Part shown: positions 1-64,000 of the stretch, piece by piece | Numbering within the stretch: the stretch's first letter is position 1 | Layout: each line of letters opens with the position of its first letter | Program-made: the position numbers and the translations under genes | Notes under the pieces: model-generated | Databases searched by the model: none | What the model saw: the letters and a program-made list of their open reading frames with translations, nothing else | Told to the model about the DNA's origin: nothing | Sequence record: MT446416.1 | Reading direction: 5' to 3' (one strand) | DNA length: 64,000 nt

Positions 1-56
1 TGAAGCGTCACATGCAGTGAGTAAAAATGCAACGAGTACTGCTACGATATATTTCA

Positions 57-365
57 TTAACGAACCTCCACTTCTTGAGAAAGAGCATGAGTCAGTGCAT
101 TTGAATTCGAACCATTCATTTCATGCTGACATACAAACATAATGGCATCTTGTACTGAACCTGCGATTTCATACTCACGACCTTCAGGATCAGTTACCAG
201 GTGTTCAACGATGCAACCACCACTAAGTACAGAAGCACCAGTACTTACACTAATTCTGTAACCTAAAAAATCAAACTGCATACATGCGTCAGTAGGTTTC
301 ATCCAATAACCGCTGTTTTGATTCAAATCGATGATTACAAAACCTTGAGTGTTAGTTTGAAACAT
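57..365 (-). CDS. hypothetical protein
   Basis: ORF track; SD GAGGA upstream; downstream of promoter 459-486. Confidence 0.7.
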   Translation of the reverse strand: MFQTNTQGFVIIDLNQNSGYWMKPTDACMQFDFLGYRISVSTGASVLSGGCIVEHLVTDPEGREYEIAGSVQDAIMFVCQHEMNGSNSNALTHALSQEVEVR

Positions 366-458
366 AGTTAATTCCTCATTTAATTTAAAAGGGCGGGAAC
401 GCAGTGACGAGTACGATTATGCTGTCTTTCCTTTCACTGCATTCCCTTTGATATAAAC

Positions 459-486
459 ATTATACAGTACTGATATCTTATGTCAA
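459..486 (-). promoter_or_regulatory. sigma-70-like promoter
   Basis: TTGACA-N16-TATAAT on minus strand; spacer contains AGTACT. Confidence 0.7.
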
Positions 487-582
487 GTATTAATCACCAA
501 AAATCATCAGATACCCAAACCAACCCACACAGACGACTAAGCTAACAATACCAAAGACAATCTCTAAAGTCATGTTGCATCC

Positions 583-783
583 TTAATCAAGGATTTTATA
601 TTCAATATGACCAAAGTATCCAGCCTCAAGGATGCGATTACCATCAGCATCTTCCAAATCCCACCCACGGGATGTTTCGGCAATAATAGTCATGATGTGA
701 CCTTTAGTGAAGGTTCCACTCATAGTGGATACATCCTCAAGTAATTGAACCTTCTTACCAACATTTGTATTTGATTTAAACAT
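583..783 (-). CDS. hypothetical protein
   Basis: ORF track; co-oriented, tightly packed; no motif recognised. Confidence 0.65.
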   Translation of the reverse strand: MFKSNTNVGKKVQLLEDVSTMSGTFTKGHIMTIIAETSRGWDLEDADGNRILEAGYFGHIEYKILD

Positions 784-792
784 ACTTTACCC

Positions 793-975
793 TTATTCGT
801 TGATTACGTCAAGTACTTTGTCCAGTTTCTTACCAATACTATCCTTTGGTTTCTCACCATTCTGGAATACATTAGTACTGCAATACTCAGGACGGGTATT
901 AGGGAACTTCTCGTTCATCCAGGAGTGACCATATACACCAAGAATGATACCTACGATAAGAATGATGATTTGCAT
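793..975 (-). CDS. small membrane-anchored protein
   Basis: Hydrophobic N-terminus IIILIVGIILGVYG; SD GAGGA. Confidence 0.6.
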   Translation of the reverse strand: MQIIILIVGIILGVYGHSWMNEKFPNTRPEYCSTNVFQNGEKPKDSIGKKLDKVLDVINE

Positions 976-989
976 GATATATCCTCTAA

Positions 990-1784
990 TTAAATTACAT
1001 ACGGTTTATAGTAATGAATCTCGTTTGCGATTGCAGTGAAGACTTTATTATTAAATCTTTCACCATAATCACGAAGTGATTCACCTTCTTCGCTTTCAAT
1101 GAAGTAATTATATACTGGTAGACGTGCGTTGTCAACACCTATAAATGATTTCATGTAAATTTGTACTAAACGATTCATTCCTTCATTTAAGCATTGCACC
1201 TCAAAGTGCTTGATACCTTTGTCTAAATGTTTGAATGCATTAATGATACCACGTTTAAAATCACGCTGCATAGTACTGAATAAATTCTCAGGGAACACGG
1301 TAATAGGTGACATTGATTTAAGAATGTATGTATCTTTGGCATTCTTAATGTACTCAATAAAGCAGTAGTTAACGTCCGGCTCAATTGAACGATCCGCGTT
1401 ATGATACCAGTGTTTAAACTCACTGTACTCAGCAAACTTATGCTGGCGTAATGCGTTACAATCCTCACACAGTGCAGTTATGTTCTCTTTATCATTACCG
1501 CCCTGGAGACAGTCCAGTACATTATGGTCTAACGTCATGCGTACAAGGCGTTTACCTTTAAGTACATAAGGTCTGAATTTATAACGGTCTTTAGTACTGT
1601 GCTTATGTAAAGTGAATACCACATTGGATTCACCACAACAATCACATTTAAAGCCATCACGTGACATTACATGAATGAGTTTTCGAGTATTTGGGCCGAA
1701 CTCAGATTTAGTAATGTTGCCGACAATTTCTGATGGGTCGTAGTATTTTGAATTCCGGCGAATCAATTCATCTATAGTGCTCAT
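990..1784 (-). CDS. HNH-family nuclease domain protein
   Basis: RDGFKCDCC...TLDH...GGNDKENITALCEDCN: Zn-binding McrA-type HNH pattern. Confidence 0.6.
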   Translation of the reverse strand: MSTIDELIRRNSKYYDPSEIVGNITKSEFGPNTRKLIHVMSRDGFKCDCCGESNVVFTLHKHSTKDRYKFRPYVLKGKRLVRMTLDHNVLDCLQGGNDKENITALCEDCNALRQHKFAEYSEFKHWYHNADRSIEPDVNYCFIEYIKNAKDTYILKSMSPITVFPENLFSTMQRDFKRGIINAFKHLDKGIKHFEVQCLNEGMNRLVQIYMKSFIGVDNARLPVYNYFIESEEGESLRDYGERFNNKVFTAIANEIHYYKPYVI

Positions 1785-1785
1785 T

Positions 1786-2016
1786 TTACATTAATCCTTC
1801 TATGCTACAACCAATAAGTACTTTTTTCACTTCAATAACTCGTACCAAATAGAATCCATTTGAAAAGTTAAAACTATACATTTGTACTAAGGCATCTGCT
1901 TCAGATTTCGCACGGATACATGATAGATATAGTTCTCGTATATCGCCATCCAACGATGCTTGTTTCTCGTCATTGATAACAATAGAACGAATCTCAAAAC
2001 GAACACCATAACTCAT
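1786..2016 (-). CDS. hypothetical protein
   Basis: ORF track; ATGA-type overlap with neighbour. Confidence 0.6.
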   Translation of the reverse strand: MSYGVRFEIRSIVINDEKQASLDGDIRELYLSCIRAKSEADALVQMYSFNFSNGFYLVRVIEVKKVLIGCSIEGLM

Positions 2017-2222
2017 TCTGTTTGTCCAACAATTAGTTTTTCTTTAGTATTACTATTGTAACACCACATTAATTCTTCACCAACTGTTCTAAGTGAAACG
2101 CTGTTTACTTGTTCATACGTACTGTCACGTACTGCAATGCATTGATTCATTGAATTCATTGGGGTGATTTGTACACCAGATTGTGGTGAAAGAGCAATAA
2201 TTAAAAAGATTACTGAATTCAT
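2013..2222 (-). CDS. small secreted or membrane protein
   Basis: Hydrophobic N-terminus; SD GAGGA; downstream of promoter 2287-2315. Confidence 0.6.
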   Translation of the reverse strand: MNSVIFLIIALSPQSGVQITPMNSMNQCIAVRDSTYEQVNSVSLRTVGEELMWCYNSNTKEKLIVGQTE

Positions 2223-2286
2223 TAGATATTCCTCAATGGTTAATCATCCATCTCTTCGAGATGTCTGTTCGCTTCTAATACTACGT

Positions 2287-2315
2287 ATTCTACGCGAATG
2301 AATCATAACTGTCAA
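2287..2315 (-). promoter_or_regulatory. sigma-70-like promoter
   Basis: TTGACA-N17-TAGAAT. Confidence 0.65.
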
Positions 2316-2378
2316 GGACTTTTAATATTGACGGGATTTGTTGAGGACTTTTTCATCCCCCGCAGGGGAATGATGGTA

Positions 2379-2404
2379 AGAAAAAAGAGACAATTAAGTC
2401 TCTT
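2379..2404 (-). terminator. intrinsic terminator ending the candidate large ncRNA
   Basis: AAGAGAC-ttaatt-GTCTCTT hairpin followed by U tract on minus strand. Confidence 0.6.
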
Positions 2405-2815
2405 CTTGACGCTGATGGCATCGGATTTTATTGTATCGTGAATTTAGGACGGATCTATATTGTAATAAATCAATCGCAAACGGAAGCGGGTTGCTCTGTT
2501 TCTCCCTATCACGGTCATATGCAACGGTCACTGGTCTTTTCATCCCAGCACTCACTTAAAACTCCATACAATCGAAGTTCAAGCTGTCTTATAATAAGAC
2601 TCCCTTAGCAAATCTGGTAAGGTGCGATCCTTATATGTCTATCGAGGAACTCTCGGTATGCTTATCGGAGTTCTTTATACAGCCGCATTGCCGTGAGGGG
2701 TTCAAACTATGCCCACATCTAACGGGTTTCTTTTGCTGTTCGTTCTGTAGCACAACTCATCTGCCCTCTACATTTTCGAGTGGTTCAGGATTATTTTATT
2801 CTAAATGAGCTACAG
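2385..2815 (-). ncRNA. candidate large structured non-coding RNA (~430 nt), class unknown
   Basis: No ORF >=60 aa in any frame; visibly more GC-rich than flanks; stems GAACTC/GAGTTC, CCTTA/TAAGG, GTCTTA-TTA-TAAGAC; ends in terminator. Confidence 0.55.
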
Positions 2816-2827
2816 GTTTTTTTTATT

Positions 2828-3472
2828 CTAAATTTTACTTAATGACAAAGTAATACGTCCATTAAGTAAATCATCGTTTAAAACATCAATTCTACGTTGT
2901 AAACCTTTTATTACACCATCTGACACACTATTATTATATTTTTTAATAATATCAGAAAGATGTTCTTTTTTGGCTAATTGCCATTTTGCATGAGCTTCTT
3001 CAGGTGTGGGAAATGCACCCAAATGATATTTTTTCTTATTTTTGTAAATTTGTGCATAATATGGATTTTTGTATTCAAAACTCATATTTTTTTTAGGTAT
3101 ATGATAACAAACACCAAGTGGTTGATTTTTATTATTTTTGTCAATGATACACATGTTTATTTCATTTGGTACAAATGAACACGTTTCAGGAGAATACATT
3201 TTTTTATTACCGTCGATTAAATCTTTATCTAATTCATAACCATCTTTGTAATTTGATATATACCATTCTTTAAATTTAGAGTATGTTTTCCATTCATCAC
3301 ATATAATAACTCCTATATATGTTTTATGAGTTTCTTGATACTTTTCAGAATAACATCGTTTTATCATATCTTTCCATGTATAATAAACTTTACTATAAAC
3401 ACTTTTTTTTGTGGAATCACCTTTAACATCATTGATTCCAAAACCATATACCAATTTCATATTAAATTCCAA
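2828..3472 (-). CDS. HNH homing endonuclease with AP2-like DNA-binding domain
   Basis: YYTWKDMIKRCY...ICDEWKTYSKFKEW...ELDKD...YSPETC core; YYAQI..KKYHLGAFPTPEEAH AP2-like tail. Confidence 0.75.
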   Translation of the reverse strand: MEFNMKLVYGFGINDVKGDSTKKSVYSKVYYTWKDMIKRCYSEKYQETHKTYIGVIICDEWKTYSKFKEWYISNYKDGYELDKDLIDGNKKMYSPETCSFVPNEINMCIIDKNNKNQPLGVCYHIPKKNMSFEYKNPYYAQIYKNKKKYHLGAFPTPEEAHAKWQLAKKEHLSDIIKKYNNSVSDGVIKGLQRRIDVLNDDLLNGRITLSLSKI

Positions 3473-3491
3473 TTATGGTTATCATACTAAC

Positions 3492-3520
3492 ATTGTATCA
3501 CACTTTCTAAATTTGTCCCA
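3492..3520 (-). promoter_or_regulatory. variant promoter TGGGACA-N13-TGA-TACAAT
   Basis: One of five copies with identical geometry (see findings). Confidence 0.6.
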
Positions 3521-3521
3521 T

Positions 3522-3551
3522 AAAAAAAGGGCTGACAGAAGTCAACCCTTT
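3522..3551 (-). terminator. intrinsic terminator after sigma factor gene
   Basis: AAGGGTTGAC-TTCT-GTCAGCCCTT then T7. Confidence 0.7.
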
Positions 3552-3555
3552 AATC

Positions 3556-4521
3556 TTAAAAATCTTCGAACTCATAACCTTTTGTCTTAACCATCTTACG
3601 CAGTCGTTCCATTGCTTCAGAGTACTTACGGTGCAATGAAGAACGAGCAGTCATGACCTTACCCTTCTCATCTTCAAAACCACTCTCAATGATTTCTCGT
3701 AGCGTTTCTGGTTCAGAATAAGAACCAATACCATGTACACGTTCAATCAATTCACGGTCTTTGGCAGATAGGTTACTCATCATTTCTGCAATACTTTGTA
3801 CCAGTGGGGTACTGACAGTTTCTACGCCTAAGTTGTAATCAGGTTCAACTGAAGTAACAATGTCAGATAATGTACTTTCTGAATCATTACTCATTTTCAT
3901 ATTCAATGCTACATAAGTGTTATTGTAAGTTAGACAATTCTTAACGTGTTGAATCTCAATACCAGTCTCTTTTGACACCATCTCAGGAGTTGGGTATTTA
4001 CCATGTTTCCTTTGATACTCTTCAACACAACGTTTCACATAAATGTTATTAACACTCATATAACGTGGGAAATGCACTAGATAATTAGCATCTGCACTTT
4101 CGTTATAGATTGTCATGTACACAGTTGTTGTTGCATATGTAATGAACTTAACATTTTTGGTAGTGTCGAACGTATGAATTGCTCGCATTAAACCTTCAAC
4201 ACCATAAGAAATCTTATCTTCAAATGGGATAAAACATGTACATTTACGTGCAACACTTACTACCATTGGATAGTTGTAGCGAACCAAAAGGTCAATGTTC
4301 TTTTCAACGTCAATACCATCACGCACTGCTTGGATGAGCATTTCATTCGTTATACCTTTAGGGCGAGTTAAACTGATACCTGTTTTTGGTTTCTCAAACT
4401 TGTGACCGTCATGTTCTTCTTCATCAACCGAATCTAGAGCCTCTAAGACGTTGACTTCTTCACTAGCAAAACACTCATCCAGTACTTCTTCAAAAATTGC
4501 ATTTAAATCAAGCTTTTTCAC
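3556..4521 (-). CDS. RNA polymerase sigma-70-family sigma factor
   Basis: Region 2: LVRYNYPMVVSVARK..FEDKISYGVEGLMRAIHTFD..KFITYAT; region 3 and degenerate region 4 (PETLREI). Confidence 0.85.
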   Translation of the reverse strand: MKKLDLNAIFEEVLDECFASEEVNVLEALDSVDEEEHDGHKFEKPKTGISLTRPKGITNEMLIQAVRDGIDVEKNIDLLVRYNYPMVVSVARKCTCFIPFEDKISYGVEGLMRAIHTFDTTKNVKFITYATTTVYMTIYNESADANYLVHFPRYMSVNNIYVKRCVEEYQRKHGKYPTPEMVSKETGIEIQHVKNCLTYNNTYVALNMKMSNDSESTLSDIVTSVEPDYNLGVETVSTPLVQSIAEMMSNLSAKDRELIERVHGIGSYSEPETLREIIESGFEDEKGKVMTARSSLHRKYSEAMERLRKMVKTKGYEFEDF

Positions 4522-4543
4522 TTACTTCTCCTAATGAATGAAA

Positions 4544-5041
4544 TCAAAAACGGTATACATTAATATTATCATCGGTATAGATATCATGGTTATGAACATC
4601 CATGAAGGTATCAAATACCTTATCAAGAAGAGTATTATACTCTTCATGTAATGCTGCATCAAGCATGTATTCACCACCACTACCCATAAAGAATGTATAA
4701 TCATTATGGAGATAATCAATCTTCTTGGTAAACTTACCCTTATTAATGATTAAGTGAATGATGTAATCTTTTGACACAAGAACACAGTGACAACTCGCCT
4801 TGCGGTCTGGTATCACAGTCTCTTGTGAAATCAAGTATCTCAGTACTTTGTTAATTTCACTAACCTCACCGCAAGCACTAAACAGTCGGTCGTGTACATA
4901 CAATGTTTTTTGTGAAACTACACCATAACTAAGTTTTGGCTTCAACGGGAATAGGTTCAAAAATGAACGCTGCTCAGTTGATGTCACTTTTGAATCAGTA
5001 AGTAATACTCCCAAGCGTTTATCAATATAAACAGTTGTCAT
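4544..5041 (-). CDS. putative Ntn-hydrolase (HslV/proteasome-beta-like) protein
   Basis: N-terminal Thr-Thr after Met, LTDSKVT, later MGSGG; pattern match by eye only. Confidence 0.45.
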   Translation of the reverse strand: MTTVYIDKRLGVLLTDSKVTSTEQRSFLNLFPLKPKLSYGVVSQKTLYVHDRLFSACGEVSEINKVLRYLISQETVIPDRKASCHCVLVSKDYIIHLIINKGKFTKKIDYLHNDYTFFMGSGGEYMLDAALHEEYNTLLDKVFDTFMDVHNHDIYTDDNINVYRF

Positions 5042-5042
5042 A

Positions 5043-5462
5043 TTAAACCTTATCTAAAAATTTAGCATAGATATAAAATTCTTTATCGTTGAATACATTA
5101 ATTCTAATATCGAAGCGTTGAAGTGTATTCATGTATAATGAACTTTTTAAATAAAAATACAATGCAACAAATTCAGATATATGCATATTCTTTTTATTAT
5201 TACATAAATTCTTTAGCATTTTAATGCTATCAAAATCATCTTTATCATATCTGTACTGGAAAAAATTGTATCTATTTGAACGGCACTCATAGATGAGAAG
5301 GGCCATTATATCAATACATGCTTGAGATTTACAGTACTTATTCAATACAGGGTAATCACCAGTACATAATGCTACGAAGATTTTATGTGCAAGTGTTGCT
5401 TTGCCTTCAATCGTATAATAGCCAAAAAATTTAATGATTAAGTAATGTATAAATCTAAGCAT
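5043..5462 (-). CDS. hypothetical protein
   Basis: ORF track; packed, co-oriented. Confidence 0.6.
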   Translation of the reverse strand: MLRFIHYLIIKFFGYYTIEGKATLAHKIFVALCTGDYPVLNKYCKSQACIDIMALLIYECRSNRYNFFQYRYDKDDFDSIKMLKNLCNNKKNMHISEFVALYFYLKSSLYMNTLQRFDIRINVFNDKEFYIYAKFLDKV

Positions 5463-5467
5463 TGGAT

Positions 5468-5728
5468 TTAGAATTTCTCCGAAATTACAAGTGTATCATC
5501 ATAGTCATCAGCAACGGAGTTCAGTACTTCCAAATTACTTTCACCAGAAATACTTTGTACTTCGTTCAAAAGATAGTTTAGATCAACAGTTGTTACTTTT
5601 TCTGAATCAAACACACAGAAAGTCAATTCAGCGTTTGGACAGATCTTCTTCAGATTATCAGCAACAACTTGTTTGAAGTTAAAAGATGGGGAAGCAACCA
5701 GGTTAACTGCAACGAGAATAGATTTCAT
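5468..5728 (-). CDS. hypothetical protein
   Basis: ORF track; SD AAGGA. Confidence 0.65.
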   Translation of the reverse strand: MKSILVAVNLVASPSFNFKQVVADNLKKICPNAELTFCVFDSEKVTTVDLNYLLNEVQSISGESNLEVLNSVADDYDDTLVISEKF

Positions 5729-5802
5729 AATGTTTTCCTTTTTAGCTGATAATTAAATTAGGAGCACATTGTACTCCATGTTATTGGTTAAGTCAAATAC
5801 TT

Positions 5803-6054
5803 TTAGATACCGAGTACTGAATTCAATTCTTTACGCTTGTTATATGAATCAGATTCAAACTTGCTTTTCTTATTGAAAAGGGATTCGATATCCTTATAGA
5901 TAGCTTCGATGGATTTAGTTACAACCCATTCGGATTCCTGAAGCATAGCTTGAAGACGTGCGTACTCAACTTTGATAGTACTGCGAAGTTCTTCACAAGC
6001 TTCTTCGTTCTTAATTAGTGCTTCACTAAGTTCTTTGACCTTATCGATGTTCAT
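5803..6054 (-). CDS. hypothetical coiled-coil protein
   Basis: ORF track; heptad-rich; SD AAGGA. Confidence 0.65.
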   Translation of the reverse strand: MNIDKVKELSEALIKNEEACEELRSTIKVEYARLQAMLQESEWVVTKSIEAIYKDIESLFNKKSKFESDSYNKRKELNSVLGI

Positions 6055-6113
6055 AAGTTCCTTACCATTTCCTAGTTTTGATGTAATAATTATATATCTC
6101 TCAATAACTCACG

Positions 6114-6545
6114 TCAACTGTTTTCCGTACCTTTCTCTGCCATTTTGGTGATGTGCCATTTGAGTACTGATTTGTGTACCATAAAAAATGTGAATGCAAA
6201 GACTGTAATGGCTGCTGAAGTAACACTATTAGATAAAGACCCAAGTTGGATGTTAGTACCTAAAATAACAATAAATGGATACAACACAATAAATCTACTG
6301 TAAGGTTCGTCTCCAGTATCACGGATAAATACAAGCCTTTCATGATCAGTATCCATTGTGACAATTACAATTGGAAAGAACATAAGTGCAGACATAAGAG
6401 CAATACCAATTTGTGCTACATTGGAAATTGTAAACCACAAAGGATTTAAACCATATGAAATGTTATTTTCAGTACAGTAATATCCGAATGTATTGAATGT
6501 ACAAACTAAAAATACAAAAATGCAAATCTTATTGTATGCCCTCAT
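6114..6545 (-). CDS. multi-pass membrane protein
   Basis: About four hydrophobic segments. Confidence 0.65.
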   Translation of the reverse strand: MRAYNKICIFVFLVCTFNTFGYYCTENNISYGLNPLWFTISNVAQIGIALMSALMFFPIVIVTMDTDHERLVFIRDTGDEPYSRFIVLYPFIVILGTNIQLGSLSNSVTSAAITVFAFTFFMVHKSVLKWHITKMAEKGTENS

Positions 6546-6979
6546 TTGTTTAGCTCCGTTAATTTTCGTTTAACTTCAAGATCATAATACTCATCAGCAT
6601 ATGAGTTTTGAACAGTTCTTGTATATTCCAACATTACAAACATAGAACCACACACCCACAGATAAGTATAGTAATCAAATACAAAAGCATAGATAATACA
6701 TGGTATTAAAATAAATGTAAACACAAAACTATATCTCTTAGTACCGAATACTTTAACAAAAAGCAGACGGCGGTAATCACGTGCAAATGTATGAATACAT
6801 ATAGAAAATATAATCAATGAATACCATGAAATGCCCTGGATTACACCTGAAACATTTACAAGTTTATGTCCGTCTGGAAACCCCAGTGCATTAAGCACTG
6901 GAGCCATAACCCAACCAATAATAGCAATAAGAAATAGATACTTTGCATTGCTAAGTGTGAACATTATTTCAGTCCCCAT
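6542..6979 (-). CDS. multi-pass membrane protein
   Basis: About four hydrophobic segments; layout similar to neighbour (RLLFVK vs RLVFIR). Confidence 0.65.
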   Translation of the reverse strand: MGTEIMFTLSNAKYLFLIAIIGWVMAPVLNALGFPDGHKLVNVSGVIQGISWYSLIIFSICIHTFARDYRRLLFVKVFGTKRYSFVFTFILIPCIIYAFVFDYYTYLWVCGSMFVMLEYTRTVQNSYADEYYDLEVKRKLTELNK

Positions 6980-7422
6980 GCCTTTTTAATAGCATCCACT
7001 GCGTTCTGGTCTACGACTTCCTGTTTAGTAGCACTGGCTTGTAGTTTATCAACTACATAGTTCTTAGCATCTTTTTCAATCATAAACTTACCATCAACTA
7101 AACACCCAAATACTTTAGAGTTACGTGCTGGGTATGTCCCGATTTCATCAAGAGTACGAACTTTCTTATCAACTACAATTGCTTTGATGTAACCAGTTTC
7201 CAGTACTGTAGTAATGACAGTCATTTCGATTGCAATTGGTGACTCTTCCCAGAATGCAATCCACTTTGTGAAGCTGCGATCCGGTGAATCTTTTGTTGGC
7301 TTCAGTTTAATTGCACTGTTGAAAATGTACTGCTTGAATCCATCTTCAACCACTTCACTGATACTTAGGTAACCTTCACGTTCTTCTGCGTTGCGTTTGA
7401 ATTGAGTAGCTAATACGTCCAT
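6964..7422 (-). CDS. hypothetical protein
   Basis: ORF track; SD GAGGA. Confidence 0.7.
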   Translation of the reverse strand: MDVLATQFKRNAEEREGYLSISEVVEDGFKQYIFNSAIKLKPTKDSPDRSFTKWIAFWEESPIAIEMTVITTVLETGYIKAIVVDKKVRTLDEIGTYPARNSKVFGCLVDGKFMIEKDAKNYVVDKLQASATKQEVVDQNAVDAIKKAWGLK

Positions 7423-7475
7423 CGTTAAATCCTCTTGTCAGTTATTGCGGTACGAAGCTATTATACTACCATTTA

Positions 7476-7919
7476 CTATTTGGAGTCAACACATTTCAAC
7501 AAGTATTTTTCTATGTATCTTATATGTGATGGTGGTAACAGTAAGTTTTCGTATCTAACCCTGTACACACTACAATCTCCTAGATGAAAATGACTGGTAG
7601 GATACAAGTCAGTTCTAATACTAACACGTTTACGATTATCAGTAAAGTTAATTAATGATTTTGGATTGTTATTAGCATGAGTTCTTACAAAGTATTCAAT
7701 TTCATTGAGTGCTTTTTCGTCGTATACATACTTGTCAAACACACCTAGTGTAAAGTACCTTGGATGGTACATATATGAGAATAACAATGCAGGAATATAC
7801 TTCTTTATCCCTTCGTGTTTTGCAATAGCTGAAGCATATGCAAAATGTGATGCATCAGAGAAGATGTTAAGAAAAATGAAATATGACACTAATAAACCTA
7901 GAATCAGCAAAAGTGTCAT
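7476..7919 (-). CDS. membrane-anchored hypothetical protein
   Basis: Hydrophobic N-terminus. Confidence 0.6.
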   Translation of the reverse strand: MTLLLILGLLVSYFIFLNIFSDASHFAYASAIAKHEGIKKYIPALLFSYMYHPRYFTLGVFDKYVYDEKALNEIEYFVRTHANNNPKSLINFTDNRKRVSIRTDLYPTSHFHLGDCSVYRVRYENLLLPPSHIRYIEKYLLKCVDSK

Positions 7920-8380
7920 TCAAAACCTCTGTATTTTTCATATACTTCAACACATTCCATGATCTTGTCATCATCAGTCATGTCATAACCCTGAAGAAAT
8001 TCTTCTTTATCAACATTAGCAGCCATCATGTCATCATCCGAAATCCTTGAATCATAGAATGTGTACATATCTTTATAGTACTGCTTGTTGTGCTGTTCAT
8101 CCTTAACCTTAGCATACCCAGCACAAAACGATGGTGATTTAACTACATTCCATTTATGCTTTTTGATAGGCTTATCATTAGCATGTTTTTCACGGTATTG
8201 CTGGCGGTAACGTTCACGCATCTCAGGCATGTATTCTTCCGCAGTACGTTTTGGTTGGGCTTTCCCTGTTCCAATCGTCTTGATTGTTTGACGCTGGTCT
8301 TCCGCATGTACTGGTGCAACAAAGCAGGAAGTACTGAATACAACAGCAGTGATTACTAGAAAGTGTTTAAACATAATCAA
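7916..8380 (-). CDS. exported protein with signal peptide
   Basis: MFKHFLVITAVVFSTSCFVAPVHA-ED signal peptide pattern. Confidence 0.65.
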   Translation of the reverse strand: MIMFKHFLVITAVVFSTSCFVAPVHAEDQRQTIKTIGTGKAQPKRTAEEYMPEMRERYRQQYREKHANDKPIKKHKWNVVKSPSFCAGYAKVKDEQHNKQYYKDMYTFYDSRISDDDMMAANVDKEEFLQGYDMTDDDKIMECVEVYEKYRGFE

Positions 8381-8604
8381 ACCTCTTTTACAATAATGTC
8401 GATTTGCACAGGAATAGCAATCTCACTATTGCATGAATAAACATCTGCACAGTACTCAATATCTAGTACTTCATAGTATTTTTCAAAGCCACAGATTGTA
8501 AGATTCAACGTAGCACCAATAGCTGGCAATACGGGAAAGGATAAAAATGCAATTTTAGAATTAAATTCTTCATTAATATCTTGATATACAGTGGCAGTAA
8601 TCAT
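8377..8604 (-). CDS. hypothetical protein
   Basis: ORF track; overlapping start/stop. Confidence 0.6.
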   Translation of the reverse strand: MITATVYQDINEEFNSKIAFLSFPVLPAIGATLNLTICGFEKYYEVLDIEYCADVYSCNSEIAIPVQIDIIVKEV

Positions 8605-9185
8605 AATGGTAACTCCTGAAGTGGTTTAATAATACTCAGTACTGGGTGATTTTCAATCATCGGTCGCCCTGGTACACCTGTTAGCACAACTGGAATCGAA
8701 CTAATGTCTTTTACATAGTTGAATCCCTCAAATGTGAATTCTTGCTTTTTCTCATTATACAATACCCACAGAATAACGTCAGCTTTTTTCTGTATATTTT
8801 TTAACTGTCGAGTACTAACACATGGTCCAAAGTCTGTCCACGATTTGTACTTGATACCTTTCACTTCAATTCTTAAGTTGTTTACTTTGATATCACATTC
8901 ACCATCACGACCATCACTTTGGAACGCTGGATCAATGTTAAGTGCAATACCTGAATAGTTTTCAATTTCATTAAAAAGTACAAATGATGCATGTTCACAT
9001 ACCATCCCTACAAAATGACTGTGAGCGTGATTAAATCCATACGGCGATTTACTTGCAGGTGCAAGAATCTTATATCGTTCAGATTTCTCAATTGCTTTAG
9101 CCATAAAAGAATCAGCTTCATCTTTGTATAGCTTAACAGTCATTTTGCCATTTTTCAGTACTAAACGTTTTTCTACAACACTCAT
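8601..9185 (-). CDS. putative PD-(D/E)xK nuclease-fold protein
   Basis: GMVCE...CDIKVNNLRIEVKG fits D-x(n)-E-x-K. Confidence 0.45.
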   Translation of the reverse strand: MSVVEKRLVLKNGKMTVKLYKDEADSFMAKAIEKSERYKILAPASKSPYGFNHAHSHFVGMVCEHASFVLFNEIENYSGIALNIDPAFQSDGRDGECDIKVNNLRIEVKGIKYKSWTDFGPCVSTRQLKNIQKKADVILWVLYNEKKQEFTFEGFNYVKDISSIPVVLTGVPGRPMIENHPVLSIIKPLQELPL

Positions 9186-9301
9186 AAAATCCCCTTATTG
9201 ATATTCCATTTAAGTATACGTCAAAAACACAACTCAGTCAAGGTGCTTTTTTACCTATCCAGAATAAATACGTTATAATAATTATACCAATGGAGGGATG
9301 A

Positions 9302-10459
9302 ATGTCAAGATCGATTGCTGCTGCTGGACGATATAAGTTCGGTGAATGTGGATATGTAGTCGATGGTGCAATTCTCAACGATGGGACTAAACTCAAAAAT
9401 GTTCGAATCTATCGTCATAGAAGCCATAGATTATATGATTTACTTGATCCTGTAAGTAATGTAATTTATCGTAAAGTACAAATTACAACAAAGGATATAC
9501 AAGGATATCAATTAAACTACAACAAAACTAATGATCAAATCCTAAGTGAAATAAGAAAGAACTCTTTTTTCGTAAGAGGATACTCAGATGCTAAACTTGA
9601 ATCAGATCCTACTGGGTTTGTTTATAAGTTTCTTTTGCACAAAACAATTCTAGGTAGTTCACAAACACTATATAATATGTACACCCCTGAATGCGGGATT
9701 ATAGATAGAGATATAGACAACATCCTTATGTTCCCAACGTTCGTAGGTGATGATTTGGTAGGTGGTCGCCTATTCAACGCAGGTTCAGCCATTGATACAA
9801 CTGGAATGCGTATTACCGTTATACTTCCTGACGGAACCGAGTACTTCACAACTGAAATAATTGATGATGTTTTTAGTATTCCAGTTGATCCAATTACTCA
9901 ATCCGGTAAAGGAACCATCATACTCACTTCTGACATATATAATACCAAAACTATTGAATTTGATATACTAGAAAGCGGCGAAGATATTGACTTCGTTACT
10001 TCAGTACTTCTATCTCAGTTTGAGTACACGTCCGATGGTATGTACATGGCAACTGTACCAGCTACTGTGCATGAGCGTGGTGAGTATCTTGCTCTACAAG
10101 CATACAGTGGTGATTTATTCCAAATTGGAGTAGACCTCATTGTAGATCCTAGCGGTAATATTACTGTGTACCAAACTGATGATGCTCCAATCTCATTGAG
10201 TATTATTGGTAAAACCTTACACACCACTCCATATCACAACACGTATACTGATAGTGATTGGGTAGTTGATGGTGATTCTATGTACACACTGTCCATTCCT
10301 GCCAGTGAACATGGTAAAATCCTCCCACAAGTTCAAGTCTATGCTGAAGACAATCACGTTGTACTAAGTGAAGTTGAACTAGATGCCGATGATAATGTTG
10401 TATTAAAAGTTGTTGAACCATTTGGCTGTACTGTAGTCATTGTTGGTTATAACGCATAA
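9302..10459 (+). CDS. probable virion structural protein (only long plus-strand gene)
   Basis: 385 aa, acidic and beta-rich, two similar C-terminal repeats; SD GGAGG; AATAAATA upstream. Confidence 0.7.
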   Translation: MSRSIAAAGRYKFGECGYVVDGAILNDGTKLKNVRIYRHRSHRLYDLLDPVSNVIYRKVQITTKDIQGYQLNYNKTNDQILSEIRKNSFFVRGYSDAKLESDPTGFVYKFLLHKTILGSSQTLYNMYTPECGIIDRDIDNILMFPTFVGDDLVGGRLFNAGSAIDTTGMRITVILPDGTEYFTTEIIDDVFSIPVDPITQSGKGTIILTSDIYNTKTIEFDILESGEDIDFVTSVLLSQFEYTSDGMYMATVPATVHERGEYLALQAYSGDLFQIGVDLIVDPSGNITVYQTDDAPISLSIIGKTLHTTPYHNTYTDSDWVVDGDSMYTLSIPASEHGKILPQVQVYAEDNHVVLSEVELDADDNVVLKVVEPFGCTVVIVGYNA

Positions 10460-10460
10460 C

Positions 10461-10494
10461 AAAAAAGCCACTACAATGTAGTGGCTTTTCTTTT
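10461..10494. terminator. bidirectional intrinsic terminator
   Basis: AAAAAAGCCACTAC-AAT-GTAGTGGCTTTT between convergent genes. Confidence 0.8.
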
Positions 10495-10503
10495 ATCTAT
10501 ATC

Positions 10504-11328
10504 TTATTTGAAGTTTTTACGTAGAACTTCTTCCAGTGTTTGTTCTGGATTAGCAATTGCAACAGTGTAAATCAAATCTTTGAATGCCTGTACTGCTTGC
10601 TCAGTTGCTTCTTTACCGAAGTTAGCTGAAATACTGCTAAACATATTTTCAGCACGTTCAGAACTAATTAGTTCATTAACAAAGGTATCAATCTCTTTTT
10701 TGAGTTGTCCAGTTGTCATGTCACCAATTAGCATTTCATCAACTTCTGGCTTTTCATCAGTACTAACACGTACATTTGTAAAGCCAAATACATCATCCAG
10801 TGAACCAAAACTATGTTTAACTTTAGAAACAATAGATGGCTTGGTGCGTTCTACTGGTTCTACTGGTTCTTCTTGTTTCTCTTCAGAATCAGTACTTGAT
10901 TCGTATGGCTTGGTGAACATATGAGTGAGAACGTCATCAATGTTTTTAATCATACCTTCAACACGTTCTTCAGTTTTCTTAGTAACTTCTTTGAATGCTT
11001 GCTCAAGTAGACGATCTTGAACTGTAGTACGTACATCACCAACAACACCACGTAATTTTTCATTACACTGGTCTAGAATTGATAATAGTTCACCACTTTT
11101 AATTTTGTCAACCAATAAATCAAGGTCAGATTTAACTTCAGGTTTCTTCTCAATACCATTTAGTAAGCTGTTAAGCTCTTGAGCACCCTCAATCGCTTCT
11201 TGATGACTGGTAAATTGAACAGGCACATCAACACCATCTAGAACGATATTGAGTACTTTACCATCTACATAAGCGTAAGAGTAATATTCTTTTTTGAAGG
11301 AAATGGTTTTGAAGAAAATGTTGCTCAT
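10504..11328 (-). CDS. hypothetical protein
   Basis: ORF track, 274 aa; SD GGAG. Confidence 0.75.
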   Translation of the reverse strand: MSNIFFKTISFKKEYYSYAYVDGKVLNIVLDGVDVPVQFTSHQEAIEGAQELNSLLNGIEKKPEVKSDLDLLVDKIKSGELLSILDQCNEKLRGVVGDVRTTVQDRLLEQAFKEVTKKTEERVEGMIKNIDDVLTHMFTKPYESSTDSEEKQEEPVEPVERTKPSIVSKVKHSFGSLDDVFGFTNVRVSTDEKPEVDEMLIGDMTTGQLKKEIDTFVNELISSERAENMFSSISANFGKEATEQAVQAFKDLIYTVAIANPEQTLEEVLRKNFK

Positions 11329-11339
11329 ATTGTTACTCC

Positions 11340-11681
11340 TTATTTCCCAGATGCTGGGTATGTTTTAAACATATAGTGACATTGTACTAAATCATTGAAT
11401 TTCAATCCAAAATCTTTAGTACCCATCAGTGTGTGATAAAAATAATGTGAAATCTCATTGGTTTCTGCATCTTTAATATAGATACCGAACTCGGTACAGC
11501 AGAACTGAACGACTTCATTATAACCTACTAATTTCGAAACAACAAGTACTTGATCATAAGAATTTGCATCAAAACGAATGATATACATATCTTCAGTTTC
11601 AGGATGCACAATCATACCACCACGTGAAATGATTTTGACAAAATTCTCGCTCAAGTACTGAATTGTTGAACTCATGTCCAT
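11340..11681 (-). CDS. hypothetical protein
   Basis: ORF track. Confidence 0.65.
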   Translation of the reverse strand: MDMSSTIQYLSENFVKIISRGGMIVHPETEDMYIIRFDANSYDQVLVVSKLVGYNEVVQFCCTEFGIYIKDAETNEISHYFYHTLMGTKDFGLKFNDLVQCHYMFKTYPASGK

Positions 11682-11891
11682 CTACGACTCCTTGCGTATA
11701 ACACGTCCTGTTAAGTGCTCATCTGCACAGAACTTCATTATAAATGCCTTAAGATAGAAGTTGTCTAAGATGCGGTATGCTTGCTTCTTCATAACAACTT
11801 CCTTCTTTTCTACATCTACAATTATATCATGTTCTTCATGAAGTTCCTGGATCATTTTGTAAGTTTGGAAATTTAGTACGCTCATAACCAC
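11682..11891 (-). CDS. hypothetical protein
   Basis: ORF track. Confidence 0.55.
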   Translation of the reverse strand: MVMSVLNFQTYKMIQELHEEHDIIVDVEKKEVVMKKQAYRILDNFYLKAFIMKFCADEHLTGRVIRKES

Positions 11892-12201
11892 CTATATCCT
11901 CCATTTCCCATAAAATTCCAATCGCAACTGAAAGATCATGGTGAATTTGAAAATAGCCATGTGCAGCAGTGTAGATATAACCATGCTTGGTTATTGCATA
12001 ACCCCACTTCTTACTCTCCGAATGCATCGCACGCTTCAATGCATATGGTGATCGGGGTAGCTTCTCTGGCTCTGGCTCACGGTTTTCGTTGTAAATCTCT
12101 TGTTCGATTCTCAACGCTTTATGATATGAGTATACATGAATTAGACGACAAAGTACAATAGTAATGCAACAAATAATTGTAAAATATATCAGATTAATCA
12201 T
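11836..12201 (-). CDS. membrane-anchored hypothetical protein
   Basis: N-terminal TM segment. Confidence 0.6.
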   Translation of the reverse strand: MINLIYFTIICCITIVLCRLIHVYSYHKALRIEQEIYNENREPEPEKLPRSPYALKRAMHSESKKWGYAITKHGYIYTAAHGYFQIHHDLSVAIGILWEMEDIGGYERTKFPNLQNDPGTS

Positions 12202-12617
12202 TTCAACCTCTGCATAGAAACGTACTCGTTGATTGCATCAACTAAATCATATCCAGACATCACCGTATCATTGATGGTCACATTGTACTTTTTACGAACT
12301 TGTGTACCATCTGTTTTACTGTATAGTGATCCATCTGGTTGAATTGTTAAAGTATTGTTTAGAATAAAATCAAACATTTCTTCTTTTGATAGATTTACAG
12401 TACGTGTGTCAATATGATCAGTACTTACCAATTCACGAGTATGTTTGACACCGTACTCGGTGTGTTCACCTACACTACGATGCAATACCTTTAACTGCTC
12501 GGCTGCTGTCTCTTCATCATAGACATGAATAGTTTCAGTACTGTATACAATATCTTGAATATTACCAGTACTTACTTCTGTCCATGTATCTTTGAAATGT
12601 GTTTTGATTGTTTTCAT
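12198..12617 (-). CDS. hypothetical protein
   Basis: ORF track. Confidence 0.65.
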   Translation of the reverse strand: MKTIKTHFKDTWTEVSTGNIQDIVYSTETIHVYDEETAAEQLKVLHRSVGEHTEYGVKHTRELVSTDHIDTRTVNLSKEEMFDFILNNTLTIQPDGSLYSKTDGTQVRKKYNVTINDTVMSGYDLVDAINEYVSMQRLK

Positions 12618-12628
12618 AGTAGTTCGTA

Positions 12629-13078
12629 TTAGTTATATGAAGTGAATAAATCAATATTTGCATCATCTACACTGATTAATTTACCAGTTGAACTAACAAA
12701 CACAATATTACCACCAGGGGTGAGTTGAACACGCTGGTTTACTGAATATTGATCACTAAGGTTATAATTAGCCCATTCAACTACATAACGCTGTTCAACA
12801 CCATTAGTATCATAAAGATAAACGTGTGTAACATCACGCATTTTTAAACGTTCTAGTAGTGTTGAGTTATCCATGAAATCAGATGGTGTGTCACTACGTA
12901 ATGCGATACCGAACTCACCAATACCAGTACGAATAGTTAGACCGTTGGAAAAACGACTACAAAGAGTTTTCTCGTCAGCAATATGCATCCATAAAACATT
13001 CTTTACTTCAATCTCAATGAACTCACAATTTTCAAAAACTAAACCTACTTTAGAAACCTTACCATTAAATTGCATCAT
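12629..13078 (-). CDS. hypothetical protein
   Basis: ORF track; SD AGGAG. Confidence 0.7.
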   Translation of the reverse strand: MMQFNGKVSKVGLVFENCEFIEIEVKNVLWMHIADEKTLCSRFSNGLTIRTGIGEFGIALRSDTPSDFMDNSTLLERLKMRDVTHVYLYDTNGVEQRYVVEWANYNLSDQYSVNQRVQLTPGGNIVFVSSTGKLISVDDANIDLFTSYN

Positions 13079-13535
13079 AAACTCCTGTTTTTTTGTATTT
13101 TAAAATAAAATCTCTTGCTGCTTTCATAAGTTTAAATGGAATAGCTAATTCTTTAACAGTACTATCCATGAAATGTTCTTCTTCTGTATCATAGAATGTT
13201 GACATGTAATGGTCACAATCGTCAATTCTATCCCAGAAATCGGATGTACTTGGCTTGTTAGCGATGACAGTTATTTGTTTATCAGTTTTAGTATAGGAGG
13301 CATGTATCGTTAATCCAACATCACCCTTTTCAACACGAATTATAAACGAATTATTAGATGTATAACTCAGCCAACAATCTTCACCGAAGTATACAGTACT
13401 GTGTTTCTTCTCAAATGTATTACTGTTTTCAAGTACATCAATGACAATATCAACCGCATTGTCACTTAAAATTTTGACCATATCATCTTCCTCGTAGGTT
13501 TCTGGCAATTTCAAAGATACCATTAATGTTGTCAA
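13065..13535 (-). CDS. FQxST-motif paralogue
   Basis: C-terminal TEEEHFMDSTVKE. Confidence 0.7.
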   Translation of the reverse strand: MTTLMVSLKLPETYEEDDMVKILSDNAVDIVIDVLENSNTFEKKHSTVYFGEDCWLSYTSNNSFIIRVEKGDVGLTIHASYTKTDKQITVIANKPSTSDFWDRIDDCDHYMSTFYDTEEEHFMDSTVKELAIPFKLMKAARDFILKYKKTGVYDAI

Positions 13536-13887
13536 CTGTCAATCCACACATATCGTATACAGTAGATAGCTGAAAGAACATATCTTCATCTATAGTAACA
13601 TGTTCAATCTGCATTTGCAAGAGCACTTCACCAAGAAAATGATCGTATGTTTGTATCTTAAAAGAATCATAATATATATCAATGAAGAATTTTGGCACAC
13701 CATAGAACGAAACGACAAGTACAATGTTGTCAGAAGCTTCACATGGAACACTCAATGTATTTTTAAATGAACGGTATTCAAATGTGTACGGGTCCACGTC
13801 ACATGTATAGAATGAACTACACCCTTCAGAAAATATTACACCATTTTCAATTAGCATAGATAGTGCATGTGGTGGAATTTTCAACAT
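13483..13887 (-). CDS. FQxST-motif paralogue
   Basis: C-terminal DEDMFFQLSTVYD. Confidence 0.7.
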   Translation of the reverse strand: MLKIPPHALSMLIENGVIFSEGCSSFYTCDVDPYTFEYRSFKNTLSVPCEASDNIVLVVSFYGVPKFFIDIYYDSFKIQTYDHFLGEVLLQMQIEHVTIDEDMFFQLSTVYDMCGLTVDNINGIFEIARNLRGR

Positions 13888-13895
13888 TTCAATGT

Positions 13896-14372
13896 TTATC
13901 CTTTATTTTGTTGTACGTTATTATGTAGTACACCACAAATATAAAATAATTTACTTAGATTAGAATAACTTATGTTAGTTAGATCGTATACGAAATTTAG
14001 TTGCATATACATATCTTCAGTTAAATCATACAATGATTCGTCCACATCAATTACAATTTTCTTTGTAGTGTCAATCTCTACTTTATTAGGCCATACATCA
14101 ATAACATAATCATCACCATGTTTTTCAGATATGGAAATGAAAACATTATCGCTTTGTTCTAAAAACTCCATGTATCCGTTAAGAAATGATCCAGTTATTA
14201 TCTCATATTCACCAGAATGATACGTTGTTCTGGACTCAAATTCATTTAAAAATATCAAACGATATGTTTGGTTGATATACTCATCAATTAAACTAATAAC
14301 TTCTTTATTCATTACATTAATCCCCACAAGAAAAAAGGCCGATTCATAATGAATCAGCCTTAAGTATAACAC
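13896..14372 (-). CDS. FQxST-motif paralogue (divergent; true start probably MNKEV)
   Basis: C-terminal TEDMYMQLNFVYD. Confidence 0.65.
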   Translation of the reverse strand: MLYLRLIHYESAFFLVGINVMNKEVISLIDEYINQTYRLIFLNEFESRTTYHSGEYEIITGSFLNGYMEFLEQSDNVFISISEKHGDDYVIDVWPNKVEIDTTKKIVIDVDESLYDLTEDMYMQLNFVYDLTNISYSNLSKLFYICGVLHNNVQQNKG

Positions 14373-14552
14373 AGTAGAAGTAAAAATGTCAACTTCTAAA
14401 ATACAGTATCAAAGAGGAATAAAAAAGATACTGTTAGAGGGTAACGAATATAATGAACCATGAGGGTGATATCATTATACTTTAAAAGAGTGATAGCTTC
14501 TAGACAAAAGGAGGAATTCAGTACCGACTAGAAGCTATCCGGTTAAACGATT

Positions 14553-14837
14553 TCAGTACTGAATGTTTAGTTTAGGATGAGTATGTCCATCTTCGATTTG
14601 CTTTAGAATCGAGTCGCGGATCTCCACTGCACCCTGATAACTGTATTTATCGTTCGGAACTACCCATGTATATTCACCATCAGTGGTTTTAAAATCAATA
14701 CATGGATTGTCTCTGTATTCAGATGCAATGATTGATATAACATGCAATGAATTCAATGAATGATTTGTATAAGGATAATTGTTATTGTCTCGGAACGTGA
14801 ATGTTTTTAGTTCATCAGGTGCAACAATAAATTCCAT
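14553..14837 (-). CDS. hypothetical protein
   Basis: ORF track. Confidence 0.6.
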   Translation of the reverse strand: MEFIVAPDELKTFTFRDNNNYPYTNHSLNSLHVISIIASEYRDNPCIDFKTTDGEYTWVVPNDKYSYQGAVEIRDSILKQIEDGHTHPKLNIQY

Positions 14838-15028
14838 TATTCATCCTCGTACTTCTTGAATGGTGGAACATCTACCTTGAAGTCTTTGCACATCTTAGTT
14901 GCACGAACTTCAGTATTGTTGTGGTAATTTTTATTAAATTCATAAGAAACATAATTACGAATACCAGGTGTATGAATAATAGCAAGAACCAATGTACGAC
15001 CAAATAAGCATAACAAATTCAAAAACAT
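14837..15028 (-). CDS. hypothetical protein
   Basis: ORF track; SD GGAG. Confidence 0.55.
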   Translation of the reverse strand: MFLNLLCLFGRTLVLAIIHTPGIRNYVSYEFNKNYHNNTEVRATKMCKDFKVDVPPFKKYEDE

Positions 15029-15041
15029 ATTAAGCTCCGAG

Positions 15042-15401
15042 TTATGGATTAATCAAACGACACATACCAACTATAACATTTATCTCTTCTAATGTCAAGT
15101 CACCAATGTCATTTATCATTGAGTACTGGAATAATGACTCTTCTGTGTACTCAAAATCACGTACTGCTATAAAAATTGGCTCCTTAGAAACATCTAATGT
15201 TATCTTAGCCATTGTACTATATAAATCAAATTGATACAAAATATTAGGAGAAGTATATGCTATGTATATATTATTACATTCTGATGGATGTACCAGTGTG
15301 AATCCATCATAACATAATATTTTTATGTTAGGATCATCAAAATTACCAGTATAAAGATTCTTACGAACATCTTGCATTATACAAGTTATTAAACTAGTCA
15401 T
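15042..15401 (-). CDS. FQxST-motif paralogue
   Basis: C-terminal TEESLFQYSMIND. Confidence 0.7.
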   Translation of the reverse strand: MTSLITCIMQDVRKNLYTGNFDDPNIKILCYDGFTLVHPSECNNIYIAYTSPNILYQFDLYSTMAKITLDVSKEPIFIAVRDFEYTEESLFQYSMINDIGDLTLEEINVIVGMCRLINP

Positions 15402-15810
15402 TAAACGGATTTAGAACCTCTTCTGGAATTAATCTTTGAACTTTAAGTATAGCATTAATGTCCTCAAATGTCAATCCATTTAGATCGTTTACGAGACAGT
15501 ACTGAAAGAATTTTTCTTCAGTATCTATATCGTCAAAATTCAATTCAATTCTAGTGTCAATATAATCACTATTTACATTAGCAATTCTGATTTTAACTCG
15601 TTCAAAATACACATCAAATGAATAAAAATGATCATTGATTTCATAACCAAGAAAAATATTAAAACATTTACTCAAATCAGTGGTTTCGTTCAAATCGCCA
15701 TCATAGCAAAAAACTCTAACTTCACCAATATCTTCTAATTGTACATCATGCAGTGACCATGCGTTGTTTTTTAATACGTAGTTCACCATTTTAACAATGT
15801 TGTATTTCAT
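15394..15810 (-). CDS. FQxST-motif paralogue
   Basis: C-terminal TEEKFFQYCLVND; visibly similar to 15042-15401 throughout. Confidence 0.7.
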   Translation of the reverse strand: MKYNIVKMVNYVLKNNAWSLHDVQLEDIGEVRVFCYDGDLNETTDLSKCFNIFLGYEINDHFYSFDVYFERVKIRIANVNSDYIDTRIELNFDDIDTEEKFFQYCLVNDLNGLTFEDINAILKVQRLIPEEVLNPFND

Positions 15811-15827
15811 AGTGTACCTTAAAAAAT

Positions 15828-16223
15828 TTATTTACGATTCCTTGCGGAGTTCTTGTTCCTCGCTCTGAATGTTGGTGTCATCGAATGACAATTAGGGCAA
15901 AGGATTTTTAAATTCGGTAGGTCATTATTTGTAGCATCACCATCAATGTGCTCAACTTCTGTCAGTACTGCACCATCAACTGGGTGACGTTTATCCCATC
16001 CACATTCTTCACATGCAGTTCCGCGTGTTTCATGTAGATATCTTCTCACAAATGGGCATAACTGTATGGTAATACCTTTATATCCAGGATGTTCACCGTT
16101 AAGCCATTTATCAACTTTCTGTTGATATTGTAGCTCTTGTTGACATGCAACACTACAATATTTTGTTTGGCCCTTTCGAACCAATTCAATTTTACAACAT
16201 GTACAATAACGTTTTTCTTTCAT
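15828..16223 (-). CDS. HNH endonuclease
   Basis: YCSVACQ Zn finger; CEECGW...EVEHIDGDATNNDLPNLKILCPNCH; start moved to MKEKR (16223) by SD GGAG spacing. Confidence 0.85.
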   Translation of the reverse strand: MKEKRYCTCCKIELVRKGQTKYCSVACQQELQYQQKVDKWLNGEHPGYKGITIQLCPFVRRYLHETRGTACEECGWDKRHPVDGAVLTEVEHIDGDATNNDLPNLKILCPNCHSMTPTFRARNKNSARNRK

Positions 16224-16229
16224 ATAGTT

Positions 16230-16254
16230 CTCCATATATTATGGAGTATTTATA
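16230..16254 (-). promoter_or_regulatory. T4-late-type promoter plus RBS-sequestering hairpin
   Basis: TATAAATA (16247-16254) directly followed by CTCCATA-ATA-TATGGAG hairpin that contains the SD. Confidence 0.6.
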
Positions 16255-16276
16255 TGTAAGAAAAATATCATTTTTG

Positions 16277-16348
16277 AGGTCAATATCAGAATTGCACTGA
16301 TTATTCAGACTTACAAGGTCCGTGTTATACTCTTTTAACTAATCGACC
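16277..16348 (-). tRNA. trnT: tRNA-Thr(TGT)
   Basis: GGTCGAT/ATTGACC acceptor, CGGAC-CT-TGT-AA-GTCTG, ATCAG-TGCAATT-CTGAT; no encoded CCA. Confidence 0.8.
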
Positions 16349-16351
16349 TGA

Positions 16352-16444
<93 letters not shown>

Positions 16445-16445
16445 T

Positions 16446-16484
<39 letters not shown>

Positions 16485-16489
16485 AGCAC

Positions 16490-16605
<116 letters not shown>

Positions 16606-16608
16606 ACA

Positions 16609-16733
<125 letters not shown>

Positions 16734-16752
16734 GCATACTCGAAGTACCTCT

Positions 16753-16858
<106 letters not shown>

Positions 16859-16902
16859 AATTGCTTTATAAGCTACTGAATCGGGAATCACAACCTCCCC
16901 AT

Positions 16903-17420
<518 letters not shown>

Positions 17421-17429
17421 ATTTGTTTC

Positions 17430-17615
17430 CTATGAAATGAATGTAGCGTTAATTCCCATTATAAATGCAAATATACCAAACAATATCAGACCGATTGGTA
17501 CAAAGATCATAGATCTATTTCCATGTTTCGATAAAAATCGTTCAAGTATAATTAAACGTATTGATATAGGAACCATTATAATAATATACAATATTGAAAG
17601 AATTAAAAGTTGCAT
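17430..17615 (-). CDS. small two-TM membrane protein
   Basis: Two hydrophobic segments. Confidence 0.6.
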   Translation of the reverse strand: MQLLILSILYIIIMVPISIRLIILERFLSKHGNRSMIFVPIGLILFGIFAFIMGINATFIS

Positions 17616-17643
17616 TTTAATTTCCTATTATCATTTCGTTTTG

Positions 17644-17716
17644 CGACTCTGGAGGAACTCGAATCCCCAACCAATTAATTAACAGTTAATCGCACCACCA
17701 ATTGTGCTACAGAGTC
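17644..17716 (-). tRNA. trnN: tRNA-Asn(GTT)
   Basis: GACTCTG/CAGAGTC acceptor, ATTAA-CT-GTT-AA-TTAAT, GGGGA-TTCGAGT-TCCTC; no encoded CCA. Confidence 0.9.
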
Positions 17717-17724
17717 ATAATTAT

Positions 17725-18429
17725 TTACAAGCCATGTCTTTTCAAAAATCTAGCAAACACATTTTTGGAAGCACCATAGCTTTCATATATACTAACTTTT
17801 TTCTCACCATTAGTCAAACGTTTTTTTATATCTTCTATGTTATCTTCTAAACGTTTTACGTTTGCAAATTTCTTAGATGGTATGTTATTTTTGGTTCTAT
17901 AATTCAGTACTGAACCTGAACTGATATTCATTATTTTAGCAATTTCAGTATCTAACAAACCTTGGTTAATATATTCTTTTACCTTTTCATAATCAACTGA
18001 TGTTTCACCACCCTTTGTATTTGACGGAGGCTTGACCATTTTTTGTGAACACTCAACACTACAATATTTTGTATATGATTTCACTTTAGTATGTCTACGG
18101 GAAAATTCCGTATTACAACAAGCACATACAAATGAATCATATCGTGCTTGTACTCCATTCTTATGTGTTTTATAACGATGTTCATCAACATGAAGTATTT
18201 GTAAATTAGACAAATCATCATTTGTGAAATCATTATCAATGTGGTCTGCTTCTTCAGACTCAGTTAAATATCTACCTTCTTGTACTGCTAATAGATATCT
18301 GGCATATTGAGTACTGCTTCTATCAGTTGGAGAATTATAAAGTATTACAGTTCTTCTACCTTCAGGGTTTATCTGTATATACCCATTCTTCCAATCATTA
18401 CTATATGGATATTCTAATTTTATTTTCAT
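17725..18429 (-). CDS. free-standing HNH homing endonuclease
   Basis: YARYLLAV..GRYLTESEEADHIDNDFTNDDLSNLQIL; CACC..YCSVEC Zn finger; C-terminal HTH-like region. Confidence 0.85.
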   Translation of the reverse strand: MKIKLEYPYSNDWKNGYIQINPEGRRTVILYNSPTDRSSTQYARYLLAVQEGRYLTESEEADHIDNDFTNDDLSNLQILHVDEHRYKTHKNGVQARYDSFVCACCNTEFSRRHTKVKSYTKYCSVECSQKMVKPPSNTKGGETSVDYEKVKEYINQGLLDTEIAKIMNISSGSVLNYRTKNNIPSKKFANVKRLEDNIEDIKKRLTNGEKKVSIYESYGASKNVFARFLKRHGL

Positions 18430-18448
18430 TATTTTATTTCAAAGTTTG

Positions 18449-18753
18449 TGAGCCATCTGTGAGTCGAACACAGTACCTAACGATTCGTATAATCTATAGT
18501 TTTCACTATAGTACGGACTATATCATCATCCCATAGGGATGCCGGACGCTAATGATGTATTACACAGTAAGATCGTACTGTACCATCTAGTCTCTGCACC
18601 TTCCCAATACGCTTATTGGGCTTGGCTCAGGATTGTCATCACCATTACGTGTTAAGATTTCCCTGAATTCATCCAGTTTTTCAATCACCATTACTGATGA
18701 AAGTCACCATTGTCGATGAGTCGTTTGCTCTAACCACCGTGAGCTAATGGCCC
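18449..18753 (-). tRNA. intron-containing tRNA(CAU), probably Ile2 (exons 18716-18753 and 18449-18485)
   Basis: Spliced GGGCCATTAGCTCACGGTGGTTAGAGCAAACGACTCAT|AATCGTTAGGTACTGTGTTCGACTCACAGATGGCTCA folds as a cloverleaf; CGACTCATAATCG arm resembles enterobacterial Ile2; elongator Met not excluded. Confidence 0.85.
18486..18715 (-). mobile_element. group I self-splicing intron, 230 nt, no internal ORF
   Basis: P GAAUUCAGGGAAA 18658-18670, Q AAUCCUGAGCC 18624-18634, R GCAGAGACUAGA 18586-18597, S GAUAUAGUCC 18515-18524; P7 GACUA/UAGUC; P1 with U.G at 5' splice site; P9 with GAAA loop; terminal G. Confidence 0.92.
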
Positions 18754-18782
18754 GATTTGGGTGTTCCTAGTGTTTCATTATT

Positions 18783-18996
<214 letters not shown>

Positions 18997-19008
18997 AAAT
19001 TAATTATA

Positions 19009-19401
<393 letters not shown>

Positions 19402-19417
19402 ATCACCAACTTTAATT

Positions 19418-19757
19418 AAAAAAATGGATGGTTACGCTTTTAAACGCCGCTGTTAATTCAGCTTTATAACCACCCGTTTTAACTTGCCTTTCGGCTACCT
19501 TGACGTGGGGGCGTACAGGCTACTAAAAGCAACTTCTGTAAACATATTTCCACACCTTACCCTTTTAAATAAAAGTCCATCCGGTTTTCCAGTTTGGTGA
19601 AGGACTGTCACCTCTAGTTTAAACCTGCTAGTCAAGTAATAATTGCCTATCGTCCAATTATCAAACCCGTCTAGGTTAACATTCACCACTTCCTAGAGTG
19701 CCAGAGATCTTGTTCTGGATTTCATCGACGTAACTTACACCATATACGTCTGATTGT
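19418..19757 (-). ncRNA. candidate structured ncRNA (~340 nt) with its own promoter
   Basis: Promoter 19765-19793 directly upstream; stems GACGTA/TACGTC, CCAGA/TCTGG, CTAGG/CCTAG, GGTGA/TCACC, GCC-GAAA-GGC; 3' stem GGGTGGTTA/TAACCATCC then U tract. Confidence 0.6.
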
Positions 19758-19764
19758 GGAATTC

Positions 19765-19789
19765 ATTATATCAGTACTGAACTATTTAG

Positions 19790-19794
<5 letters not shown>
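19765..19794 (-). promoter_or_regulatory. sigma-70-like promoter
   Basis: TTGACT-N17-TATAAT; 23 nt identical to 20184-20206. Confidence 0.7.
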
Positions 19795-20168
<374 letters not shown>

Positions 20169-20173
20169 TATAC

Positions 20174-20376
<203 letters not shown>

Positions 20377-20380
<4 letters not shown>

Positions 20381-20541
20381 ATTCGTACCAGTAGTTCAAT
20401 TAAGTACATTTCATATGCTGGATCGTTGATAAGTTTATCATACAGATGTGACTCTGAAATGAATTCCCAATGATATTTTCGCCATTTACCAAAACCTGCA
20501 TATCTAAAATTAATGTCATTCATCCATTCTTCATGTGTCAT
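20377..20541 (-). CDS. 54-aa MTHEEW microprotein 2
   Basis: MTHEEWMNDINFRYAGFGKWRKYHWEFISESHLYDKLINDPAYEMYLIELLVRI. Confidence 0.75.
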
Positions 20542-20702
20542 AATCGTACCATTATTTCAATAAAGAACCACGGATATACTTCATGGTTTATAAGTTTATC
20601 GTATTCTGCTGGGTCTGATATAATTTCCCAATGATATTTTCGCCAACTACCTATACCCGAATATCTAACATTAATGTCATCCATCCATTCTTCATGTGTC
20701 AT
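20538..20702 (-). CDS. 54-aa MTHEEW microprotein 1
   Basis: MTHEEWMDDINVRYSGIGSWRKYHWEIISDPAEYDKLINHEVYPWFFIEIMVRL; SD AAGG. Confidence 0.75.
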   Translation of the reverse strand: MTHEEWMDDINVRYSGIGSWRKYHWEIISDPAEYDKLINHEVYPWFFIEIMVRL

Positions 20703-20740
20703 GGTTTTTAACCTTTAATTAAAATTGTCAAAAATGTATT

Positions 20741-21279
<539 letters not shown>

Positions 21280-21299
21280 ATCCTTAATATTATATTTTA

Positions 21300-21371
21300 T
21301 AAAGGGCCGGAGAATCGAACTCCGATTGGATTCTTAGAAGGAATCTGTTTTATCCATTAAACTAGCCCCTC
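21300..21371 (-). tRNA. trnR: tRNA-Arg(TCT)
   Basis: GATTC-CT-TCT-AA-GAATC, CGGAG-TTCGATT-CTCCG; acceptor with G.U pairs; no encoded CCA. Confidence 0.8.
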
Positions 21372-21381
21372 AGTACTAATA

Positions 21382-21410
21382 ATTATATCACATCTTTGTG
21401 GTCTGTCCCA
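21382..21410 (-). promoter_or_regulatory. variant promoter TGGGACA-N13-TGA-TATAAT
   Basis: Directly upstream of tRNA-Arg and the HNH gene. Confidence 0.6.
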
Positions 21411-21431
21411 GAAATTGTGATATAAAAGTTG

Positions 21432-21650
21432 TTATTCTTGTGGTTTAGTTACACCAACACCAATAATGCTTTTAATATCAATATGGATATTAGCAAGTTC
21501 ATTACTGTCAAACGGGTTAGTTTCAGTTACAACAACAGTGGCATCATTAACTAAAACTACTGAACCTTTTACGCGGTATCCCTGAAGGAGTACTTGAACA
21601 TTGTCACCAGCGTTTAATGAGTTAATAACTTCTAATAGGGTAGATTCCAT
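21432..21650 (-). CDS. hypothetical protein
   Basis: ORF track; SD AAGGA. Confidence 0.65.
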   Translation of the reverse strand: MESTLLEVINSLNAGDNVQVLLQGYRVKGSVVLVNDATVVVTETNPFDSNELANIHIDIKSIIGVGVTKPQE

Positions 21651-21666
21651 TTTATATTCCTTACGG

Positions 21667-21858
21667 TTAACTATTTTTACGTTTTTCTGATTCTGGTACA
21701 GTTTTCATTTCACCAATACATAGTTCCATGATGAGTACACCTTTATCATTATAACGTACTACATCTTCAATGTCAAAATGTCTCGCACTATGAACAACTT
21801 CAATACATGCATCATCGGGATATGATTCCAATAATGCTACAAGTTCTGCTTTTGTCAT
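21667..21858 (-). CDS. hypothetical protein
   Basis: ORF track; MTKAELVALLESYPDDA; downstream of TTGACA-N16-TATAAT at 21889-21916. Confidence 0.65.
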   Translation of the reverse strand: MTKAELVALLESYPDDACIEVVHSARHFDIEDVVRYNDKGVLIMELCIGEMKTVPESEKRKNS

Positions 21859-21987
21859 TTGCCATCTCTCTGTTATTTATCTTTAGTAATTATAGCATAA
21901 AAACACATCATGTCAAATGTTTTATCTTTATTTTAAGTGATACACAGTACTGAAAATATAATAAAGAAAAATTTCCAGTACTGAGTT

Positions 21988-22962
21988 TTATTTAACGTGT
22001 TTCCATGATACACCTCTAATAGCTCTACTTATTTGCATTCTATGAACGCCAAACTTTTTTGCTAATGCGTCATAACCAAATTCTTTATGTTTTGGTACAA
22101 ATACTTTTCTACAGTATCTAACTATATCTTCAGTTAATTTGGAATTTGGTTGTTCATCACCTTTAAGATGATAATCAGGGTTATTTATTTCTTTATATTC
22201 TGTACTTTCTTTTGCAGTCGCCCACATAAGATTGTCTAAATCATTATGTTCTTTATTACCATCTTTATGTATTACGTATGGTTTGTTTTCGGGATTTGGT
22301 ATAAAAGCCATTGCCATTACACGACTTATTTTAAATCCTATATGTTTGAATTCATCACCAACTTTTATTTTTGTTGCATGATATGGATTTCCATTACTTA
22401 GAGTCTGCTTTAATATTTTTCCAGTGCGTTTGCTGAATAAATTTCCATTATCACTAATAGAAAAATCATCCTCAAATCCAATTACATCTTTAAATATTTC
22501 AGTTTCATTTTCTGGTGGTTCAAATGGTATTCGGTTTTTATAGTAATATGTATTTTTACAAGAAGTTCCGCAAAATCCTTTTGACCTACTATCAGAAATT
22601 ATTATTCTATTAGTACAGTTGATACATTTTGTTTCATATGGTACAAAGGGTTTATAATTTTCGTATTTTATATTACTTCTTTCTAACATATGAATTCTAG
22701 CATGTTCAGATGCTGACAATATTTCAAGATTTTCTGGGGAATTATTTAATATATTTTCATCTATATGATGTACATGTTCATCGGATGATAACCATCTACC
22801 TGCTGCAACTGCTGCAACATGTCTGTGATAATATACTCTCCCAGTTTTATGACACATGGGGTGTTCTTTATCCATAAAATAAAGATAACCCTTATTAGTG
22901 CCGTGTAATTTTAATTGGTTTATTATACATACCAAAGTTCTCCGTAAGTTGTTGTTTCGCAT
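21988..22962 (-). CDS. homing endonuclease with two HNH-type domains
   Basis: N-half YYHRHVAA..GRWLSSDEHVHHIDENILNNSPENLEIL; C-half NUMOD4-like IFKDVIGFED..SISDNG and AFIPNPENKPYVIHKDGNKEHNDLDNLMWAT; start codon uncertain. Confidence 0.85.
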   Translation of the reverse strand: MRNNNLRRTLVCIINQLKLHGTNKGYLYFMDKEHPMCHKTGRVYYHRHVAAVAAGRWLSSDEHVHHIDENILNNSPENLEILSASEHARIHMLERSNIKYENYKPFVPYETKCINCTNRIIISDSRSKGFCGTSCKNTYYYKNRIPFEPPENETEIFKDVIGFEDDFSISDNGNLFSKRTGKILKQTLSNGNPYHATKIKVGDEFKHIGFKISRVMAMAFIPNPENKPYVIHKDGNKEHNDLDNLMWATAKESTEYKEINNPDYHLKGDEQPNSKLTEDIVRYCRKVFVPKHKEFGYDALAKKFGVHRMQISRAIRGVSWKHVK

Positions 22963-23030
22963 AGAGATATCGGGGAGTCGAACCCCGCCTTAGAAAATCG
23001 GAAGTCTCCAGGAAAACCACTATATACCTC
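22963..23030 (-). tRNA. degenerate tRNA-Gly(TCC)-like element (short D arm)
   Basis: GAGGTAT/ATATCTC acceptor, perfect CGGGG-TTCGACT-CCCCG T arm, CT-TCC-GA loop on weak stem, D region 14 nt. Confidence 0.5.
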
Positions 23031-23060
23031 AATATGTGCATTTCATCTTTCAATAACTGC

Positions 23061-23089
23061 ATTATATCACAGTTTTTTGATTTGTCTCA
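23061..23089 (-). promoter_or_regulatory. variant promoter TGAGACA-N13-TGA-TATAAT
   Basis: Upstream of tRNA-Gly-like element and double HNH. Confidence 0.6.
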
Positions 23090-23104
23090 GGTTTATTTAT
23101 CTTG

Positions 23105-23281
23105 TTATTTTTTATCTCTAATAGCAAGCTCGTAGATGAACCAGTGGTTAGAATCTTCGTCCAAAACCAATGATTCGAACGTTTTTTTATCGTTCAAAAC
23201 ATCATAATGGCCTTGGCGTATACCAAAACCAAAAGGATTATGTTTGAATTTTAGTTCATCTAACCATTCTTTGTGTGTCAT
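23105..23281 (-). CDS. 58-aa MTHKEW microprotein
   Basis: Hand translation MTHKEWLDELKFKHNPFGFGIRQGHYDVLNDKKTFESLVLDEDSNHWFIYELAIRDKK; ATGA overlap with upstream ORF. Confidence 0.7.
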   Translation of the reverse strand: MTHKEWLDELKFKHNPFGFGIRQGHYDVLNDKKTFESLVLDEDSNHWFIYELAIRDKK

Positions 23282-23463
23282 CTTATTTTATCCATAACTG
23301 CTATACTAAAATATTTACCAAAATCATCACAATTGATAATGTTGTTATAGTACTCAATTGGGTTACGCAATGATATATACAATTCAAGCTTAAAATAGTA
23401 TATATCTGCTGCATTTATATTATAGTGTAGATTAAACCACTCATCAAATGTCTTAGGCTGCAT
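23278..23463 (-). CDS. small protein, possibly related to MTHEEW family
   Basis: MQPKTFDEWF N-terminus. Confidence 0.6.
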   Translation of the reverse strand: MQPKTFDEWFNLHYNINAADIYYFKLELYISLRNPIEYYNNIINCDDFGKYFSIAVMDKIR

Positions 23464-23857
23464 TATATTTATCTTTATAAAAATCCATGATTTTAGTCAA
23501 CAGTACTGCAATCGTATAATCTAAATCAGGATAAAGTAAATTGTACTGAAATTCTTCCTCTACACTATAGTTTGTGGTGCAGTACTGATAGTCTTTATAA
23601 CCAATGGAAAAATGGTTAGGATACAATGTACAACGAAATCGATATGCTTCATCTGTCATATAATCATTGTATTCAACACAGAAGTATAGTGATTTGGCAT
23701 TTAATTCAATAAGCTCGACAAAACCATCAGGTAATGAATGGTTATAAATGACTGAATCTTCATTAAACCATTCATAGTATTTTTCCAAAAAATCACTAAT
23801 AGATACATCCAGACTTTGTATAGGTGGAGTAATGATAATTTGAACTTCGTTATTCAT
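23453..23857 (-). CDS. FQxST-motif paralogue (divergent)
   Basis: VEEEFQYNLLY. Confidence 0.65.
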   Translation of the reverse strand: MNNEVQIIITPPIQSLDVSISDFLEKYYEWFNEDSVIYNHSLPDGFVELIELNAKSLYFCVEYNDYMTDEAYRFRCTLYPNHFSIGYKDYQYCTTNYSVEEEFQYNLLYPDLDYTIAVLLTKIMDFYKDKYNAA

Positions 23858-24402
23858 TTCGACCCCTTACTATATTTCACGTATGGGCTATCATACAGAT
23901 CATAACTTTTTTGTGCACGTTCTTTTCTACGTTCATACATGATTCTATCATACTCCTTGGCTTTCGCATTTGCTTCATTATACAATTTTAAAATTAGCAA
24001 AAATGTATCAAGGTCAGGATAGTTTGCTGGATTGATAGTACTCAGCATAAATCGTTCTTCTTCAGTTCTAGCTAAGTCAAACTCGTACTTAATAGTTTTA
24101 TACCCACTCCATTTATATGTATGTGTTACTTTATTAGTAAGTACATTGTATCCAACGAAGTCAGTACTACCATCAAGTACACGAGTAATCATAATAGATG
24201 TACCAATGACAATCTGCACAGAACTCATTTCTGTAGTTTTAAAGTAATATATATTACCACGTCGCAGATTAACTTCTCGTGTCCCAACATGAACATGCTT
24301 AAGAACTTCACTTAATGGTTCTGGTACACCACGAATAGGCATATTAATGCTCCTTTTTAATTCTATACATTTTAACAGCACTGGTTTCCCAAAAGTCACC
24401 AT
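23854..24402 (-). CDS. FQxST-motif paralogue
   Basis: TEEERFMLSTIN; true start probably internal. Confidence 0.65.
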   Translation of the reverse strand: MVTFGKPVLLKCIELKRSINMPIRGVPEPLSEVLKHVHVGTREVNLRRGNIYYFKTTEMSSVQIVIGTSIMITRVLDGSTDFVGYNVLTNKVTHTYKWSGYKTIKYEFDLARTEEERFMLSTINPANYPDLDTFLLILKLYNEANAKAKEYDRIMYERRKERAQKSYDLYDSPYVKYSKGSK

Positions 24403-24580
24403 CTAAGTTGCTGAATTTATATATAGTTTCGAGATTTTCACCATCAAACGAAAACAATACAACATCTTCTTGTACAGTACCGTTATGTAACATGATATCA
24501 TAAACTTCATTTCTTACAAATAATTCTTTGGCCTTAGAAATATCAAAATTAATAAATTTCATATATCCTCCTATTATCAT
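24344..24580 (-). CDS. hypothetical protein
   Basis: ORF track; SD GGAGG before MKFINF. Confidence 0.6.
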   Translation of the reverse strand: MIIGGYMKFINFDISKAKELFVRNEVYDIMLHNGTVQEDVVLFSFDGENLETIYKFSNLDGDFWETSAVKMYRIKKEH

Positions 24581-24610
24581 TATTTGTATTATATCAGAGT
24601 TTCATTGCAC

Positions 24611-25003
24611 TTACCAGCATGTTTTCATAACTTCTGTGATGTAAATCATTTTATCTTTTAGTTCATAAGGGATGCAAATTTCACCTGGGCTTAACGTTGT
24701 GTTCTTTTGAAACTCATCCTCTTCGGAATCAGCCAGGTAAAATGGGTGCGTCACAAAGTTATCATCAACTGGACGATTATGTGGTTTCATTAATGCATCA
24801 TGATTGACAAAATAATAAGCATCAATATCAGGACGGAAATACAAACAATCAACCTTAATGCACGGGTGTAACCATAAGGACAAAGAATATGTTATTTGGT
24901 TACCAATTTGTCTTGGACCAGATGCAATTGTATTGATGTTATTTTTATCTTGTACCATTTCATAAATGAAATCTATCATTTCACGTAGTTCAGATTCAGT
25001 CAT
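24611..25003 (-). CDS. FQxST-motif paralogue
   Basis: SEEDEFQKNTTL. Confidence 0.65.
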   Translation of the reverse strand: MTESELREMIDFIYEMVQDKNNINTIASGPRQIGNQITYSLSLWLHPCIKVDCLYFRPDIDAYYFVNHDALMKPHNRPVDDNFVTHPFYLADSEEDEFQKNTTLSPGEICIPYELKDKMIYITEVMKTCW

Positions 25004-25014
25004 TTTATTTCCTT

Positions 25015-25043
25015 AAAAAAAATACCCAGTACTAGACTGGGTA
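25015..25043 (-). terminator. intrinsic terminator
   Basis: TACCCAGT-CTAGT-ACTGGGTA then T8. Confidence 0.7.
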
Positions 25044-25226
25044 TAAAGTAATGTTCAATCAGATTTCTTTTCGTAATCTGCAAAAACAGTCAGGATTGTT
25101 GCACCCAGTGAATCAACTGCTGCTGCACGTTTTTCATCAAGGGATTTCGCTAGTTCTTGAATCTCTTGAAGTTTTACTACTAAGTCAATTTTTTGATTAC
25201 TCATTACTTCTCCTATTGAATGTATT

Positions 25227-25532
25227 TTAGATGTTAATTTTGATACCAGATAGATCCAGTACTTTACGTATAGTAGGTTCTGGTTCAGGCTGAACAACCT
25301 CTTCAGGCTCTTGTACTGGAATCTTTGTGTTAATATTTAGACCATCTTGAAGAATTTCAGGGATAATTCCATGCTGCACATCATTGTACATAGACACAAC
25401 AGTTTCTGCACAAGATAACATTTCACGAACTTTAAACTGATATCCTTGTGGTAAATCTTTGATGATTTCCATAACATCTAATAACTTCGTTTGTACATCA
25501 ATAAGAATACTGTTTGATTTATCTGCGTCCAT
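25227..25532 (-). CDS. hypothetical protein
   Basis: ORF track. Confidence 0.65.
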   Translation of the reverse strand: MDADKSNSILIDVQTKLLDVMEIIKDLPQGYQFKVREMLSCAETVVSMYNDVQHGIIPEILQDGLNINTKIPVQEPEEVVQPEPEPTIRKVLDLSGIKINI

Positions 25533-26038
25533 TAATCCAACTCCACTACGTTATTTTTTTTCTTTGTATTTACTACAGTGGGTGAATCATTTTTTGTCAC
25601 ATCACCTCGTAATTTCTTTTCTAGTGCGATGATACGCTTTAATGTCTTAATTGACGGTCGTTTCTTTGTTAGCTCGGCTTTTGCTTCAGTATAATACTTT
25701 CGGATATATCCATATGCATAATACTTAGAACCAATAAAAATTTCAGCAACGGCTGGCTGGTAACTCATTTCGGCCCCATCAAGATCCACTGGTGATGCAT
25801 AAAATACAATATTTGTATTACACGAAGAAATTTTAGCAACCAGTAAGTTAGCTTCAAGTTTATTCAAAATCAACGTAGTGGTTTCTTCTGCCTCGTCACT
25901 GTACTGCATTGCTGACATTAGAAGTTGAAATGACTTGAAGTAATTACTACCACTGATTACCGTATTGAAGATTAAGCCCAATGTAATCAGTACTAGTGTA
26001 CCAAGACATATAAACAAAAACCAATATTCAACACTCAT
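25532..26038 (-). CDS. membrane-anchored hypothetical protein
   Basis: N-terminal TM segment; SD GAGGA. Confidence 0.65.
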   Translation of the reverse strand: MSVEYWFLFICLGTLVLITLGLIFNTVISGSNYFKSFQLLMSAMQYSDEAEETTTLILNKLEANLLVAKISSCNTNIVFYASPVDLDGAEMSYQPAVAEIFIGSKYYAYGYIRKYYTEAKAELTKKRPSIKTLKRIIALEKKLRGDVTKNDSPTVVNTKKKNNVVELD

Positions 26039-26103
26039 TAATATATCCTCAGTTTGTATTTTATTAAAAAAGCCCCATCAACATTGATGAGGCGGGAAAT
26101 CAA

Positions 26104-26313
26104 TTACTTACGGTTTGCTTTACGCAGTTCAGAAAGTTCTTCTTGTAGACTTTTCTTCCATGCAATTAGATGAGCAAAACGGATTGGCCTTGCACCAGTA
26201 CCGTGGAATACTGCGAGAGCTTCTTCAGCTTGATGAATCTGGAACTGAATGTAGTTCACAGTGCGGTCGAAGTCGGTGATATCTAGTACTTGTGCCTTAG
26301 TTTCTTTAGCCAT
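26104..26313 (-). CDS. hypothetical protein
   Basis: ORF track; downstream of variant promoter 26397-26425. Confidence 0.65.
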   Translation of the reverse strand: MAKETKAQVLDITDFDRTVNYIQFQIHQAEEALAVFHGTGARPIRFAHLIAWKKSLQEELSELRKANRK

Positions 26314-26396
26314 TTTAATACCCTTTTATTTCTTTTTTATGAAAAACCCTCATCATTGAGGAATGGTTTGCATTTTTACATCTGCCGATAATATAC

Positions 26397-26425
26397 ATTA
26401 TATCATGCTTTTCAGCGTTGTCCCA
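26397..26425 (-). promoter_or_regulatory. variant promoter TGGGACA-N13-TGA-TATAAT
   Basis: Same geometry as four other copies. Confidence 0.6.
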
Positions 26426-26430
26426 AAAAA

Positions 26431-26790
26431 TTAATTATTTTTTAGAACAAATTTCACAACTGGTAACTCTGTTTCGTTTGATTCGGATTCATTATATCCG
26501 TTCTTCGTGAGAACGTCAATAACTTTTTTAGAATCGATTGTAAATTTATCAAGTTCAGTATAACGATAATAATCAATGGTCTGACTGAACTCATACTCAC
26601 CTGGACGCTGACGGCAACATGTTTGTGTTTCTGACATAATTGCATTGATTAGATAATAAGATTCAGTACTATCATTGTTTGGTACATAAATCTTACCATC
26701 AAAATGAATCACTTCATGCTTATTCATACAGTGAGTTAATCTCCGATTGAAGAATTGAAATAATTTCCTTTTGAAGACCTGTAATTTCAC
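26431..26790 (-). CDS. hypothetical protein
   Basis: ORF track; true start probably MNKHE. Confidence 0.6.
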   Translation of the reverse strand: MKLQVFKRKLFQFFNRRLTHCMNKHEVIHFDGKIYVPNNDSTESYYLINAIMSETQTCCRQRPGEYEFSQTIDYYRYTELDKFTIDSKKVIDVLTKNGYNESESNETELPVVKFVLKNN

Positions 26791-26989
26791 TGTTCAGTGA
26801 GGATAAACGTTTGGTCAATGCCATAAACTGTTTAGCGTCTTCTTTGGAACGGTCGTTACGAACTTTATCGGAACTCCAGTTAGCATATGATTGCTCATCT
26901 TTTTTGTTAAGAATGTCCCAGTCCAAACGGACTAGTTTTCGTTCTTTCTTAAGTTCGCTTAGGCGAGATTTCATTTCTTCTTTAGTCAT
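26720..26989 (-). CDS. hypothetical coiled-coil protein
   Basis: ORF track. Confidence 0.65.
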   Translation of the reverse strand: MTKEEMKSRLSELKKERKLVRLDWDILNKKDEQSYANWSSDKVRNDRSKEDAKQFMALTKRLSSLNSEITGLQKEIISILQSEINSLYE

Positions 26990-27279
26990 TACAAGGTTCC
27001 TTTCATAAAGTCAGGGATAACGATTACGATAGAAGGATTATACTCCACATATCCATTCTTTGTCAATAGACTTTTGATATCAGAAATAACATTATCATGT
27101 TGTTCCATATCTTTATCGCAGTGAATTTCCAATTCTTTTAGGAAAGGTTGTTTAACTGAAATTGATTGGGTCAGTGTTTGAATACGCTGCATCATATCAA
27201 TTGGATCAGGACTGAACTCATTACCAACATAAAGAGTGCCAGATGCATCCTTTTCAAGTAAGACTTCTAAAATTTTCAT
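26989..27279 (-). CDS. hypothetical protein
   Basis: ORF track. Confidence 0.65.
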   Translation of the reverse strand: MKILEVLLEKDASGTLYVGNEFSPDPIDMMQRIQTLTQSISVKQPFLKELEIHCDKDMEQHDNVISDIKSLLTKNGYVEYNPSIVIVIPDFMKGTL

Positions 27280-28106
27280 TTTGTACCCTTTAATGTACCA
27301 AAATTACGTAGTGTAAATCCAGGAACTGGAAAATATACATCACAGTCAATGTCAGGATTCATTGTCACTACCTCATTACACATTATATCACGAATTCCAC
27401 TTCCGTCTACGATTTTTTGCATTAAATCGTTCCATTCTTTTCGTTCAATAACATATGTGTTAATCAAACACAAGTCATGACCACGTTTCGAAATATAACC
27501 AAGTACTACATCATTGTGGACAACACGCATAGTAACTTTTCCAATTCGAATTCCTCGTACTGCATTAGTACTAGTATCGTCGTAAATCAGTTCTATTCTA
27601 AGTGAACCATTAGATATAAGAGTTGTGGTATATTTTGAAACCATATTCTCAATTTCTTGAGTTAAATCGTCTCGGTTAAGGTACTCAAACACCGAATATG
27701 TCAACTCATTTGCATCCAAACATTGGACTGTTGGAAGCTGGGCAACCATATCCAAAGATACAGGTTCTATGTATATTTTTTCAATATCAGATGTTTTGAC
27801 GAATAGATACCCTTCTAGCGTCATTGAACTAACAATTTCTGCATAATAAGAGTACAGATAAAAAACATTCGTCTCATTCGAATCAGTTTCTACCCAAACC
27901 TCTGCCTGTTTCATCTCATATTGTTGTAGAATTCGTTGTGTAAACCCAATGTAAAATCCAAGATTAACATCGGATTGAGTTTCAAACGGTTTAAACATCA
28001 AATATGGATATTTGTCAAGATACTCATTGAACTTACGCTGGGTATCTCTATCACAATCAATGATGTACTTTCGGAATTCAGAAATGATTACTTTTTCCAA
28101 TGACAT
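27276..28106 (-). CDS. hypothetical protein
   Basis: ORF track, 276 aa. Confidence 0.7.
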   Translation of the reverse strand: MSLEKVIISEFRKYIIDCDRDTQRKFNEYLDKYPYLMFKPFETQSDVNLGFYIGFTQRILQQYEMKQAEVWVETDSNETNVFYLYSYYAEIVSSMTLEGYLFVKTSDIEKIYIEPVSLDMVAQLPTVQCLDANELTYSVFEYLNRDDLTQEIENMVSKYTTTLISNGSLRIELIYDDTSTNAVRGIRIGKVTMRVVHNDVVLGYISKRGHDLCLINTYVIERKEWNDLMQKIVDGSGIRDIMCNEVVTMNPDIDCDVYFPVPGFTLRNFGTLKGTK

Positions 28107-28108
28107 AA

Positions 28109-28306
28109 TTATTCCTCACGATGCATAAAGTACATAAACATCGCCAACCATATACAGAATCCAACGCAACGAAGAAACATATCAACTGTTGGATCAGTGC
28201 CACCAGTAACTTGGTAAACGATTACTGGAATTAAAGCAATAGCAATAGACACTGTACATAAGATGAATGCAACAAACACCTCAAACATAAACTTAATCGT
28301 TTCCAT
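28109..28306 (-). CDS. small two-TM membrane protein
   Basis: Two hydrophobic segments. Confidence 0.6.
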   Translation of the reverse strand: METIKFMFEVFVAFILCTVSIAIALIPVIVYQVTGGTDPTVDMFLRCVGFCIWLAMFMYFMHREE

Positions 28307-28880
28307 TATTATCCTTCAATGTGTAGTGTAGTACATCTAAAAAGTTATACATTGATTCATTACGCATAACCTTGATTGTTAAATTACCACAACCCAACAT
28401 ACGTTTGAGGCGACGCTTCACCGCAGTTAAATCATGAGAACTATTTGTGTACAGACCATTAACCTGACCCGGAACAGTAGGAACATGAAGAATGTAATCA
28501 TAATTCATTAGTAAGCGTTGATTATATTTCTTTAATGCTTGCTTGTATTCTGAAATATTTTCAAAGAATGTACAATAACGGTCGTAACGATTCATTTTAT
28601 TCAAAATTGAAATACGAAAAGCGTTACCACTATTCCAATCATCTTCAGTTGGGTTTGGGTTGATATGTGCCATGTTAGCTGTACTGTACCCACCACTTGT
28701 GAAAACTTCAGAATATCCATTCTCAAAAACATACAATGTTGCTTTGTGGCCTCGGAATTCTTTACGGTACTTTGACAGTACTTGAATGTGATTACGCTTG
28801 GACTTGTACATCTCGTAACCTTCATAATCGCCACTGAATTCACAAATTTTATCAACACCAGCCATTTCGTATATCCTCAT
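28293..28880 (-). CDS. hypothetical protein
   Basis: ORF track; downstream of promoter 28898-28926. Confidence 0.7.
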   Translation of the reverse strand: MRIYEMAGVDKICEFSGDYEGYEMYKSKRNHIQVLSKYRKEFRGHKATLYVFENGYSEVFTSGGYSTANMAHINPNPTEDDWNSGNAFRISILNKMNRYDRYCTFFENISEYKQALKKYNQRLLMNYDYILHVPTVPGQVNGLYTNSSHDLTAVKRRLKRMLGCGNLTIKVMRNESMYNFLDVLHYTLKDNNGND

Positions 28881-28897
28881 TTGATTAATATAGGAGT

Positions 28898-28926
28898 ATT
28901 ATACATACTCCATTTTCATGTGTCAA
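28898..28926 (-). promoter_or_regulatory. consensus sigma-70 promoter
   Basis: TTGACA-N17-TATAAT. Confidence 0.8.
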
Positions 28927-29397
28927 GCTTTATAATACGGAAGACTTTTCACTAAAGATTCGGACGTATTATTTTTAACCCATGTACTACCGTTGTCATT
29001 GGATACATATCCAGTACCATTAACAAACTTACGCATAATACCAGTAAAAATGTTCGTATACACCATTATTCAGTATCCTTCGGTTTAGAATGTAAACCAT
29101 ACTTTTCATCATAACGGTCATAAGTAGTACCATTCGTACTAGCTTTGATGCTTTCGGTACGATTGATTTGTTCAATCTTCACACCACGATAACCAATCTC
29201 TTCTTTAAATTGTTCCCATGATTCACGTAGACTCATTTTAGTCCCCTTTTGTTATTTCATACACTCACGTAGAACAATCTTTTCAACTGAACCACCGAGT
29301 ACTAGATAGTGAAAATTAGAATCTTTGTTTGCCATATTCAAAAGATCTGCTTTCTGTTGAAGCGTAAAGCGTGAAGTACTGTTACGTACTGGCATAG

Positions 29398-29841
29398 TTA
29401 CTCCTTAAAGTAGATATCACGAATTTGCTTAATCATCTCTAACTCTTGAAGTCCTATCATACCGAAGTTTTCTTGCACTGTCAACTGTTGGAAGTACATT
29501 TCCTCTAAATTATTATAAGGAATATCCACTAATGATAAAGGAACACTTTCACCACGGTATAGCAGATCTTCAACGAAAAGTTTTAAAATCATGATAGAAA
29601 ATGAATCTTTTTGGATATGAAATTTGTAAAATGTTTGGTTAGTGCTGAGCATTGTATTTGATGGATTGAACCCCATTTCAACAAATACTGTATCTTTATC
29701 ATTATGTTTGAAATATGTACATCTTGAATTCGCAAGAACTTTAGATTTTGGGAAATAAAAATCACCCATCATCTTCTGTCGTTTCCAGTCCTCATATACA
29801 ACTGGATGCTTTACCTTCTTCAATTGGTGCAGTACTGTCAT
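29398..29841 (-). CDS. FQxST-motif paralogue
   Basis: LEEMYFQQLTVQE. Confidence 0.7.
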   Translation of the reverse strand: MTVLHQLKKVKHPVVYEDWKRQKMMGDFYFPKSKVLANSRCTYFKHNDKDTVFVEMGFNPSNTMLSTNQTFYKFHIQKDSFSIMILKLFVEDLLYRGESVPLSLVDIPYNNLEEMYFQQLTVQENFGMIGLQELEMIKQIRDIYFKE

Positions 29842-30221
29842 AGTTTTTTCCAGTCCAATGAATCGAAATCGATTTGTTCAGGATTATCAACAGCGACAAC
29901 TCGTGCATTATGAAGAGTTTCAAAGTAGCCGTTCCACGGTGTTCGTAATGGAACAGTCACATCGCCAACTTTAACCAAGAATGAATATTCTGGTGATATT
30001 GGGTCAAACCACTCTTTTTGTTTAGCATTTTCTATGATAGTTTCGTGTTCATTTGTATAGCAATTAGATTGCTTCATATAAAACACCCAATGCTCTTTTA
30101 AGCACTGTAAAGCAGCCACTGCTTCCTCTTTAGAAGACCATTGAATATCAATTGTATTAAGAACGTCATAATAATTTTCAGTATCACCTGTAGTGTAATG
30201 TACTTCAATGCAGTATTTCAT
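29838..30221 (-). CDS. hypothetical protein
   Basis: ORF track. Confidence 0.7.
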   Translation of the reverse strand: MKYCIEVHYTTGDTENYYDVLNTIDIQWSSKEEAVAALQCLKEHWVFYMKQSNCYTNEHETIIENAKQKEWFDPISPEYSFLVKVGDVTVPLRTPWNGYFETLHNARVVAVDNPEQIDFDSLDWKKL

Positions 30222-30676
30222 TATTCATCACCTTTTAGTAATTTACAAATTTCAATCATATGATAATAACATGTATTCCAAAATTGCCCATTAGTACTAC
30301 CAACATCATGCACAGTACTTTGTTGGAAAACATATTCATCATTGAACAACTTTTTAATATCATCAATGTAAAATTCTGGTTTTGAATCATTATTGTATTC
30401 AATACTCGTTTCACCATCTGGATCAAGTGAAATTGATGATATATCGTGAATGCCTATCGGATTTGTTGGATAAATTCTCAACGTAAGAGGATAGAAGTCT
30501 GGATCGGTTTCATATGTATATTCGATTATGTAATTACCATCTCCAGTAATTGATTGATATTTAAATGTAGTTTCAATTGAATTTGAGATGTTAAATCCCA
30601 GTCTCTTTATCTCATGTAGATGTAATAATATTTTATGTAAAGTTCCTAAAACATGAATCAAATTATCAATTTTCAT
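30221..30676 (-). CDS. FQxST-motif paralogue
   Basis: NDEYVFQQSTVHD. Confidence 0.7.
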   Translation of the reverse strand: MKIDNLIHVLGTLHKILLHLHEIKRLGFNISNSIETTFKYQSITGDGNYIIEYTYETDPDFYPLTLRIYPTNPIGIHDISSISLDPDGETSIEYNNDSKPEFYIDDIKKLFNDEYVFQQSTVHDVGSTNGQFWNTCYYHMIEICKLLKGDE

Positions 30677-31215
30677 TTACGGTCCTTTGAAAAGTTCAGT
30701 TTAAAAGTTTTACCAAATTCCATTGTAGCTTTACCCAGATTGTTAATATTTTCTTTCAACATTTCTTGCATCTTCCTAATACTTTCATTCCAGGCTTCTT
30801 CTTCTTTGCGGAGGATTGGTCGCAATCGTTCCTGAATATCGTTAAAACGTGTATTGAGTTCAACCAATGATTCATATGTGAAATCTTTCATATCGATGAT
30901 AGTACTACGTTGAAAGAATTCTTCTTCGGATAAATTACTCAAAATGATTTTATCACTACCAATAGATAATGTCAATTCATCATCTTGATTTTTTTTAATT
31001 ACAATACGTACAGGTGATTTTATAGTAATGTGAACATCATGATTATTAAAAGTTTCAGTTTTGTTTGACGTTCTGAATTGTAGTCTTCCGGTTAGTGCGT
31101 GTACTGGCATTGGTTTCTTTTTACCAGTAATAACATCTTCCCACGAATCAAGGATATTATTAATAATTTTAACATAAGGAACTGTCATATATGCACCTAT
31201 GAAAAATCCACGCAT
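30673..31215 (-). CDS. FQxST-motif paralogue
   Basis: SEEEFFQRSTIID. Confidence 0.7.
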   Translation of the reverse strand: MRGFFIGAYMTVPYVKIINNILDSWEDVITGKKKPMPVHALTGRLQFRTSNKTETFNNHDVHITIKSPVRIVIKKNQDDELTLSIGSDKIILSNLSEEEFFQRSTIIDMKDFTYESLVELNTRFNDIQERLRPILRKEEEAWNESIRKMQEMLKENINNLGKATMEFGKTFKLNFSKDRK

Positions 31216-31230
31216 AGCGTGGATCTGTAA

Positions 31231-31761
31231 TTAATCGAGTATAGTAACTTCAATCAAACGAATTTCGATGAATTCGTTTTCAGTTTCCCATGATGAACCT
31301 AATTTCTTATTAAGTTCAGTTTTAACATCACTTTTAAATTTTCCCATAGTATTAGGAATAATTTGTTTGGTTAGTTTGTCATAACCACAATAAAACATAG
31401 GTTTCTCCCTTCGAGATATTAGAACAACAAAATCCTTTGGATATGCAGGTATATTATGCATCACTTCATGAATGCACTCAGTACTTGAATCTTGTACTTT
31501 GTACATTACATTAAGTTTACCTTTGAAAGTGCTAATCATATCAACAATAATACCTTTACCAGATTTAAGTAAAGTTCCATTCTTTGTATGAGAACAATAG
31601 AATACCTCATCACCAATATTAGGATAGTACAAATTAAATTCTAATTCTTCCTTTGATGACTGACGTTGAAATTTCATTACACGTTCAGTATAGGTGGGGT
31701 AGTTCTTCATGTTCAAAAGAATATCTCTCGTAGTAAGTGTGATATAACTGGCATAGTCCAT
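31231..31761 (-). CDS. hypothetical protein
   Basis: ORF track; true start probably MKNYP. Confidence 0.6.
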   Translation of the reverse strand: MDYASYITLTTRDILLNMKNYPTYTERVMKFQRQSSKEELEFNLYYPNIGDEVFYCSHTKNGTLLKSGKGIIVDMISTFKGKLNVMYKVQDSSTECIHEVMHNIPAYPKDFVVLISRREKPMFYCGYDKLTKQIIPNTMGKFKSDVKTELNKKLGSSWETENEFIEIRLIEVTILD

Positions 31762-33602
31762 CCATTCCCAAGCATTTTATATGCTTGTGTCTTACTAGAC
31801 ACTTTAAAGAAATCTTCAGGAACGCCCTGTAATTTACAACATTCTACTACACTTAAGTGTCTATAGTCAATATTTCTTTTACCATTCTCTAATAGATATT
31901 GACGATTAATCATTGGGTCACGAAACACCAATTGTCGTCTTGATTTATTAAAGTACTGGTTGCAATCACCACCCTTAAAATAGTTAGCATCTATACAGTA
32001 CGAAGCGGTCCTGTCAGTGTACCAACCATCTTCAATGATATCTTGAAGTTTAGGGGCATTTGATAATGCAGGTGGTATAAAAAGCTTATCAGTACTGCAC
32101 CAGTAGTATCTCTGCCTGAAGTGAGGCGTATAATGCTGGGAATTTATCAGTACTGGTGTCATCTCAAGAACACTATTAATATATTGCTTGAAATCTTCTT
32201 TCATTTTAACATTCTCGAACAGTACTTTCAAGTCTGGATTGAGACTTTTTATGTGCTCATAAATGTCAACCATTGTATGAAACAACATTCCACGCGGATC
32301 ATTTATTCCACCCTGTTTACCTGCAACAGACCAAGATTGACAATTGTGCACAACTATGTTATTTGCGGTATATGTATTGTCAACGGCAACTTCAAAATTA
32401 TATACGGTTTTCCATTCACCTGTCGAAATACTTGTTTTTATACCTTTAACCCATGAATAATTTTCGTCATAAAAAGCTTCCTCTTTTTTGGGTTTGTCTT
32501 TTTTATATGATAAAACATAATACGGTTTTTGGTTTACAATTCGTCCCTCAATAACTTTAGTTTTTTCTGGTTCGGTAAGGCTTATGTTGGAATGTCTTCC
32601 GTAAACGTTCATTATTAATTGTTGGACACCTAATACACAGTCTATTGATGTTGTAGTGAATTTATAACAATTACTATCAATATGACCATCTGCATCAAAA
32701 TATCCATCAAGGAATGCTTTTTGGTTCTGTACACATTCATTGAATAAATCGGGATGAACTTTCTTATTAGATGCACCTTTACCCATTTGTTCACAGAATT
32801 CAACGAGTTCTTTTGAACATATATAAAATTTATATGATGTTCTTTCTTTGACATAATTATATTTCATGTTCATACCTTCAAAACACGAAATCAATTCATC
32901 AAATTCATCATGTGCACAACAGATGAAAACTCTATACTGGTAACTATTCTTTCTATTATTACGCTTTACTTTATAAGTCCATCCGTCACCCATAAAGCGT
33001 CCCATAAAATACCAGAATTTTTCATCTTTTGATGATTTACTAGATTCAATTGATTTAACATTACAAAGAAAATGTTCAGATGTTAATTCGTGTGCCTCAA
33101 CCCATTCAGGTTCAGTGAAGGATCGTTCAGATTGTCTAATTCTGTTATTCCAGCTAGACGACATTTTTCTAGCATAAAATGGATGATTATCAGTGCATTC
33201 AATTGGGATATGACCTTGACCAGTTATAATACGGGTTGGTGCTTTTTTAACACCTGTACTCAATACTGGATGATATTGTCCAGTATGTGTTAGTACCATG
33301 TCACCAACTTGAATGTCTTTAATGTCTTTATGACCTTTATCGGTCATTATCATTGTTCCTTCCGTGAAGCACGGGAACCCTCCCATGAGAAGGTCAATTT
33401 TATCCCACTCAATATCCCATTCTCTCCATTTAGTTACATCACCCAATTGGGTGATATCAGGAAAGTTAGCTTGAGATTCAGCTATTGCGTACTTGTCAAT
33501 TTCGGATGAATAATATTTTTCAACAGGGATACCAGCATCTTTTAATGCCATGTATCCCACACTCATCCCATTAAAAAGAGATAGTACTCGGATAGGTTTC
33601 AT
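31713..33602 (-). CDS. C5 DNA cytosine methyltransferase containing an intein
   Basis: Motif I VLSLFNGM, EID, motif IV GGFP-[intein]-CQSWSVAG, motif VI FENV, motif VIII RQRYYW, motif X LGNGW. Confidence 0.9.
   Translation of the reverse strand: MKPIRVLSLFNGMSVGYMALKDAGIPVEKYYSSEIDKYAIAESQANFPDITQLGDVTKWREWDIEWDKIDLLMGGFPCFTEGTMIMTDKGHKDIKDIQVGDMVLTHTGQYHPVLSTGVKKAPTRIITGQGHIPIECTDNHPFYARKMSSSWNNRIRQSERSFTEPEWVEAHELTSEHFLCNVKSIESSKSSKDEKFWYFMGRFMGDGWTYKVKRNNRKNSYQYRVFICCAHDEFDELISCFEGMNMKYNYVKERTSYKFYICSKELVEFCEQMGKGASNKKVHPDLFNECVQNQKAFLDGYFDADGHIDSNCYKFTTTSIDCVLGVQQLIMNVYGRHSNISLTEPEKTKVIEGRIVNQKPYYVLSYKKDKPKKEEAFYDENYSWVKGIKTSISTGEWKTVYNFEVAVDNTYTANNIVVHNCQSWSVAGKQGGINDPRGMLFHTMVDIYEHIKSLNPDLKVLFENVKMKEDFKQYINSVLEMTPVLINSQHYTPHFRQRYYWCSTDKLFIPPALSNAPKLQDIIEDGWYTDRTASYCIDANYFKGGDCNQYFNKSRRQLVFRDPMINRQYLLENGKRNIDYRHLSVVECCKLQGVPEDFFKVSSKTQAYKMLGNGWTMPVISHLLREIFF
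32343..33371 (-). mobile_element. intein (343 aa) with LAGLIDADG homing endonuclease
   Basis: Starts CFTEGTMIMT, block B ECTDNHPF, YFMGRFMGDG and FLDGYFDADG motifs, ends VYNFEVAVDNTYTANNIVVHN|C. Confidence 0.93.
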
Positions 33603-33654
33603 ATAAAATCCTTTTTATATTGTTAAGGTACTATAATATATTATAGCATCTTAT

Positions 33655-33945
33655 TTAGAAATCTCCCAAACTTTTTTCATCACACCATCGTGATGTGCAG
33701 ATGATTGCAGATGCCAAAATTGAAGCACTTGCTCGGCCTCCACCGAGTAAGTACTGGCTAATGACACCAATCATATTGAAGACTTTATCATACTCAGCAA
33801 GGAGTTCGAAATCCTTCTTCCAACATTGATATTCTTCTTCAGTAACATTAAACTCATCACCAAGTTCATTTAAAATCTTTTTTAGTACTGCACGATGTTC
33901 ACTCATCGGATTCCCCATATCGTTCGTCGTAAAAATCATCATCAC
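33655..33945 (-). CDS. hypothetical protein
   Basis: ORF track; start uncertain. Confidence 0.55.
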   Translation of the reverse strand: MMMIFTTNDMGNPMSEHRAVLKKILNELGDEFNVTEEEYQCWKKDFELLAEYDKVFNMIGVISQYLLGGGRASASILASAIICTSRWCDEKSLGDF

Positions 33946-33984
33946 GGTCCAACGGTTCTTTTGGTTTTTCTGTCATATATTTCC

Positions 33985-34245
33985 TCACATGGTAAATGTA
34001 TTATCACCATCCATATCTTCATCTGTAGCTTCAGCTAAGGTCTTAATCGTCAATAATTCACGCTTCACGTACAACATGAAGACCTTTTCATAATTACCAA
34101 ACATCATCTCAGGTGACATGTAATTCTCCGTTACAATGACGATTGGGCGGCCCTGTGACAGCATACGAAACATAGTACGGTATTTGTCAAAGGTGCGAAA
34201 TTCATCCATGTTCATCATGTGGCGTTTACGAACTACTTTAGTCAT
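33985..34245 (-). CDS. hypothetical protein
   Basis: ORF track. Confidence 0.65.
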   Translation of the reverse strand: MTKVVRKRHMMNMDEFRTFDKYRTMFRMLSQGRPIVIVTENYMSPEMMFGNYEKVFMLYVKRELLTIKTLAEATDEDMDGDNTFTM

Positions 34246-34259
34246 TTTGATACCTTTAG

Positions 34260-34715
34260 TTAATTGAACTCGATTTCTGGATAATGATTATAGAACATCT
34301 CACGTACTGCGTCAAGCTGTTCTTTAAATTTCTCAATGTCATCAAGAGTTAGTACAGTATCACTAACAGTACTCAACTGAAAAAGTGTCTCTTCAGTACT
34401 GTTTTCTGATAAATCAAATGTACATGATGAATCATCTGATATAATATTATCACATATTTCAAATGTGTCAATATGAACATCATTGAGTAGATCACCACTA
34501 TAATCATTATATATGAACACAAAAATGTATGATGGTTTTTTTATCTCAGTTTCTGACTCATAGGCTACCAAATCATATGTAACGTAACATTTAAAGTCAG
34601 GTGAATCGTATTCCATAGATACAATTCCTATATCACGATATTGATTCGTTTCACTGATTAAATCCGGTATAGGTGTAATACCAAGTAAATGAAAAAACTG
34701 TCCTGGATTTAGCAT
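34260..34715 (-). CDS. FQxST-motif paralogue
   Basis: TEETLFQLSTVSD. Confidence 0.7.
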   Translation of the reverse strand: MLNPGQFFHLLGITPIPDLISETNQYRDIGIVSMEYDSPDFKCYVTYDLVAYESETEIKKPSYIFVFIYNDYSGDLLNDVHIDTFEICDNIISDDSSCTFDLSENSTEETLFQLSTVSDTVLTLDDIEKFKEQLDAVREMFYNHYPEIEFN

Positions 34716-35164
34716 TTGATTACCTTCGGGTTTTGCTCTGTGATATCAAACATAGATAGAACGAAATCATTTAGCTTTTCAACACAATTGATTATAGTGC
34801 TTAAATCAGAATAACTAACTGTTAAATTTTTAACAAGAGATTCCTGAAAGTATCCTTCTTCAGTTGAGCAATAACTCACATTTGAGATAGTCTCATAATG
34901 TATATCTTTGCTTGTTTTACATGTTATAATTTCTATTATATCCGATGTTGTGTTATATAATAATATAAATGTTGTTGTTCGTGAATTCTTATTGTAAAAT
35001 GCGAGTTCTGTGCTGTCATATGTTTTCTCAATAAGAACATTGTACTCTTCCGAAAATGATGTGGAAATTCTAATTATCTCTTCTGGATCAGGAACATAAG
35101 AGCCATCAAATTTACAAGACAATGCAATTTCAAAATGATTTTTTATTTCATCAATTTTCATCAT
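34709..35164 (-). CDS. FQxST-motif paralogue
   Basis: TEEGYFQESLVKN. Confidence 0.7.
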   Translation of the reverse strand: MMKIDEIKNHFEIALSCKFDGSYVPDPEEIIRISTSFSEEYNVLIEKTYDSTELAFYNKNSRTTTFILLYNTTSDIIEIITCKTSKDIHYETISNVSYCSTEEGYFQESLVKNLTVSYSDLSTIINCVEKLNDFVLSMFDITEQNPKVIKC

Positions 35165-35556
35165 AGCTCACCATTTAATTTGCTATTTACATATTCTAAT
35201 GCTTTTTTAGCAATGCCAATTTCGGTAACTCCTATTACATTTTTCTCGATTAACGACAATTGAAATAGTTCATCTTCATCAATATCAATACTATGGGTTC
35301 TTGACCAATAATAATTGAAGTCATATGCATATCGTATTGTATTTTCTTTAATATCAAGTACCAATATGACCATACCATCGTGTAGGTATGTCAGTGTTTT
35401 TCCGTATATATTAAAAATTAACCTATCTGGTGTACCCAATGGAAGATGAATTATATTTTGTGTAGTTCCAACAATAACAAAATCATTATCTATATTTTTA
35501 TTCAAGTCACCTAGAATGTCATATATAGTAGTCATGTTAATCTTGACCCTCAGCAT
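35161..35556 (-). CDS. FQxST-motif paralogue
   Basis: DEDELFQLSLIEK. Confidence 0.7.
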   Translation of the reverse strand: MLRVKINMTTIYDILGDLNKNIDNDFVIVGTTQNIIHLPLGTPDRLIFNIYGKTLTYLHDGMVILVLDIKENTIRYAYDFNYYWSRTHSIDIDEDELFQLSLIEKNVIGVTEIGIAKKALEYVNSKLNGEL

Positions 35557-35941
35557 TTCTGATGATTCGCATTACTTCTCTGGATAGGTCGAATACTTTT
35601 TTATAGTACTCAAATGTAACTGAACCAAAATCATTAACAGTACTATCCATGAAGAACGATTCTTCGGTGCAATACACACCTGTAATTGAAACATGCTCTT
35701 GATGGAATTTAGCATCTTTCCAGTAACGGAATTCGAAAATAAATTGCCCGTCATGACCAACCCTACAACACTCGGCACGGTCACTGTCTACACAGCTAAT
35801 CACAATATCCCTCTCGGAGTCATACCAGATATTTCCAATATTTGTTTCAATAACTGCATAATCAATTTTTGTAGAATTGGGAATTAAACCTTTTTTTACC
35901 AGTACTAGACTGGTATTATCAATATCCAGAAAACTTACCAT
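35537..35941 (-). CDS. FQxST-motif paralogue
   Basis: TEESFFMDSTVND. Confidence 0.7.
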   Translation of the reverse strand: MVSFLDIDNTSLVLVKKGLIPNSTKIDYAVIETNIGNIWYDSERDIVISCVDSDRAECCRVGHDGQFIFEFRYWKDAKFHQEHVSITGVYCTEESFFMDSTVNDFGSVTFEYYKKVFDLSREVMRIIRNAEGQD

Positions 35942-35942
35942 A

Positions 35943-36353
35943 TCAACTCCCCACTATTACTGTGTTTTTAATTTCTAACAATTCACTATACATCTTCTTC
36001 AATTGTACAATATCTTCATATAAAATACCACCCATATCATCAATCAAAGAACGTTGAAATAGTGATTCATCTGACTGTATTGTGTCCAAATCAGAAATTT
36101 TCAAAACTGTATCTGGGTTTAGTGTGTTTACAATAAGTTTGTTTGTGTATGGTACGTATGTGATCTTGATATTCATTTCTGAATCAAGGGCATACAACCT
36201 CAAAACTGACAAATCACCACAAAGTTGGATTTTTGGTTCATCAAACTCATCAGACCACCACATAGTACTAGTCATATAATTGACGTGTTGGTTCAAATGT
36301 GATATATCCAAATCGAAATAATATTTTAGTTCATTGTGTAAATCTAAACTCAT
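35943..36353 (-). CDS. FQxST-motif paralogue
   Basis: SDESLFQRSLIDD. Confidence 0.7.
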   Translation of the reverse strand: MSLDLHNELKYYFDLDISHLNQHVNYMTSTMWWSDEFDEPKIQLCGDLSVLRLYALDSEMNIKITYVPYTNKLIVNTLNPDTVLKISDLDTIQSDESLFQRSLIDDMGGILYEDIVQLKKMYSELLEIKNTVIVGS

Positions 36354-36383
36354 AAATTTATCCTCTATGCATCATTATCTTAC

Positions 36384-36412
36384 ATTGTAGGATAAACCCA
36401 CGATAATGTCAA
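36384..36412 (-). promoter_or_regulatory. sigma-70-like promoter
   Basis: TTGACA-N17-TACAAT. Confidence 0.65.
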
Positions 36413-36804
36413 GATGTGAATTGCTTATACCAGTGATACAATTCTTTTAATTCTTCAGTACTGAATAGAACATCTTCAATCGTTGTTTGTTGGAAGTGGT
36501 AATCTTCGTTTAAGTACATTGAAATATTTTTATATACTTTTCGATTACATTTTCCAAGAAACGATGTTCTTTTGGATGTGTATTCAATAAATGTTAACTT
36601 ATCTAATTCTATATCCAATGACAATTTAGTACAGTATTCAGTATCATCTACGTACATAAGTTTATTTGAATAACAATCAACTGTGATATATTCTTTATGT
36701 GAGAATTGATATATACCATTAAATTTTTTACCATTTGTACTTCTGAATTTTTCAAGGTAATAAGATAGTGGTTTAGATATTGTACTACCAATAGTATTAT
36801 TCAT
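36409..36804 (-). CDS. FQxST-motif paralogue
   Basis: NEDYHFQQTTIED. Confidence 0.7.
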   Translation of the reverse strand: MNNTIGSTISKPLSYYLEKFRSTNGKKFNGIYQFSHKEYITVDCYSNKLMYVDDTEYCTKLSLDIELDKLTFIEYTSKRTSFLGKCNRKVYKNISMYLNEDYHFQQTTIEDVLFSTEELKELYHWYKQFTS

Positions 36805-36826
36805 AGAACCTCAAAATTTAGACAAG

Positions 36827-36850
36827 AAAAATGCCCCGAAGATCGGGGCA
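36827..36850 (-). terminator. intrinsic terminator
   Basis: TGCCCCGA-TCT-TCGGGGCA then T5. Confidence 0.75.
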
Positions 36851-36966
36851 GTACGAAAAAGATTTTGTACAAAAAAGGGGAATAATACAATCAAATAAAA
36901 TGATAACGTATCATTATTATGTAAGGGAGGAAAGTAACATGATAATGTTAACCATTGCTGGTATAA

Positions 36967-37518
36967 TTATTTATCATTTAATTCTTTTAATTGAGCTTGT
37001 ATATCACCAGAAAGTTTGCGGATTTTCTTGAAACAGTACACGCTATCATCAAGTTCAAGTTCTAGACCGTGAGTGATTGCATAAAGCATTTCAGCAAGCA
37101 CTAGATCCTGACGCATCCAGTTACCATTCTTATAGGTTGTCATTACACAATACGGACAGTGGCTGTTTCCGGTTTGTTTACCCAGGAATACAGATTGGAT
37201 TGTATCATGCTTGAAACCTACAAAAGATTGGTTGATCTTATTGATTTCAGCTACAACGTCCATTTGTGCACCAGTGTTAATTGCAAACACTTCATCACCG
37301 TTCTCGGTTTTGTTGATGTTTAGTTCAATATCACTACCAAGTTTACGAACAGCCAATGTATAAAGTAGGATTTCATACATATCATAATTAGTTGTTTCGC
37401 CATTTGGTGCAGTTACATCGAGACTAACACCATGCATTTTTACTTCAGTACTGAATCCATCTTTATCTGCTAGAAAATCAGTGATTTGTTCAGTTAGGAT
37501 TTTAATTTGGTCAATCAT
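36967..37518 (-). CDS. hypothetical protein
   Basis: ORF track; SD AAGGA. Confidence 0.75.
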   Translation of the reverse strand: MIDQIKILTEQITDFLADKDGFSTEVKMHGVSLDVTAPNGETTNYDMYEILLYTLAVRKLGSDIELNINKTENGDEVFAINTGAQMDVVAEINKINQSFVGFKHDTIQSVFLGKQTGNSHCPYCVMTTYKNGNWMRQDLVLAEMLYAITHGLELELDDSVYCFKKIRKLSGDIQAQLKELNDK

Positions 37519-37571
37519 TATTCATATCCTTATGTTGGAAAAGCCCCCATTACGGAGGCTTTTTAATCTAA

Positions 37572-38000
37572 TTATAGGGAAGCTTCGTATTCAGCTACAA
37601 TGTCAACCATCTCATTGACAAAGTTGATGTGGTCATGAGTTACTGTGCGGAAATCATAAACCAGTGATTGTTGGAAGAATACGTCTTCAGCCAGATTACC
37701 TTCAAAGTTCAGGTCGATGTTTTCTTCATCGTTGGTCGGAGCAACTTTGATATTTAGTTGATTTTCATCAACAACCAATTTCACAACACAACCCAATGCA
37801 ATCGCCAGTACATAAGCAGGTTTCTTCGCCGCTTCAGAACGGAATGGAGCACGTAGAGCACAAATGGTGCTGCTAATCTCATCATTCTGTTCTTTATATT
37901 TAACGTTAATCATCAGTTCTTCAATTTTGACGCTCTCGATTACACGACCAGTTTCAGCAGCGAAGAAAGAGTGGTTACGGATAGTTTGTTCGATATTCAT
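37572..38000 (-). CDS. FQxST-motif paralogue
   Basis: AEDVFFQQSLVYD. Confidence 0.7.
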   Translation of the reverse strand: MNIEQTIRNHSFFAAETGRVIESVKIEELMINVKYKEQNDEISSTICALRAPFRSEAAKKPAYVLAIALGCVVKLVVDENQLNIKVAPTNDEENIDLNFEGNLAEDVFFQQSLVYDFRTVTHDHINFVNEMVDIVAEYEASL

Positions 38001-38003
38001 GTG

Positions 38004-38198
38004 TTATTCCTTATATAGATTGCTAAAGTTACGAAGATTACGGTTTGCTTTAAACTGTTTTAAATCACCAAATCTATCATCAACGATAAAAGTGGCAGCC
38101 TGTTTTGATTGGCATATTGTACAAATCAACATACCCTGTATTGTATACTCGGTTGAACAATTTGTACAGTACTTTTTTTCATAAAGTTCAGTACTCAT
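38004..38198 (-). CDS. small Zn-finger protein
   Basis: CTNC..ICTIC. Confidence 0.6.
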   Translation of the reverse strand: MSTELYEKKYCTNCSTEYTIQGMLICTICQSKQAATFIVDDRFGDLKQFKANRNLRNFSNLYKE

Positions 38199-38530
38199 AA
38201 AACCTTCACATCACTACGTTTATCTCTTTCTTCTTTCTTTACCTCATCGGAGCGGGTATCTTCTAATTGTAACACAACTTCTTTCAGAATGTCAACATCA
38301 ATCATTGCTTCTTTGTATTGAAAGTCGTTTACGCCGAAAATATACTTCAATGCAACCCATACACGTTTGTACCATTTTAAGAAAGGATTCAAACGCATAC
38401 TCACCAGACATTGACCAAGTTTATCATCTCCATGTTCTTGTGTCAAGTCAAATTGTGAAATGTGAACACAATGTTCCGTATTATCGCCACAACTACAACG
38501 TACTATAAATTCTTTGCTGTCTTTGCTCAT
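38195..38530 (-). CDS. hypothetical protein
   Basis: ORF track; CSC..EHC. Confidence 0.65.
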   Translation of the reverse strand: MSKDSKEFIVRCSCGDNTEHCVHISQFDLTQEHGDDKLGQCLVSMRLNPFLKWYKRVWVALKYIFGVNDFQYKEAMIDVDILKEVVLQLEDTRSDEVKKEERDKRSDVKVL

Positions 38531-38949
38531 ACTGGATAAGCCTTCATAAATTGTTTTAGAACTCCAAACTTAGAAGCACTGTAATCATACTGATAACTTA
38601 GCTCACGTTTATCATTCATTCGATAAACCATATGATTGTTTGGATAACCAATTCTAACAGGTTTGATAGGATTTGCAAGCAAAATTGCCCATTCTTTTAC
38701 AGGAAAAACGTTTTCAGATAACATCTTCACATCTTTACTGTAATACTTCATTGCTTGGGTACAGTGCTTGTAATCTTCTGCACTCAGTTCTTCACACACA
38801 ACACTGTGCGTTTCAGTACTGGATACCCATGTCTCTTCTTCATAATATAAGTCAATTACATCTTCTACGGTATAGCTATCAGGTAGATCATAATATACCC
38901 AATTACTAAAACCAGAGCTTACACCAACTCGAATTCGATAGTACTTCAT
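38527..38949 (-). CDS. hypothetical protein
   Basis: ORF track. Confidence 0.65.
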   Translation of the reverse strand: MKYYRIRVGVSSGFSNWVYYDLPDSYTVEDVIDLYYEEETWVSSTETHSVVCEELSAEDYKHCTQAMKYYSKDVKMLSENVFPVKEWAILLANPIKPVRIGYPNNHMVYRMNDKRELSYQYDYSASKFGVLKQFMKAYPV

Positions 38950-39109
38950 ATTTTTTTATCATCCGATTTTACGTAATAGTAACATACAATGCAGTGAATT
39001 ACAAGAAGAATAATTTCTAATACATTCAGTGCCACGACATGCCCTTGTGGGACCGTAAGTGCCAATAACAACATTATAGTAGGTATTACGAATATTGTCC
39101 ATGTTTTTT

Positions 39110-39346
39110 TCATTTTATTTCCTTAATGTAGGCAAATGGTAAAAATACAACCTCTACACCAGGGAATGTTGTTGCAAGTGCATCAACTATAGACTTGTTT
39201 TTGTTACATTGCCAAACTTTTGTAACTTTGTGCTGAAATACTTTACCATCTTTTACTAGCCAATACATTTGCATCTTAACAGTACAGTTATCAGATGGTA
39301 TTAGTAAATCCTCTATATCATATGAATTAAAGATTCTCTCGTTCAT
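39110..39346 (-). CDS. hypothetical protein
   Basis: ORF track. Confidence 0.6.
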   Translation of the reverse strand: MNERIFNSYDIEDLLIPSDNCTVKMQMYWLVKDGKVFQHKVTKVWQCNKNKSIVDALATTFPGVEVVFLPFAYIKEIK

Positions 39347-39605
39347 ACAATCTCCTAGTGAAAAAAGCCAGATTCTTTCTTATATACTCGGCGACACAAT
39401 CAGTAGTCTGTGTATTTGTGAATGCAACAACTTCATTCGATACACCATTCCCATTACACAATGGACAAATCCCCATATACTTAGGTGTTGGAACTGTATC
39501 TAGTTTATATTTCCCTGAAGATATCATGTATTGTTGTGGTAATACATCCAAAGAAATAATATAATCATCATCGAATTGCTTACAACATACCCAACATTTA
39601 CTCAT
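39327..39605 (-). CDS. small Zn-finger protein
   Basis: CWVC..ICPLCNG. Confidence 0.6.
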   Translation of the reverse strand: MSKCWVCCKQFDDDYIISLDVLPQQYMISSGKYKLDTVPTPKYMGICPLCNGNGVSNEVVAFTNTQTTDCVAEYIRKNLAFFTRRLYERENL

Positions 39606-40089
39606 TGTGGTTCTCCTTCAAAACAATTCTTATATCTTCGAATGTTTGAACAAACCAGTCATGCTCATCAGATACATCAACCACCTTCCCACCATAAACA
39701 TAGTAATGATAGAAGGGTAACTTACTTTTCCTCAATCGTTCAGCAAGTTCTGGGTTTTGAAATATCTTAGCACATATTGCATCCTGGATACAAGAAATGC
39801 ATTCGGGTGTCATTTCAATACGGTCGTGCATATACTTGTTCGCCGCTGCTTTTGCAGCAGCACCCGACACTTTTCTAAGATCATCATGTTTCTGGCCTGT
39901 TAAAAACCAAAAATAAAAAGTTTCTACCGATGGGAACCAACCGTATGGTTCTAAGGTAAAACTATGTGACGAAAAGTTAGATAGATCCCTACCTAACTTA
40001 GTTTTAGCTTTACTATAGATATTAATGTGTCTGTATCCGTCATCAGTAGGGTCAATATAGTTAAATGACTCTTCAGGAAATTCAAACAT
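39598..40089 (-). CDS. NADAR-superfamily protein (T4 gp30.3-like)
   Basis: HINIYSKAKTKLGRDLSNF..FPSVETFY..AICAKIFQNPELAERL. Confidence 0.7.
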   Translation of the reverse strand: MFEFPEESFNYIDPTDDGYRHINIYSKAKTKLGRDLSNFSSHSFTLEPYGWFPSVETFYFWFLTGQKHDDLRKVSGAAAKAAANKYMHDRIEMTPECISCIQDAICAKIFQNPELAERLRKSKLPFYHYYVYGGKVVDVSDEHDWFVQTFEDIRIVLKENHNE

Positions 40090-40091
40090 AA

Positions 40092-40445
40092 TTACTCTTC
40101 TTCACCAGATGGTGTACCACGCAGTTTATCAAAATCAACCCAAATACCATGCTGGTTTTTGAAGCGACATTTCTCATAGTACCAGCTATAGTCGGTTTCA
40201 ACACCCTGAGAAATTGAACGAACACTACAGTCATACATATTGTATAAATGTGTACGTACAATGAATGTTCCTATAAGAAGAACAAACACAACAATCCCAG
40301 TACAGATCTTTGGATGATCCATAATTAGGTCCAACACAGAACTGGTTTCAGTACTATCAATTTTACTACGACCGATAGCAACAACTTTCAGTACTGCTAA
40401 TGATACCAGTAATGAAATAACAAGAACACTCAAATAAATTAGCAT
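40092..40445 (-). CDS. two-TM membrane protein
   Basis: Two hydrophobic segments. Confidence 0.65.
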   Translation of the reverse strand: MLIYLSVLVISLLVSLAVLKVVAIGRSKIDSTETSSVLDLIMDHPKICTGIVVFVLLIGTFIVRTHLYNMYDCSVRSISQGVETDYSWYYEKCRFKNQHGIWVDFDKLRGTPSGEEE

Positions 40446-40447
40446 AT

Positions 40448-41032
40448 TTAGACTCCTACCCCAAAACGTAAAAGGATGTTATTAACAAACACAAAATCAA
40501 ATGGAGACTTTGGTTCAGATACCGAGTACTGAAAAGTTTCAGTGGCAAAATTTTCCCTATTATGCCATGTTGATGAATCGATTAGTAATTGTTTATCACC
40601 AATTGACGTTGAATGTAATGGGACGTGTGCTGATGAATTTATAGAATACGCATTTAGTTTTCCTTGTTCATCAAATGTAACACAAAGGTAATATCTCTTC
40701 TTAACATCAGGATAACGCTCTTTAATATACGAATATATTGATTCATTCAAATCATCATCATCCCTTGTCTTAGCACCGAGAACTTGAGCAAAAGACAAAC
40801 TACGTTTCGGTTGGATCGTTCCTGGTCTTTTTAGAATGAATTCTTTTGTTAAGTAAAAGTTATTGTGTTTTACCTCAATATTAACAGTTTTAAAGTTTGT
40901 GATTTTATCATATACGTTCCTAAAAACTGTTATATCCCATGAACTAATTTCTTGCATCGTTACCGTAACTAGTTCTTCTAGTTCTTGGATAAATGGCAAA
41001 TCGTCTTGATCAAATCTAATCACAGTTTTCAT
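40448..41032 (-). CDS. hypothetical protein
   Basis: ORF track. Confidence 0.7.
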   Translation of the reverse strand: MKTVIRFDQDDLPFIQELEELVTVTMQEISSWDITVFRNVYDKITNFKTVNIEVKHNNFYLTKEFILKRPGTIQPKRSLSFAQVLGAKTRDDDDLNESIYSYIKERYPDVKKRYYLCVTFDEQGKLNAYSINSSAHVPLHSTSIGDKQLLIDSSTWHNRENFATETFQYSVSEPKSPFDFVFVNNILLRFGVGV

Positions 41033-41603
41033 ATACCTTTTTTAAATTCATAATTTCAAGAAGACTATATTCTTTTTCACTAATCAAATCTTCAGTGAGT
41101 GCTTCTGGTTCGGTGTTACAATACAACTTCCCATTAATGATAACATAACCATTGCTAAGATACAACGCACTCATTATCTGTTGTCCTTCTTTTGCATTGA
41201 CTGCTATACCAGCATTTGTTACAACAAGCCCATTGTTTGCAAATGCTGATGTTAGTTCTGACCATTCAACTGATATTAAATCACGATAGTCTTTTGATAC
41301 TTTTATATTAACAATACAAGCAACTCTTGTAATAGATGGAGTACTAATCGTATACATCTGTGGGTGTTGGTAGTTTGAGTTATATGTTTGTGGTGTATTA
41401 ACAGCAGTTCCTGAATTCGGAGTTGTTGGCATAATTACTTGATCCATATTTGGAACAGCCGTTCTTAGTGATGCAATACGCCCAGTTTCATCCAATTTCA
41501 AAACTAAACGATGAGTTTTATCCTCAGAGTGATACGGGAATAGACCACCGGAATTCATATTTTGAAGCATTTTAATTAATTCATAAGTATTTTTTAAAAA
41601 CAT
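41016..41603 (-). CDS. hypothetical protein
   Basis: ORF track. Confidence 0.7.
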   Translation of the reverse strand: MFLKNTYELIKMLQNMNSGGLFPYHSEDKTHRLVLKLDETGRIASLRTAVPNMDQVIMPTTPNSGTAVNTPQTYNSNYQHPQMYTISTPSITRVACIVNIKVSKDYRDLISVEWSELTSAFANNGLVVTNAGIAVNAKEGQQIMSALYLSNGYVIINGKLYCNTEPEALTEDLISEKEYSLLEIMNLKKVYENCD

Positions 41604-41650
41604 AATAAATCCTATAGAAAATGAGAGTACAATGTACTCCCAGATTTAGA

Positions 41651-42205
41651 TTATAGTTTAATTACTTCTTGGATACCAGTATCCATTGCTTTCTTAGTGC
41701 GTGTATCAGAAACTACTGTACATAAATGTTCAATATTTTCACTTGGGAATGTGTTAGTATCAAGAATTTTGGAGTTCCAGAAACCTTTACGGAACTTAGC
41801 ATAATCAGTACACTGGTCAATTTTCATTTTCTGAAGATTGTTGAACTGTGTACGTCCTGACTCGATAGTTACCATAAGTTCTTGATAAATCTTAGGATCG
41901 AGATTAGGAACCTGTTGTTGAATCTGTGACATCACAAACTTCTGGTCAACACCTTCACGACCTTTAAAGTATGTTTCGATGGTTTCTTTCAATGCATCCT
42001 TATACTTATCAGAAACTTGTACTTTTTCTTGAATGACAAGAGTGTATTTACTTAGTTGGCTTTCTGATGCATCATAGTACTTTTTAATATTACCTTCAAA
42101 TTCAACAGCACGGTCATGTGCATCTACATACATACTAACTGAACCAATTGCCATAAGACCGAATACAACAACAACACCAATCAATGCAATAATTTTACCA
42201 TTCAT
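41651..42205 (-). CDS. single-TM coiled-coil membrane protein (LemA-like architecture)
   Basis: N-terminal TM then long helical periplasmic region. Confidence 0.55.
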   Translation of the reverse strand: MNGKIIALIGVVVVFGLMAIGSVSMYVDAHDRAVEFEGNIKKYYDASESQLSKYTLVIQEKVQVSDKYKDALKETIETYFKGREGVDQKFVMSQIQQQVPNLDPKIYQELMVTIESGRTQFNNLQKMKIDQCTDYAKFRKGFWNSKILDTNTFPSENIEHLCTVVSDTRTKKAMDTGIQEVIKL

Positions 42206-43296
42206 AACTTGTTATCCCTCATATAAAGGCCAATGAAAATAGATACAATCAGTAACAAAATAGAAGCACCGATGAGAACATCTTTACGTGGTTCCATTTT
42301 TACAGACAAGTACTCGAACTCTTTGTTAGAGAGTCTTTCAAACTTTGTGTCAATATTATGCACTTCTTTGGTCAGTAAGTCAAGAGTTAATTTTTCATTT
42401 AATGCATCCATTCGCATCTTAGCATGTAGTTCTTCATTCTTCATACCTTGTGCAAATGATGTGCTATCAAATTTAACGATCTTCCCATCAGCATCAATAC
42501 CAAAGAACATGATAACATCATTCTTCTTACCACCACGCCACGATGCGAGTGTTGCTTCCACAAAATCTACGTTTTTATAATCATAAACCAAAACTTGGAT
42601 GTTTACTTGTTTACGTGCACCCATAGTTTTTAGTTCTTCACGCAGATACTCATCATAACCATCTACATTATAATTAGTAGTGTTGATTACATGGTGTGTT
42701 TTATAATAGTCTACCACACTTGGGTATTCTGGTAAAGTACTAAGATATTTCTCATCATACATTTCATGTAATTCACCAGGACTAAACAATGAGTTTTTAT
42801 CAGCGAACAGATAGTTAATATAAGAACTTTCTGCGGCGGCATAATCCCCAATGTTAACCTGTTGCCAGCGGGGAGGGGTCATTGTACCCTGGCGGTTTAC
42901 TCGCTCAATCTCAAACTTCCCTACAGTACTTTTTACATACCAGTCAACTTCGTATGAATAATCAAATACCTTATAGGACTCACATTCACGATGGGATTTC
43001 CCCTTACTATCATAACGAGTTCTGCATTTCTCGTGCCACGTGTAATGCTTACATGAGCTTGATTGTGTACAAAACTCCTTGTGATTATATTTGGATGTTA
43101 CCTGCCCATTTAGAATCTCTACATCGTACAATTGGCTGTAGTTGATTGCATATGAGATACCAAGCACAAGAGCAGCACCAACTATACAACAACCAATATG
43201 AATCAACAGTTCTTTAGTACTGATATGCTTATCATACATGTATTTCATAACAAATACAACGATAAGTGAAGGAATCAACAGAATAATAAAATTCAT
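42202..43296 (-). CDS. three-TM membrane protein with large periplasmic domain
   Basis: Two N-terminal and one C-terminal TM; Cys-rich insert; coupled to 41651-42205 by ATGA overlap. Confidence 0.7.
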   Translation of the reverse strand: MNFIILLIPSLIVVFVMKYMYDKHISTKELLIHIGCCIVGAALVLGISYAINYSQLYDVEILNGQVTSKYNHKEFCTQSSSCKHYTWHEKCRTRYDSKGKSHRECESYKVFDYSYEVDWYVKSTVGKFEIERVNRQGTMTPPRWQQVNIGDYAAAESSYINYLFADKNSLFSPGELHEMYDEKYLSTLPEYPSVVDYYKTHHVINTTNYNVDGYDEYLREELKTMGARKQVNIQVLVYDYKNVDFVEATLASWRGGKKNDVIMFFGIDADGKIVKFDSTSFAQGMKNEELHAKMRMDALNEKLTLDLLTKEVHNIDTKFERLSNKEFEYLSVKMEPRKDVLIGASILLLIVSIFIGLYMRDNKL

Positions 43297-43299
43297 GTA

Positions 43300-43989
43300 T
43301 TAGTCCAGTTTAAGTTTATTGAGACAATAGGAGATTTGGATAGCTTCACGTGCTGCATCATACAGAGGGTGATGTAATTCCAAACCATTAATACCACATT
43401 TTTCTACATACTTCACGAATTTAGCTAACTGCACTGACACAATCTCATCCATTTCGGTGCGAGCTTCTTCATTCAATAAACGCTTCAGGGTTCGTGCGTT
43501 TTCAGGAGCATCATATTTCCACAAATCACCAACATTCAATAGTTTTAAGTGATTAGCTTGTAAAATACTACAGTCGAAGTTGCAGCCATTTCCCCAAATT
43601 GAATGTTCAACCTCTTTACCATAACAATCAAAACGGATATCTTTCCAGAAATCGACAATAGCATTAGAAGTAAAGATTTGTTTGGATTTACCATTAGGAC
43701 CGTACAATTCTGGTGCAACAAGTGCCATAGTACTGGCAACTTCAGCATATGCATTAGGATATTCCTTCTGACATGTATTCATCCAGAAATCCATTGCACC
43801 TGCATCTGATTTCAGCCCAGCGTTGACTTGTGCTTGGTATGGTAACTTAACATATACAAATTGTCTGATATCATGTTCAGGTTTACTTGGAACAACTACT
43901 GCTGCATAATTTGGAATAATAATATCATAACCAGAGTTTTCAGGAGTACCGAGAGCTTCGATATCAACACTAACATGACGGCGTTTCAT
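43300..43989 (-). CDS. DEDD 3'-5' exonuclease (DexA-like)
   Basis: SVDIEALG, WGNGCNFDCSIL, HHPLYDA. Confidence 0.75.
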   Translation of the reverse strand: MKRRHVSVDIEALGTPENSGYDIIIPNYAAVVVPSKPEHDIRQFVYVKLPYQAQVNAGLKSDAGAMDFWMNTCQKEYPNAYAEVASTMALVAPELYGPNGKSKQIFTSNAIVDFWKDIRFDCYGKEVEHSIWGNGCNFDCSILQANHLKLLNVGDLWKYDAPENARTLKRLLNEEARTEMDEIVSVQLAKFVKYVEKCGINGLELHHPLYDAAREAIQISYCLNKLKLD

Positions 43990-44012
43990 ATTTCGTTCCT
44001 TATCTGTATATT

Positions 44013-44060
44013 AAAAAAGAGTGCGTTTCAATAAGAACATTATATTGAAAACGCACTCTT
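44013..44060. terminator. long hairpin terminator
   Basis: AAGAGTGCGTTTCAATA...TATTGAAAACGCACTCTT. Confidence 0.7.
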
Positions 44061-44070
44061 GTGTCAACTA

Positions 44071-45213
44071 TTACTTGTTAGCTTTTTCAGCAATTTCACG
44101 AAGAGTATCTTCGAGTTCATGAGAGAGTTTTGCGATTTCAATCTTAGCACGCTCACGCTCTTCTTTACCTTTCTTCTCTTCAATCAGTACTGCTTCGATA
44201 CTATCGATCATTGTTTTATGTACATTACGCAATGTTTTAATATCCACGATACCACGATTATTTGCTTTAGCAGCATCCAACATGTTAGTTGCTACCATTT
44301 TAGAGTTTACTTCGAGTAAACGGTTAGTTTCATTGTCAATCAGATTACCCAACTCATTGTCTTTACGTTGACGTTCGGAAATCAACTGTTCAGCCAATTG
44401 TGATTTCCATGCTGGAATAACAACTGATTTCAAATCCTCAAACTTAGAAACAGTGTTGAGGTTTACTTTCTTCATACTCATCAGGCGAGGACCACTCAGT
44501 TCACACATCATGATAAGACGACGAATCTTATCTTCCTGCTTAGAAAGAGCTTCACAAATCATCTTTTGCTCCTGGATTGCAAAAGAATCAACGTCAGGGT
44601 TCGCTTGCATTGCTACCAATTCAGCATCTTGTGCTTTGGTAACTTCTTCCAACTCAACTAACGTATCACGCAGTTCAAAGAGATAGTTTTTGTTTTCGTT
44701 GTAAGCAGTGTCTAGCCATGCACATTCCCCATGCTGGCGGTTAATACCAACCTGAAGAGTGTTCATGATTTCATCAATTTGTTCTTTACTGTTTTTGTAC
44801 TGATCGCCAACTTTCTGTTTAGCATTAACAAAGAGTTTTTTGACCCAGCCTACGATTGATTTATCATCCTGTAGACTATCAATATCAACTGCACGTGTCA
44901 ATGTCAAGATAGTAGTAATAGACTTACCGAATTCGGTATTATCATCAGTGACGTTAACTTTTGACATGATTTCATCAGCCAAACGTCCTACACCTGCCCC
45001 AGCAGTGGTTCCGATGGTATTAATATTCTGCACAGTTAAAGCCATACTGTTACCTTTGGTATCTTTCAGTACTGGAAGTGACTTGGACTGTTGTTCGAAG
45101 ATATCAGTTGCGTCAATTGTGTGTGCTGCTGTTTTGGTAGTACGTTTGGCAGTTTTGGTTGCTTTGGCTTGTTTAACTGTTGCTTTTTTCGGATTGATTT
45201 CTTTCTCGGACAT
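44071..45213 (-). CDS. telA: TelA-family toxic anion resistance protein
   Basis: Helical protein with IDEIMNTL, KFEDLKSVVIPAWKSQL, TNRLLEVNSKMV, RGIVDIKTL motifs; start moved to MSEKE by SD GAGGA. Confidence 0.8.
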   Translation of the reverse strand: MSEKEINPKKATVKQAKATKTAKRTTKTAAHTIDATDIFEQQSKSLPVLKDTKGNSMALTVQNINTIGTTAGAGVGRLADEIMSKVNVTDDNTEFGKSITTILTLTRAVDIDSLQDDKSIVGWVKKLFVNAKQKVGDQYKNSKEQIDEIMNTLQVGINRQHGECAWLDTAYNENKNYLFELRDTLVELEEVTKAQDAELVAMQANPDVDSFAIQEQKMICEALSKQEDKIRRLIMMCELSGPRLMSMKKVNLNTVSKFEDLKSVVIPAWKSQLAEQLISERQRKDNELGNLIDNETNRLLEVNSKMVATNMLDAAKANNRGIVDIKTLRNVHKTMIDSIEAVLIEEKKGKEERERAKIEIAKLSHELEDTLREIAEKANK

Positions 45214-45295
45214 TGTGTATTCCTCAGTTAATTTAAGATAGTGTTGCTCAGTGATAAACATTCTACAGGCAACACTCAGTACTGTCAACTACTTT

Positions 45296-46423
45296 TTACT
45301 CTTTATTTCCATACGCCAGGTTACGAATGATATTGGCAGTATCTTCATCAACTGCTTTACCAGTTTGAGCTTGCAAACGGCCTATGATCAATGGGATAGT
45401 GATAGTTTGAATATCAATCATTCGGCTCATATCAATCTGATACTGCTTACTAACACCAACAATACTAGTTTCAGTCATTGCTGTTGAAATCCCCATTTTC
45501 ATAATACGTTCAAGCGTCAGTTCATATTCAAATGGATCTTCCAAACGACGAATTGCATATTCACACCCAATCTTACCATACTCAAGTTCATTTTTGATTT
45601 CACGAACTTCATCACGAATTTCAGTGAATAAAGTCGTAATACCACTAAACTTATTCGTATCGTACTTCACTGCTTCATTCAATGCTTTCATTACTTTTGG
45701 TAAATCAGTTGGCTGTACTTTGATATCAGCTTTCCCAAACAACTTCTGTGTAAATGTAGGCTTCAAAGGGAATAACTTTTCCAGTGCTGTTGTAAGGTTA
45801 CCCATTAATAAACGGATATAATCACTATGCTGCTGTAATGCTGCGTTTAAATCCAACTGACGCTCGGAGATCTTCTGAATCTTCACACCAACTTCTTGTG
45901 CACATACTGGTAGGTTTACATACCAATCCAGAACCTTCACCGGATCTTTTTTAATTGTATCTGGAAAATCCATCCAACGTTCAATGTCAGCAACCATATC
46001 ACATTCAGGGTCGATAGGTTTCTTCTTAAGAACAATCGGAGCCGGAACTTCTGGTGAAGTAGCTACTGCTGCCATGTTTGGACGAAGTTTACCTTCCTTC
46101 CAGTCTCGGTACTCCTTCTCTAACGGAGGAATTGGGAGATCTGGAACGATTCTCACATTTGAGAAATGAATTTTATCTTTCATTAAATCCATTACCTTCA
46201 AACGGCGATTATCAAAATAGATCTCGTCAAGTGAAAGTGAACGTGTGTCGAAATGTGGATTTCCCAGTGAATCGTATGTTCTGTCCACAACAATGGTATA
46301 CATATATTTTCGATTCGATGAACGGTCATACTGTTTTAACAGTGAGTTAAGAACGTAGTTGAAGTTAAATTCTTTGATTTCGACTTCTTTACCGTTGTCA
46401 ATGAAAAAATATTTTCCTTTCAT
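45296..46423 (-). CDS. helical protein adjacent to telA (possible TelA-like partner)
   Basis: Pro-rich linker, helical C-half ending IQTITIPL reminiscent of TelA; by eye only. Confidence 0.5.
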   Translation of the reverse strand: MKGKYFFIDNGKEVEIKEFNFNYVLNSLLKQYDRSSNRKYMYTIVVDRTYDSLGNPHFDTRSLSLDEIYFDNRRLKVMDLMKDKIHFSNVRIVPDLPIPPLEKEYRDWKEGKLRPNMAAVATSPEVPAPIVLKKKPIDPECDMVADIERWMDFPDTIKKDPVKVLDWYVNLPVCAQEVGVKIQKISERQLDLNAALQQHSDYIRLLMGNLTTALEKLFPLKPTFTQKLFGKADIKVQPTDLPKVMKALNEAVKYDTNKFSGITTLFTEIRDEVREIKNELEYGKIGCEYAIRRLEDPFEYELTLERIMKMGISTAMTETSIVGVSKQYQIDMSRMIDIQTITIPLIIGRLQAQTGKAVDEDTANIIRNLAYGNKE

Positions 46424-46522
46424 TACTGACCTCTTAATTAATTAAAATTGATACGATACGTACATTCTACATACACACGATGTATTTGTCAAACCATTTT
46501 TTAAAAGAAAAAAGGACGCACC

Positions 46523-47341
46523 TTAGTGCATCCTTTTGTTACTCTTGTCCTTGTACCACACAAATGTTTTTACTGGTGGGTACTTTTCATTCTTCGGTGG
46601 CTCCGGCATATCATACACAGTTGCATTTCTGAATTTCAAAATGTATGAATCCATTAAACGAATTATACAATAGTTCATGCACTTTTGTGCACGTTCTTTC
46701 CAAAAATGTTTATATGGTTCTGGACACCCAAGATAATCCAATTTGTACATACCCATAGCAGCTTGCATAAAGCGTTGGGCAGAGAACTTACGCTTGTCTA
46801 CCTTACTAGCTCGATGCTGGTCACATGTCCAACTAGAGATACCAGGGAGATGACAGAATAAATCAAAACTCACCATACTATCAAAGTACTTGTTATGACC
46901 GTTCAACTCTCCATAAAATACCGCTTCGGAAACAGTTTCATATAGTGAGTAATTTGTATGTATATGTTCATTGTCAAATATAGCTTTTAGATCTTTGTAA
47001 GTTTCTGGTACTGGTGGCTCTGGTAAAACTTCACCGAACGTCTCTAAGCACCAAATCTTCCACAAGCCTTTCGTAAATTTTACTTCAAGTTCTTTATCGC
47101 TGTCAATATAAAAAGTTTTCTCATTGATAAAAACTTTTCGTGCCATGTATGCTTTGAATACCGCATCAGGGTCGATATCTTCACGTTTGATATCGTCCCA
47201 TCCTTTACCGATTCGAGAAATTTCGAATCGTCTCATATACATCCTACATGCCAAATCTTTAGTTGTACTACGATGATACTTGTCGTCTTGATGAAGTTTG
47301 GTAGTCTCATGGAGAGATTTAAGCATGTTTAAAATTCTCAT
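46523..47341 (-). CDS. hypothetical protein
   Basis: ORF track, 272 aa. Confidence 0.75.
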   Translation of the reverse strand: MRILNMLKSLHETTKLHQDDKYHRSTTKDLACRMYMRRFEISRIGKGWDDIKREDIDPDAVFKAYMARKVFINEKTFYIDSDKELEVKFTKGLWKIWCLETFGEVLPEPPVPETYKDLKAIFDNEHIHTNYSLYETVSEAVFYGELNGHNKYFDSMVSFDLFCHLPGISSWTCDQHRASKVDKRKFSAQRFMQAAMGMYKLDYLGCPEPYKHFWKERAQKCMNYCIIRLMDSYILKFRNATVYDMPEPPKNEKYPPVKTFVWYKDKSNKRMH

Positions 47342-48018
47342 CGTAACACCAAATACTTCCCATCTTTACCTACTACATACTGATTACCGCTACGTAGGAC
47401 GCTATAACTTTCACCTAGTACCGAACTTAAGCGAGATGTATCTACCTGCGTATCGTTCGATAGAAGCTGTTTTACGTATGCTTCTGACACAAATCCACTA
47501 CCAGTACTGTAATGTAGTTTACCATATGCAGTGTTTAGTGCAAGCATGTGACCTTCTTTAACAACAGATACACCAGCAAAGTCTAAAAATTCACTGATGG
47601 ATTTAGGAATACCCAAATCGATACGTTGTTGAATTTCATCAAAATCAACATCAATCGGATCATTCACACCATAAAGCTGAATCTTCCAGCCAGGATTTGG
47701 GCAAATGTTTTCAATAGTTTTGATAAGACGAAGTAGGTTTTCTGGAAATTCCGCATCACGTTCCATTTCAACGAATACCTGATAACGACCATCCAGGTTA
47801 GGTGTTTCAGCAGCTTCAGTATCAACTGCATCAATTGGAGACTTCTCAATAAAAGATGACAGGTCATATGCAGCATCAAAGTTGTTTAGTACTTGAAACA
47901 TAACAACGATATTACTATCTTCAATCTTAGGAGTATATTCATCTACACTAATAATAGGATGAATCAAATCCTTTAGTACTTGTGGACGTAAACCTTGTTC
48001 ATTTAGTTTCTTTTTCAT
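47338..48018 (-). CDS. hypothetical protein
   Basis: ORF track. Confidence 0.75.
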   Translation of the reverse strand: MKKKLNEQGLRPQVLKDLIHPIISVDEYTPKIEDSNIVVMFQVLNNFDAAYDLSSFIEKSPIDAVDTEAAETPNLDGRYQVFVEMERDAEFPENLLRLIKTIENICPNPGWKIQLYGVNDPIDVDFDEIQQRIDLGIPKSISEFLDFAGVSVVKEGHMLALNTAYGKLHYSTGSGFVSEAYVKQLLSNDTQVDTSRLSSVLGESYSVLRSGNQYVVGKDGKYLVLR

Positions 48019-48581
48019 TGCATACCACCTTGTTGTACATCATCAGATACTTCTACATCTAAATCAACATCTTCACCAGTAATTGGATCATCTGATGGTT
48101 CTTGTGCATTCATAGGATTACTATTGAATTCTGAAGCCATTAGTTTGTATTCATCAAAACTTTCAGGGTTAATTAAGTTTCTGGGAATTTGTACACGAAC
48201 CAATAGAACTGGAATTCGTTCATTTTTTGGAATGCGAACAGAACCAGATTGCGTAGCCACACTCTTCATATCAGCTTGGCGGTTAGGTTCTTGAATAGGT
48301 GTAATTTCATAATCTGCTTTCACATACACCTTAGTTCCGTGCTTCTCAAGAATTGAGAATGCTGTAGGATCAGGAAAATTCTCACGATAGTATTTGAACG
48401 TCACAGTACACCAGTACTTACTAACAATCGGACCTTCTACAAGTTCACCTTCGATGATACCATGATATGCATACAAATCATTATCATCAAAATATTTTTC
48501 AACAGCCAGAAGTATATCTAGCATACCGCTGTTATCATACAACTGCTGGACTGCATTATCTGTATAATCTAAATCATCCAT
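48015..48581 (-). CDS. hypothetical protein
   Basis: ORF track; SD AAGGA. Confidence 0.75.
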   Translation of the reverse strand: MDDLDYTDNAVQQLYDNSGMLDILLAVEKYFDDNDLYAYHGIIEGELVEGPIVSKYWCTVTFKYYRENFPDPTAFSILEKHGTKVYVKADYEITPIQEPNRQADMKSVATQSGSVRIPKNERIPVLLVRVQIPRNLINPESFDEYKLMASEFNSNPMNAQEPSDDPITGEDVDLDVEVSDDVQQGGMQ

Positions 48582-48680
48582 GTTTTATATTATCCTTAAA
48601 AAACTAGCACATATAATACTATTTACTACTTTTAAAAAACAATAAAAGGGGATTAAATAATCCCCATTGTTTTTACTATA

Positions 48681-49307
48681 TTATTGGTAATATTTCGACA
48701 GTACTGAATAGATTTTTAAACGTAGTTCATCCCAGTTGTTAACATAGTCATACCCATAACCATTTTTATACATATGATTGTGGGACGCTCGCATCATAAC
48801 TGATGGGATACCCAATTCCATTGATGTTTCAATATTATTGATATAATCATCAATCATCAGTTTTACGTCATATCGTTCTTTTAATTCTACTAGTGCTTCA
48901 TGCTTAGATTCATTCATTTCAACAATGATGATTTCATCAAAACATGTCTCACCAAATACATGCATAAGATTAGTATTGCGAAGTACCTCGCTATAACCTT
49001 TCTTACCACACTTAGTCAGTACTATGAATTTTTCCTTGTAAAAACGATCACGCAGTTCATGCATAATACTTACAGTGTTAGTTTCTACAGGTTTTAGTAA
49101 TCCAAACATATACGAACGTTGATTGAATTCAGTAATGATCTCTTGAACTTTTTCTCGTGAAACACCAAACCATTCAGATAAATCGTATGCGAGTGGGTAT
49201 GGTGTTGTTGGGTTGATATCATATTGGAGTTTTGCGTATTCTCCTAATGAACCAATGTGATCTAGTAGTACTTCATCACAGTCGAATACAATACAACGGT
49301 CTTTCAT
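48681..49307 (-). CDS. HAD-family 5'(3')-deoxyribonucleotidase-like phosphatase
   Basis: IVFDCDEVLLD motif I, VLTKC, K, MIDDYINN motif IV. Confidence 0.75.
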   Translation of the reverse strand: MKDRCIVFDCDEVLLDHIGSLGEYAKLQYDINPTTPYPLAYDLSEWFGVSREKVQEIITEFNQRSYMFGLLKPVETNTVSIMHELRDRFYKEKFIVLTKCGKKGYSEVLRNTNLMHVFGETCFDEIIIVEMNESKHEALVELKERYDVKLMIDDYINNIETSMELGIPSVMMRASHNHMYKNGYGYDYVNNWDELRLKIYSVLSKYYQ

Positions 49308-50260
49308 TACATGTTCCCCGAACAGATTAGGTCAATCTCACACAGTAATGCACTGAGATTCATTTCACGGTCAGACACAGTAGCTTGTTTAACAACAGCG
49401 TCACGAATCTTAACCTTAATTTTCATTAGAGTAATTTCATCAGTACTGAACATTTCTGCATTACGATACAAATAAGAGAAGAATGCATCCATCTCATCAT
49501 CAGGAATGTTTTGTACAATCTGCTCACGCATTTGACGAATGTTACCAGCTTTTAGTGCATCAATGATGGCAGTACGATACCCAGCAGAGTTTTCAATACT
49601 GTCTTCTAGTTTTACAAGTTTACCATCTACTACTGAACTCTGCAATACGTTTAGCGTTTTGCGGAAATCAGGATATGAAGCATTGATGTATTTTTGTACT
49701 TGTTCAATACTTTCATCAGTACTTAGATCTACTCCTTCTGCCAATAGTACGTTGTAGATGCGTGACATGAATTGTTCCATATCATGCTTCTCAATGGTGA
49801 TGACCTGGACACGAGAGATAATAGGTTTCTGAATCTTATGTGGTTCATTACTGGTGAGAATGAAACGAGCATTTTCATGGTAATCTTCCATGACACGTTT
49901 CAAGCTACCCTGTGCTTTGTGGTTCATTTGTTCCATTTCTTCCAGAACAAATACACGATAACGACCAAAACATGATAGTTTTGCTGCTGCATCAATTTTG
50001 TCACGAACAGCATCGATACCTTCATCTGACATATTCAGTGTTGTTACATCACTAGGGTCAAGGTGTCCGTTAGCTTCCAGACCATTCAGTAGTACTTTGA
50101 TTGCTGAAGTTTTGCCTGTCCCTGCTGGTCCAAAAAATCCAATATGTGGGATATCACCAGTACGAATCCATTCTTCCATCTTCTGACGTAGGGCTTCGTT
50201 CTTAGATACATAATCTTCCATAGTTTGTGGGCGGTATTTTTCAGTCCATAATGTAGTCAT
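49307..50260 (-). CDS. sliding-clamp loader small subunit (RFC/T4 gp44-like AAA+)
   Basis: LWTEKYRPQT, GPAGTGKTS, LEEMEQM, RFILTSN, PIISRV, YPDFRKTLNVLQ. Confidence 0.92.
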   Translation of the reverse strand: MTTLWTEKYRPQTMEDYVSKNEALRQKMEEWIRTGDIPHIGFFGPAGTGKTSAIKVLLNGLEANGHLDPSDVTTLNMSDEGIDAVRDKIDAAAKLSCFGRYRVFVLEEMEQMNHKAQGSLKRVMEDYHENARFILTSNEPHKIQKPIISRVQVITIEKHDMEQFMSRIYNVLLAEGVDLSTDESIEQVQKYINASYPDFRKTLNVLQSSVVDGKLVKLEDSIENSAGYRTAIIDALKAGNIRQMREQIVQNIPDDEMDAFFSYLYRNAEMFSTDEITLMKIKVKIRDAVVKQATVSDREMNLSALLCEIDLICSGNM

Positions 50261-50286
50261 GTTTTATTTCCTTGTATATTAGGTGT

Positions 50287-50556
50287 TTATGAAATCCAAT
50301 CTGCATAATCATACAACAATGCAGTGAATAAGTCTTCTGTCATTTCAAGTTGATTAAACAAAAAATTAAATGAGTTTGCTTTGTTCTTCACTCCCATTGC
50401 TTCGGCCTGGGCTGATACGATAAGTAAGTACTTAAACATATCATGAGAAACTTCATATACGTACTTCGTGTTAGTTCTATCTTCAAACATAAATCGTCCA
50501 TTTTTAGAAACTAACGTAACGTCAGAAAAACTATATTTTCCATCATCAGTTATCAT
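50287..50556 (-). CDS. hypothetical protein
   Basis: ORF track. Confidence 0.6.
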   Translation of the reverse strand: MITDDGKYSFSDVTLVSKNGRFMFEDRTNTKYVYEVSHDMFKYLLIVSAQAEAMGVKNKANSFNFLFNQLEMTEDLFTALLYDYADWIS

Positions 50557-50612
50557 GTATTTTCATCCAAATAAAAAGCCCAGATAATATATCCGAGCTT
50601 TAGATTTATGTT

Positions 50613-50939
50613 TTAACGACCAAATGTTTGAGCAGAGATGCGTGGATCAGTGTCAGACACCAAACTTACTGCTGCTGGATAATCCACGAGATTCATTTTA
50701 ATACCATCAATCTCAATAGTTCTCGACCAACGACCGTGGTCAATTAGAATCCATTGTCCTTCTTTGATATCGGTAATGTCTTCACCAACAGAATATACTT
50801 TAGCCCAACGGCAACGAATACCACGTATCTTACCATCATCACTTGTCAGTACAATACCACCTGCGGTTTTACGCTCACCATGTTCTAGTTCAGTTACAAT
50901 AACTTTACCTTTACAAGCTGTCATTACTTTATTGGTCAT
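50613..50939 (-). CDS. groES: co-chaperonin GroES/Cpn10
   Basis: KVIV..ERKTAGGIVL mobile loop, KVYSVGE, IKEGQWIL. Confidence 0.85.
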   Translation of the reverse strand: MTNKVMTACKGKVIVTELEHGERKTAGGIVLTSDDGKIRGIRCRWAKVYSVGEDITDIKEGQWILIDHGRWSRTIEIDGIKMNLVDYPAAVSLVSDTDPRISAQTFGR

Positions 50940-50942
50940 GAA

Positions 50943-51287
50943 TTACTCCTGATCTTTAGTTTTTGCTCGGCGTGGAGCTTTCTTCTCTTCAGATACTTCA
51001 ACTTCTGGTTCTTGTGGTTGAACTTCAAAGCTTTCATCATCCCATACTTCTTCAGTACTATATTCAGTACTGTGATGTTGGTGTTCAGGAATGAAATCAG
51101 GAATTTGCATTTCACGTTCTTTTTCTTGGATTAGTTCTTCACGGGTTTTAATGACCGTACCACCTGAACCAATCTTATCACCACGAGCATTTAGGTTTGC
51201 ATTACCTAGTGCTACTTGGTGCTGGTTTTGATACTTTAGCATATCCATATCAATGGTGGTTCCACGATAAGTTGTGTGTTTTGACAT
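50943..51287 (-). CDS. hypothetical protein
   Basis: ORF track; TYRGTTIDMDML..LGNANLNARGD; acidic tail. Confidence 0.7.
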   Translation of the reverse strand: MSKHTTYRGTTIDMDMLKYQNQHQVALGNANLNARGDKIGSGGTVIKTREELIQEKEREMQIPDFIPEHQHHSTEYSTEEVWDDESFEVQPQEPEVEVSEEKKAPRRAKTKDQE

Positions 51288-51350
51288 ATAAAAATCCTTT
51301 TTCTATGTGAGTGATATAATGCCTCAAACAACATTATATCACATGTTTTT

Positions 51351-51869
51351 CTACCATTTCAAAAATTCATTTACATCTAGTTTATACTTCAAAGAATCAA
51401 CCATATGCAAATCAATCAGGAACAAACAATACGAAGCCACTGAACTGCCACGTCCAAGACCCCAAAAAATATTGTGCTCTTCCATATAATCAACTAACCA
51501 GATCATACATCTTAAAAGCTTAGTCATGTTGTAATGTTCAAACAAATCAATCTCATACATTACACGTTCACGGGCTTCATCCGATGTACATTTCTGTAAA
51601 AAGTACTCACGCAAGTTGATATTATCGTACACTGGATCATAACGCCATAGCTCATGGTTTTTATCATGTTCTATTGTATAATCCAGCATACGCTGTTCTA
51701 AACCAAATTTTTTACAATTATCGTTAAATTTCAATCGTTCCGGTTCATCAATCTCCTGTAGCTGTAAGTACTGAATATCTGCACCACAGTTGATTGCATA
51801 CACGACTGCATTAAGGTTACATTTTACATCACCATTGGGACTTATAAATCTGTTTCCTTGTACTTTCAT
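51351..51869 (-). CDS. short DNA polymerase III alpha (DnaE)-like fragment
   Basis: RVMYEIDL..WLVDYMEEHNIFWGLGRGSSVASYCLFLIDLHMVDSLKYKL; stops before catalytic DxD. Confidence 0.8.
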   Translation of the reverse strand: MKVQGNRFISPNGDVKCNLNAVVYAINCGADIQYLQLQEIDEPERLKFNDNCKKFGLEQRMLDYTIEHDKNHELWRYDPVYDNINLREYFLQKCTSDEARERVMYEIDLFEHYNMTKLLRCMIWLVDYMEEHNIFWGLGRGSSVASYCLFLIDLHMVDSLKYKLDVNEFLKW

Positions 51870-52140
51870 TTTTCTTCTTCTGATCCTCTTCGTTATCAGT
51901 TAAGTAAGAGTTCATGTCAAATACACATGGGTCTTGCTCGTCATAGGAGGTTTTTTCTTTTTGTCCCTGACGAATCTCTAATTCAGCATAGCACTGATTC
52001 AGAACGGTTTGCATGTTACCAACAATCATATCACTCATACCTGCTGCACGAGCAGACGTAATACGCATCGATTGTTCGTTAATTTTCAATTGTAACTCTT
52101 TCTCGGTCATGGTTGATGGATCAAAAAATGGATTGAACAT
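51829..52140 (-). CDS. hypothetical protein
   Basis: ORF track. Confidence 0.7.
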   Translation of the reverse strand: MFNPFFDPSTMTEKELQLKINEQSMRITSARAAGMSDMIVGNMQTVLNQCYAELEIRQGQKEKTSYDEQDPCVFDMNSYLTDNEEDQKKKNESTRKQIYKSQW

Positions 52141-52141
52141 A

Positions 52142-54538
52142 TCATCCTCCTAAATTGCTGTTTTGTAATGAAATCAAAAATGTATCATGAACGTAGTTTT
52201 CGAATTCATGTGCAAAGAATCCAAATTCAACTCCTGTGATTTCAAACTCAACACCAACCATCTTACCATGTTCATTGTTCTGAAGTAAAGTGTTAAAGAA
52301 TGCTTCACCCTTCCCTGGTGCACAGTATGCAACTGGAATGATTGGCATGAATTTCTTTTCAACACCATTTTCTTCGTATGGGTGATTCATGAAGCGAGGA
52401 ACAGTGTCAAGCATCTCAACAGAAATTCCAGGTATAGCATCTACATACAAACCACGGTTTTGTAAATCAGTTGGGTCTTTCACAAGGTTAGTTGTGTCTT
52501 CGCCAATTGCTGCAAAAATATTTTGACGCAAGCCAAATATTTCACCGAGTGTCCCGTTATCAATTTGCGTGTAACTTCTTGGATTCTTAGAAACCGACAC
52601 CAATGAACCTGCGGGTAAAACTTCACGGTATAATATATCATACTGCAAGTTACCTTGGTTGTCAAGTGCTGACATTACTTTATAGTTGCCCATTACCATT
52701 CTAAATTTTCCATCAGGAATAGTTGCACCAGTTTGGTTTATGATATTTTCCCTAAGTACTTTTTTAATATCACTCAACGTAGTGTAAGTATAGTTCTGAC
52801 TCAAAAAGTTTTCTTTTAATAGAATACGTGGTACTTTTTGTAATCCGTATCTATCATCTGATTGTCGATGGAAAGCTTGTTTTGTAAATGATGGTGTACT
52901 AATACACTTAAACCATTCACGTTCAAAATAAACAGAAGGTACAATATGTGCACTTAAGTAGTTTTGACCAAAACCACGTACAATTTTCAGTTTAAATAAC
53001 TTGGACGCAACACCACCTTCAGTGTCATATGCTTTGATGTTGAATTCTAATTTTATATCATCATTTGCACTGAAATCTAAACTTTTTGCATATGCAGTTC
53101 CAACCAAGAACCCATCTGCTGTGAGGTCCAAACCATATTTGCGAATATCATCAGGTCCACCATCTAATACATAAGATACCTGATTAGTACTGGTAGTTTG
53201 TATTTGTGGATAAGTACTGTGACCGAAATATTCACCCACATGAATACTACCTAAATCACTATCAGTTGTGAAGTCTATTGAGTTTTCTTCTTCTGCGTTC
53301 ACTAGAACACGGAACATCTTCTCTACACCTATAATATTCTCACCTAAGCTTGAATCATAATATCCTAAATCAATCCAATCTGAACTTTTAAACACTGGCT
53401 TTGTTTCACCTAGATCATATTCACCAGCGATTACATATGGATATACAACGTTATCTTTCAACTGATACAAATGATTAGGTAAAGGTTTATCGCCATCAGC
53501 GTATATACCATCTACATTGTCTGGACATACCCACATTTGATATGCTTTAAAACGTTGGTTTATAGCGAAGCGATCAGTATCATAACTATATGTACTCAAA
53601 ATATCAACAATTTCAACTTTAAAATATGCATCACATGCATCAGAGTCATATAGGAATGTTTGCAGAAATTGTCCATTTGGGTTGAAAACCAATCCTGAAT
53701 CAAGTAACTCACCAGAGCTAGTTTGAATATTAACCTTAATTTCTTTATTAATACCAAATACAGGCCATATATTATCAATAGGACGTAGGATTGCATAATC
53801 ATCCGTGATGTGGCGAGTGGGGACTTCTGCTGGGGTCATATCTAGTAGACGATACGCAGGATAAAATACTCTAGGAGATAGATCAGTTGATGTATCAGTT
53901 CCTAAAATAAATGGGCGGCGACGTCCAAATCCCTGTACAAATAAAGTACTATTAGAACCATATTCAATATCACCAATACAATATAATTTATCATCATCAC
54001 CGATTTCGATTCCAGGAGTAACCCATACTTCCTGACTATCATATTCAATTGTTACTTCATCTGAACCAATTTCACCACTAGGAGAAATGTTACCATAGTA
54101 CATAACATTTACTGCTTGAAGATAGAAGTTAATCTGTTCAGAGTTGTTAAATGTACCATCATCTTTACAATACAATTTAATAAAATAAACATCTTCGGTA
54201 TTAGTGCTTGCCGATAGATCAAATTGAGTTTTATCAATTTTACATTTGTGCTTACCATTAATCAACTTGTTACCAGTAATACCTGATGATATAGGTATTA
54301 GATTAGATTCATCATTACCAACATACACTGCGTAGTGATCTTCTGGTTGAAATACTGCACCGGAACTGTCCAAACCCTGAATAGTTAGAATCATCTCTAA
54401 GTATTCGTTTTCATTAAGTATGTAACTATCATCCGTTGTGGTTTCTTTATTGATACTCAAACGCACAAGAATGTCTTGTCCTTCTTGTATATATCGAGCA
54501 TCGGCTTTTATATCCCATCTAGGGGTAAAAGTTGTCAT
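52142..54538 (-). CDS. large virion structural protein, possibly baseplate
   Basis: ~800 aa, acidic and beta-rich; TATAAATA at 54577-54584 and SD GGAG upstream of MTTF. Confidence 0.55.
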   Translation of the reverse strand: MTTFTPRWDIKADARYIQEGQDILVRLSINKETTTDDSYILNENEYLEMILTIQGLDSSGAVFQPEDHYAVYVGNDESNLIPISSGITGNKLINGKHKCKIDKTQFDLSASTNTEDVYFIKLYCKDDGTFNNSEQINFYLQAVNVMYYGNISPSGEIGSDEVTIEYDSQEVWVTPGIEIGDDDKLYCIGDIEYGSNSTLFVQGFGRRRPFILGTDTSTDLSPRVFYPAYRLLDMTPAEVPTRHITDDYAILRPIDNIWPVFGINKEIKVNIQTSSGELLDSGLVFNPNGQFLQTFLYDSDACDAYFKVEIVDILSTYSYDTDRFAINQRFKAYQMWVCPDNVDGIYADGDKPLPNHLYQLKDNVVYPYVIAGEYDLGETKPVFKSSDWIDLGYYDSSLGENIIGVEKMFRVLVNAEEENSIDFTTDSDLGSIHVGEYFGHSTYPQIQTTSTNQVSYVLDGGPDDIRKYGLDLTADGFLVGTAYAKSLDFSANDDIKLEFNIKAYDTEGGVASKLFKLKIVRGFGQNYLSAHIVPSVYFEREWFKCISTPSFTKQAFHRQSDDRYGLQKVPRILLKENFLSQNYTYTTLSDIKKVLRENIINQTGATIPDGKFRMVMGNYKVMSALDNQGNLQYDILYREVLPAGSLVSVSKNPRSYTQIDNGTLGEIFGLRQNIFAAIGEDTTNLVKDPTDLQNRGLYVDAIPGISVEMLDTVPRFMNHPYEENGVEKKFMPIIPVAYCAPGKGEAFFNTLLQNNEHGKMVGVEFEITGVEFGFFAHEFENYVHDTFLISLQNSNLGG

Positions 54539-54576
54539 TATAATTCTCCATAGCCAAGCTACCATTATCTATAGAT

Positions 54577-54584
54577 TATTTATA
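54577..54584 (-). promoter_or_regulatory. T4-late-type promoter
   Basis: TATAAATA about 40 nt upstream of a structural-looking gene. Confidence 0.55.
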
Positions 54585-54626
54585 TAAAGGACAAGGAAGA
54601 CCCATAAAGGTCTTCCCTGTTTATAA

Positions 54627-56039
54627 TCAATCTTCAGTTTTTGGCGTGAAGTCAATCTTACGTAGTTCTTTCAACTCATCTTTATAGATGTTCCAAATCA
54701 AATCATGATTCGACAGGAGATTGTTATATTCATCCATTAAATCCAAGTTATGTTGAATATCAGCTAGTACTGATTGATAATTGTCTTGTGTCCAACGATA
54801 TGATGGGAAGTTTACGATGCTTTGGATATTCTCATCGGTTGCTTCGATTTCAGTGTTTAATGATTTAACAAACTCAACCATTTCTGAACGGTTAGCAAAA
54901 CCCTTAACCTTAGCAATCATATCATTATCAAAACATTCTTTGATTAGAATCTTATAACGTACTTCAGCAGCACAATCATCAAGTTTCTTCTCATAGCGTT
55001 TCACATAGTATTTGAAACGGAATTCAACAAAGTCCTTAATCAAATCCATAGTGTTGTCGTAGACTTTAACCTTACCATTCTCACCTAGAACAGTTAGGAT
55101 TTGTGTCATTTTCTTATGAATACCAAAGTATTCAATTACGTCTTTCTCCACCCATTTAGCAGATGTTCCGCGTGGTAATTTGATTGTAATATCAATAACA
55201 TCAGTACTATCATTATCATAATCACGAATATCACCATCATCGGTCATCTTAATGAGTTTCTCGATGAATTTCTCAATACTGTAGTTGGGTGGTAGACCTG
55301 TTACTTTAACAGTACTTGCATCAATTACTTGTGCTTTACCATAGAACTCATATTTGTTTTCATCAAGCTTAGTTACAATATCACTTGCACCACATGAAAC
55401 ATAGTATGGAGTCATTTCTTTTAATGGTTTTTTATCAATAGCACGAATACAGTTATCAATAATATCTTCAATCTTATGTGGCAGAATTGTACTCTTATAA
55501 CCTACTGACATACTATCATTACCAAACAAAGATAGTGGGATGATAGGTAAAAAGAAACTTGGTTCCATTGTAGTACCATCATAGTTCTCTTTCATTGGAA
55601 TAATGTCAGCGTCACGTAGTACTAACATTTCAGTACTTTTATTCTTTTTGACATAAGTATAACGAGCAGAAGCTGGAGTACTGTTTACTTGTGTACCAAA
55701 ACCACCACGTTTACCAATGAGTGGGTAGTTGTTTACCACTGGTGATGCTAGGTTCTGGAGAGTACCAGATGCAGATGTATCACCGTGTAGATAGATACCA
55801 TCACTAATCATTTTACCAGCACATGATACAGTTTTGATTTCACCATTAACTTTTGAGAGGGTGAAGATTGCTTTACGCTGTGAACTCTTAAGGCCATCAA
55901 TCCCAGGGATTGCACGGTCTAATGTGTACATTGAATATTCTAGTGATGTGGTATTCACATAATCAGAACTGTTATAATCTAGTAGAGTTAGTGTTTGGTT
56001 ATCGATGCTTTGATTTTCGGTTTTTTTACTTTTAGCCAT
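54627..56039 (-). CDS. type II DNA topoisomerase, breakage-reunion subunit (GyrA/T4 gp52-like)
   Basis: RAIPGIDGLKSSQRK, YLHGD, GGFG, catalytic SARYT, EPSFFLPIIP. Confidence 0.93.
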   Translation of the reverse strand: MAKSKKTENQSIDNQTLTLLDYNSSDYVNTTSLEYSMYTLDRAIPGIDGLKSSQRKAIFTLSKVNGEIKTVSCAGKMISDGIYLHGDTSASGTLQNLASPVVNNYPLIGKRGGFGTQVNSTPASARYTYVKKNKSTEMLVLRDADIIPMKENYDGTTMEPSFFLPIIPLSLFGNDSMSVGYKSTILPHKIEDIIDNCIRAIDKKPLKEMTPYYVSCGASDIVTKLDENKYEFYGKAQVIDASTVKVTGLPPNYSIEKFIEKLIKMTDDGDIRDYDNDSTDVIDITIKLPRGTSAKWVEKDVIEYFGIHKKMTQILTVLGENGKVKVYDNTMDLIKDFVEFRFKYYVKRYEKKLDDCAAEVRYKILIKECFDNDMIAKVKGFANRSEMVEFVKSLNTEIEATDENIQSIVNFPSYRWTQDNYQSVLADIQHNLDLMDEYNNLLSNHDLIWNIYKDELKELRKIDFTPKTED

Positions 56040-56089
56040 TCCATTGTCTCTTTGTAAAAGGGGAACACCATGTTCCCCATTAATCTATA

Positions 56090-58054
56090 TTATTCCATCC
56101 AGTTCTTACGATCATCAGCACGTTTCTTGTTGAAAATCAAATCAAGAGTTTCACCAAGGCGACCATCATCAGTAATCGCTACTGCAACACTGTTAGTGAA
56201 TGCATCACGGAAGTTTGCTTTTTCTAAAGTACCCAACCCTTTCGCACGGGTTGCTTTCCAACCTTTCCAATCATCTGGATTGTATTCATGCACGTCATGA
56301 CCATAATAGTATTTGGATTCTTTACCTTTCTCTAAAATGATGAATGGTGTTTTGAATACATATACAAATGGATTCTCAGGGTCTTGGAACAGTTCAGGCC
56401 AGAATTTGTATAGGAAGTTACACACTAGAGCACCAATGTTCTTTCCATCCTCATCTTCGTCTGCACAGATATAAAGCTTACCATAGTTAAGGTCTGCTCG
56501 TTCCGCTTTTACACCAGGAATCAGGTTGATACTTGCCATTATATCATGCAATGCCATTGAATCCATTAATTCTTTGGTTTTCTCATTACCACTGACGTTC
56601 ATAATCTTACCACGCAATGGTAGGATTCCATGAACTTTAGGGTCACGAGCACTTGCCATGTTTGAAATAGCAGAATCACCCTCAGCAATTAGTAGGATGC
56701 AGGTGGAACGATCTGTACCAGTACTGTCAAGTAGTTTTGCAACTTTACCTTTCAGTAGTTTCTTGGCTAGGCGACGATCTTCTTCTGCATCTTTCTTGTT
56801 GGTACGAGCAGCACAGCGTTCAAAAATCTCATCAATCCACTCTTTGTTCTTCTTGACTAATTCATCAAACCACTCGGAATTCATCGCTTGTTGAATTGGA
56901 CGAATAACGTTTTCGTTGGTTAGTTTTGATTTAATCTGTGAGTTGAATGATGGTGCTTTCATCGTTGTTACGTTATAAATCAACAGACCTTCTTCAATAT
57001 CAGAACGGTTAGGTTTCATCTTACGTTTCTTTGATTCTTTCTCTAGTGCAGTTCCTACTCCTAATGAGAAGAATTTCTTGAATGTATCAAGATGTGTACC
57101 ACCATCAAATGCTGGGGCATTGTTAACCAAACCATGCATATGGAAGTTATTGTTCATACCCGATACTGCATTAGGAACAATGTAGAAAGTACTGTTAAAG
57201 TTGAATGATTCATCTTTAACGTTCAATTGCATCAGTTTAGATGCGTTGAATAGTGCTTTTTCGGTAGTTCCTTTAATTGCAATACGCTTACCGTTAAGGA
57301 AAATCTTATAGGTAGGGTTAGCAGCAGACATTTCTTTCAAAATACTGTATAGCAATTCGGTTGGTAGTTTACGGTTCGGAAATACCTCTGAACTCAAAGT
57401 GAAGCGAATTGTTGTTCCAGTCTTATCTGCTTGAACCTTACGAATAGTTGGTTCATGTACATGAAGTTCAGGAAACATAATAGTTCCTTCTTCGAACTTC
57501 TGATTGAACTTATAAAAACCGTCATATCCGTCATTGCTACTTTGTGTTTTATACGGGCGACCTTGGCGATGGATTTCAAGTTCAGCTTTAGAACTTACAA
57601 TCATTGCAACTGAACCACCCAAACCATTCTGACCGATTGTTTCATCACGCTTCGAATCATCAAAGTTACGACCAGTTTTAGTTTCAGTCATTACCATTGT
57701 ACATAGGTTTTTCTGATACTCAGGAACATAGTCAATTGGAATACCACGACCATTATCACTGATCTCAAAGGATAACTCTTCTTCATTGAAATCAACTTTT
57801 AGTACTGGCTCTTTTGTACCAGCTTTTTTAAATTCATCTAAGCTGTTATCGATAATTTCACGAGTAGCAGTTAGAATTGCAGGAACCCACTCAACGTTTT
57901 TAACTTCATATCCAGACTCACCAAAGATCAGTACTTGACTTTCGTGAACAGAACGTGAACCCAGATACATCTCAGTACGCAAGCGAGCATGTTGATAATC
58001 GTTTAGACGTTGTACATCATGTTCCTGAAGAACAGCACTTTCTTTCTTAGCCAT
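56090..58054 (-). CDS. type II DNA topoisomerase, ATPase subunit (GyrB/T4 gp39+60-like)
   Basis: EIIDNS, DNGRGIP, GQNGLGG, EGDSA, PLRGK, DEDEDG, RAKGLG; uninterrupted single ORF. Confidence 0.95.
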   Translation of the reverse strand: MAKKESAVLQEHDVQRLNDYQHARLRTEMYLGSRSVHESQVLIFGESGYEVKNVEWVPAILTATREIIDNSLDEFKKAGTKEPVLKVDFNEEELSFEISDNGRGIPIDYVPEYQKNLCTMVMTETKTGRNFDDSKRDETIGQNGLGGSVAMIVSSKAELEIHRQGRPYKTQSSNDGYDGFYKFNQKFEEGTIMFPELHVHEPTIRKVQADKTGTTIRFTLSSEVFPNRKLPTELLYSILKEMSAANPTYKIFLNGKRIAIKGTTEKALFNASKLMQLNVKDESFNFNSTFYIVPNAVSGMNNNFHMHGLVNNAPAFDGGTHLDTFKKFFSLGVGTALEKESKKRKMKPNRSDIEEGLLIYNVTTMKAPSFNSQIKSKLTNENVIRPIQQAMNSEWFDELVKKNKEWIDEIFERCAARTNKKDAEEDRRLAKKLLKGKVAKLLDSTGTDRSTCILLIAEGDSAISNMASARDPKVHGILPLRGKIMNVSGNEKTKELMDSMALHDIMASINLIPGVKAERADLNYGKLYICADEDEDGKNIGALVCNFLYKFWPELFQDPENPFVYVFKTPFIILEKGKESKYYYGHDVHEYNPDDWKGWKATRAKGLGTLEKANFRDAFTNSVAVAITDDGRLGETLDLIFNKKRADDRKNWME

Positions 58055-58089
58055 TTGAATTCCTTTTTAATGTCTCTTTGTCATGTAAC

Positions 58090-58118
58090 ATTGTATCATC
58101 AATGCTTTGTTTGTCTCA
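58090..58118 (-). promoter_or_regulatory. variant promoter TGAGACA-N13-TGA-TACAAT
   Basis: Upstream of topoisomerase operon. Confidence 0.6.
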
Positions 58119-58153
58119 AAAAAATATCGGGACATTAAATGTCCCGACAATTA

Positions 58154-58947
58154 TTATTTTACCAGAAGTAATTGTAATTCAGCACTAGGACTAAATTCAT
58201 CATCACTCCAGTACTTGTGAACCTTCTCTGGACTAGCCTTAGCCAGTACTTCACCACCACCAACAATGTAGACTTGGTGTGAACCAATCAAACGGGTCCA
58301 GAATTTAATTGCATCATCAGTGTGAAGACTGTCGCTTAGTACTTTAATACCATGAGCAACCATATCCATAAAGATATTATAGATGATACCTTTAGTGCCA
58401 GTTTTGGAGGCCGTAGCAGCAATCTCAAACACTTGTGGTACACCTACTACCGCATCATTAGACAAATGTCCACTAACGATAGCAAGCTGTTTACCAGCCT
58501 TATCATAGGCAATAAACCCAGTACCATTCTTATTCATAAACACATCATAATCTTTGTGTTCTGCGAACTTGACCATGTTGTGCTTACCTGTCATCTCGGC
58601 AGTTTTGTCAACGAACTCGTCACGGTCTTGGCCTTGGAAACTATCGAAACGTTGTGGCATTTCTTCCAATTTCTCTTTATGTTCTTCTTCACATGAATCC
58701 ATTATATCACTAGTTCTGTCTTCTGTATCAGCTAATTCTGCATCTTGTACAATATCAACCAAACCACGCATACTAGATTCTTTTACCTTATTAGGGAGTT
58801 TTGAACCTTTCTTAAGATTTCCCTCTTTTTCGTCAGCGGCATTCCACTCTTTAGCTGCACTTTGTGAAATCCCTGCTTTTTTGGCGAATTCAGGATTATG
58901 GGCAGCCGCAGCGAAGAATTTCGCTTGGCTTTTACTTTTACTTGGCA

Positions 58948-58948
<1 letters not shown>
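58154..58948 (-). CDS. hypothetical protein with basic N-terminal MPSKSKSQAKFF module
   Basis: ORF track; SD GGGAG. Confidence 0.75.
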
Positions 58949-61093
<2,145 letters not shown>

Positions 61094-61130
61094 AGATATC
61101 TAATCTTGGAGTTTTTTAGGTTATATACTG

Positions 61131-62193
<1,063 letters not shown>

Positions 62194-62262
62194 GTAATAA
62201 AAGCTCCGATATGGTTTTAATGTTCAATTCGATAGTAATTATAGCTAAGAACTAATGTTCTG

Positions 62263-62457
62263 TCAAGCACTATCATTATGTTTTTTAATTGCTTCACAGA
62301 TTGCTTGAACTTGCACTAGATAAGTTTTAGCAAACTCTGCTTGAGTACGCACACGTGGATTTGGTGCGTCTTTGATCATAAGTTCTAAGTCATAAACTAC
62401 TTTATCGAAAACACCCTTGTCTTCAATAATACGATCATAAAAGGTTTTGTCAGTCAT
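62263..62457 (-). CDS. hypothetical protein
   Basis: ORF track; SD GGAG. Confidence 0.6.
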   Translation of the reverse strand: MTDKTFYDRIIEDKGVFDKVVYDLELMIKDAPNPRVRTQAEFAKTYLVQVQAICEAIKKHNDSA

Positions 62458-62480
62458 GTCAAGAACTCCATGTGGTTAAA

Positions 62481-63071
62481 TTATAATTTTACGTAAGAAA
62501 CTACAGCAGCATCAGTTACAGAAGGTACGTTTAAGTACACATTCTCGTACTCAATGAAATCAACAGTGGTAGTAGATAGTGCATCTTTAACACGTTGGAT
62601 TGTTTTCTGTACAGAAATTTCTTCATTCTCAATTGCGTTAGTACCATTACCTTTAAGTGATTCGTTTAACAATTCTTGAATAACTTCTGCTGCTTTAGCA
62701 GTTTTAAGATCAACAGTGGTTAGTGCAGCTTGTTCTTCAACACTTAGAGTGCTTAGGAATGGCTCGTAGCTGATATAACCCACATTGATGGTTGCACCAG
62801 TTGGAATAGTTGCTGCTGTGCCTGGGGTAGCAAATTCAACAGTACAATACACTGGGACAGAATAAGTTGATAGTAGACGTGTAACTTGTAGGTAACGTAG
62901 TAGTGCTACAGACTTGTCAATTGTTTGTTGGTCGGTTGGTGCAGTTGTTGGGGAAGATGAATCATAATCTTCATACATATAATAAGGAATATTATCTAGA
63001 TTTGTCCCTGCAACTTCAATTTTGAATACTTGTAGTAAATTGTTCATTGTATATTCTTCTCCATAATACAA
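62481..63071 (-). CDS. hypothetical (possibly virion) protein
   Basis: ORF track; AATAAATA upstream; SD GGAG before MNNLL. Confidence 0.65.
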   Translation of the reverse strand: MYYGEEYTMNNLLQVFKIEVAGTNLDNIPYYMYEDYDSSSPTTAPTDQQTIDKSVALLRYLQVTRLLSTYSVPVYCTVEFATPGTAATIPTGATINVGYISYEPFLSTLSVEEQAALTTVDLKTAKAAEVIQELLNESLKGNGTNAIENEEISVQKTIQRVKDALSTTTVDFIEYENVYLNVPSVTDAAVVSYVKL

Positions 63072-63130
63072 AACACTTTTGATTATTTATTGTTAAGAAT
63101 CAAAATTATTTGTGTATATCATATAGTCTA

Positions 63131-63997
63131 TTAGAATCGTGCATTCTGACGCAACATAACATTGTAACGCGGTCGTGTCATAGCAGTGTATAGGATTCTG
63201 CATTTTGTATCGTTAGTTCCGATACGCTCAATAAAATCAGTATCAAACCAGATGTTATCGAATGTACTTCCTTGTGATTTGTGAACAGTTGTTGCATAAG
63301 GATAGTTGATAATATGTAATTTGTTTTTAATCACATAGTAATCTTGCCACATATATGGTTTCTTTGTCAATGGATTGATTTCTTTTTTCTCAATATTTTT
63401 AACTAGTTCATCGAGTTTAGCTTCCATTGCAATTCTCGTTTCTGGTCCTACACCTAAGATGTAGCTACCATTTGGTAAACGGAATTGCCAACAATCAATA
63501 CCCATGAAACTTTCGGTTTTCACATCAGGACATTGGATGATTTGCTGAACCACATATGGACTGTTCTCAGTGATGCTTTCAAAGACAATCGGTTCACCTT
63601 TTGTGAATTCCTCTGGTACTTCAAACAATTGGCTACGAATGTAGATGTTAGCCAAGTTCACACGGTAGTTGGTGTATGCCAAGATTTTATTTTCATTAAC
63701 AAAATCAAATATCTTCTTAGCTGAACCTTTGTTCTCCATAATGAATTCACGGTAAACTTCCAAGAAAAGATCTTCATCTTCAATTGGTGTAATAGTACTC
63801 AGACCATGTGTCTGGTGCATAATATCAAACGGGTTCTTGGAAGTACCTATACACTCGCGGATTGCAGTTGCAATTGCAAGTATAGGGTTATCCAACGCTT
63901 GACGTAAAACTTCTGTTAATTCATATTGTACTGGAACATCAAAAGCAGGGGAAAGCTTAGTTTCTCCTATTGTGCCTTCTGATTCAACTGGAGGCAA
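63131..63997 (-). CDS. SF1B Dda/RecD-like DNA helicase, 5' part outside window
   Basis: LTEVLRQ..NPI, LAYTNYRVN, YATTVHKSQGSTFD, LYTAMTRP. Confidence 0.85.
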   Translation of the reverse strand: MPPVESEGTIGETKLSPAFDVPVQYELTEVLRQALDNPILAIATAIRECIGTSKNPFDIMHQTHGLSTITPIEDEDLFLEVYREFIMENKGSAKKIFDFVNENKILAYTNYRVNLANIYIRSQLFEVPEEFTKGEPIVFESITENSPYVVQQIIQCPDVKTESFMGIDCWQFRLPNGSYILGVGPETRIAMEAKLDELVKNIEKKEINPLTKKPYMWQDYYVIKNKLHIINYPYATTVHKSQGSTFDNIWFDTDFIERIGTNDTKCRILYTAMTRPRYNVMLRQNARF

Positions 63998-64000
63998 CTG

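Follow-up and report, generated by a model that had tools for sequence, protein, structure and literature searches.

A new family of multi-copy RNA genes with a predicted pseudoknotted structure in Rak2-like jumbo phages and enterobacterial islands

Several described systems bear on the element analyzed here. ROOL (RF03087) and GOLLD (RF01998) are large ornate RNAs of phages and prophages; our element shares with them a large size (about 0.5-0.8 kb), an elaborate fold, carriage by phages and prophage-like elements, and the lack of a known function. However, it matches neither model even at E<=10, occurs in different hosts (Enterobacterales and their jumbo phages), is present in 3-6 evenly spaced copies per genome, is not adjacent to tRNAs here, and has an invariant box beyond its terminator-like hairpin. 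In the ColE1-type origin, a sigma-70 promoter lies about 550 nt upstream of a conserved site, the RNA II pre-primer must fold, no element-encoded initiator protein is needed, and a G-run is reportedly involved in hybrid formation (Masukata and Tomizawa). Our element resembles it in a conserved promoter located a median of 536 nt from the end of a conserved box and in a covarying fold. In contrast to ColE1, it was not found among 72,556 plasmids, occurs in several copies per replicon, shows no sequence or Rfam similarity, and has no conserved antisense RNA I-type promoter near its 5' end that was evident by eye in the alignment; priming by it is only hypothesized.

T4-like genomes have several origins, including ori(uvsY)/oriF and ori(34)/oriG, each consisting of a promoter and a downstream region where the transcript forms an R-loop primer, and plasmids carrying such origins are reported to be replicated and transduced by T4 (Kreuzer and Alberts, 1985-86). 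The dispersal of several promoter-containing units over one genome is shared by our element, and Rak2-like phages have T4-like replication genes (PMC5259590, PMC7247149), but T4 origin transcripts are not known to have a conserved fold and the T4 origin is about 100 bp, whereas here a 450-nt covarying structure precedes the box and origin activity is inferred. HK022 put and other processive antitermination RNAs are likewise promoter-proximal structured RNAs upstream of a terminator-like hairpin that work with the host RNA polymerase, as our element would in both phage and island contexts; however, it is five to eight times larger, is often followed by a separate promoter, and in one conserved copy is antisense to its neighbors. 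Finally, Pseudomonas jumbo phage PA5oct, distantly related to the Rak2 group, has four ORF-free transcribed regions of 236-619 nt defined by RNA-seq (ncRNA001-004), two of which are highly expressed throughout infection (PMC7318152). An nhmmer comparison found no similarity of our element to ncRNA001 or ncRNA002, the two that were compared, and no structure or copy relationship has been reported for these RNAs.

The RNA gene and its copies

The window, a 64,000-nt stretch of record MT446416.1, belongs to Escherichia phage TH47, an Asteriusvirus related to 121Q and Rak2. A first-pass annotation of its sequence had pointed to an unexplained structured non-coding RNA of about 430 nt at 2385-2815, more GC-rich than its flanks, with four stems and a terminator. 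This observation is confirmed, although the unit extends over 2322-2820 of the minus strand and its promoter lies on the far side of the neighboring ORF (Table 1). No ORF of 60 aa or more lies between 2223 and 2827, where only ORFs of 57 aa or less occur on either strand, and GC is 0.41-0.45 in 2401-2800 against 0.33-0.36 to the left and 0.23-0.27 in the ORF to the right. Three of the four stems proposed there, GAACTC/GAGTTC (H4), CCTTA/TAAGG (H5), and GTCTTA-TTA-TAAGAC (H7), are helices of a conserved structure supported by covarying relatives, whereas the fourth, GAGC-AACCC-GCTT, is nearly invariant and, where it varies, A-U becomes G.U on the minus strand. The proposed terminator does exist on the minus strand as a hairpin plus U6, but conservation continues about 60 nt beyond it.

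Table 1. Features of the RNA gene copy in the TH47 window and of its immediate surroundings (window positions; A2, alignment of the relatives)
Position	Strand	Feature	Details and supporting observations
3556-4521		Upstream sigma-factor gene	Sigma-70 regions 2 and 3 in the ORF
3526-3551	-	Terminator of the sigma-factor gene	Listed by a terminator scan; marks the upstream boundary of the RNA's transcription unit
3492-3519	-	Promoter of the RNA gene	-35 GGGACA (3519-3514), 16-nt spacer, TG-extended -10 TACAAT (3497-3492); listed with TG by a promoter scan; homologous box conserved in all relatives (-10 TAYAMT in 60/60, TG in 46/60; nearly invariant columns 45-74 of A2); -10/-35 signals annotated at this place in the fHe-Yen9-03 record
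2828-3472	-	Inserted ORF (214 aa), C-terminal half of an HNH-endonuclease-family protein	GC 0.23-0.27; PHROG 953 'HNH endonuclease', profile positions 194-403 of 420, E 3.5e-74; no Pfam family at E<=0.01; no PDB relative; absent from the ph0011 orthologue
2801-2820	-	Remnant of the conserved 5' leader motif	AAAACCUGUAGC, consensus ACAAUCCUGNUUG; read against leader columns 121-137 of A2
2405-2800	-	Structured body	H1 2788-2778/2768-2761; H2 2756-2754/2744-2742; H3 2739-2735/2683-2679 with 2725-2722/2694-2691; H4 2673-2668/2652-2647; H5 2633-2629/2622-2618; H7 2600-2595/2591-2586; H10 2550-2546/2533-2529; H11 2513-2509/2441-2437; H12 2506-2502/2486-2482; H13 2479-2477/2447-2445; H14 2422-2419/2411-2408; H5 and the H7 variants read off the alignments
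2554-2585	-	Pseudoknot hairpin H8, with loop pairing H9	H8 about 12 bp, 2585-2574/2565-2554: 47 distinct stem sequences among 61, best stem mean 9.9 bp against 5.2 in shuffles, 12 of 12 pairs with compensatory changes; loop 2572-2566 (AUUGUAU) pairs with 2436-2430 (AUACAAU) to form H9: 7 of 7 pairs with compensatory changes, 99.5% paired
2448-2476	-	Optional module at the tip of H13	Conserved core UACAAUAUAGAUCCGUCC; in other copies at the tip of H7, at both tips, or at neither; 4 occurrences in TH47, only inside these elements
2381-2403	-	Hairpin H15 followed by U6	2403-2398/2391-2386; looks like an intrinsic terminator but is internal to the conserved unit; 5 of 6 pairs covary where present; missing in about half of the relatives; U5 run ahead of the 3' box in 34/60; not listed by the terminator scan
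2322-2375	-	Conserved 3' box	CCCC-UGC-GGGGG hairpin (H16, 2369-2365/2361-2357), then AUGAAAAAGUCCUCAACAAAUCCCGUCAA; second CGUCAA box at 2411-2406; present in all 61 sequences; H16 varies only by C-to-U opposite G (55 U.G cells; non-standard cells 4 in all); box motifs unique to the 4 modules in TH47
2287-2315	-	Flanking sigma-70 promoter TTGACA-17-TAGAAT	For the downstream cluster of small ORFs; not part of the RNA, marks the next transcription unit; best promoter match in the scan (11 of 12); homologous TTGACA boxes with AT-rich upstream sequence follow many other copies

The unit is one of four paralogous copies in TH47 and was found in 73 phage records at 3-6 places each, in more than 100 instances in IMG/VR and metagenome loci, and in 8 of the 17 genome-contig loci fetched by an exact pattern; the family was recovered with nhmmer. 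Each gene is about 440-630 nt from the start site to the end of the conserved unit. On 61 non-redundant sequences, 78 base pairs in 14 helices are 94.6% canonical, compared with 75% in shuffles and about 40% when partners are slid, and 58 of the 78 pairs show changes on both sides; in the first RNAalifold pass, 38 of 72 pairs were compensatory. The minus-strand fold has z = -3.46 against z = -1.05 for the plus strand.

The copies share one strand and are evenly spaced. In phage CBB, five copies lie at 32.3, 94.2, 174.4, 258.2, and 336.3 kb of 355.9 kb, with P(smallest gap >= 52 kb) = 0.005 and P(largest gap <= 84 kb) = 0.001, the 94-kb copy having been predicted from the TH47 synteny before it was looked for; the spacing in TH47 gives P of about 0.02-0.05. 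However, the even spacing rests on essentially one ancestral arrangement and the test was designed after TH47 had been seen, while a common strand is expected by chance about 40% of the time, given that 79% of coding sequence is on that strand. Paralogues keep conserved syntenic positions across genera, and those within Asteriusvirus are homogenized by gene conversion.

In Enterobacterales, the unit lies beside an integrase in islands of about 10 kb or more (about 10 kb where the whole island was read). The usual order is integrase, the RNA, and a convergent CI-like repressor, with defense cargo including DarT/DarG-like genes and others. No rep or primase gene was seen in the Enterobacter island, the only one read end to end; a second island was only partly covered. 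Examples of such islands are the E. coli LR-29-1 ffs island and the Enterobacter hofB-nadC island. The gene content and the shared module would fit phage satellites, in the sense of integrative islands that lack replication, transfer, or capsid genes and share a cis element with a helper phage, mobilization by a Rak2-like phage being conjecture.

The neighboring ORF and similarity to known RNAs

The interpretation given in the first-pass annotation is supported only in part. It is a large structured non-coding RNA on the strand implied there, and of the two alternatives offered, a new class fits, whereas a relative of ROOL or GOLLD does not. A cmscan of the window at gathering score and permissive scans at E<=10 of the window copy, the intact ph0011 copy, and an island copy gave no hit to ROOL, GOLLD, RNase P, or tmRNA; the short stretch AACAGAGCAACCCGCUU resembles M1 RNA, which is a lead only. 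The group I model finds a true intron at 18494-18807 of the same window but nothing in 2200-3600 at E<=10, and the element is intergenic and has its own promoter. Rfam 15 has nothing on the family, and papers on phAPEC6, CBB, UE-S1, and PA5oct, a screen for structured RNAs in viruses and phages, and studies on jumbo-phage satellites do not mention it.

The RNA had also been viewed as lying downstream of an HNH-AP2 gene and, by analogy with tRNA-HNH pairings, as a possible homing target. However, it is not a 3' appendix of an HNH gene: the closest relative, ph0011, 91% identical in the flanks, has the same RNA next to the sigma-factor gene without this ORF, and in TH47 about 700 nt, including the ORF, replace about 45 nt between the RNA's own promoter and its body. 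Presence and absence of an endonuclease-family gene beside a conserved site in close relatives conform to the homing idea, whereas an intact catalytic domain was not found, since the truncated ORF has no Pfam HNH or AP2 hit and matches only the C-terminal half of the PHROG family. A homing-target role of the RNA gene is plausible but remains conjectural. The nearest tRNAs are 14 kb away, so the tRNA-cluster analogy does not apply.

Possible functions

The existence of the family of RNA genes, the architecture of its members (a sigma-70-type promoter with a TG-extended -10, a short leader, a body of at least 14 helices with a hairpin-loop pseudoknot, an often-present hairpin plus U-run, and an invariant 3' box composed of a CCCC/GGGG hairpin, a G-run, and CCUCAACAAAUCYCGUCAR), its distribution in phages and islands, and the landing of a truncated homing-endonuclease-family ORF in the TH47 copy are established by this analysis. 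In contrast, any function, including origin activity, a persistent RNA-DNA hybrid, RNase H processing, and DNA synthesis from the RNA 3' end, is inferred from sequence, without transcript, replication-intermediate, or coverage data for any member. Our preferred explanation, held tentatively, is that each unit is a replication-origin module. Host RNA polymerase would start at the strong promoter, the transcript would fold, the G-rich RNA at the 3' box would stay hybridized to the template as an R-loop, and its 3' end, possibly after processing, would prime leading-strand synthesis in the direction of transcription, which is also that of about 79% of the genes. This would resemble ColE1 RNA II in needing a folded pre-primer and the T4 origins in being several promoter-driven origins per genome. 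The first-pass annotation had regarded mapping of the region as the replication origin as a refutation; in our view this is a leading explanation and does not contradict the RNA being real.

The spacing of the copies on one strand would fit action in cis at the chromosome level. The RNA has no defined 3' end, as the hairpin plus U-run is absent in nearly half of the members and an invariant box without covarying partners always follows, which is what one expects where RNA hands over to DNA; H16 keeps pairing through C-to-U changes, so the transcript does reach the box. Absence from plasmids fits an origin that cannot run a plasmid alone, and islands lacking replication genes would use the module to be copied, and then packaged, when such a phage infects. 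On the other hand, a 14-helix pseudoknotted fold with long invariant joining regions is more elaborate than any known primer RNA and looks more like an RNP scaffold or a ribozyme, most phage copies have a terminator-like hairpin plus U6-7 upstream of the proposed priming box, six G's is a weak R-loop signal, and island copies could equally serve the island's own transcription.

A somewhat less favored and doubtful possibility is a trans-acting, stable RNA in the sense of ROOL, GOLLD, or phi29 pRNA, made from several gene copies for dosage and acting as a scaffold, a ribozyme, or a partner of a phage or host protein, with islands encoding their own version to sense, mimic, or interfere with the phage's RNA. 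The complex, strongly covarying fold with a pseudoknot and long invariant single-stranded stretches, the strong promoter, gene conversion among paralogues, as in multi-copy RNA genes, and the U5 run in 34 of 60 members, the mark of a terminator that would give a discrete RNA of about 450-500 nt, agree with this view, as does the occurrence of large ornate RNAs of unknown function in phages and prophages. However, even spacing on one strand is not expected for a diffusible product, nearly half of the members have no terminator, the most conserved sequence lies downstream of the terminator where one exists, syntenic positions are conserved, and no partner protein gene is consistently adjacent in phages or islands.

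Less likely still is a cis-acting transcription element, in which a promoter-proximal RNA, with or without a non-template-strand DNA box, would modify the transcribing RNA polymerase by processive antitermination like HK022 put or by recruitment like ops/RfaH, so that transcription would run through the internal terminator into long downstream gene blocks and, in islands, antisense through the CI-like gene into the cro-side operon. In its favor, the internal terminator-like hairpin is followed by a box conserved as sequence, not as pairs, the RNA points in the direction of downstream gene arrays in 3 of 4 TH47 copies, and in most islands it converges on the CI-like gene and is co-directional with the ner/cro-like operon beyond it. 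But many phage copies are followed at once by a separate strong sigma-70 promoter, so read-through seems unnecessary, at the baseplate-hub/endonuclease VII locus the RNA is antisense to both neighbors, and known antitermination RNAs are 60-120 nt, not about 500 nt. It is very unlikely that the element is not an RNA at all but a DNA-level repeat (a recombination, packaging, or protein-binding site, or a structured single-stranded DNA element) or a decayed or short protein-coding region, although some GenBank records place small ORFs on it ('hypothetical protein x3'), the two TTGACG/CGUCAR boxes and the 3' box are conserved as plain sequence, and G.T pairs would also be tolerated in single-stranded DNA. 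Against this, the compensatory changes come with frequent 1-2-nt indels, no ORF is conserved, and a conserved promoter points into the element in every member.

A further, rather unlikely possibility is that the roughly 600-bp module is the cis-acting handle linking two kinds of mobile element, evenly spaced origins fired by a folded RNA in Rak2-like phages and a single copy by which small defense islands get themselves replicated and packaged by such phages. If so, it would be the first molecular determinant of jumbo-phage satellitism and a new kind of structured primer RNA. Islands of this general kind, though larger, in Pseudomonas, and with unrelated gene content, were recently shown to be jumbo-phage satellites whose hijacking determinant is unknown, a problem posed as open in 2025 (PMC12595487, PMC12772148); the shared element makes this question testable in E. 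coli. Rak2-like phages are candidates for therapy and biocontrol whose replication origins and non-coding genes are unmapped, and the element is a concrete, testable candidate for how a 350-kb genome starts replication. Whatever its function, it adds a well-supported family of large pseudoknotted bacterial and phage RNAs missing from Rfam, with enough sequence diversity for 3D modeling and cryo-EM.

Strand assignment and alternative readings of the sequence

Other readings of the sequence were considered and rejected. Coding is contradicted by the absence of a conserved ORF, and a candidate ORF of 11-14 aa in the 3' box changes frame between lineages. Hammerhead-like CUGAnGA boxes on the plus strand have no stem II or GAAA partner and no Rfam hit, and C3 is not conserved. 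The GGACG..TGTA module is not a phage promoter, as it occurs only inside the elements. Of two possible plus-strand promoters, TTGACG-N17-TATTGT (2406-2434) overlaps helix H9, which covaries, and is thus not conserved as a -10, whereas TTGACG-N17-TTTCAT (2327-2355) has T at -11 in nearly all members and remains unexplained.

An initial pass on the plus strand seemed to favor that strand because of G.U pairs, but neither an unbiased count on common covarying pairs (20 to 12) nor the consensus folding energy (-150.2 against -149.4) discriminated between the strands. With the hand-built structure on 61 sequences, G.U versus A.C counts over the same pairs are 343 to 61 for the minus strand, in agreement with the conserved promoter.

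Conservation, structure and strand of the element

The window belongs to Escherichia virus TH47 (MT446416.1; 100% identity over the 601 bases around the element), an unannotated 352-kb Asteriusvirus of the 121Q/PBECO4/Rak2 group of jumbo phages, and window positions equal TH47 positions minus 143,725. All ORFs in the first 6 kb run on the minus strand. The observation made in the first-pass annotation, an ORF-free stretch that is more GC-rich than its flanks and rich in stems, is confirmed: no ORF of 60 aa or more lies between the two flanking ORFs, GC rises to 0.41-0.45 as compared to 0.33-0.36 on the left and 0.23-0.27 on the right, and the reported stems are all present. The minus strand folds better than shuffled sequences (z = -3.46), whereas the plus strand does not (z = -1.05). 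A search against Rfam 15 identified a group I intron and three tRNAs elsewhere in the window, but nothing in this stretch, even at E<=10 on both strands.

The element is a repeated and widely conserved unit. BLAST found it in 73 phage records, at 3-6 places per genome, in phages infecting Escherichia, Klebsiella, Salmonella, Erwinia, Yersinia, Serratia, Cronobacter, Pectobacterium, and Xanthomonas. TH47 has four copies, all in one orientation and 72-88% identical. Pattern scans of IMG/VR, metagenomes, and GTDB genomes followed by nhmmer gave more than 100 instances. From the phage and metagenome loci, 61 non-redundant sequences, 58-90% identical to the window copy, were aligned (alignment A2).

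RNAalifold applied to the first 26 sequences predicted 72 base pairs, 38 of them with compensatory changes. We then rebuilt the structure by hand and evaluated it on A2. The resulting 78 pairs in 14 helices are canonical in 94.6% of cells, compared with 74.9% after column shuffling (none of 500 shuffles reached the observed value) and 38-45% when the 3' partners were slid by 1-3 columns; 58 pairs, and 869 cells, show changes on both sides. The long-range helices H3, H9, and H11 are 99-100% paired, with two to four Watson-Crick pair types per position. H8 is a hairpin of about 12 bp with 47 different stem sequences among the 61 members, and its 7-nt loop is the 5' strand of H9, which pairs with a segment about 130 nt downstream, thus forming a hairpin-loop pseudoknot. 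H5 shows a compensatory deletion, in which UAAGG/CCUUA becomes UAGG/CCUA. In addition, a module of about 35 nt with the conserved core UACAAUAUAGAUCCGUCC is located at the tip of H13, of H7, of both or of neither, depending on the copy, and occurs nowhere else in TH47.

The same 78 pairs contain 343 G.U cells against 61 A.C cells, and several positions switch between G.U and A-U or C-G, for example column 709/730 in H12 and column 630/641 in H8; these switches keep pairing only on the minus strand of the window. Upstream on that strand every relative has a promoter, with the -10 box TAYAMT in 60 of 60 sequences, a preceding TG in 46 of 60, and a TGAAAC/TGGGAC/TGGAAC box 16-18 nt further up. 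This is the "TGAAACG plus TATA" promoter class that was noticed by the CBB and GAP32 authors mostly in front of DNA-synthesis genes (PMC5259590), and the fHe-Yen9-03 record annotates -10/-35 signals at this place. In the window the promoter is GGGACA-16-TACAAT with TG, located directly after the terminator of a phage sigma factor gene, whose product has Pfam regions 2 and 3 but no region 4 hit. In several lineages, including the 49-kb copy of TH47, a hairpin followed by U5-7 sits directly after the -10 box, at the very 5' end of the RNA, and could be an attenuator or a terminator for read-through from upstream.

The median length from the likely start to the end of the conserved unit is 536 nt. 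A U5 run ahead of the 3' box, the mark of the hairpin plus U-run, occurs in 34 of 60 members. In all 61 members it is an invariant box that follows, comprising a CCCC/GGGG hairpin that varies only by C-to-U opposite G (55 U.G cells and only 4 non-standard cells) and then GGAUGAAA..CCUCAACAAAUCYCGUCAR. Thus the inferred transcript reaches at least that hairpin. The rest of the box, as well as a second CGUCAR box upstream of the terminator-like hairpin, are conserved as plain sequence with no pairing partner.

Genomic context in phages and bacterial islands

The first-pass annotation placed the RNA downstream of an HNH gene. However, in the closest relative, ph0011, the same RNA lies between the same small genes and the sigma factor gene without this ORF, whereas in TH47 about 700 nt including the ORF replace about 45 nt of leader between the promoter and the conserved leader motif. 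The ORF has no Pfam hit and matches positions 194-403 of the 420-position PHROG 953 "HNH endonuclease"; it is therefore the DNA-binding half of a homing-endonuclease family, without a recognisable nuclease domain. Consequently, in this phage the RNA is probably made as the 3' part of the ORF transcript, which is a local accident and not a feature of the family. A second, full-length homing-endonuclease-like ORF (264 aa), which matches PHROG 35175 "HNH endonuclease" at E 3e-149 with a weak Pfam HNH_5 hit, lies two genes downstream of the RNA and is also present in ph0011.

Copies keep conserved syntenic places in phage genomes. One example is the site between the baseplate-hub gene and endonuclease VII in Escherichia, Salmonella, Erwinia, Serratia, and Xanthomonas phages, where the RNA is antisense to both neighbours. 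Elsewhere a copy lies between co-directional gene arrays and is often followed by a strong sigma-70 promoter for a cluster of small ORFs. In CBB, five copies are found on one strand of the 355.9-kb unique genome; the 94-kb copy was predicted from TH47 synteny and then found in an annotated 660-nt gap. The gaps between these copies are 62, 80, 84, 78, and 52 kb; for random placement on a circle, P(smallest gap >= 52) = 0.005 and P(largest gap <= 84) = 0.001, whereas TH47 gives P of about 0.02-0.05. The shared strand alone means little, since 79% of the TH47 coding sequence is on that strand. The Asteriusvirus paralogues cluster together in a tree, and the UE-S1 copy at the baseplate locus is a chimera, its 3' domain resembling the window (sigma-locus) paralogue and its 5' domain the 121Q baseplate-locus paralogue; thus gene conversion occurs between copies.

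Full-length members, with promoter and 3' box, were also found in eight genome assemblies: Serratia fonticola (a complete chromosome), Serratia sp., Enterobacter chinensis, Silvania, Buttiauxella, two Enterobacteriaceae assemblies, and one probable contaminant contig. In the loci examined, the unit lies next to an integrase, either a large serine recombinase or a tyrosine recombinase, and in most of them the order is integrase, RNA, and a convergent CI-like S24 repressor. The integrative island of Enterobacter, of about 10 kb, is located between hofB and nadC and contains a serine recombinase as the integrase, the RNA, a CI-like repressor, a Ner-like protein, two small genes, an invertase, DarT, a DarG-like protein (a 561-aa ADP-ribosylglycohydrolase protein), and a UvrD-like helicase; no replication, capsid, or transfer gene was seen, and it looks like a mobile DarTG-type defence island. 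The Serratia island has two ParB-like genes beside the RNA. Two of 5,426 complete E. coli genomes have a diverged copy in an island next to ffs (SRP RNA), which RefSeq leaves unannotated; in strain LR-29-1 it lies in a 1.4-kb gap of an island with an IS3-disrupted tyrosine integrase and DUF4326, DUF488, and dual-OB genes. None of 72,556 plasmids has the element. In the tree, the island copies group with the copy from Xanthomonas phage XaC1.

Comparison with known RNAs and possible functions

No Rfam family matches the window copy, the intact ph0011 copy, or an island copy. The papers that we read on phAPEC6, CBB, UE-S1, and PA5oct, as well as a screen for structured RNAs in viruses and phages, do not mention the element. 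PA5oct has four ncRNAs defined by RNA-seq, and the two that were compared with the element are not similar to it. Two papers of 2025 show that integrase-plus-defence islands without transfer or replication genes can be satellites of a jumbo phage, by a recognition mechanism as yet unknown (PMC12595487, PMC12772148); those islands and that phage are from Pseudomonas, and no shared RNA element is described. The interpretation offered in the first-pass annotation is supported only in part: the element is indeed a large structured RNA, but instead of a one-off RNA downstream of an HNH gene it is a member of a new, widespread family of large pseudoknotted RNA genes, multi-copy and evenly spaced in Rak2-like jumbo phages and shared with integrative islands.

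What the analysis demonstrates is a strongly covarying fold specific to the transcribed strand, a conserved promoter, the frequent lack of a clean 3' end, an invariant sequence box at the end, the even spacing of copies in phages, the presence in islands, with no replication gene seen in the one island read end to end, and the absence from plasmids. Any function, including priming, origin activity, and copying of the islands by a phage, is inferred from these features. We tentatively favour a replication-origin module whose folded transcript would prime DNA synthesis at the 3' box, combining ColE1 RNA II-like folding with T4-like multiple promoter-driven origins, and which islands would borrow in order to be copied by the phage. 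This would explain the spacing, the missing terminators, the DNA-like conservation of the box, the island context, and the absence from plasmids. However, nothing shows priming, the fold is far more elaborate than those of known primers, and many copies have a terminator-like hairpin before the box.

A trans-acting large RNA, which we consider somewhat more doubtful, would account for the fold and the terminators, but explains neither the spacing nor the box. A cis-acting antitermination or leader element seems unlikely: it would explain the internal terminator and the island geometry, but not the separate downstream promoters or the antisense copy. Finally, some records place small ORFs on the element and its boxes are conserved as plain sequence, as might be expected of a DNA-only or coding element, but compensatory changes, indels, the lack of a conserved ORF, and the conserved promoter make this possibility very unlikely.

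Other features of the loci

Positions of the element copies and neighbouring features
Sequence	Position	Strand	Feature
Window	990-1784	-	Full-length homing-endonuclease-like ORF
Window	2013-2222	-	ORF flanking the ORF-free stretch
Window	2321-2799		Stretch found by BLAST in phage records
Window	2403-2381	-	Hairpin plus U-run
Window	2828-3472	-	ORF between promoter and conserved leader motif
Window	3519-3492	-	Promoter of the RNA
Window	3556-4521	-	Phage sigma factor
Window	16277-16348		tRNA gene
Window	17644-17716		tRNA gene
Window	18494-18807	-	Group I intron
Window	21300-21371	-	tRNA gene
TH47	49.4 kb		Element copy
TH47	146.0 kb		Element copy (the window)
TH47	262.0 kb		Element copy
TH47	345.5 kb		Element copy
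CBB	32.3 kb		Element copy
CBB	94.2 kb		Element copy
CBB	174.4 kb		Element copy
CBB	258.2 kb		Element copy
CBB	336.3 kb		Element copy
Locus L001 (UE-S1, baseplate locus)	3002-3586		Chimeric copy
Locus L003 (TH47, 49-kb copy)	about 49900-49960		Hairpin and U5-7 after the -10 box
Loci L040, L092 and relatives			Hairpin and U5-7 after the -10 box
Locus L129 (island copy)	about 2650-2700		Inverted repeat upstream of the -35 box
Loci L143, L133, L136 (island copies)			Inverted repeat upstream of the -35 box
Locus L139 (Serratia fonticola)	4775-5490		Two tandem rof genes
Locus L146 (Enterobacter chinensis)	5909-16183		Integrative island
Locus L151 (E. coli LR-29-1 chromosome)	4753-15303		Island next to ffs with diverged copy

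The group I intron (Rfam 100.5 bits) and the three tRNA genes lie 14-19 kb from the element. In the four island loci listed, a perfect 13-bp inverted repeat, CCCTATAAATATC-GGTA-GATATTTATAGGG, is located about 14 bp upstream of the -35 box of the RNA, and may be an operator for the CI-like or Ner-like protein. In Serratia fonticola, two tandem rof genes (87 aa each) lie at the island-chromosome junction next to tilS, which suggests that the island integrated at or near rof and brought a second copy.

Follow-up and report, generated by a model that had tools for sequence, protein, structure and literature searches.

The 20 short ORFs considered here encode proteins that differ widely over most of their length and share one motif near the C terminus, which raises the question of whether this motif is a constant tag fixed to unrelated variable domains, as an earlier note on this DNA had proposed, or an integral part of one protein family. 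The window analyzed, a stretch of 64,000 nt of sequence record MT446416.1, comes from the 352-kb genome of Escherichia virus TH47, a RaK2-like jumbo phage whose host is E. coli.

Identification of the motif-bearing ORFs

All 20 ORFs were located on the minus strand, at the low coordinates given for them, and each of the motif strings originally quoted was found in them (Table 1). Of the 80 ORFs of 100 aa or more on the minus strand of the window, 14 matched the strict pattern [ED][ED]xx[FY][QM]x[STN]x[VIL], compared with a mean of 0.1 and a maximum of 2 in 1000 residue shuffles; none of the 165 plus-strand ORFs did. A profile built from the C-terminal ∼45 residues scored all 20 ORFs at E values of 1e-10 to 1e-17, the next ORF of the window scoring 0.05. 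The 20 ORFs have one near-terminal motif in common, and its frequency is far above that in shuffled ORFs.

The arrangement in tandem runs also matched the earlier description. Regarding the reported sizes of 118 to 182 aa, the ORFs are present, but four of them (13065..13481, 13896..14312, 23854..24342, and 30673..31188) probably have internal starts, given the lengths of their PHROG and orthologous counterparts, which narrows the range to 118 to 171 aa.

Table 1. Family members and sigma-70 promoter-like sites in the window (all on the minus strand)
Feature	Coordinates (strand)	Length or match	Motif	Remarks
Member	13065..13481 (-)	138 aa	13149-13187 (motif helix)	Longest ORF to 13535; full-length RaK2 reciprocal best hit
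Member	13483..13887 (-)	134 aa	13552-13590	N-terminal part linked to 13896, 15042, 15394
Member	13896..14312 (-)	138 aa	13983-14021	Longest ORF to 14372; variant motif (Y-M-Q)
Promoter-like site	14363..14392 (-)	11/12		∼50 nt upstream of 13896 member
Member	15042..15401 (-)	119 aa	15108-15146	RaK2 orthologue
Member	15394..15810 (-)	138 aa	15484-15522	First one modeled (AF2)
Promoter-like site	15446..15474 (-)	11/12		45 nt upstream of 15042 member, within 15394 gene
Member	19009..19401 (-)	130 aa	19105-19143	
Member	19790..20146 (-)	118 aa	19859-19897	
Promoter-like site	20178..20205 (-)	11/12		32 nt upstream of 19790 member
Member	23453..23857 (-)	134 aa	23528-23566	Motif offset by one residue
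Member	23854..24342 (-)	162 aa	24028-24066	Longest ORF to 24402; basic C-terminal extension; RaK2 orthologue
Member	24611..25003 (-)	130 aa	24689-24727	
Member	29398..29841 (-)	147 aa	29470-29508	RaK2 orthologue aligned at residues 2-145
Member	30221..30676 (-)	151 aa	30305-30343	Second one modeled (AF2)
Member	30673..31188 (-)	171 aa	30892-30930	Longest ORF to 31215; long helical C-terminal extension
Member	34260..34715 (-)	151 aa	34359-34397	
Member	34709..35164 (-)	151 aa	34826-34864	RaK2 orthologue
Member	35161..35556 (-)	131 aa	35242-35280	
Member	35537..35941 (-)	134 aa	35630-35668	
Member	35943..36353 (-)	136 aa	36036-36074	RaK2 orthologue
Promoter-like site	36384..36412 (-)	11/12		31 nt upstream of 35943 member
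Member	36409..36804 (-)	131 aa	36472-36510	
Member	37572..38000 (-)	142 aa	37653-37691	RaK2 orthologue E 1e-38, full length

Size and distribution of the family

The C-terminal profile detected ∼33 further motif ORFs elsewhere in TH47 and 13 in the stretch of Klebsiella phage RaK2 that is syntenic with the window, in both cases independently of the training set; the search of the full genome and its relatives that the earlier note had called for was positive in both phages. With ∼40 more members detected outside the window, the total in TH47 amounts to ∼60, or ∼11% of its genes, with a 33-member block at 50 to 83 kb of the genome, the window representing a second block. In public data, an exhaustive profile search yielded at least 114 clusters (50% identity), whose proteins are, with few exceptions, 110 to 170 aa long and have the motif near residue 100. 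Matches to the strict DNA pattern of the motif were restricted to phage contigs of 345 to 366 kb.

None of the members scanned matched a Pfam-A or NCBIfam family or a PDB sequence above threshold, PHROGs distributes them over many families labeled as of unknown function, and we found no account of the family in the literature and no functional annotation, partner or phenotype for any member. By these sequence comparisons, the 20 ORFs are members of a real, large and undescribed paralogous family present in TH47 and its RaK2-like relatives. The earlier observation is upheld; it understated the case, TH47 having ∼60 members and not just 20.

Origin, orthology and selection

The closest paralogue pairs adjoin each other and align over their full length (E value of 7e-31, coverage of 0.91); coverage is 0.91 to 0.95 in g69128/g69546/g70037. 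Family rank distances are 1 to 3 for the top seven pairs and no more than 2 for five of these, and 19 of the 74 significant pairs fall within two family neighbors, compared with an expected 6.6%. In the window, the 15042 member shows 35% identity to its neighbor 15394 (residues 22 to 117), and 13483 and 13896 align at residues 40 to 127. This adjacency of full-length relatives indicates that the family grew via tandem duplication followed by divergence. In kind, and not as a homology group, it is a tandem-duplication multigene family of a large virus, to judge from its gene order and alignments.

Most pairs showed no pairwise or iterative sequence link in their N-terminal parts. The description of the N-terminal two-thirds as barely alignable consequently holds at the sequence level, but a weak common signal persists: among 153 cases, held-out N-termini scored above their own shuffles 77% of the time (p = 5e-15). 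All the N-termini may have a common origin, but most pairs show no N-terminal sequence homology.

Collinear orthologues were found in phAPEC6 for all 20 members, and full-length, collinear reciprocal best hits in RaK2 for 10 of them. The 35537 member has orthologues in 46 phage records by tblastn, those of RaK2 and K64-1 aligning full length with 28% identity. When the orthologues of TH47 and phAPEC6 were compared, the motif had a dN/dS of 0.09, and the N- and C-terminal parts had values of 0.31 and 0.27, respectively, so that the comparison suggested earlier reveals a strongly constrained motif and a faster-evolving N-terminal part. The dS of the motif (0.73) was not lower than that outside it (0.56 and 0.46), and dN was lowest there. 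Family genes taken as a whole showed a dN/dS of 0.28, versus 0.10 for their neighbors.

Predicted fold and position of the motif

Folds were predicted using AlphaFold2 with the family alignment. In the model of the 15394 member (pLDDT of 80, pTM of 0.72), the motif forms a helix (residues 98 to 107) within the most confident block, preceded without a linker by a strand (84 to 91) and followed by another helix (115 to 126). The predicted order of elements is an N-terminal helix, six strands, the motif helix and a C-terminal helix, all in one compact domain. The 30221 model, of low confidence (pLDDT of 66), showed the identical order, with the motif as helix 113 to 122. BFVD matches to the 15394 model were exclusively family-like proteins, while those to the 30221 model were weak (best E value of 0.011, TM of 0.40). 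BFVD models from CBB, RaK2, GAP32 and Asteriusvirus, at 10 to 20% identity, superpose over ∼130 columns with a TM of 0.5 to 0.63.

The motif sits ∼42 residues from the C terminus. The columns before it, up to position -2, alternate between hydrophobic and polar in a strand-like manner, and 75% of the sequences have T or S at position -1. Conserved polar residues occupy positions 1 (E, 94%), 2 (E, 84%), 6 (Q, 89%) and 8 (S, 84%); position 12 is D in 64% and D, N or E in 86%. The segment following the motif, previously described as an amphipathic-looking helix, is indeed predicted as a helix with i/i+3/i+4 hydrophobic periodicity.

The motif is accordingly predicted to be an integral helix of one common fold and not a detachable tag. 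The idea of a constant tag appended to unrelated variable domains is not supported, given the integral position of this helix, with a strand directly before it, and also the full-length alignment of adjoining paralogues, the superposition of independent BFVD models of relatives (10 to 16% identical) over their whole length and the scores of the held-out N-termini. The earlier note had named, as a finding against its own idea, the assignment of all members to one known fold with the motif as a core element; this is nearly what the models predict, namely one fold, but not a known one.

Purely structural helices rarely keep five polar positions (E, E, Q, S and D) at 64 to 94% across such divergence. 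These five positions leave room for a common binding or oligomerization role.

Promoters, protein properties and virion content

There were 34 near-consensus sigma-70 sites on the coding (minus) strand and none on the plus strand, against 2.2 expected per strand, and five of the sites within 12.5 to 32 kb match at 12 of 12 positions. One half of the TH47 genome is rich in such promoters, and it is there that the family blocks are located. The statement that the genes are often preceded by sigma-70 promoters is correct for the region overall, but not for the genes individually: only 4 of the 20 have a near-consensus site within ∼50 nt of the start, the others being placed in operon-like runs. 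From these sites, we infer early transcription by the host RNA polymerase; a search for a transcriptome of any Asteriusvirus or Alcyoneusvirus yielded none.

The proteins of the family are acidic (median pI of 4.6) and for the most part soluble, 57 of the 60 members being without a membrane-like segment. The orthologues of the window members, gp082c-gp134c, were absent from the 62 virion proteins of the published phAPEC6 proteome, a result that disfavors the packaging-signal and scaffold options formerly considered.

Possible roles of the family

The explanation that we favor, with a probability of about one-half, is that the 20 ORFs form one block of a family of ∼60 single-domain proteins of TH47 and its RaK2-like relatives, generated by tandem duplication and then divergence. 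Judged from their context, the members would be early cytoplasmic host-interaction proteins built on one new scaffold. Each would be a compact alpha/beta domain in which an N-terminal helix and a sheet of six strands are followed by the motif helix and, after a short loop, by an amphipathic helix at the C terminus. The motif would be the central helix, with its threonine or serine and the two glutamates forming the helix start, the phenylalanine, threonine/leucine and valine/isoleucine packing in the core, and the aspartate, often followed by glycine, ending the helix; because its residues start, pack and end this central helix, the motif would stay constant while the sheet and loops drift. 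The host RNA polymerase would transcribe the genes early, the proteins would remain cytoplasmic, and each long-lived paralogue would bind a different host or phage target via its own variable sheet surface, for host takeover or counterdefense, the conserved helix-loop-helix keeping the scaffold folded. The effector-like repertoire envisaged earlier fits the low dN/dS of the motif (0.09, versus 0.31 in the N-terminal part), the promoter-rich region and the absence from the virion.

A considerably less probable reading, and the strongest of the competitors, is a revised docking model, in which the fold is shared and a polar stripe of the conserved helix-loop-helix binds one common partner, either from the phage or from the host (a hub protein, chaperone or protease adaptor), while the variable sheet selects the target. 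Motif positions 1, 8 and 12 do lie on one helix face, with 2 and 6 also polar and conserved, the dN/dS of ∼0.3 in the rest of the protein is well above that of the motif, and the motif persists where all else has diverged beyond recognition. However, its T/S-E-E start and D(-G) end resemble the residue patterns of helix N-caps and C-caps, it is the variable positions 3, 7 and 11 that form the stripe expected to face the solvent, the model is at its most confident in the motif helix, which has no linker before it, and no search provided a candidate partner. We consider it rather unlikely that the conserved C-terminal helix pair is instead an oligomerization module, yielding homo- or hetero-oligomers such as p32-like acidic rings, so that the family would act in combinatorial assemblies. 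The family is acidic, many members are colocated and probably cotranscribed, and the best solved-structure matches were to trimeric acidic p32/gC1qBP, with the identical order of elements, but these matches were not significant (best E value of 0.07, TM of 0.28 to 0.36), and every paralogue is conserved independently.

Two further explanations have little to recommend them. It is highly improbable that the motif serves in processing or targeting, either as a protease cleavage site (E-x-x-aromatic-x-Q followed by S, or the S/T-x-E of some prohead proteases) or as a capsid-targeting signal, even though the phage encodes a prohead protease. The string E-E-x-[FLY]-F-Q-x-S superficially resembles 3C/TEV-type sites, and [ST]-E-E resembles the prohead-protease sites of other large phages, likenesses that serve as a lead only; the prediction for the motif is a helix that is well packed, not an extended accessible segment, the motif lies internally rather than at an end of the protein, and the orthologues are missing from the phAPEC6 virion. 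Reuse across the genes of an element acting at the level of DNA or RNA, for example a promoter, an RNA structure or a site of recombination, could account for a short conserved stretch recurring in many neighboring genes, but its likelihood is close to nil, given that synonymous divergence is not depressed in the motif, nonsynonymous divergence is lowest there and the paralogues differ in the codons used.

Comparison with known systems

An array has been noted in phage 121Q, of the same phage group, with tandem duplication proposed as its origin (2013, PMC3622015). Its most likely counterpart is the 33-member block at 50 to 83 kb of TH47; the papers on the 121Q array devote one sentence each to it and do not define a motif, a family or a fold, nor do they cover the second block, orthology across genera or selection. 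Bacillus phage G contains ∼35 zinc-ribbon genes, a lineage-specific expansion (Iyer et al. 2021, PMC7824862). There too, a jumbo phage genome carries tens of copies of one small domain, but that domain has a recognizable fold and a plausible nucleic-acid-binding role, whereas the TH47 family is without a recognizable domain.

With p32/gC1qBP (MAM33), the top Foldseek PDB match, the family shares an N-terminal helix, an antiparallel sheet, two C-terminal helices and acidity; p32 differs in having seven strands instead of six, and there is no sequence similarity. Membership in the MAM33/p32 fold was rejected, the Foldseek matches not being significant (best E value of 0.07, probability of ≤0.66, TM of 0.28 to 0.36). 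The SUKH/SMI1-KNR4 immunity proteins are small, of the alpha+beta class, and encoded in tandem arrays whose paralogues are very divergent and have diverse partners; they are similar to the TH47 family in size, predicted fold class, arrangement and divergence. Membership in this group was likewise discarded: no SUKH-type Pfam model matched any of the 10 + 106 + 10 proteins scanned, and the group was absent among the fold matches.

A constant signal is combined with variable cargo in those internal proteins of T4 that have a capsid-targeting sequence and in the phiKZ inner-body paralogues; the signals are N-terminal and cleaved, and the proteins are found in the virion. They are the known phage precedent for a constant tag on a variable body. 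The TH47 family, in contrast, has its conserved segment in a predicted internal helix, and the orthologues are missing from the virion proteome.

The MGF families of asfarviruses and the host-range families of poxviruses are tandem sets in which the paralogues have diverged except for one conserved segment; they were amplified by duplication and presumably act on the host. The TH47 family resembles them in these tandem arrays and in the single conserved segment, but there is no homology, the host belongs to another domain of life, and the targets would be cytoplasmic bacterial ones. Furthermore, the MGF and poxvirus families vary between strains, whereas the TH47 paralogues are stably kept across genera. 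One-to-one orthology that is stable across genera is unusual among arms-race genes and speaks against the host-interaction reading.

Extent and distribution of the family

The window corresponds to positions 143726-207725 of MT446416.1, a record without annotation that holds the 352,450-bp genome of Escherichia virus TH47 (genus Asteriusvirus). Its interval 30000-38000 showed 100% identity to TH47 and 82 to 96% identity to 121Q, PBECO4-like phages, phAPEC6, Ecwhy_1, and others. Nearly all the long window ORFs are carried by the minus strand. The 20 small ORFs reported in the earlier note, together with every motif string quoted there, were all present. The claim that their C-terminal motif, (E/D)(E/D)xx(F/Y)(Q/M)x(S/T/N)x(V/I/L)x(D/E), is commoner than in shuffled ORFs was borne out: a strict form of the pattern occurred in 14 of the 80 ORFs on the minus strand that reach 100 aa, compared with a mean of 0.1 and a maximum of 2 in 1,000 residue shuffles, and gave zero matches among the plus-strand ORFs of the window.

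When the C-terminal ∼45 residues were made into a profile, all 20 members were recovered with E values of 1e-10 to 1e-17, the best other window ORF scoring 0.05. The same profile found about 33 further minus-strand ORFs of TH47 outside the window and 13 ORFs in the Klebsiella phage RaK2 region syntenic with the window, none of them in the training set. Genome-wide, a relaxed pattern matched 54 of the 495 TH47 ORFs of at least 90 aa (1.4 in shuffles), all but one of which were small minus-strand ORFs of the family type. Profile and relaxed pattern together yielded 60 members (33 at record positions 50 to 83 kb, 20 in the window, and a few singles), that is, ∼11% of roughly 550 genes. The dense 33-member block includes the very recent tandem duplicates g69128, g69546, g70037, and g70477. 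Some members outside the window are longer (190 to 237 aa), with additional N-terminal sequence, while translation of four window ORFs probably starts further in, so that the true sizes of the window members would be 118 to 171 aa. A second cluster, unrelated to the family, adjoins the large block; its ORFs, about 10 in number and paralogous to each other, are small (median, 85 aa).

When 1.84 billion representative proteins were searched exhaustively with the profile, 114 clusters were returned (E ≤ 0.001), almost all of 110 to 170 aa and with the motif present, and the relatives detected by tblastn belonged to jumbo phages of Escherichia, Salmonella, Klebsiella, and Erwinia. A strict DNA pattern, obtained by back-translating the 13-residue motif of the 34260 member with four variable positions left open, gave seven matches in IMG/VR, all on contigs of 345 to 366 kb with two to nine family ORFs per locus. 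The pattern matched once across 185,579 bacterial and archaeal genomes (596 Gb), inside a 1,856-aa ORF that scored 2.5 bits, and this match was dismissed as chance. The family of about 60 members is real and restricted to one phage clade.

No family match was obtained in a Pfam scan of 126 proteins, an NCBIfam scan of 20 proteins, or a comparison of PDB sequences with a 106-sequence profile; one member outside the window showed a weak HobA-like Pfam match below threshold (E = 0.003). PHROGs spreads the members over many families, all of unknown function. In the published literature neither motif nor family was described, three remarks on paralogues being all that was found. "Nearly 10%" of the RaK2 gene products have been called paralogues (PMC3622015), and 22 ORFs of CBB are listed as such (PMC5259590); the family is absent from the text of a large comparative survey of jumbo phages (PMC7824862). 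We regard it as a true protein family of considerable size that has gone essentially undescribed, an example of the lineage-specific multigene families known from large viruses. Its interest lies in scale and conservation more than in the tag mechanism proposed before.

Locations of family members and neighboring features (window coordinates unless record or locus is stated)
Feature	Location	Strand	Remark
Further members	L002 (MT446416.1 49001-99000), about 4.5-32.4 kb of locus		TH47 outside window; ∼40 members in all, L003 and L006 included
Further members	L003, 10068-10739, 19657-20370, 37840-38412, 43813-44328		TH47 outside window
Further members	L006, record 336.0, 336.7, 351.0 kb		TH47 outside window
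Second paralogous cluster	TH47 record 79.3-85.6 kb (L002, about 30.3-36.6 kb)		Unrelated to family
Near-consensus sigma-70 sites (examples)	16637-16664, 21748-21776, 21889-21916, 27037-27066, 28898-28926	minus	
Abutting or overlapping family genes (stop/start)	13481/13483, 15394-15401, 23854-23857, 30673-30676, 34709-34715, 35161-35164, 35537-35556		
Terminator-like hairpins	14335-14361, 25022-25044, 26072-26093	minus	Ends of some runs
C-5 cytosine DNA methyltransferase	31713-33602	minus	629 aa
Homing-endonuclease-like ORFs	15828-16235, 17725-18429, 20741-21265, 21988-22962	minus	Between family members

The motif as part of one predicted domain

The product of 15394-15810, modeled by AlphaFold2 with a 106-sequence family alignment (pLDDT, 80; pTM, 0.72), was predicted to contain a helix (residues 5 to 14), six strands within residues 23 to 91, the motif helix (98 to 107), a further helix (115 to 126), and a short one (130 to 133), with the highest confidence in the motif block. 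The product of 30221-30676, chosen for its divergence, gave a weaker model (pLDDT, 66; pTM, 0.58) with its elements in the same order: helix 3 to 25, six strands, motif helix 113 to 122, and helix 131 to 148. The proteins are therefore predicted to form one compact domain in which the motif is an integral helix, an anatomy that differs from the constant tag on unrelated domains put forward in the earlier note.

The column pattern points the same way. Together with the models, it leads us to read the motif as a complete short helix, with T/S and two acidic residues at its start, an aromatic and two aliphatic residues directed to the core, and D, often followed by G, at its end; the opening T/S and acidic residues we take, from the general features of helix capping, to be the helix N-cap and first turn. 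Positions 3, 7, and 11 vary freely. The run-in is strand-like (-6, -4, and -2 mostly hydrophobic, -5 polar), and after the motif a short loop is followed by hydrophobic residues at 16, 21, 24, 27, and 31, corresponding to a second helix of amphipathic character. The median start of the motif is residue 99 (5 to 95%, 76 to 129), and its median distance from the C terminus is 42 residues (32 to 65).

Residue shares at motif positions (n = 153 sequences; positions 1, 2, 5, 6, and 10 alone were fixed by the search pattern)
Position	Residues
-1	T 50%, S 25%
1	E 94%
2	E 84%, D 12%
4	hydrophobic 89% (F, L, Y about equal)
5	F 98%
6	Q 89%, M 11%
8	S 84%
9	T 56%, L 35%
10	V 48%, I 36%, L 12%
12	D 64%, N 12%, E 10%
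13	hydrophobic 69%

The predicted fold is without recognizable relative. A Foldseek search against the PDB gave no significant match, the best being p32/gC1qBP (E, 0.07 to 0.5; TM, 0.28 to 0.36). Against BFVD, all matches of the first model were to uncharacterized proteins from its own phage group (Asteriusvirus, RaK2, CBB, and GAP32), over ∼130 aligned columns with 10 to 20% identity and TM up to 0.63; the divergent model gave two weak matches of that group (E, 0.011 and 0.025; TM, 0.40).

Descent of the N-terminal parts

That the N-terminal parts are barely alignable held at the level of sequence, where they appear nearly unrelated. When they were cut before the motif, phmmer linked them only to their own orthologues, plus the pair 15042/15394, and jackhmmer, which drew in no decoys, joined only 13483, 13896, 15042, and 15394 plus a single member from the other block. 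However, three results favor common descent. The closest paralogues are neighbors, with alignments over 90% of their length that grade continuously down to motif-only similarity. In 77% of the 153 cases of a group-wise cross-validation, the held-out N terminus outscored its own shuffles (mean gain, 2.6 bits; Wilcoxon P = 5e-15). Finally, both models share one order of predicted elements. The family has grown by tandem duplication.

Age and selection

All 20 window members have orthologues in phAPEC6, in unchanged order. In RaK2, which belongs to a different genus, full-length, collinear reciprocal best hits were found for 10 of the 20, so these paralogues are older than that genus split, and conservation extends specifically to their N-terminal parts. 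The RaK2 region 143844-184257 is collinear with the window, sharing topoisomerase, clamp loader, TerB-like protein, metallopeptidase, and methyltransferase.

The comparison of dN/dS between TH47 and phAPEC6 set the motif apart: the ratio was only 0.09 across its 14 residues, against 0.31 in the parts N-terminal to it and 0.27 in those C-terminal to it. Since dS was not reduced in the motif (0.73), the constraint acts on the protein, and a DNA-level repeat was rejected. Over the whole family dN/dS was 0.28, with a median identity of 74.5%, versus 0.10 and about 88% for 52 neighboring nonfamily genes, a nonsynonymous evolution ∼3 times faster. One helix is under strong protein-level constraint, while the rest evolves faster. 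The strong constraint on the helix, the faster evolution of the sheet, and a stable one-to-one orthology older than the genera point to many distinct, nonredundant activities, not to recent redundancy.

Transcription and protein properties

Near-consensus sigma-70 sites (at most one mismatch to TTGACA-N16-18-TATAAT) numbered 34 on the minus strand of the window and 0 on the plus strand, with 2.2 expected per strand; several matched at 12 of 12 positions. Genome-wide, such sites occupy record positions 0 to 225 kb, and both family blocks lie inside this range. Looser promoter-like sites showed no enrichment in total count. The 34 coding-strand sites would imply dense transcription of that genome half by the host polymerase. 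The statement that the genes often stand behind such promoters is true of the region taken together, with only four members having a site within ∼50 nt. Many genes abut or overlap by 4 to 20 nt, which suggests operon-like runs, and the stop/start overlaps suggest that translation may be coupled inside them. Some runs end, on the coding strand, in hairpins followed by T-runs; between 12.5 and 32 kb there were 15 such terminator-like structures, compared with 6.4 expected. Replication genes (topoisomerase II, clamp loader, and a DNA polymerase fragment) lie upstream of the family in the sense of transcription.

The family proteins are acidic (median pI, 4.6; 70% below 5, versus 30% of the background), and 57 of the 60 lack a membrane-like segment. 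A place in the virion, one of the possibilities raised earlier, found no support: the published phAPEC6 virion proteome lists 62 proteins (PMC7247149, Table 1), and the orthologues gp082c-gp134c are all missing from it.

Possible roles

We infer that the genes are expressed early and that the proteins are cytoplasmic and act, through the variable sheet, on diverse host or phage targets. A further-reaching reading, with a probability of about 0.25, is that roughly a tenth of the genes of RaK2-like jumbo phages encode some 60 early proteins, conserved across genera, on one previously unseen scaffold of a helix, a six-stranded sheet, and two helices, in which the near-invariant helix would turn a polar stripe toward a single shared partner and the sheet of each paralogue would take a different host target. 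If this is true, the family would correspond, in a bacterial virus, to the multigene families known from large eukaryotic DNA viruses, and would add a major, unexplored level to host takeover.

Taken as an explanation of its own, binding of one common partner by the conserved polar face of the motif helix is doubtful, and oligomerization through the helix pair appears quite improbable. An enzymatic role, with the E, E, Q, S, and D residues as active site, was rejected, given that the conserved residues all lie on one short helix and the N-terminal part is without conservation. Like the enzymatic and DNA-level readings, those of a cleavage site or a packaging signal are unlikely.

More than 80% of the genes in these 350-kb phages are without known function; as one family accounts for ∼11% of them, working out this single scaffold would give an annotation to some 60 genes in each genome. 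The family reaches at least four phage genera, infecting Escherichia, Salmonella, Klebsiella, Erwinia/Pectobacterium, and Cronobacter, and provides a set of small, soluble proteins for structural and expression work on host management by jumbo phages without a nucleus-like shell. Its profile fills a gap in curated databases (Pfam and NCBIfam).

Probable mobile elements among the family genes

Three of the four homing-endonuclease-like ORFs carry HNH, HNH_3, and/or NUMOD4 Pfam domains; the one at 17725-18429 had no Pfam match, its likeness being by eye only. All four look like mobile insertions, as the collinear phAPEC6 stretch holds no annotated CDS of comparable size. The methyltransferase contains a Hint plus LAGLIDADG intein-like insertion at about residues 77 to 420, which seems specific to TH47, since the phAPEC6 homologue gp123c has only 286 aa and close relatives align with this stretch in two pieces. 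In the collinear RaK2 region, tRNA genes and an HNH endonuclease are interspersed with family members.

What the first reader, a model, noticed from the sequence alone, without database searches (positions are those of the whole stretch)
17725..18753. Possible collaborative homing pair: ORF-less intron plus an adjacent free-standing HNH
Seen: the intron encodes no endonuclease, but an HNH gene starts 20 nt after the tRNA 3' end and ends 9 nt before tRNA-Asn. Established: ORF-less introns can be mobilised by a neighbouring free-standing endonuclease whose site is disrupted by the intron (collaborative homing, described for cyanophage psbA/F-CphI and phage DNA polymerase genes). Inference: this HNH cuts intron-less tRNA(CAU) alleles in co-infecting relatives and the intron gives self-immunity. 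I do not know a described tRNA-targeted example.
Basis: inference. Interest (0 to 1): 0.72.

Follow-up and report, generated by a model that had tools for sequence, protein, structure and literature searches.

The report
Intron-split phage tRNA beside homing nuclease
A giant E. coli phage carries a transfer-RNA gene split by a self-splicing intron, with a selfish DNA-cutting enzyme gene right after it; the two have moved between phages as one block, but the enzyme's relatives do well without any intron, so a strict partnership is unproven.

Summary
The window is jumbo coliphage TH47. On the minus strand, a tRNA(CAU) gene (18449-18753) is split after the anticodon by a 230-nt ORF-less group I intron (18486-18715). 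An I-HmuI-like HNH gene (17725-18429) starts 19 nt later and ends 8 nt before tRNA-Asn.

For it:
- TH47's closest relative, Ecwhy_1 (94-98% identical flanks), lacks the intron, the HNH and TH47's tRNA-Asn allele.
- The distant phage Turkey5 (66-82% background identity) shares a 99-100% identical intron-plus-HNH block. The cassette therefore moved laterally as a unit.

Against it:
- HNH relatives sit 19-47 nt after uninterrupted tRNA genes in about nine other lineages.
- The same intron lies beside two unrelated HNH types in Klebsiella phages.
- One intron-bearing contig has a nonsense allele of this HNH.
- Two further tRNA-then-HNH pairs occur in this window.

Most likely this is a SegB-like homing endonuclease that targets tRNA genes, and the intron is dragged along by co-conversion. 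Whether the enzyme cuts at the intron site, and whether the intron gives immunity, remains untested.

The group I intron in a phage tRNA gene is unannotated in every record inspected. I found no description of one in the literature I searched.

The parts
19003..19031 (-). Sigma-70-like promoter match (TGGACA, 17-nt spacer, TATAAT, with TG) just upstream of tRNA-Ser. It is a possible start of a tRNA-Ser / tRNA(CAU) / HNH / tRNA-Asn co-transcript.
   Evidence: It is a consensus match only, and such sites are not enriched over shuffled sequence. No terminator-like site lies between it and tRNA-Asn.
18907..18996 (-). tRNA-Ser(GCU), the upstream neighbour. It and the 153-nt spacer are conserved at 95-99% across the Asteriusvirus relatives aligned.
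18716..18753 (-). 5' exon of tRNA(CAU), 38 nt, ending with the anticodon CAT. U-1 pairs with a G of the internal guide sequence in P1.
18486..18715 (-). ORF-less group I intron, 230 nt, inserted between tRNA positions 36 and 37. Helices P1-P9 are present, including P7.1 and P7.2, and the last base is G (omega G).
   Evidence: Rfam scores 100.5 bits. Boundaries come from the intron-less WPEC5 allele. 98% of cells pair; seven intron helices and three exon stems show compensatory changes, and 0 of 500 shuffles reach the observed values. The MFE fold reproduces P2, P3, P4, P6, P8 and P9.
18449..18485 (-). 3' exon of tRNA(CAU), 37 nt. No CCA is encoded. Its T-arm allele (CTGTG...CACAG) matches the Klebsiella phage Muenster rather than the closest coliphage relatives.
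18430..18448 (-). 19-nt A+T-rich spacer between the tRNA 3' end and the HNH start codon. A spacer of 19-20 nt recurs in most relatives of this HNH.
17725..18429 (-). Free-standing HNH homing-endonuclease gene ('HNH-A'), 234 aa. Residues 1 to about 135 form the beta-sheet, HNH and Cys4 zinc-finger part. Residues from about 140 to 234 form helix-turn-helix DNA-binding modules.
   Evidence: PHROG 14913, E 2.6e-56. Weak GerE and Cbp1-type HTH hits. D62 and H63 invariant. AlphaFold2 pLDDT 87. Foldseek top hit is I-HmuI, 1U3E, probability 1.0. dN/dS is 0.09-0.32. The gene is absent from near-isogenic Ecwhy_1.
17643..17716 (-). tRNA-Asn(GUU), an allele that belongs to the cassette. It differs from the Ecwhy_1 allele in the D-arm, anticodon stem and T-arm, and is 92% identical to the allele of Klebsiella phage OU509535.
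17640..18800 (.). Foreign tract relative to the closest relative, Ecwhy_1. It runs from just upstream of the tRNA(CAU) gene, through the tRNA(CAU) gene from its D-loop onward, the intron and the HNH, to the end of tRNA-Asn. The flanks on both sides return to about 96-100% identity.
17960..18900 (.). Block that is 99-100% identical to phage Turkey5, whose surrounding DNA is only 66-82% identical. One boundary falls inside the 3' end of the HNH gene.

Best explanation
The locus is a mobile 'tRNA plus homing-endonuclease' cassette in the tRNA cluster of jumbo coliphage TH47.

Shown:
1. tRNA(CAU) is interrupted after the anticodon by a structurally conserved ORF-less group I intron. Its closest relatives are introns in phage protein-coding genes, not bacterial tRNA introns.
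2. The ORF 19 nt downstream is an I-HmuI-like HNH endonuclease under purifying selection.
3. The tract from just upstream of tRNA(CAU), through the intron and the HNH, to the end of tRNA-Asn has been exchanged between phages as one block.

Inferred:
- The HNH works like T4 SegB. In a mixed infection it nicks or cuts the tRNA-gene DNA of a relative that lacks it, near the 3' end of the tRNA(CAU) gene or the tRNA(CAU)/tRNA-Asn junction where its own gene is inserted.
- Recombinational repair then copies the HNH gene together with the flanking tRNA alleles.
- The intron lies only 56 nt from the HNH start codon, so it is carried along by co-conversion (trans-homing by hitch-hiking).
- The intron persists because self-splicing keeps the tRNA functional.
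- The carrier genome is probably protected by the HNH insertion itself and by allele differences in the flanking tRNAs. The intron is not required for this, although it may add protection.
For: Intron is real and constrained:
- Rfam 100.5 bits.
- Excision is exact when compared with an intron-less allele.
- Fifteen pairs show double changes, and 0 of 500 shuffles reach the observed values.
- Nearest non-tRNA relatives are ORF-less introns in Vibrio phage terminase genes, Staphylococcus phages and a cyanophage psbA gene.

HNH is a real, selected endonuclease gene.

Block transfer:
- Ecwhy_1 flanks are 94-98% identical, yet it lacks the intron and the HNH and has different tRNA(CAU) and tRNA-Asn alleles.
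- Turkey5 has 66-82% background identity but shares a 99-100% identical block.
- The same cassette occurs in a third background in L013/L014.

The family associates with tRNA 3' ends and does not need an intron:
- RaK2, K64-1, CBB, fHe-Yen9-04, L015-L019 and L025.
- Two other tRNA-then-HNH pairs lie in this window, and both are absent from Ecwhy_1.

The intron is promiscuous in its neighbours:
- HNH-B occupies the same slot in OU509535 and L031, where the intron sits in a quite different tRNA(CAU).
- HNH-C follows tRNA-Asn' in Muenster, KP13-7, RCIP0023 and phiKp_21.

The HNH can be lost while the intron stays: L030 has TCA changed to TAA at codon 128.

Precedents: SegB recognises the tRNA T-psi-C motif and spreads neighbouring tRNA genes (PMC2330249). 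mobE drives trans-homing of a defunct intron endonuclease (PMC2790892).
Against: - No cleavage data exist, so the target site is inferred only from the insertion position and the boundaries of the exchanged tracts. Those boundaries fit a break at the intron insertion site about as well as a break at the HNH insertion site.
- At the finest scale the linkage is perfect. All five TH47-type HNH alleles (93% or more identical in protein) sit next to the intron.
- Every known copy of this intron lies within about 330 bp of some HNH gene. This hints at a real dependence of the intron on neighbouring endonucleases.
- The recombination junction inside the HNH gene of Turkey5 shows that at least one transfer went into a genome that already carried a diverged HNH-A allele. 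That is not the simplest homing scenario.
Confidence: 0.55

Rival explanations
1. Strict collaborative homing. HNH-A recognises a sequence spanning the anticodon loop of intron-less tRNA(CAU) genes and cuts at or near the intron insertion site. The intron splits that site and so protects the carrier genome. Intron and HNH therefore spread as an interdependent pair.
For: - Adjacency: 56 nt from the intron's 3' end to the HNH start codon.
- Intron and HNH transferred as one block.
- The exchanged tract in TH47 starts only about 60-85 nt upstream of the intron insertion site.
- All TH47-type HNH alleles are linked to the intron.
- An apparently 'empty' homing site exists in WPEC5, with an anticodon arm identical to the TH47 exons.
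- The arrangement has precedents in a cyanophage, T3/T7-like phages and ICP1 (PMC10448857).
Against: - About nine other lineages of the same HNH family sit next to uninterrupted tRNA genes: ordinary tRNA(CAU), 87-92-nt long-arm tRNA(CAU), a 99-nt tRNA and tRNA-Ser(UGA). They must therefore avoid self-cleavage without an intron.
- The 88%-identical allele P0002 has no intron beside it.
- The intron persists with a nonsense HNH allele and with unrelated HNHs.
- Physical linkage over 56 nt explains co-transfer without any functional coupling.
Confidence: 0.2
2. Endonuclease turnover. The intron once carried, or was served by, a different endonuclease. The tRNA(CAU)-to-tRNA-Asn interval is a hot spot where free-standing HNH genes of several families replace one another, and the present HNH-A is simply the latest occupant. 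Intron spread depends on whichever endonuclease is nearby, or the intron is now mostly inherited vertically.
For: - At least seven alternative layouts of this interval exist in Asteriusvirus and Alcyoneusvirus phages whose flanks are 95-98% identical.
- Three unrelated HNH types lie near the same intron.
- Barth et al. propose exactly this origin for 'collaborative' loci (PMC10448857).
Against: - A 230-nt intron holds no remnant of an internal ORF.
- This reading overlaps heavily with the best explanation and differs mainly in the history it assumes.
- The recent 99-100% identical block in Turkey5 shows current mobility, not only vertical descent.
Confidence: 0.15
3. Intron and HNH are functionally unrelated, and the intron reached different tRNA(CAU) genes by reverse splicing or another route that needs no endonuclease. 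The HNH may be inactive or have another role.
For: - The intron sits at the same 36/37 position in two very different tRNA(CAU) exon contexts that share little beyond the anticodon arm, Muenster/TH47 versus OU509535.
- The HNH spacer contains no obvious ribosome-binding site.
Against: - HNH-A is under purifying selection in both domains, dN/dS 0.09-0.32.
- Its presence or absence among near-isogenic phages is typical of an active selfish gene.
- Every intron copy seen has an HNH gene within about 330 bp.
- No reverse transcriptase is evident nearby.
Confidence: 0.07

Closest known systems
Phage T4 SegB, a free-standing GIY-YIG homing endonuclease in the T4 tRNA gene cluster (PMC2330249). The same paper's discussion notes that the phage T5 endonucleases F-TflI/II/IV also have their ORFs in a tRNA gene cluster.
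   Same: - It is a free-standing endonuclease gene embedded among phage tRNA genes and absent from close relatives.
- It spreads itself together with the neighbouring tRNA alleles by gene conversion.
- SegB's recognition site contains the conserved tRNA T-psi-C motif.
- Expression is probably limited by tRNA processing of a shared transcript.
   Different: - SegB belongs to a different catalytic family (GIY-YIG, not HNH).
- No intron is involved in T4 or T5.
- The target of the TH47 enzyme is unknown.
Collaborative homing of an ORF-less intron with a neighbouring free-standing endonuclease: cyanophage psbA intron with F-CphI, T3/T7-like DNA polymerase introns, and ICP1 terminase (summarised in PMC10448857, PMC6083498, PMC3984707).
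   Same: An ORF-less group I intron has a free-standing endonuclease gene immediately next to the interrupted gene, and the two are inherited as a block.
   Different: - In the described cases the host gene encodes a protein, and cleavage at the intron insertion site was shown experimentally.
- Here the host gene is a tRNA and cleavage is untested.
- Relatives of this endonuclease live next to uninterrupted tRNA genes.
- The intron consorts with three unrelated HNH types.
T4 mobE / I-TevIII trans-homing (PMC2790892)
   Same: A free-standing HNH endonuclease mobilises a neighbouring intron that cannot move itself, through co-conversion of flanking DNA.
   Different: - In T4 the intron (in nrdB) still carries a defunct endonuclease ORF.
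- Here the intron has no ORF and lies in a tRNA gene.
Bacterial tRNA group I introns: cyanobacterial tRNA-Leu(UAA) and tRNA-fMet, and Azoarcus tRNA-Ile(CAU) (PMC3984707; bioRxiv 10.1101/2020.01.27.920355)
   Same: - A self-splicing intron sits in the anticodon loop of a tRNA, with U at -1 and a terminal G.
- From memory only: the Azoarcus intron also follows the CAU anticodon of a tRNA-Ile.
   Different: - The TH47 intron has P7.1 and P7.2, and its nearest sequence relatives are introns of phage protein-coding genes. It therefore looks like a phage-type intron that entered a tRNA gene, not a bacterial tRNA-type intron.
- It resides in a virus. The 2014 review states that all phage introns then known were in protein-coding genes.
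I-HmuI, the intron-encoded HNH nicking endonuclease of Bacillus phage SPO1 (PDB 1U3E)
   Same: It is the best structural match (Foldseek probability 1.0, E 1.4e-3). It shares the elongated modular build: N-terminal beta-sheet, HNH motif and C-terminal helix-turn-helix.
   Different: - Only 15% sequence identity and a low global TM-score (0.27-0.35).
- I-HmuI is encoded inside an intron, whereas this gene is free-standing.
- This protein has an extra Cys4 zinc finger and a double helix-turn-helix tail.

Membership tests
Group I self-splicing intron (Rfam RF00028) | Covariance-model score at or above the curated gathering score | tested here: met
   100.5 bits against a gathering score of 50, E 1e-25. 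Relatives score 89-104 bits.
Group I self-splicing intron (Rfam RF00028) | U at position -1 forming a U.G pair in P1, and G as the last intron base | tested here: met
   The exon ends ...UCAU and pairs with GUGA of the intron, with the U.G pair conserved in all four variants. The intron ends ...ACG.
Group I self-splicing intron (Rfam RF00028) | Conserved P3-P9 core supported by covariation | tested here: met
   98% of cells pair. Compensatory changes occur in P1, P2, P5, P7.1, P7.2, P8 and P9, and 0 of 500 shuffles reach the observed values. Only four distinct sequences were available.
Group I self-splicing intron (Rfam RF00028) | Precise removal restores an intact host gene | tested here: met
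   The joined exons give a canonical 75-nt tRNA. The junction is identical to that of the intron-less WPEC5 allele.
Group I self-splicing intron (Rfam RF00028) | Guanosine-dependent self-splicing of the transcript | not testable with these tools
   Needs an in vitro splicing assay, or RT-PCR or northern blot of infected cells.
Bacterial tRNA-type (IC3) introns | Compact IC3 architecture and closest kinship to other tRNA introns | tested here: not met
   P7.1 and P7.2 are present and covary. The nearest sequence relatives are introns in phage terminase, DNA polymerase and psbA genes. No direct comparison with an IC3 model was run.
HNH homing endonuclease (I-HmuI-like) | HNH catalytic motif | tested here: met
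   The motif is E-A-D62-H63...N70/N75...H84. D62 and H63 are invariant and N75 is conserved at 90% or more across 36 homologues. PHROG 14913 matches at E 2.6e-56. Pfam HNH/HNH_3 is not reached by this protein itself, but PF13392 is recorded for many homologues.
HNH homing endonuclease (I-HmuI-like) | Fold similar to a characterised HNH homing endonuclease, with a separate DNA-binding module | tested here: met
   AlphaFold2 pLDDT 87. Foldseek top PDB hit is I-HmuI 1U3E, probability 1.0, E 1.4e-3, but TM-score is only 0.27-0.35. C-terminal HTH hits are weak.
HNH homing endonuclease (I-HmuI-like) | Sporadic presence or absence among close relatives at a fixed site, with converted flanks | tested here: met
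   Absent from the near-isogenic Ecwhy_1 (94-98% identical flanks), and the flanking tRNA alleles are replaced. A 99-100% identical block lies in the distant Turkey5.
HNH homing endonuclease (I-HmuI-like) | Site-specific nicking or cleavage of DNA that lacks the endonuclease gene | not testable with these tools
   Needs purified or in vitro translated protein and mapped cleavage.
Collaborative homing pair (ORF-less intron plus free-standing endonuclease) | An ORF-less intron with a free-standing endonuclease gene next to the interrupted gene | tested here: met
Collaborative homing pair (ORF-less intron plus free-standing endonuclease) | The endonuclease cleaves intron-less alleles at or near the intron insertion site | not testable with these tools
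   There are no cleavage data. The tract boundaries fit this site and the HNH insertion site equally well.
Collaborative homing pair (ORF-less intron plus free-standing endonuclease) | The intron-containing allele is resistant because the intron splits the recognition site | not testable with these tools
   Indirectly disfavoured, because relatives of the HNH sit beside uninterrupted tRNA genes.
Collaborative homing pair (ORF-less intron plus free-standing endonuclease) | Intron and endonuclease are co-inherited and co-occur among relatives | tested here: inconclusive
   Co-transfer as a block is seen. Across relatives, however, all four combinations occur and the intron pairs with three HNH types.
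SegB-like endonuclease of a tRNA cluster | Free-standing endonuclease gene inside a phage tRNA cluster that converts neighbouring tRNA alleles | tested here: met
SegB-like endonuclease of a tRNA cluster | GIY-YIG catalytic domain | tested here: not met
   The domain is HNH. The locus may work like SegB but is not a member of its family.
SegB-like endonuclease of a tRNA cluster | Recognition site that includes a conserved tRNA-gene motif | not testable with these tools
   This is inferred only from the family's constant position 19-47 nt after tRNA 3' ends.

The most novel reading that the evidence does not exclude
A true collaborative homing pair acting on a tRNA gene. HNH-A would cut the anticodon-loop DNA of intron-less tRNA(CAU) genes in co-infecting jumbo phages, and a phage-type group I intron that has colonised that exact site would shield its carrier. 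More broadly, in a tRNA cluster contested by several HNH families, the intron could act as a portable shield against endonucleases that target the anticodon arm. That would explain why every known copy lies beside one HNH or another.
Probability: 0.2. Interest if true: 0.72.

Novelty: new variant of a known kind. Interest (0 to 1): 0.55.

Why it matters
- **A gap in what is described.** A 2014 review states that every phage group I intron then known was in a protein-coding gene, despite the many phage tRNA genes (PMC3984707). My literature searches found no later report of one in a phage tRNA. This intron-split tRNA(CAU) is unannotated in all seven phage-collection records that carry it, one of which (OU509535) has no annotation at all, so tRNA counts for these jumbo phages are too low.
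- **An unusual origin.** The intron looks like a phage protein-gene intron that moved into a tRNA anticodon loop. That links two intron populations previously thought of as separate.
- **A ready experimental system.** Nature supplies a near-isogenic phage without the cassette (Ecwhy_1), an intron-less allele with identical exon sequence at the junction (WPEC5), phages with the HNH but no intron (RaK2, K64-1), phages with the intron beside other HNHs, and a natural nonsense allele. Together these could settle whether 'collaborative homing' is a real partnership or simple hitch-hiking, and how homing endonucleases shape the exchange of tRNA genes between phages.

Tried and rejected
- **IMG/VR scans found nothing.** I scanned viral contigs for the HNH and for a 45-nt intron core. 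Extra copies came instead from the protein database with contig look-ups and from one metagenome scan.
- **Sequence-level calls on the HNH were weak.** Pfam gave no HNH call on the TH47 protein. A sequence search of the PDB gave only chance hits. Identification rests on PHROGs, the homologues and the predicted fold.
- I repeated it with database homologues.
- **The Muenster spacer is not a leftover of a deleted HNH-A gene.** The 97-nt spacer between tRNA(CAU) and tRNA-Asn matches ordinary backbone sequence that lies downstream of tRNA-Asn in RaK2.
- **No second near-isogenic pair for Turkey5.** I tried JNE01 as a partner to define tract boundaries in a second background, but its tRNA region is too rearranged.
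- **No intron-less twin of the OU509535 tRNA(CAU).** The best matches in the phage collection are only 82-89% identical.
- **A simple co-occurrence statistic was rejected.** Only about three independent intron lineages exist, so genome counts would overstate the evidence.
- **Rfam's coordinates for the intron (18494-18807) were rejected.** Its P1/P2 alignment runs into an upstream hairpin.
Full report
**What is there**

The window is identical to Escherichia virus TH47, a 352-kb jumbo phage. Around the finding all genes run on the minus strand, in this order:
- tRNA-Ser(GCU), 18907-18996;
- a 153-nt spacer;
- a split tRNA(CAU), 18449-18753;
- a 19-nt spacer;
- a 234-aa ORF, 17725-18429;
- an 8-nt spacer;
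- tRNA-Asn, 17643-17716.

ARAGORN does not report the split tRNA. Rfam finds a group I intron at 100.5 bits against a gathering score of 50, but it misplaces the 5' end.

The exact boundaries come from a natural control. The intron-less allele of phage WPEC5 aligns up to 18716 and resumes at 18485, with an identical ACGACTCAT|AATCGTT junction. The intron is therefore 18486-18715, 230 nt. It is preceded by U, ends in G, and lies between tRNA positions 36 and 37. It contains no ORF. The joined exons form a canonical 75-nt tRNA. The best E. coli matches of that tRNA are annotated tRNA-Ile. That would fit a lysidine-type tRNA-Ile2 rather than tRNA-Met, but the identity is not settled.

**The intron is a constrained ribozyme of phage type**

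Four distinct versions exist: TH47 (identical in L013 and L030), Turkey5, Muenster and OU509535. On a hand-built P1-P9 model plus the tRNA stems, 98% of cells pair and 15 pairs carry changes on both sides. These include pairs in P1, P2, P5, P7.1, P7.2, P8 and P9. None of 500 shuffles, and none of the slid controls, comes close. The MFE fold recovers most helices independently.

The presence of P7.1 and P7.2 and the nearest sequence relatives both point to the intron population of phage protein-coding genes, not to bacterial tRNA introns. Those relatives are ORF-less introns that split the large-terminase gene of Vibrio phages, introns of Staphylococcus phages, and a cyanophage psbA intron. A 2014 review states that all phage introns then known were in protein-coding genes (PMC3984707). 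My searches found no later description of a phage tRNA group I intron. The annotated GenBank records inspected do not annotate this tRNA.

**The ORF is a free-standing HNH homing endonuclease**

- Pfam misses it, but PHROG 14913 'HNH endonuclease' matches residues 1-149 at E 2.6e-56.
- Many of its 62 database homologues carry PF13392.
- D62 and H63 are invariant, and N75 and the Cys4 finger are nearly so.
- The AlphaFold2 model (pLDDT 87) has I-HmuI as its best PDB match, probability 1.0.
- Residues from about 140 to 234 form helix-turn-helix modules.
- dN/dS is 0.09-0.32 in both domains, so the protein is under selection.

**Evidence that intron and HNH travel together**

Ecwhy_1 is TH47's closest relative over 22 kb: 96.9% identity over 82% of the query. 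Yet its 8.45-kb homologous segment contains no HNH at all. There, an uninterrupted tRNA(CAU) lies 4 nt from tRNA-Asn.

Differences between the two phages cluster from about 18800 down to about 17640. That tract covers the tRNA(CAU) from its D-loop onward, the intron, the HNH and the whole tRNA-Asn allele. Outside it, identity returns to about 96-100%.

Turkey5 shows the converse. It is only 66-82% identical to TH47 over 40 kb, but 99-100% identical from about 17960 to 18900. The boundary falls inside the last 230 nt of the HNH gene. A third background, Logan contigs L013/L014, carries the same cassette.

This is the pattern expected from endonuclease-driven gene conversion. It matches the published observation that nuclease genes sit at boundaries of exchange between phages (PMC10448857).

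**Evidence against a specific, interdependent partnership**

1. *The HNH family does not need an intron.* It is found after uninterrupted tRNA genes in about nine other lineages, 19-20 nt downstream in most and 26-47 nt in three (CBB, fHe-Yen9-04 and L019):
   - ordinary tRNA(CAU) in RaK2, K64-1 and CBB, and an unannotated one in fHe-Yen9-04;
   - 87-92-nt long-arm tRNA(CAU) in L015, L016, L017 and L019;
   - a 99-nt tRNA in L018;
   - tRNA-Ser(UGA) in L025/L026.

   The closest intron-less case is 88% identical in protein.
2. *The intron has other neighbours.* In OU509535 and L031 it lies in a quite different tRNA(CAU), followed in the same slot by a NUMOD4-type HNH. That HNH shares only the catalytic motif with HNH-A. 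In Muenster, KP13-7, RCIP0023 and phiKp_21 the slot is empty. There a third, unrelated HNH follows a different tRNA-Asn. The same third HNH accompanies an intron-less tRNA(CAU) in WPEC5.
3. *The HNH can decay while the intron stays.* In metagenome contig L030 the HNH has a TCA-to-TAA stop at codon 128, and the intron is identical to TH47's.
4. *Adjacency is common here.* In this window tRNA-Thr and tRNA-Arg are each followed, 40 and 33 nt later, by other HNH genes. Both are also missing from Ecwhy_1.

**Most likely mechanism**

I favour a SegB-like model. T4 SegB is a free-standing endonuclease in a tRNA cluster. Its recognition site includes the tRNA T-psi-C motif, and it spreads itself and the neighbouring tRNA genes (PMC2330249). 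By analogy, HNH-A would attack tRNA-gene DNA near the 3' end of tRNA(CAU) in phages that lack it. Repair would then copy the HNH and the flanking tRNA alleles.

The intron lies 56 nt from the HNH start codon and would be co-converted, as in mobE-driven trans-homing (PMC2790892). A promoter-like site upstream of tRNA-Ser, with no terminator before tRNA-Asn, suggests that the HNH mRNA is cut out of a tRNA precursor. The SegB paper's discussion proposes that for SegB and, citing a personal communication, for the T5 enzymes.

The steps that are shown are the anatomy, the structural constraint on the intron, selection on the HNH, block transfer, and the family-wide distribution. The steps that are inferred are the cleavage site, the direction of transfer, and the source of immunity.

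The strict collaborative reading is not excluded, and I give it about 0.2. The tract boundaries fit a break at the intron site equally well. All TH47-type HNH alleles are linked to the intron. Every known copy of the intron has some HNH gene within about 330 bp.

**Verdict**

The locus is a new variant of known kinds. It combines a phage-type group I intron in a phage tRNA gene with a tRNA-cluster homing endonuclease. Nature also provides an unusually complete set of variant phages for testing what 'collaborative homing' really means.

Noticed in passing
window 15828-16348 and 20741-21372 (minus strand): Two more tRNA-then-HNH pairs. tRNA-Thr (16276-16348) is followed 40 nt later by a 135-aa HNH (15828-16235). 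tRNA-Arg (21299-21372) is followed 33 nt later by a 174-aa NUMOD4/HNH_3 endonuclease (20741-21265). Both HNH genes are absent from the near-isogenic Ecwhy_1. The NUMOD4 one is about 81% identical to the copies in WPEC3 and JNE01.
   Followed up: partly
window 20216-20702 (minus strand): Three tandem, paralogous 54-aa ORFs, each starting MTHEEWM, lie head to tail with 4-nt overlaps. They are conserved as a triplet in Turkey5, WPEC3, WPEC5 and Ecwhy_1. Function unknown.
   Followed up: no
L015 81-167, L016 453-539, L017 2394-2480, L019 2362-2453; also annotated in JNE01 (L032 5637-5723): Unusual 87-92-nt tRNA genes with a CAT anticodon and a long variable arm, which is type-II architecture and not expected for Met or Ile. 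In L015-L017 and L019 each is followed directly by an HNH-A homologue.
   Followed up: no
L021 2280-2480 and L024 about 700-920: A roughly 200-nt non-coding stretch upstream of an HNH-A homologue folds into a long closed structure: -73.9 kcal/mol, z = -5.4 against shuffles. A TTGACA...TAAGAT promoter-like site precedes it. No Rfam family matched. Here the tRNA(CAU) lies downstream of the HNH instead of upstream.
   Followed up: partly
L030 5694-5696 (metagenome contig OEQX01000005.1): A natural nonsense allele of HNH-A, TCA changed to TAA at codon 128, between the nuclease/zinc-finger part and the helix-turn-helix tail. The intron-tRNA beside it is 100% identical to TH47's.
   Followed up: yes
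L010 1405-1482 (Yersinia phage fHe-Yen9-04): An unannotated tRNA(CAU)-like gene (GGCCCTTTACAC...GGGCCACCA), missed by ARAGORN and by the record, lies just upstream of the short HNH-A homologue g417. CBB has the equivalent tRNA annotated.
   Followed up: partly
window 18449-18753; L004 1998-2304; L033-L035 about 1200-1504: The intron-split tRNA is unannotated in all seven phage-collection records that carry it (Turkey5, Muenster, KP13-7, RCIP0023, phiKp_21, and TH47 and OU509535, which have no annotation at all). Published tRNA counts for these jumbo phages are therefore short by one.
   Followed up: yes
L002 vs L004 vs L005 (RaK2, Muenster, OU509535): These three Klebsiella jumbo phages have 95-98% identical flanks but three different fillings of the tRNA(CAU)-to-tRNA-Asn interval. 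In each, a tRNA gene is paired with a different HNH. This suggests that tRNA-plus-HNH modules are the units of exchange.
   Followed up: partly
window 14322-14397 (minus strand): A weak Rfam hit to suhB/mmgR sRNA: 23.9 bits against a gathering score of 41, E 0.2. Probably chance.
   Followed up: no

What the first reader, a model, noticed from the sequence alone, without database searches (positions are those of the whole stretch)
18449..18753. Group I intron splitting a phage tRNA(CAU) gene at the anticodon
Seen: a 230-nt insert (18486-18715) between anticodon CAU and A37 carries intact P, Q, R and S elements, P7 GACUA/UAGUC, a P1 helix CAU|CG-ACAA-UG-GUG that places U.G at the 5' splice site, a GAAA-capped P9 and a terminal G. 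Removing it gives a clean cloverleaf. Established: the Azoarcus tRNA-Ile(CAU) intron sits at this same position, while classic phage group I introns are mostly in protein genes such as td, nrd and DNA polymerase. Inference: this is an active self-splicing tRNA intron in an enterobacterial-type jumbo phage, and production of the AUA-decoding tRNA depends on splicing. Standard tRNA finders can miss this gene.
Basis: partly seen in the sequence, partly recalled or inferred. Interest (0 to 1): 0.88.

Follow-up and report, generated by a model that had tools for sequence, protein, structure and literature searches.

The report
Self-splicing intron inside a phage tRNA
A 230-base group I (self-splicing) intron sits in the anticodon loop of a jumbo E. 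coli phage's tRNA that probably reads the rare isoleucine codon AUA; I found no published report of such an intron in a phage tRNA gene, and gene finders and GenBank annotators have missed this tRNA.

Summary
On the minus strand, 18753..18449 is a 75-nt tRNA(CAU) gene split after U36 by a 230-nt group I intron (18715..18486). Rfam scores the intron 100.5 bits against a gathering score of 50. P1 with U.G at the 5' splice site, P2-P9, P7 GACUA/UAGUC, the GAAA-capped P9 and the terminal G are all present. In an alignment with relatives, 33 of 64 base pairs show compensatory changes. Intron-less alleles in sister phages (WPEC5, PBECO4) read exactly ACTCAT|AATCG. The window is Escherichia virus TH47 (352 kb).

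The intron also occurs at the same site in Turkey5, in Klebsiella phages of the Muenster group, in a different tRNA(CAU) in OU509535, and in metagenome contigs. It is not the Azoarcus (IC3) type. It carries a P7.1 extension, and its nearest relatives sit in Vibrio phage terminase genes. It therefore reached the Azoarcus site independently.

The tRNA looks like tRNA-Ile2: C4:G69 and C5:G68 are present, and its best E. coli match is annotated tRNA-Ile. A free-standing HNH endonuclease gene starts 19 nt downstream of the tRNA, but it is not strictly linked to the intron.

Splicing itself is inferred, not shown. I rate this a new variant of a known kind, of moderate-to-high interest.

The parts
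18716..18753 (-). tRNA(CAU) 5' exon, G1 to U36 (38 nt), ending in the anticodon CAU
   Evidence: It matches the WPEC5/PBECO4 intron-less allele apart from a 1-nt D-loop deletion.
18486..18715 (-). Group I intron, 230 nt, no ORF; starts CGACAA and ends in the terminal G at 18486
   Evidence: Rfam RF00028 100.5 bits. Boundaries are fixed by the intron-less alleles and by the U-before / G-at-end rule. Structure covariation: 97.5% of cells paired, 33 of 64 pairs compensatory.
18449..18485 (-). tRNA(CAU) 3' exon, A37 to A73 (37 nt); G2.U71 wobble; no encoded CCA (ACAA follows)
18704..18719 (-). P1: anticodon-loop U33-U36 plus intron C1,G2 paired with the internal guide UGGUGA (18709..18704); U36.G at the 5' splice site; loop ACAA
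   Evidence: The guide sequence covaries with the host exon: GUGA with UCAU in the tRNA hosts, GGUCG with CGAUU in Vibrio terminase genes.
18685..18700 (-). P2 hairpin UCAUCA-GUAA-UGGUGA
   Evidence: 5 of 6 pairs show compensatory changes; recovered by the MFE fold.
18598..18666 (-). P4-P5-P6-P6a domain (contains the P and Q elements)
18542..18676 (-). Span enclosed by P3 (5' strand 18676..18670, 3' strand 18548..18542)
18588..18592 (-). P7 5' strand GACUA (in the R element); pairs with UAGUC at 18520..18516 (in the S element)
   Evidence: Invariant in all 8 aligned sequences.
18554..18587 (-). P7.1-type extension between P7 and P3': outer helix GAUG/CAUC and inner helix ACAGUA/UACUGU
   Evidence: 7 of 10 pairs compensatory. 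The P7-to-P7' distance is 66 nt, against 37 nt in the one bacterial tRNA(CAU) intron measured (Massilia).
18528..18540 (-). P8 hairpin AUCCC-UAU-GGGAU
18494..18511 (-). P9 hairpin CUAUAGU-GAAA-ACUAUAG
17725..18429 (-). Free-standing HNH endonuclease gene (234 aa), starting 19 nt after the tRNA 3' end
   Evidence: PHROG phrog_14913 'HNH endonuclease', E 2.6e-56. Homologues at the same slot: Turkey5 93.6%, RaK2 and K64-1 70.6%. No Pfam hit at E<=0.01.
18907..18996 (-). Upstream neighbour tRNA-Ser(GCU)
17643..17716 (-). Downstream neighbour tRNA-Asn(GUU), of the type shared by genomes that carry an endonuclease gene in this slot
18777..18804 (-). Weak promoter-like match (TTGTTA-16-AATAAT) just upstream of the tRNA; candidate only
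   Evidence: 9 of 12 matches. A stronger match, TGGACA-17-TATAAT, lies at 19031..19003 upstream of tRNA-Ser.

Best explanation
This is a phage tRNA gene, most likely tRNA-Ile2 (anticodon CAU, modified by the host enzyme TilS to read AUA), interrupted between U36 and A37 by a 230-nt, ORF-less group I intron of the phage IA type.

Proposed mechanism. In the precursor, anticodon-loop bases U33-U36 and the first two intron bases pair with the guide UGGUGA to form P1, with U36.G at the splice site. The anticodon stem holds the two exons together. Guanosine bound at P7 attacks after U36. The terminal G (18486) then takes the guanosine site, and U36 is joined to A37. The ligated product is trimmed, given CCA by host enzymes, lysidinylated and charged with isoleucine.

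Origin. The intron comes from a lineage that otherwise lives in phage protein-coding genes (terminase and other coding sequences). It colonised the same site that the unrelated IC3 introns of bacterial tRNA-Ile2 use.

Spread. It probably moves between jumbo phages by recombination in mixed infections, possibly helped by free-standing HNH endonucleases that occupy the slot just downstream.

What is shown: the sequence, the structure, covariation, intron-less alleles and the distribution. What is inferred: catalysis, tRNA identity in vivo and the route of mobility.
For: Intron and boundaries:
- Rfam scores 100.5 bits here and 89.9-104.1 bits in the five relatives scanned.
- A hand-drawn P1-P9 structure is 97.5% paired across 8 sequences. 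33 of 64 pairs show two-sided changes. 0 of 500 shuffles reach this, and slid controls pair at only 31-48%.
- Within the tRNA-resident clade alone, 13 variable pairs remain paired.
- The guide sequence tracks the exon: GUGA/UCAU here, GGUCG/CGAUU in terminase genes.
- Intron-less alleles in WPEC5 and PBECO4 (93.4% identical exons) read ACTCAT|AATCG, which fixes the boundaries uniquely.

The tRNA is kept functional:
- Four diverged intron-bearing lineages (TH47/Turkey5/L030, Muenster/phiKp_21, OU509535/L032, metagenome L031) keep stems paired through compensatory changes in the acceptor and T stems.

tRNA identity:
- C4:G69 and C5:G68 are present. These positions are the E. coli TilS identity elements (PMC11947777).
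- The best E. coli match is annotated tRNA-Ile: 60/79 identities, against 54/80 for elongator Met and 39/79 for initiator.
- AUA makes up 17% of Ile codons in the window's ORFs.

Lineage:
- The nearest relatives are Vibrio phage terminase introns, at about 75-80% identity.
- The tRNA-resident introns form one clade, with support 89/97.
- Global identity to a bacterial tRNA(CAU) intron is 54%, and that intron lacks the P7.1 insertion.
Against: - No RNA data exist, so neither splicing nor the ligated junction has been observed.
- The TH47 allele has a G2.U71 wobble and has lost the encoded CCA that intron-less alleles keep. This could be early decay, although cloverleaf pairing is intact.
- P10 pairing with the 3' exon is weak (about 1-2 bp by inspection).
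- ARAGORN does not recognise the spliced Muenster tRNA; my reading is that its 12-nt D-loop is the cause.
- P7 never varies, so covariation says nothing about it.
- The tRNA-Ile2 call rests on similarity and two identity pairs. Most GenBank records call the intron-less homologues tRNA-Met.
- The endonuclease link is loose. RaK2 has the HNH gene with an intron-less tRNA, and Muenster has the intron without this HNH.
Confidence: 0.85

Rival explanations
1. The intron is a decayed, splicing-dead remnant and the split tRNA is a pseudogene. The phage relies on the host's own tRNA-Ile2.
For: The TH47/Turkey5 allele has G2.U71 and no encoded CCA, unlike intron-less alleles. Turkey5 has one mismatch in P9. 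Several relatives lack a tRNA(CAU) at this spot altogether (JP4), so the gene is dispensable in some genomes.
Against: The catalytic core scores as high as proven phage introns. Compensatory changes have maintained both the ribozyme helices and the tRNA stems since the lineages split. Three independent TH47-type sequences keep the exons identical.
Confidence: 0.07
2. The intron splices, but the product is an elongator tRNA-Met that reads AUG, not an AUA-reading tRNA-Ile2.
For: The anticodon is CAU. ARAGORN and most GenBank records of intron-less homologues label it tRNA-Met. The OU509535 host tRNA has A4:U69, which does not fit the E. coli TilS rule.
Against: The TH47, Muenster and L031 tRNAs carry C4:G69 and C5:G68, whereas E. 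coli elongator Met has U4:A69 and A5:U68. The anticodon stem ACGA/UCGU matches E. coli Ile2 and not Met. The best E. coli hits are annotated tRNA-Ile, and one phage record (Salmonella phage 7t3) also says tRNA-Ile. The window's other phage tRNAs include Arg(UCU), which reads AGA, a codon rare in E. coli (from memory), so a rare-codon supplementing role would fit.
Confidence: 0.15
3. The intron and the adjacent HNH gene form a collaborative (trans) homing pair. The endonuclease cuts intron-less tRNA(CAU) alleles at or near the insertion site, the intron protects its own genome, and the two spread together.
For: The intron has no ORF, and an HNH gene starts 19 nt after the tRNA. OU509535 has a different NUMOD4/HNH_3 gene in the same slot next to its intron-bearing tRNA. 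The tRNA(CAU)/tRNA-Asn slot varies between an empty 4-nt spacer and endonuclease genes. TH47's 3'-exon T-stem matches the Muenster allele rather than its sister intron-less alleles, as co-conversion would give. Precedents exist: the T4 mobE/nrdB intron, the cyanophage psbA intron and T4 SegB in the tRNA cluster (PMC2790892, PMC2330249, PMC3984707).
Against: RaK2 and K64-1 carry the HNH next to an intron-less tRNA, and Muenster has the intron without it. All four combinations exist, so linkage is weak. The T-stem variant is also found the other way round in intron-bearing L031. The cleavage site is unknown and could lie in tRNA-Asn, whose type covaries with the presence of an endonuclease gene.
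Confidence: 0.3

Closest known systems
Azoarcus-type (IC3) group I introns in bacterial tRNA-Ile2(CAU) genes (Azoarcus BH72; also Acidovorax and Burkholderia per PMC8450103)
   Same: Same host gene type and the same phosphodiester. 65 of the 67 bacterial loci I could parse are in CAU tRNAs and read ACUCAU|...G|AAUCC. The guide uses GUG against CAU in both (PMC2241849 abstract). Both are ORF-less and about 200-230 nt. Both are missed by tRNA finders (PMC8450103).
   Different: Different intron lineage. The bacterial introns have a median length of 206 nt. In the one measured (Massilia) P7 runs straight into P3', with 37 nt between the P7 strands. The phage intron has a covariation-supported P7.1 extension and 66 nt between the strands. 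Global identity is 54%, against 75% to a Vibrio phage terminase intron. The host is a phage, not a bacterium.
Phage group I introns in protein-coding genes (T4 td/nrdB/nrdD, Twort/Kayvirus, cyanophage psbA, Vibrio phage terminase)
   Same: This is the closest sequence family: 75-80% identity over about 170 nt to Vibrio phage R16F, VnaP and 1.187.O terminase introns, with shared P2-P9 architecture including P7.1. Weaker hits go to Staphylococcus Kayvirus and cyanophage psbA introns.
   Different: Those interrupt ORFs. This one interrupts a tRNA anticodon loop, and its guide sequence has been retuned to UCAU. The 2014 review states that all phage introns known then were in protein-coding genes despite many phage tRNA genes (PMC3984707).
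Collaborative / trans homing by free-standing endonucleases (T4 mobE with the nrdB intron; cyanophage F-CphI with the psbA intron) and T4 SegB in the tRNA cluster
   Same: An ORF-less intron next to a free-standing endonuclease gene, inside a phage tRNA cluster whose content varies between relatives.
   Different: No cleavage site is known, and the intron and endonuclease are found apart as well as together.

Membership tests
Group I intron (Rfam RF00028) | Conserved catalytic core (P3-P8, with the P/Q/R/S elements) scoring above the family threshold | tested here: met
   100.5 bits against a gathering score of 50, E 7.5e-25, full-length model match.
Group I intron (Rfam RF00028) | 5' exon ends in U paired with G of the internal guide (P1), and the intron ends in G | tested here: met
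   U36.G in UCAU|CG / UGGUGA, terminal G at 18486. Of the four possible 230-nt frames, only this one satisfies both rules (sequence).
Group I intron (Rfam RF00028) | Helices supported by compensatory substitutions | tested here: met
   33 of 64 pairs show two-sided changes, 97.5% of cells paired, 0 of 500 shuffles reach this. P7 is invariant and so uninformative.
Group I intron (Rfam RF00028) | Precise excision restores a functional gene | tested here: met
   Intron-less alleles in WPEC5 and PBECO4 read ACTCAT|AATCG. The joined exons give a clean cloverleaf.
Group I intron (Rfam RF00028) | Guanosine- and Mg2+-dependent self-splicing | not testable with these tools
   Needs in vitro transcription and splicing, or RNA from infected cells.
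Subgroup IA (phage-type, IA2-like) | Extra P7.1/P7.2 helices between P7 and P3' | tested here: met
   A 34-nt two-helix extension at 18587..18554, with 7 of 10 pairs compensatory. The role of P7.1/P7.2 in classification is per PMC3984707.
Subgroup IA (phage-type, IA2-like) | Assignment by subgroup-specific covariance models (GISSD or the 2025 database) | not tested
   Those models are not available here. The exact subgroup (IA2 versus another IA) is left open.
IC3 bacterial tRNA introns (Azoarcus type) | Insertion in the tRNA anticodon loop, after CAU for the tRNA-Ile2 members | tested here: met
   Same junction as 65 bacterial loci.
IC3 bacterial tRNA introns (Azoarcus type) | IC3 core architecture and sequence kinship (no P7.1/P7.2; P7 followed directly by P3') | tested here: not met
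   66 nt against 37 nt between the P7 strands, measured on one bacterial intron (Massilia). Identity 54%, against 75% to the phage terminase intron. The tree places it among protein-gene introns.
tRNA-Ile2 (lysidine, AUA-reading) | CAU anticodon with the E. coli TilS identity pairs at 4:69 and 5:68 | tested here: met
   C4:G69 and C5:G68 as in E. coli Ile2; E. coli Met has U4:A69 and A5:U68. The rule is from PMC11947777.
tRNA-Ile2 (lysidine, AUA-reading) | Not an initiator: an initiator has a C1xA72 mismatch and three G:C pairs in the anticodon stem (features recalled from memory) | tested here: met
   G1-C72 is paired, and the anticodon stem is AACGA/UCGUU. Only 39/79 identities to metZ.
tRNA-Ile2 (lysidine, AUA-reading) | Lysidine at C34 and charging with isoleucine | not testable with these tools
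   Needs mass spectrometry or aminoacylation assays.
Collaborative (trans) homing pair | ORF-less intron with a free-standing endonuclease gene close by | tested here: met
   HNH ORF at 18429..17725, 19 nt after the tRNA.
Collaborative (trans) homing pair | The endonuclease cleaves intron-less alleles at the intron insertion site | not testable with these tools
   No cleavage data. RaK2 carries the HNH with an intron-less, though divergent, tRNA.
Collaborative (trans) homing pair | Intron and endonuclease co-distributed among relatives | tested here: not met
   All four combinations exist: PBECO4 has neither, RaK2 has only the HNH, Muenster has only the intron, TH47 has both.

The most novel reading that the evidence does not exclude
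Jumbo-phage tRNA clusters may host a working collaborative-homing system in a non-coding gene. Free-standing HNH endonucleases would target the tRNA-Ile2 anticodon region. The ORF-less intron would act both as the immunity element and as the cargo. The pair would have carried an IA-type ribozyme across phage genera (Asteriusvirus, Alcyoneusvirus) and between two different tRNA(CAU) genes. A further possibility is that splicing gates when phage-made AUA decoding becomes available during infection.
Probability: 0.2. Interest if true: 0.78.

Novelty: new variant of a known kind. Interest (0 to 1): 0.62.

Why it matters
- It fills a stated gap. Group I introns are known in bacterial and plastid tRNA genes and in phage protein genes. 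The standard review notes that none had been seen in phage tRNA genes, although phages carry many tRNAs.
- It shows convergence. Two unrelated ribozyme lineages have settled on exactly the same bond (U36/A37 of tRNA-Ile2), each using a GUG guide against the CAU anticodon. This suggests the anticodon loop is an unusually good landing site for an intron.
- It offers a ready experimental system. Intron-plus and intron-minus alleles, and endonuclease-plus and endonuclease-minus neighbours, occur among culturable E. coli phages. Intron mobility and splicing-dependent tRNA supply can therefore be tested directly.
- It has a practical consequence. Annotation pipelines silently drop this tRNA or mislabel it as tRNA-Arg(ACG), so phage tRNA inventories and codon-usage arguments for these jumbo phages are incomplete.

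Tried and rejected
- ARAGORN's boundary (intron CATCGAC...GATTAT, anticodon ACG): rejected. That intron would end in U, the 5' exon would not end at a U.G pair, and intron-less alleles read CAT.
- Rfam's 5' limit at 18807: rejected as an alignment artefact. The model's P1/P2 were placed on an upstream hairpin, with the exon treated as an insertion.
- IMG/VR scan for the exon-intron junction (GACTCAT N6-12 GTGACTTTCA): 7 hits, none with a group I intron by Rfam, so these are chance matches.
- IMG/VR scan with the P3/P4 core: 8 loci, seven in or beside apparent coding sequence and one chance match inside an ORF; none in a tRNA.
- Co-conversion as evidence of recent homing: TH47's T-stem matches Muenster's, but intron-bearing L031 has the other variant. 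Inconclusive.
- Strict intron-HNH linkage: rejected.
- Descent from the bacterial IC3 tRNA-Ile2 intron: rejected.
- Pfam on the 234-aa ORF gave nothing and PDB sequence search gave nothing. PHROGs identified it as an HNH endonuclease.
- Ten literature searches found no report of a group I intron in a phage tRNA gene. A global survey of viral tRNA genes does not mention introns at all. The library is incomplete, so an existing report cannot be excluded.

Full report
**What is there**

The window is Escherichia virus TH47 (MT446416.1, 352,450 bp; 100% identity). It is a relative of Asteriusvirus PBECO4. The window has 34.6% G+C, and 47 of its 48 long ORFs lie on the minus strand. The feature is also on the minus strand.

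Read 5'->3', the gene is:
- 5' exon, 18753..18716: GGGCCAUUAGCUCACGGUGGUUAGAGCAAACGACUCAU.
- Insert, 18715..18486: 230 nt.
- 3' exon, 18485..18449: AAUCGUUAGGUACUGUGUUCGACUCACAGAUGGCUCA.

Default ARAGORN finds four other tRNAs in the window but not this one. Rfam's Intron_gpI model hits the insert at 100.5 bits, against a gathering score of 50 (E 7.5e-25). It is the only such hit in 64 kb. The Rfam coordinates (18494-18807) overrun the 5' end. The model put its P1/P2 on an upstream hairpin and treated the 5' exon as an insertion.

**Boundaries**

Four 230-nt frames would each leave a 7-nt anticodon loop, giving anticodons ACG, CCG, CAG or CAU. With introns allowed, ARAGORN picks ACG. Only the CAU frame puts a U before the 5' splice site and a G at the intron's 3' end.

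The CAU frame is also the only one that matches the intron-less alleles. In WPEC5 and PBECO4 the exons are 93.4% identical to TH47's, and the sequence reads ...GCAAACGACTCAT|AATCGTTCGG.... With the insert removed, ARAGORN draws a standard cloverleaf with anticodon CAU.

**Structure**

I drew P1-P9 by hand from the Rfam alignment and tested the drawing on an alignment of eight sequences:
- TH47 and Turkey5;
- Klebsiella phages Muenster, phiKp_21 and OU509535;
- three Vibrio phage introns.

Result:

| Measure | Value |
|---|---|
| Cells forming standard pairs | 97.5% |
| Same measure with 3' partners slid 1-3 columns | 31-48% |
| Pairs with changes on both sides | 33 of 64 |
| Shuffles reaching the observed values | 0 of 500 |

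Every helix except the invariant P7 (GACUA/UAGUC) shows compensatory change. This includes a two-helix extension between P7 and P3' at 18587..18554. An unconstrained MFE fold of the intron alone recovers P2, P3, P4, P6, P6a, P8 and P9.

P1 is UCAU|CG paired with UGGUGA, with U36.G at the splice site. In the Vibrio terminase introns the exon CGAUU pairs with GGUCG instead, so the guide has been retuned to each host gene. Among the tRNA-resident introns alone, 13 variable pairs stay paired. These include the intron side of P1: C-G/G.U in TH47, G-C in OU509535 and A-U/U-A in metagenome contig L031. P10 pairing is weak, so the anticodon stem presumably holds the exons together. That is an inference.

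**Distribution**

Intron-bearing alleles at the same 36/37 site:
- Turkey5: 99% identical intron.
- A 179-kb metagenome contig (L030).
- Klebsiella phages Muenster, KP13-7, RCIP0023 and phiKp_21: about 91% identical intron.
- OU509535 and contig L032: here the intron sits in a different tRNA(CAU) (acceptor stem GGGACUG), with its own P1 and a Vibrio-like P9.
- Contig L031: a 244-nt variant with an enlarged P8.

Rfam scores for the five relatives scanned are 89.9-104.1 bits. None of the three annotated GenBank records lists the gene.

Intron-less alleles occur in PBECO4, A4, CRJP21, WPEC5 and several Salmonella SD phages. Two IMG/VR scans found no further tRNA-resident copies.

**Lineage**

The closest relatives outside this group are introns in Vibrio phage terminase large-subunit genes. 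They are 75-80% identical over about 170 nt, and phage R16F has four introns in terL. More distant hits lie in Staphylococcus Kayvirus, in cyanophage psbA, and in Aeromonas, Ralstonia and Pseudoalteromonas phage terminase or polymerase genes. In a maximum-likelihood tree the six tRNA-resident introns form one clade nested among protein-gene introns (UFboot 89, SH-aLRT 97).

To test kinship with the Azoarcus type, I scanned bacterial genomes with a motif recalled from the Azoarcus ribozyme and retrieved 101 loci, mostly Betaproteobacteria. Of the 67 I could parse, 65 are in tRNA(CAU) and read ACUCAU|...G|AAUCC, which is the same bond as in TH47. Their median length is 206 nt.

In the one I measured (Massilia), P7 runs straight into P3':

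| Comparison | TH47 | Massilia tRNA(CAU) intron | Vibrio terL intron |
|---|---|---|---|
| nt between the P7 strands | 66 | 37 | 66 |
| Global identity to TH47 | - | 54% | 75% |

So the phage intron reached the Azoarcus site independently.

**tRNA identity**

- The spliced tRNA's best E. coli matches are annotated tRNA-Ile.
- Identities are 60/79 to E. coli tRNA-Ile(CAU), 54/80 to elongator Met and 39/79 to initiator Met.
- It has C4:G69 and C5:G68. Positions 4:69 and 5:68 are the ones E. coli TilS uses as identity elements (PMC11947777). E. coli elongator Met has U4:A69 and A5:U68.
- It lacks the initiator features.
- AUA makes up 17% of Ile codons (12.6 per 1000) in the window's ORFs. From memory, the E. 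coli figure is roughly 7%.
- The OU509535 host tRNA has A4:U69 and is less clear. It resembles tRNA(CAU) genes in Stx-converting and other phages, one of which is annotated tRNA-Ile.

Caveats: the TH47 allele has G2.U71 and no encoded CCA, whereas intron-less alleles have G2-C71 and CCA.

**Neighbourhood**

A 234-aa ORF (18429..17725) starts 19 nt after the tRNA. It is an HNH endonuclease by PHROGs (E 2.6e-56), although Pfam finds nothing. The same slot, between tRNA(CAU) and tRNA-Asn, differs among relatives:

| Phage | Intron in tRNA(CAU) | Content of the slot | Source |
|---|---|---|---|
| PBECO4 | no | 4-nt spacer, no endonuclease gene | |
| RaK2, K64-1 | no (divergent tRNA) | homologous HNH, 70.6% identical | |
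| OU509535 | yes | unrelated NUMOD4/HNH_3 ORF | |
| Muenster, WPEC5 | yes / no | tRNA-Asn first, then a different HNH | |
| JP4 | tRNA absent at this spot | an HNH gene where TH47 has the tRNA | |

Genomes with an endonuclease gene in this slot share one tRNA-Asn type. This is a homing-endonuclease hot spot, as with T4 SegB (PMC2330249). The intron and the HNH occur apart as well as together, so collaborative homing is possible but not shown.

**Literature**

[quoted passage not shown] The tRNAscan-SE 2.0 paper notes that the program was not designed to detect group I introns, and reports such introns in bacterial tRNA-Ile2 genes (PMC8450103). A global survey of viral tRNA genes does not mention introns (PMC6409571). 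Ten searches found no report of a phage tRNA group I intron. The library is incomplete, so I cannot exclude one.

**Verdict**

The feature lies on the minus strand. The Azoarcus parallel is convergence, not kinship. Catalysis, lysidine modification and the route of mobility remain inferences. Novelty: a new variant of a known kind.

Noticed in passing
window 15828-16235, 20741-21265, 21988-22962 (all minus strand): Three more free-standing HNH-type ORFs lie within 7 kb of the tRNA cluster: one with HNH, one with NUMOD4+HNH_3, and a 324-aa ORF with HNH_3+NUMOD4. The tRNA region is packed with homing-endonuclease genes.
   Followed up: partly
window 20216-20702 (minus strand): Three tandem 54-aa paralogous ORFs, each starting MTHEEWM. 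The same triplet of 165-nt ORFs is annotated as hypothetical in Turkey5, WPEC5 and PBECO4. Function unknown.
   Followed up: no
L009 (OU509535) about 1780-2190: An unannotated ORF (MEWRKLYLKELD...) that looks like a NUMOD4/HNH_3-type endonuclease, judged by eye from its motifs. It sits directly after the intron-bearing tRNA(CAU), in the slot where TH47 has an unrelated HNH.
   Followed up: partly
L002 2864-2948 (WPEC5); L003 2820-2903 (Muenster): The tRNA-Asn(GUU) genes are 84-85 nt long and carry a hairpin-like extra arm (GUCAGAAAUGAC). This is unusual for tRNA-Asn. TH47, RaK2 and OU509535 instead have a normal 73-74-nt tRNA-Asn.
   Followed up: no
L001 6356-6474 (Turkey5): The GenBank record annotates a 119-nt 'tRNA-Leu' here. 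Neither ARAGORN nor Rfam reports a tRNA at these coordinates. It may be a mis-call or another split gene.
   Followed up: no
L004 1770-3798 (Vibrio phage vB_VpaM_R16F): The terminase large-subunit gene is cut into five annotated pieces by four group I introns, each scoring 72-94 bits.
   Followed up: partly
L074 (contig CAMCBU010000004.1, titled a Klebsiella pneumoniae MAG): This contig carries a betaproteobacterial-type (Azoarcus-like) intron in a tRNA(CAU). That is unexpected for Klebsiella, and the contig may be mis-binned.
   Followed up: no
window 18777-18807 (minus strand): A hairpin (UUGUUA...UAACAA) upstream of the tRNA overlaps a weak promoter-like match. It is conserved in Turkey5 and WPEC5, and it is what misled the Rfam alignment.
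   Followed up: partly
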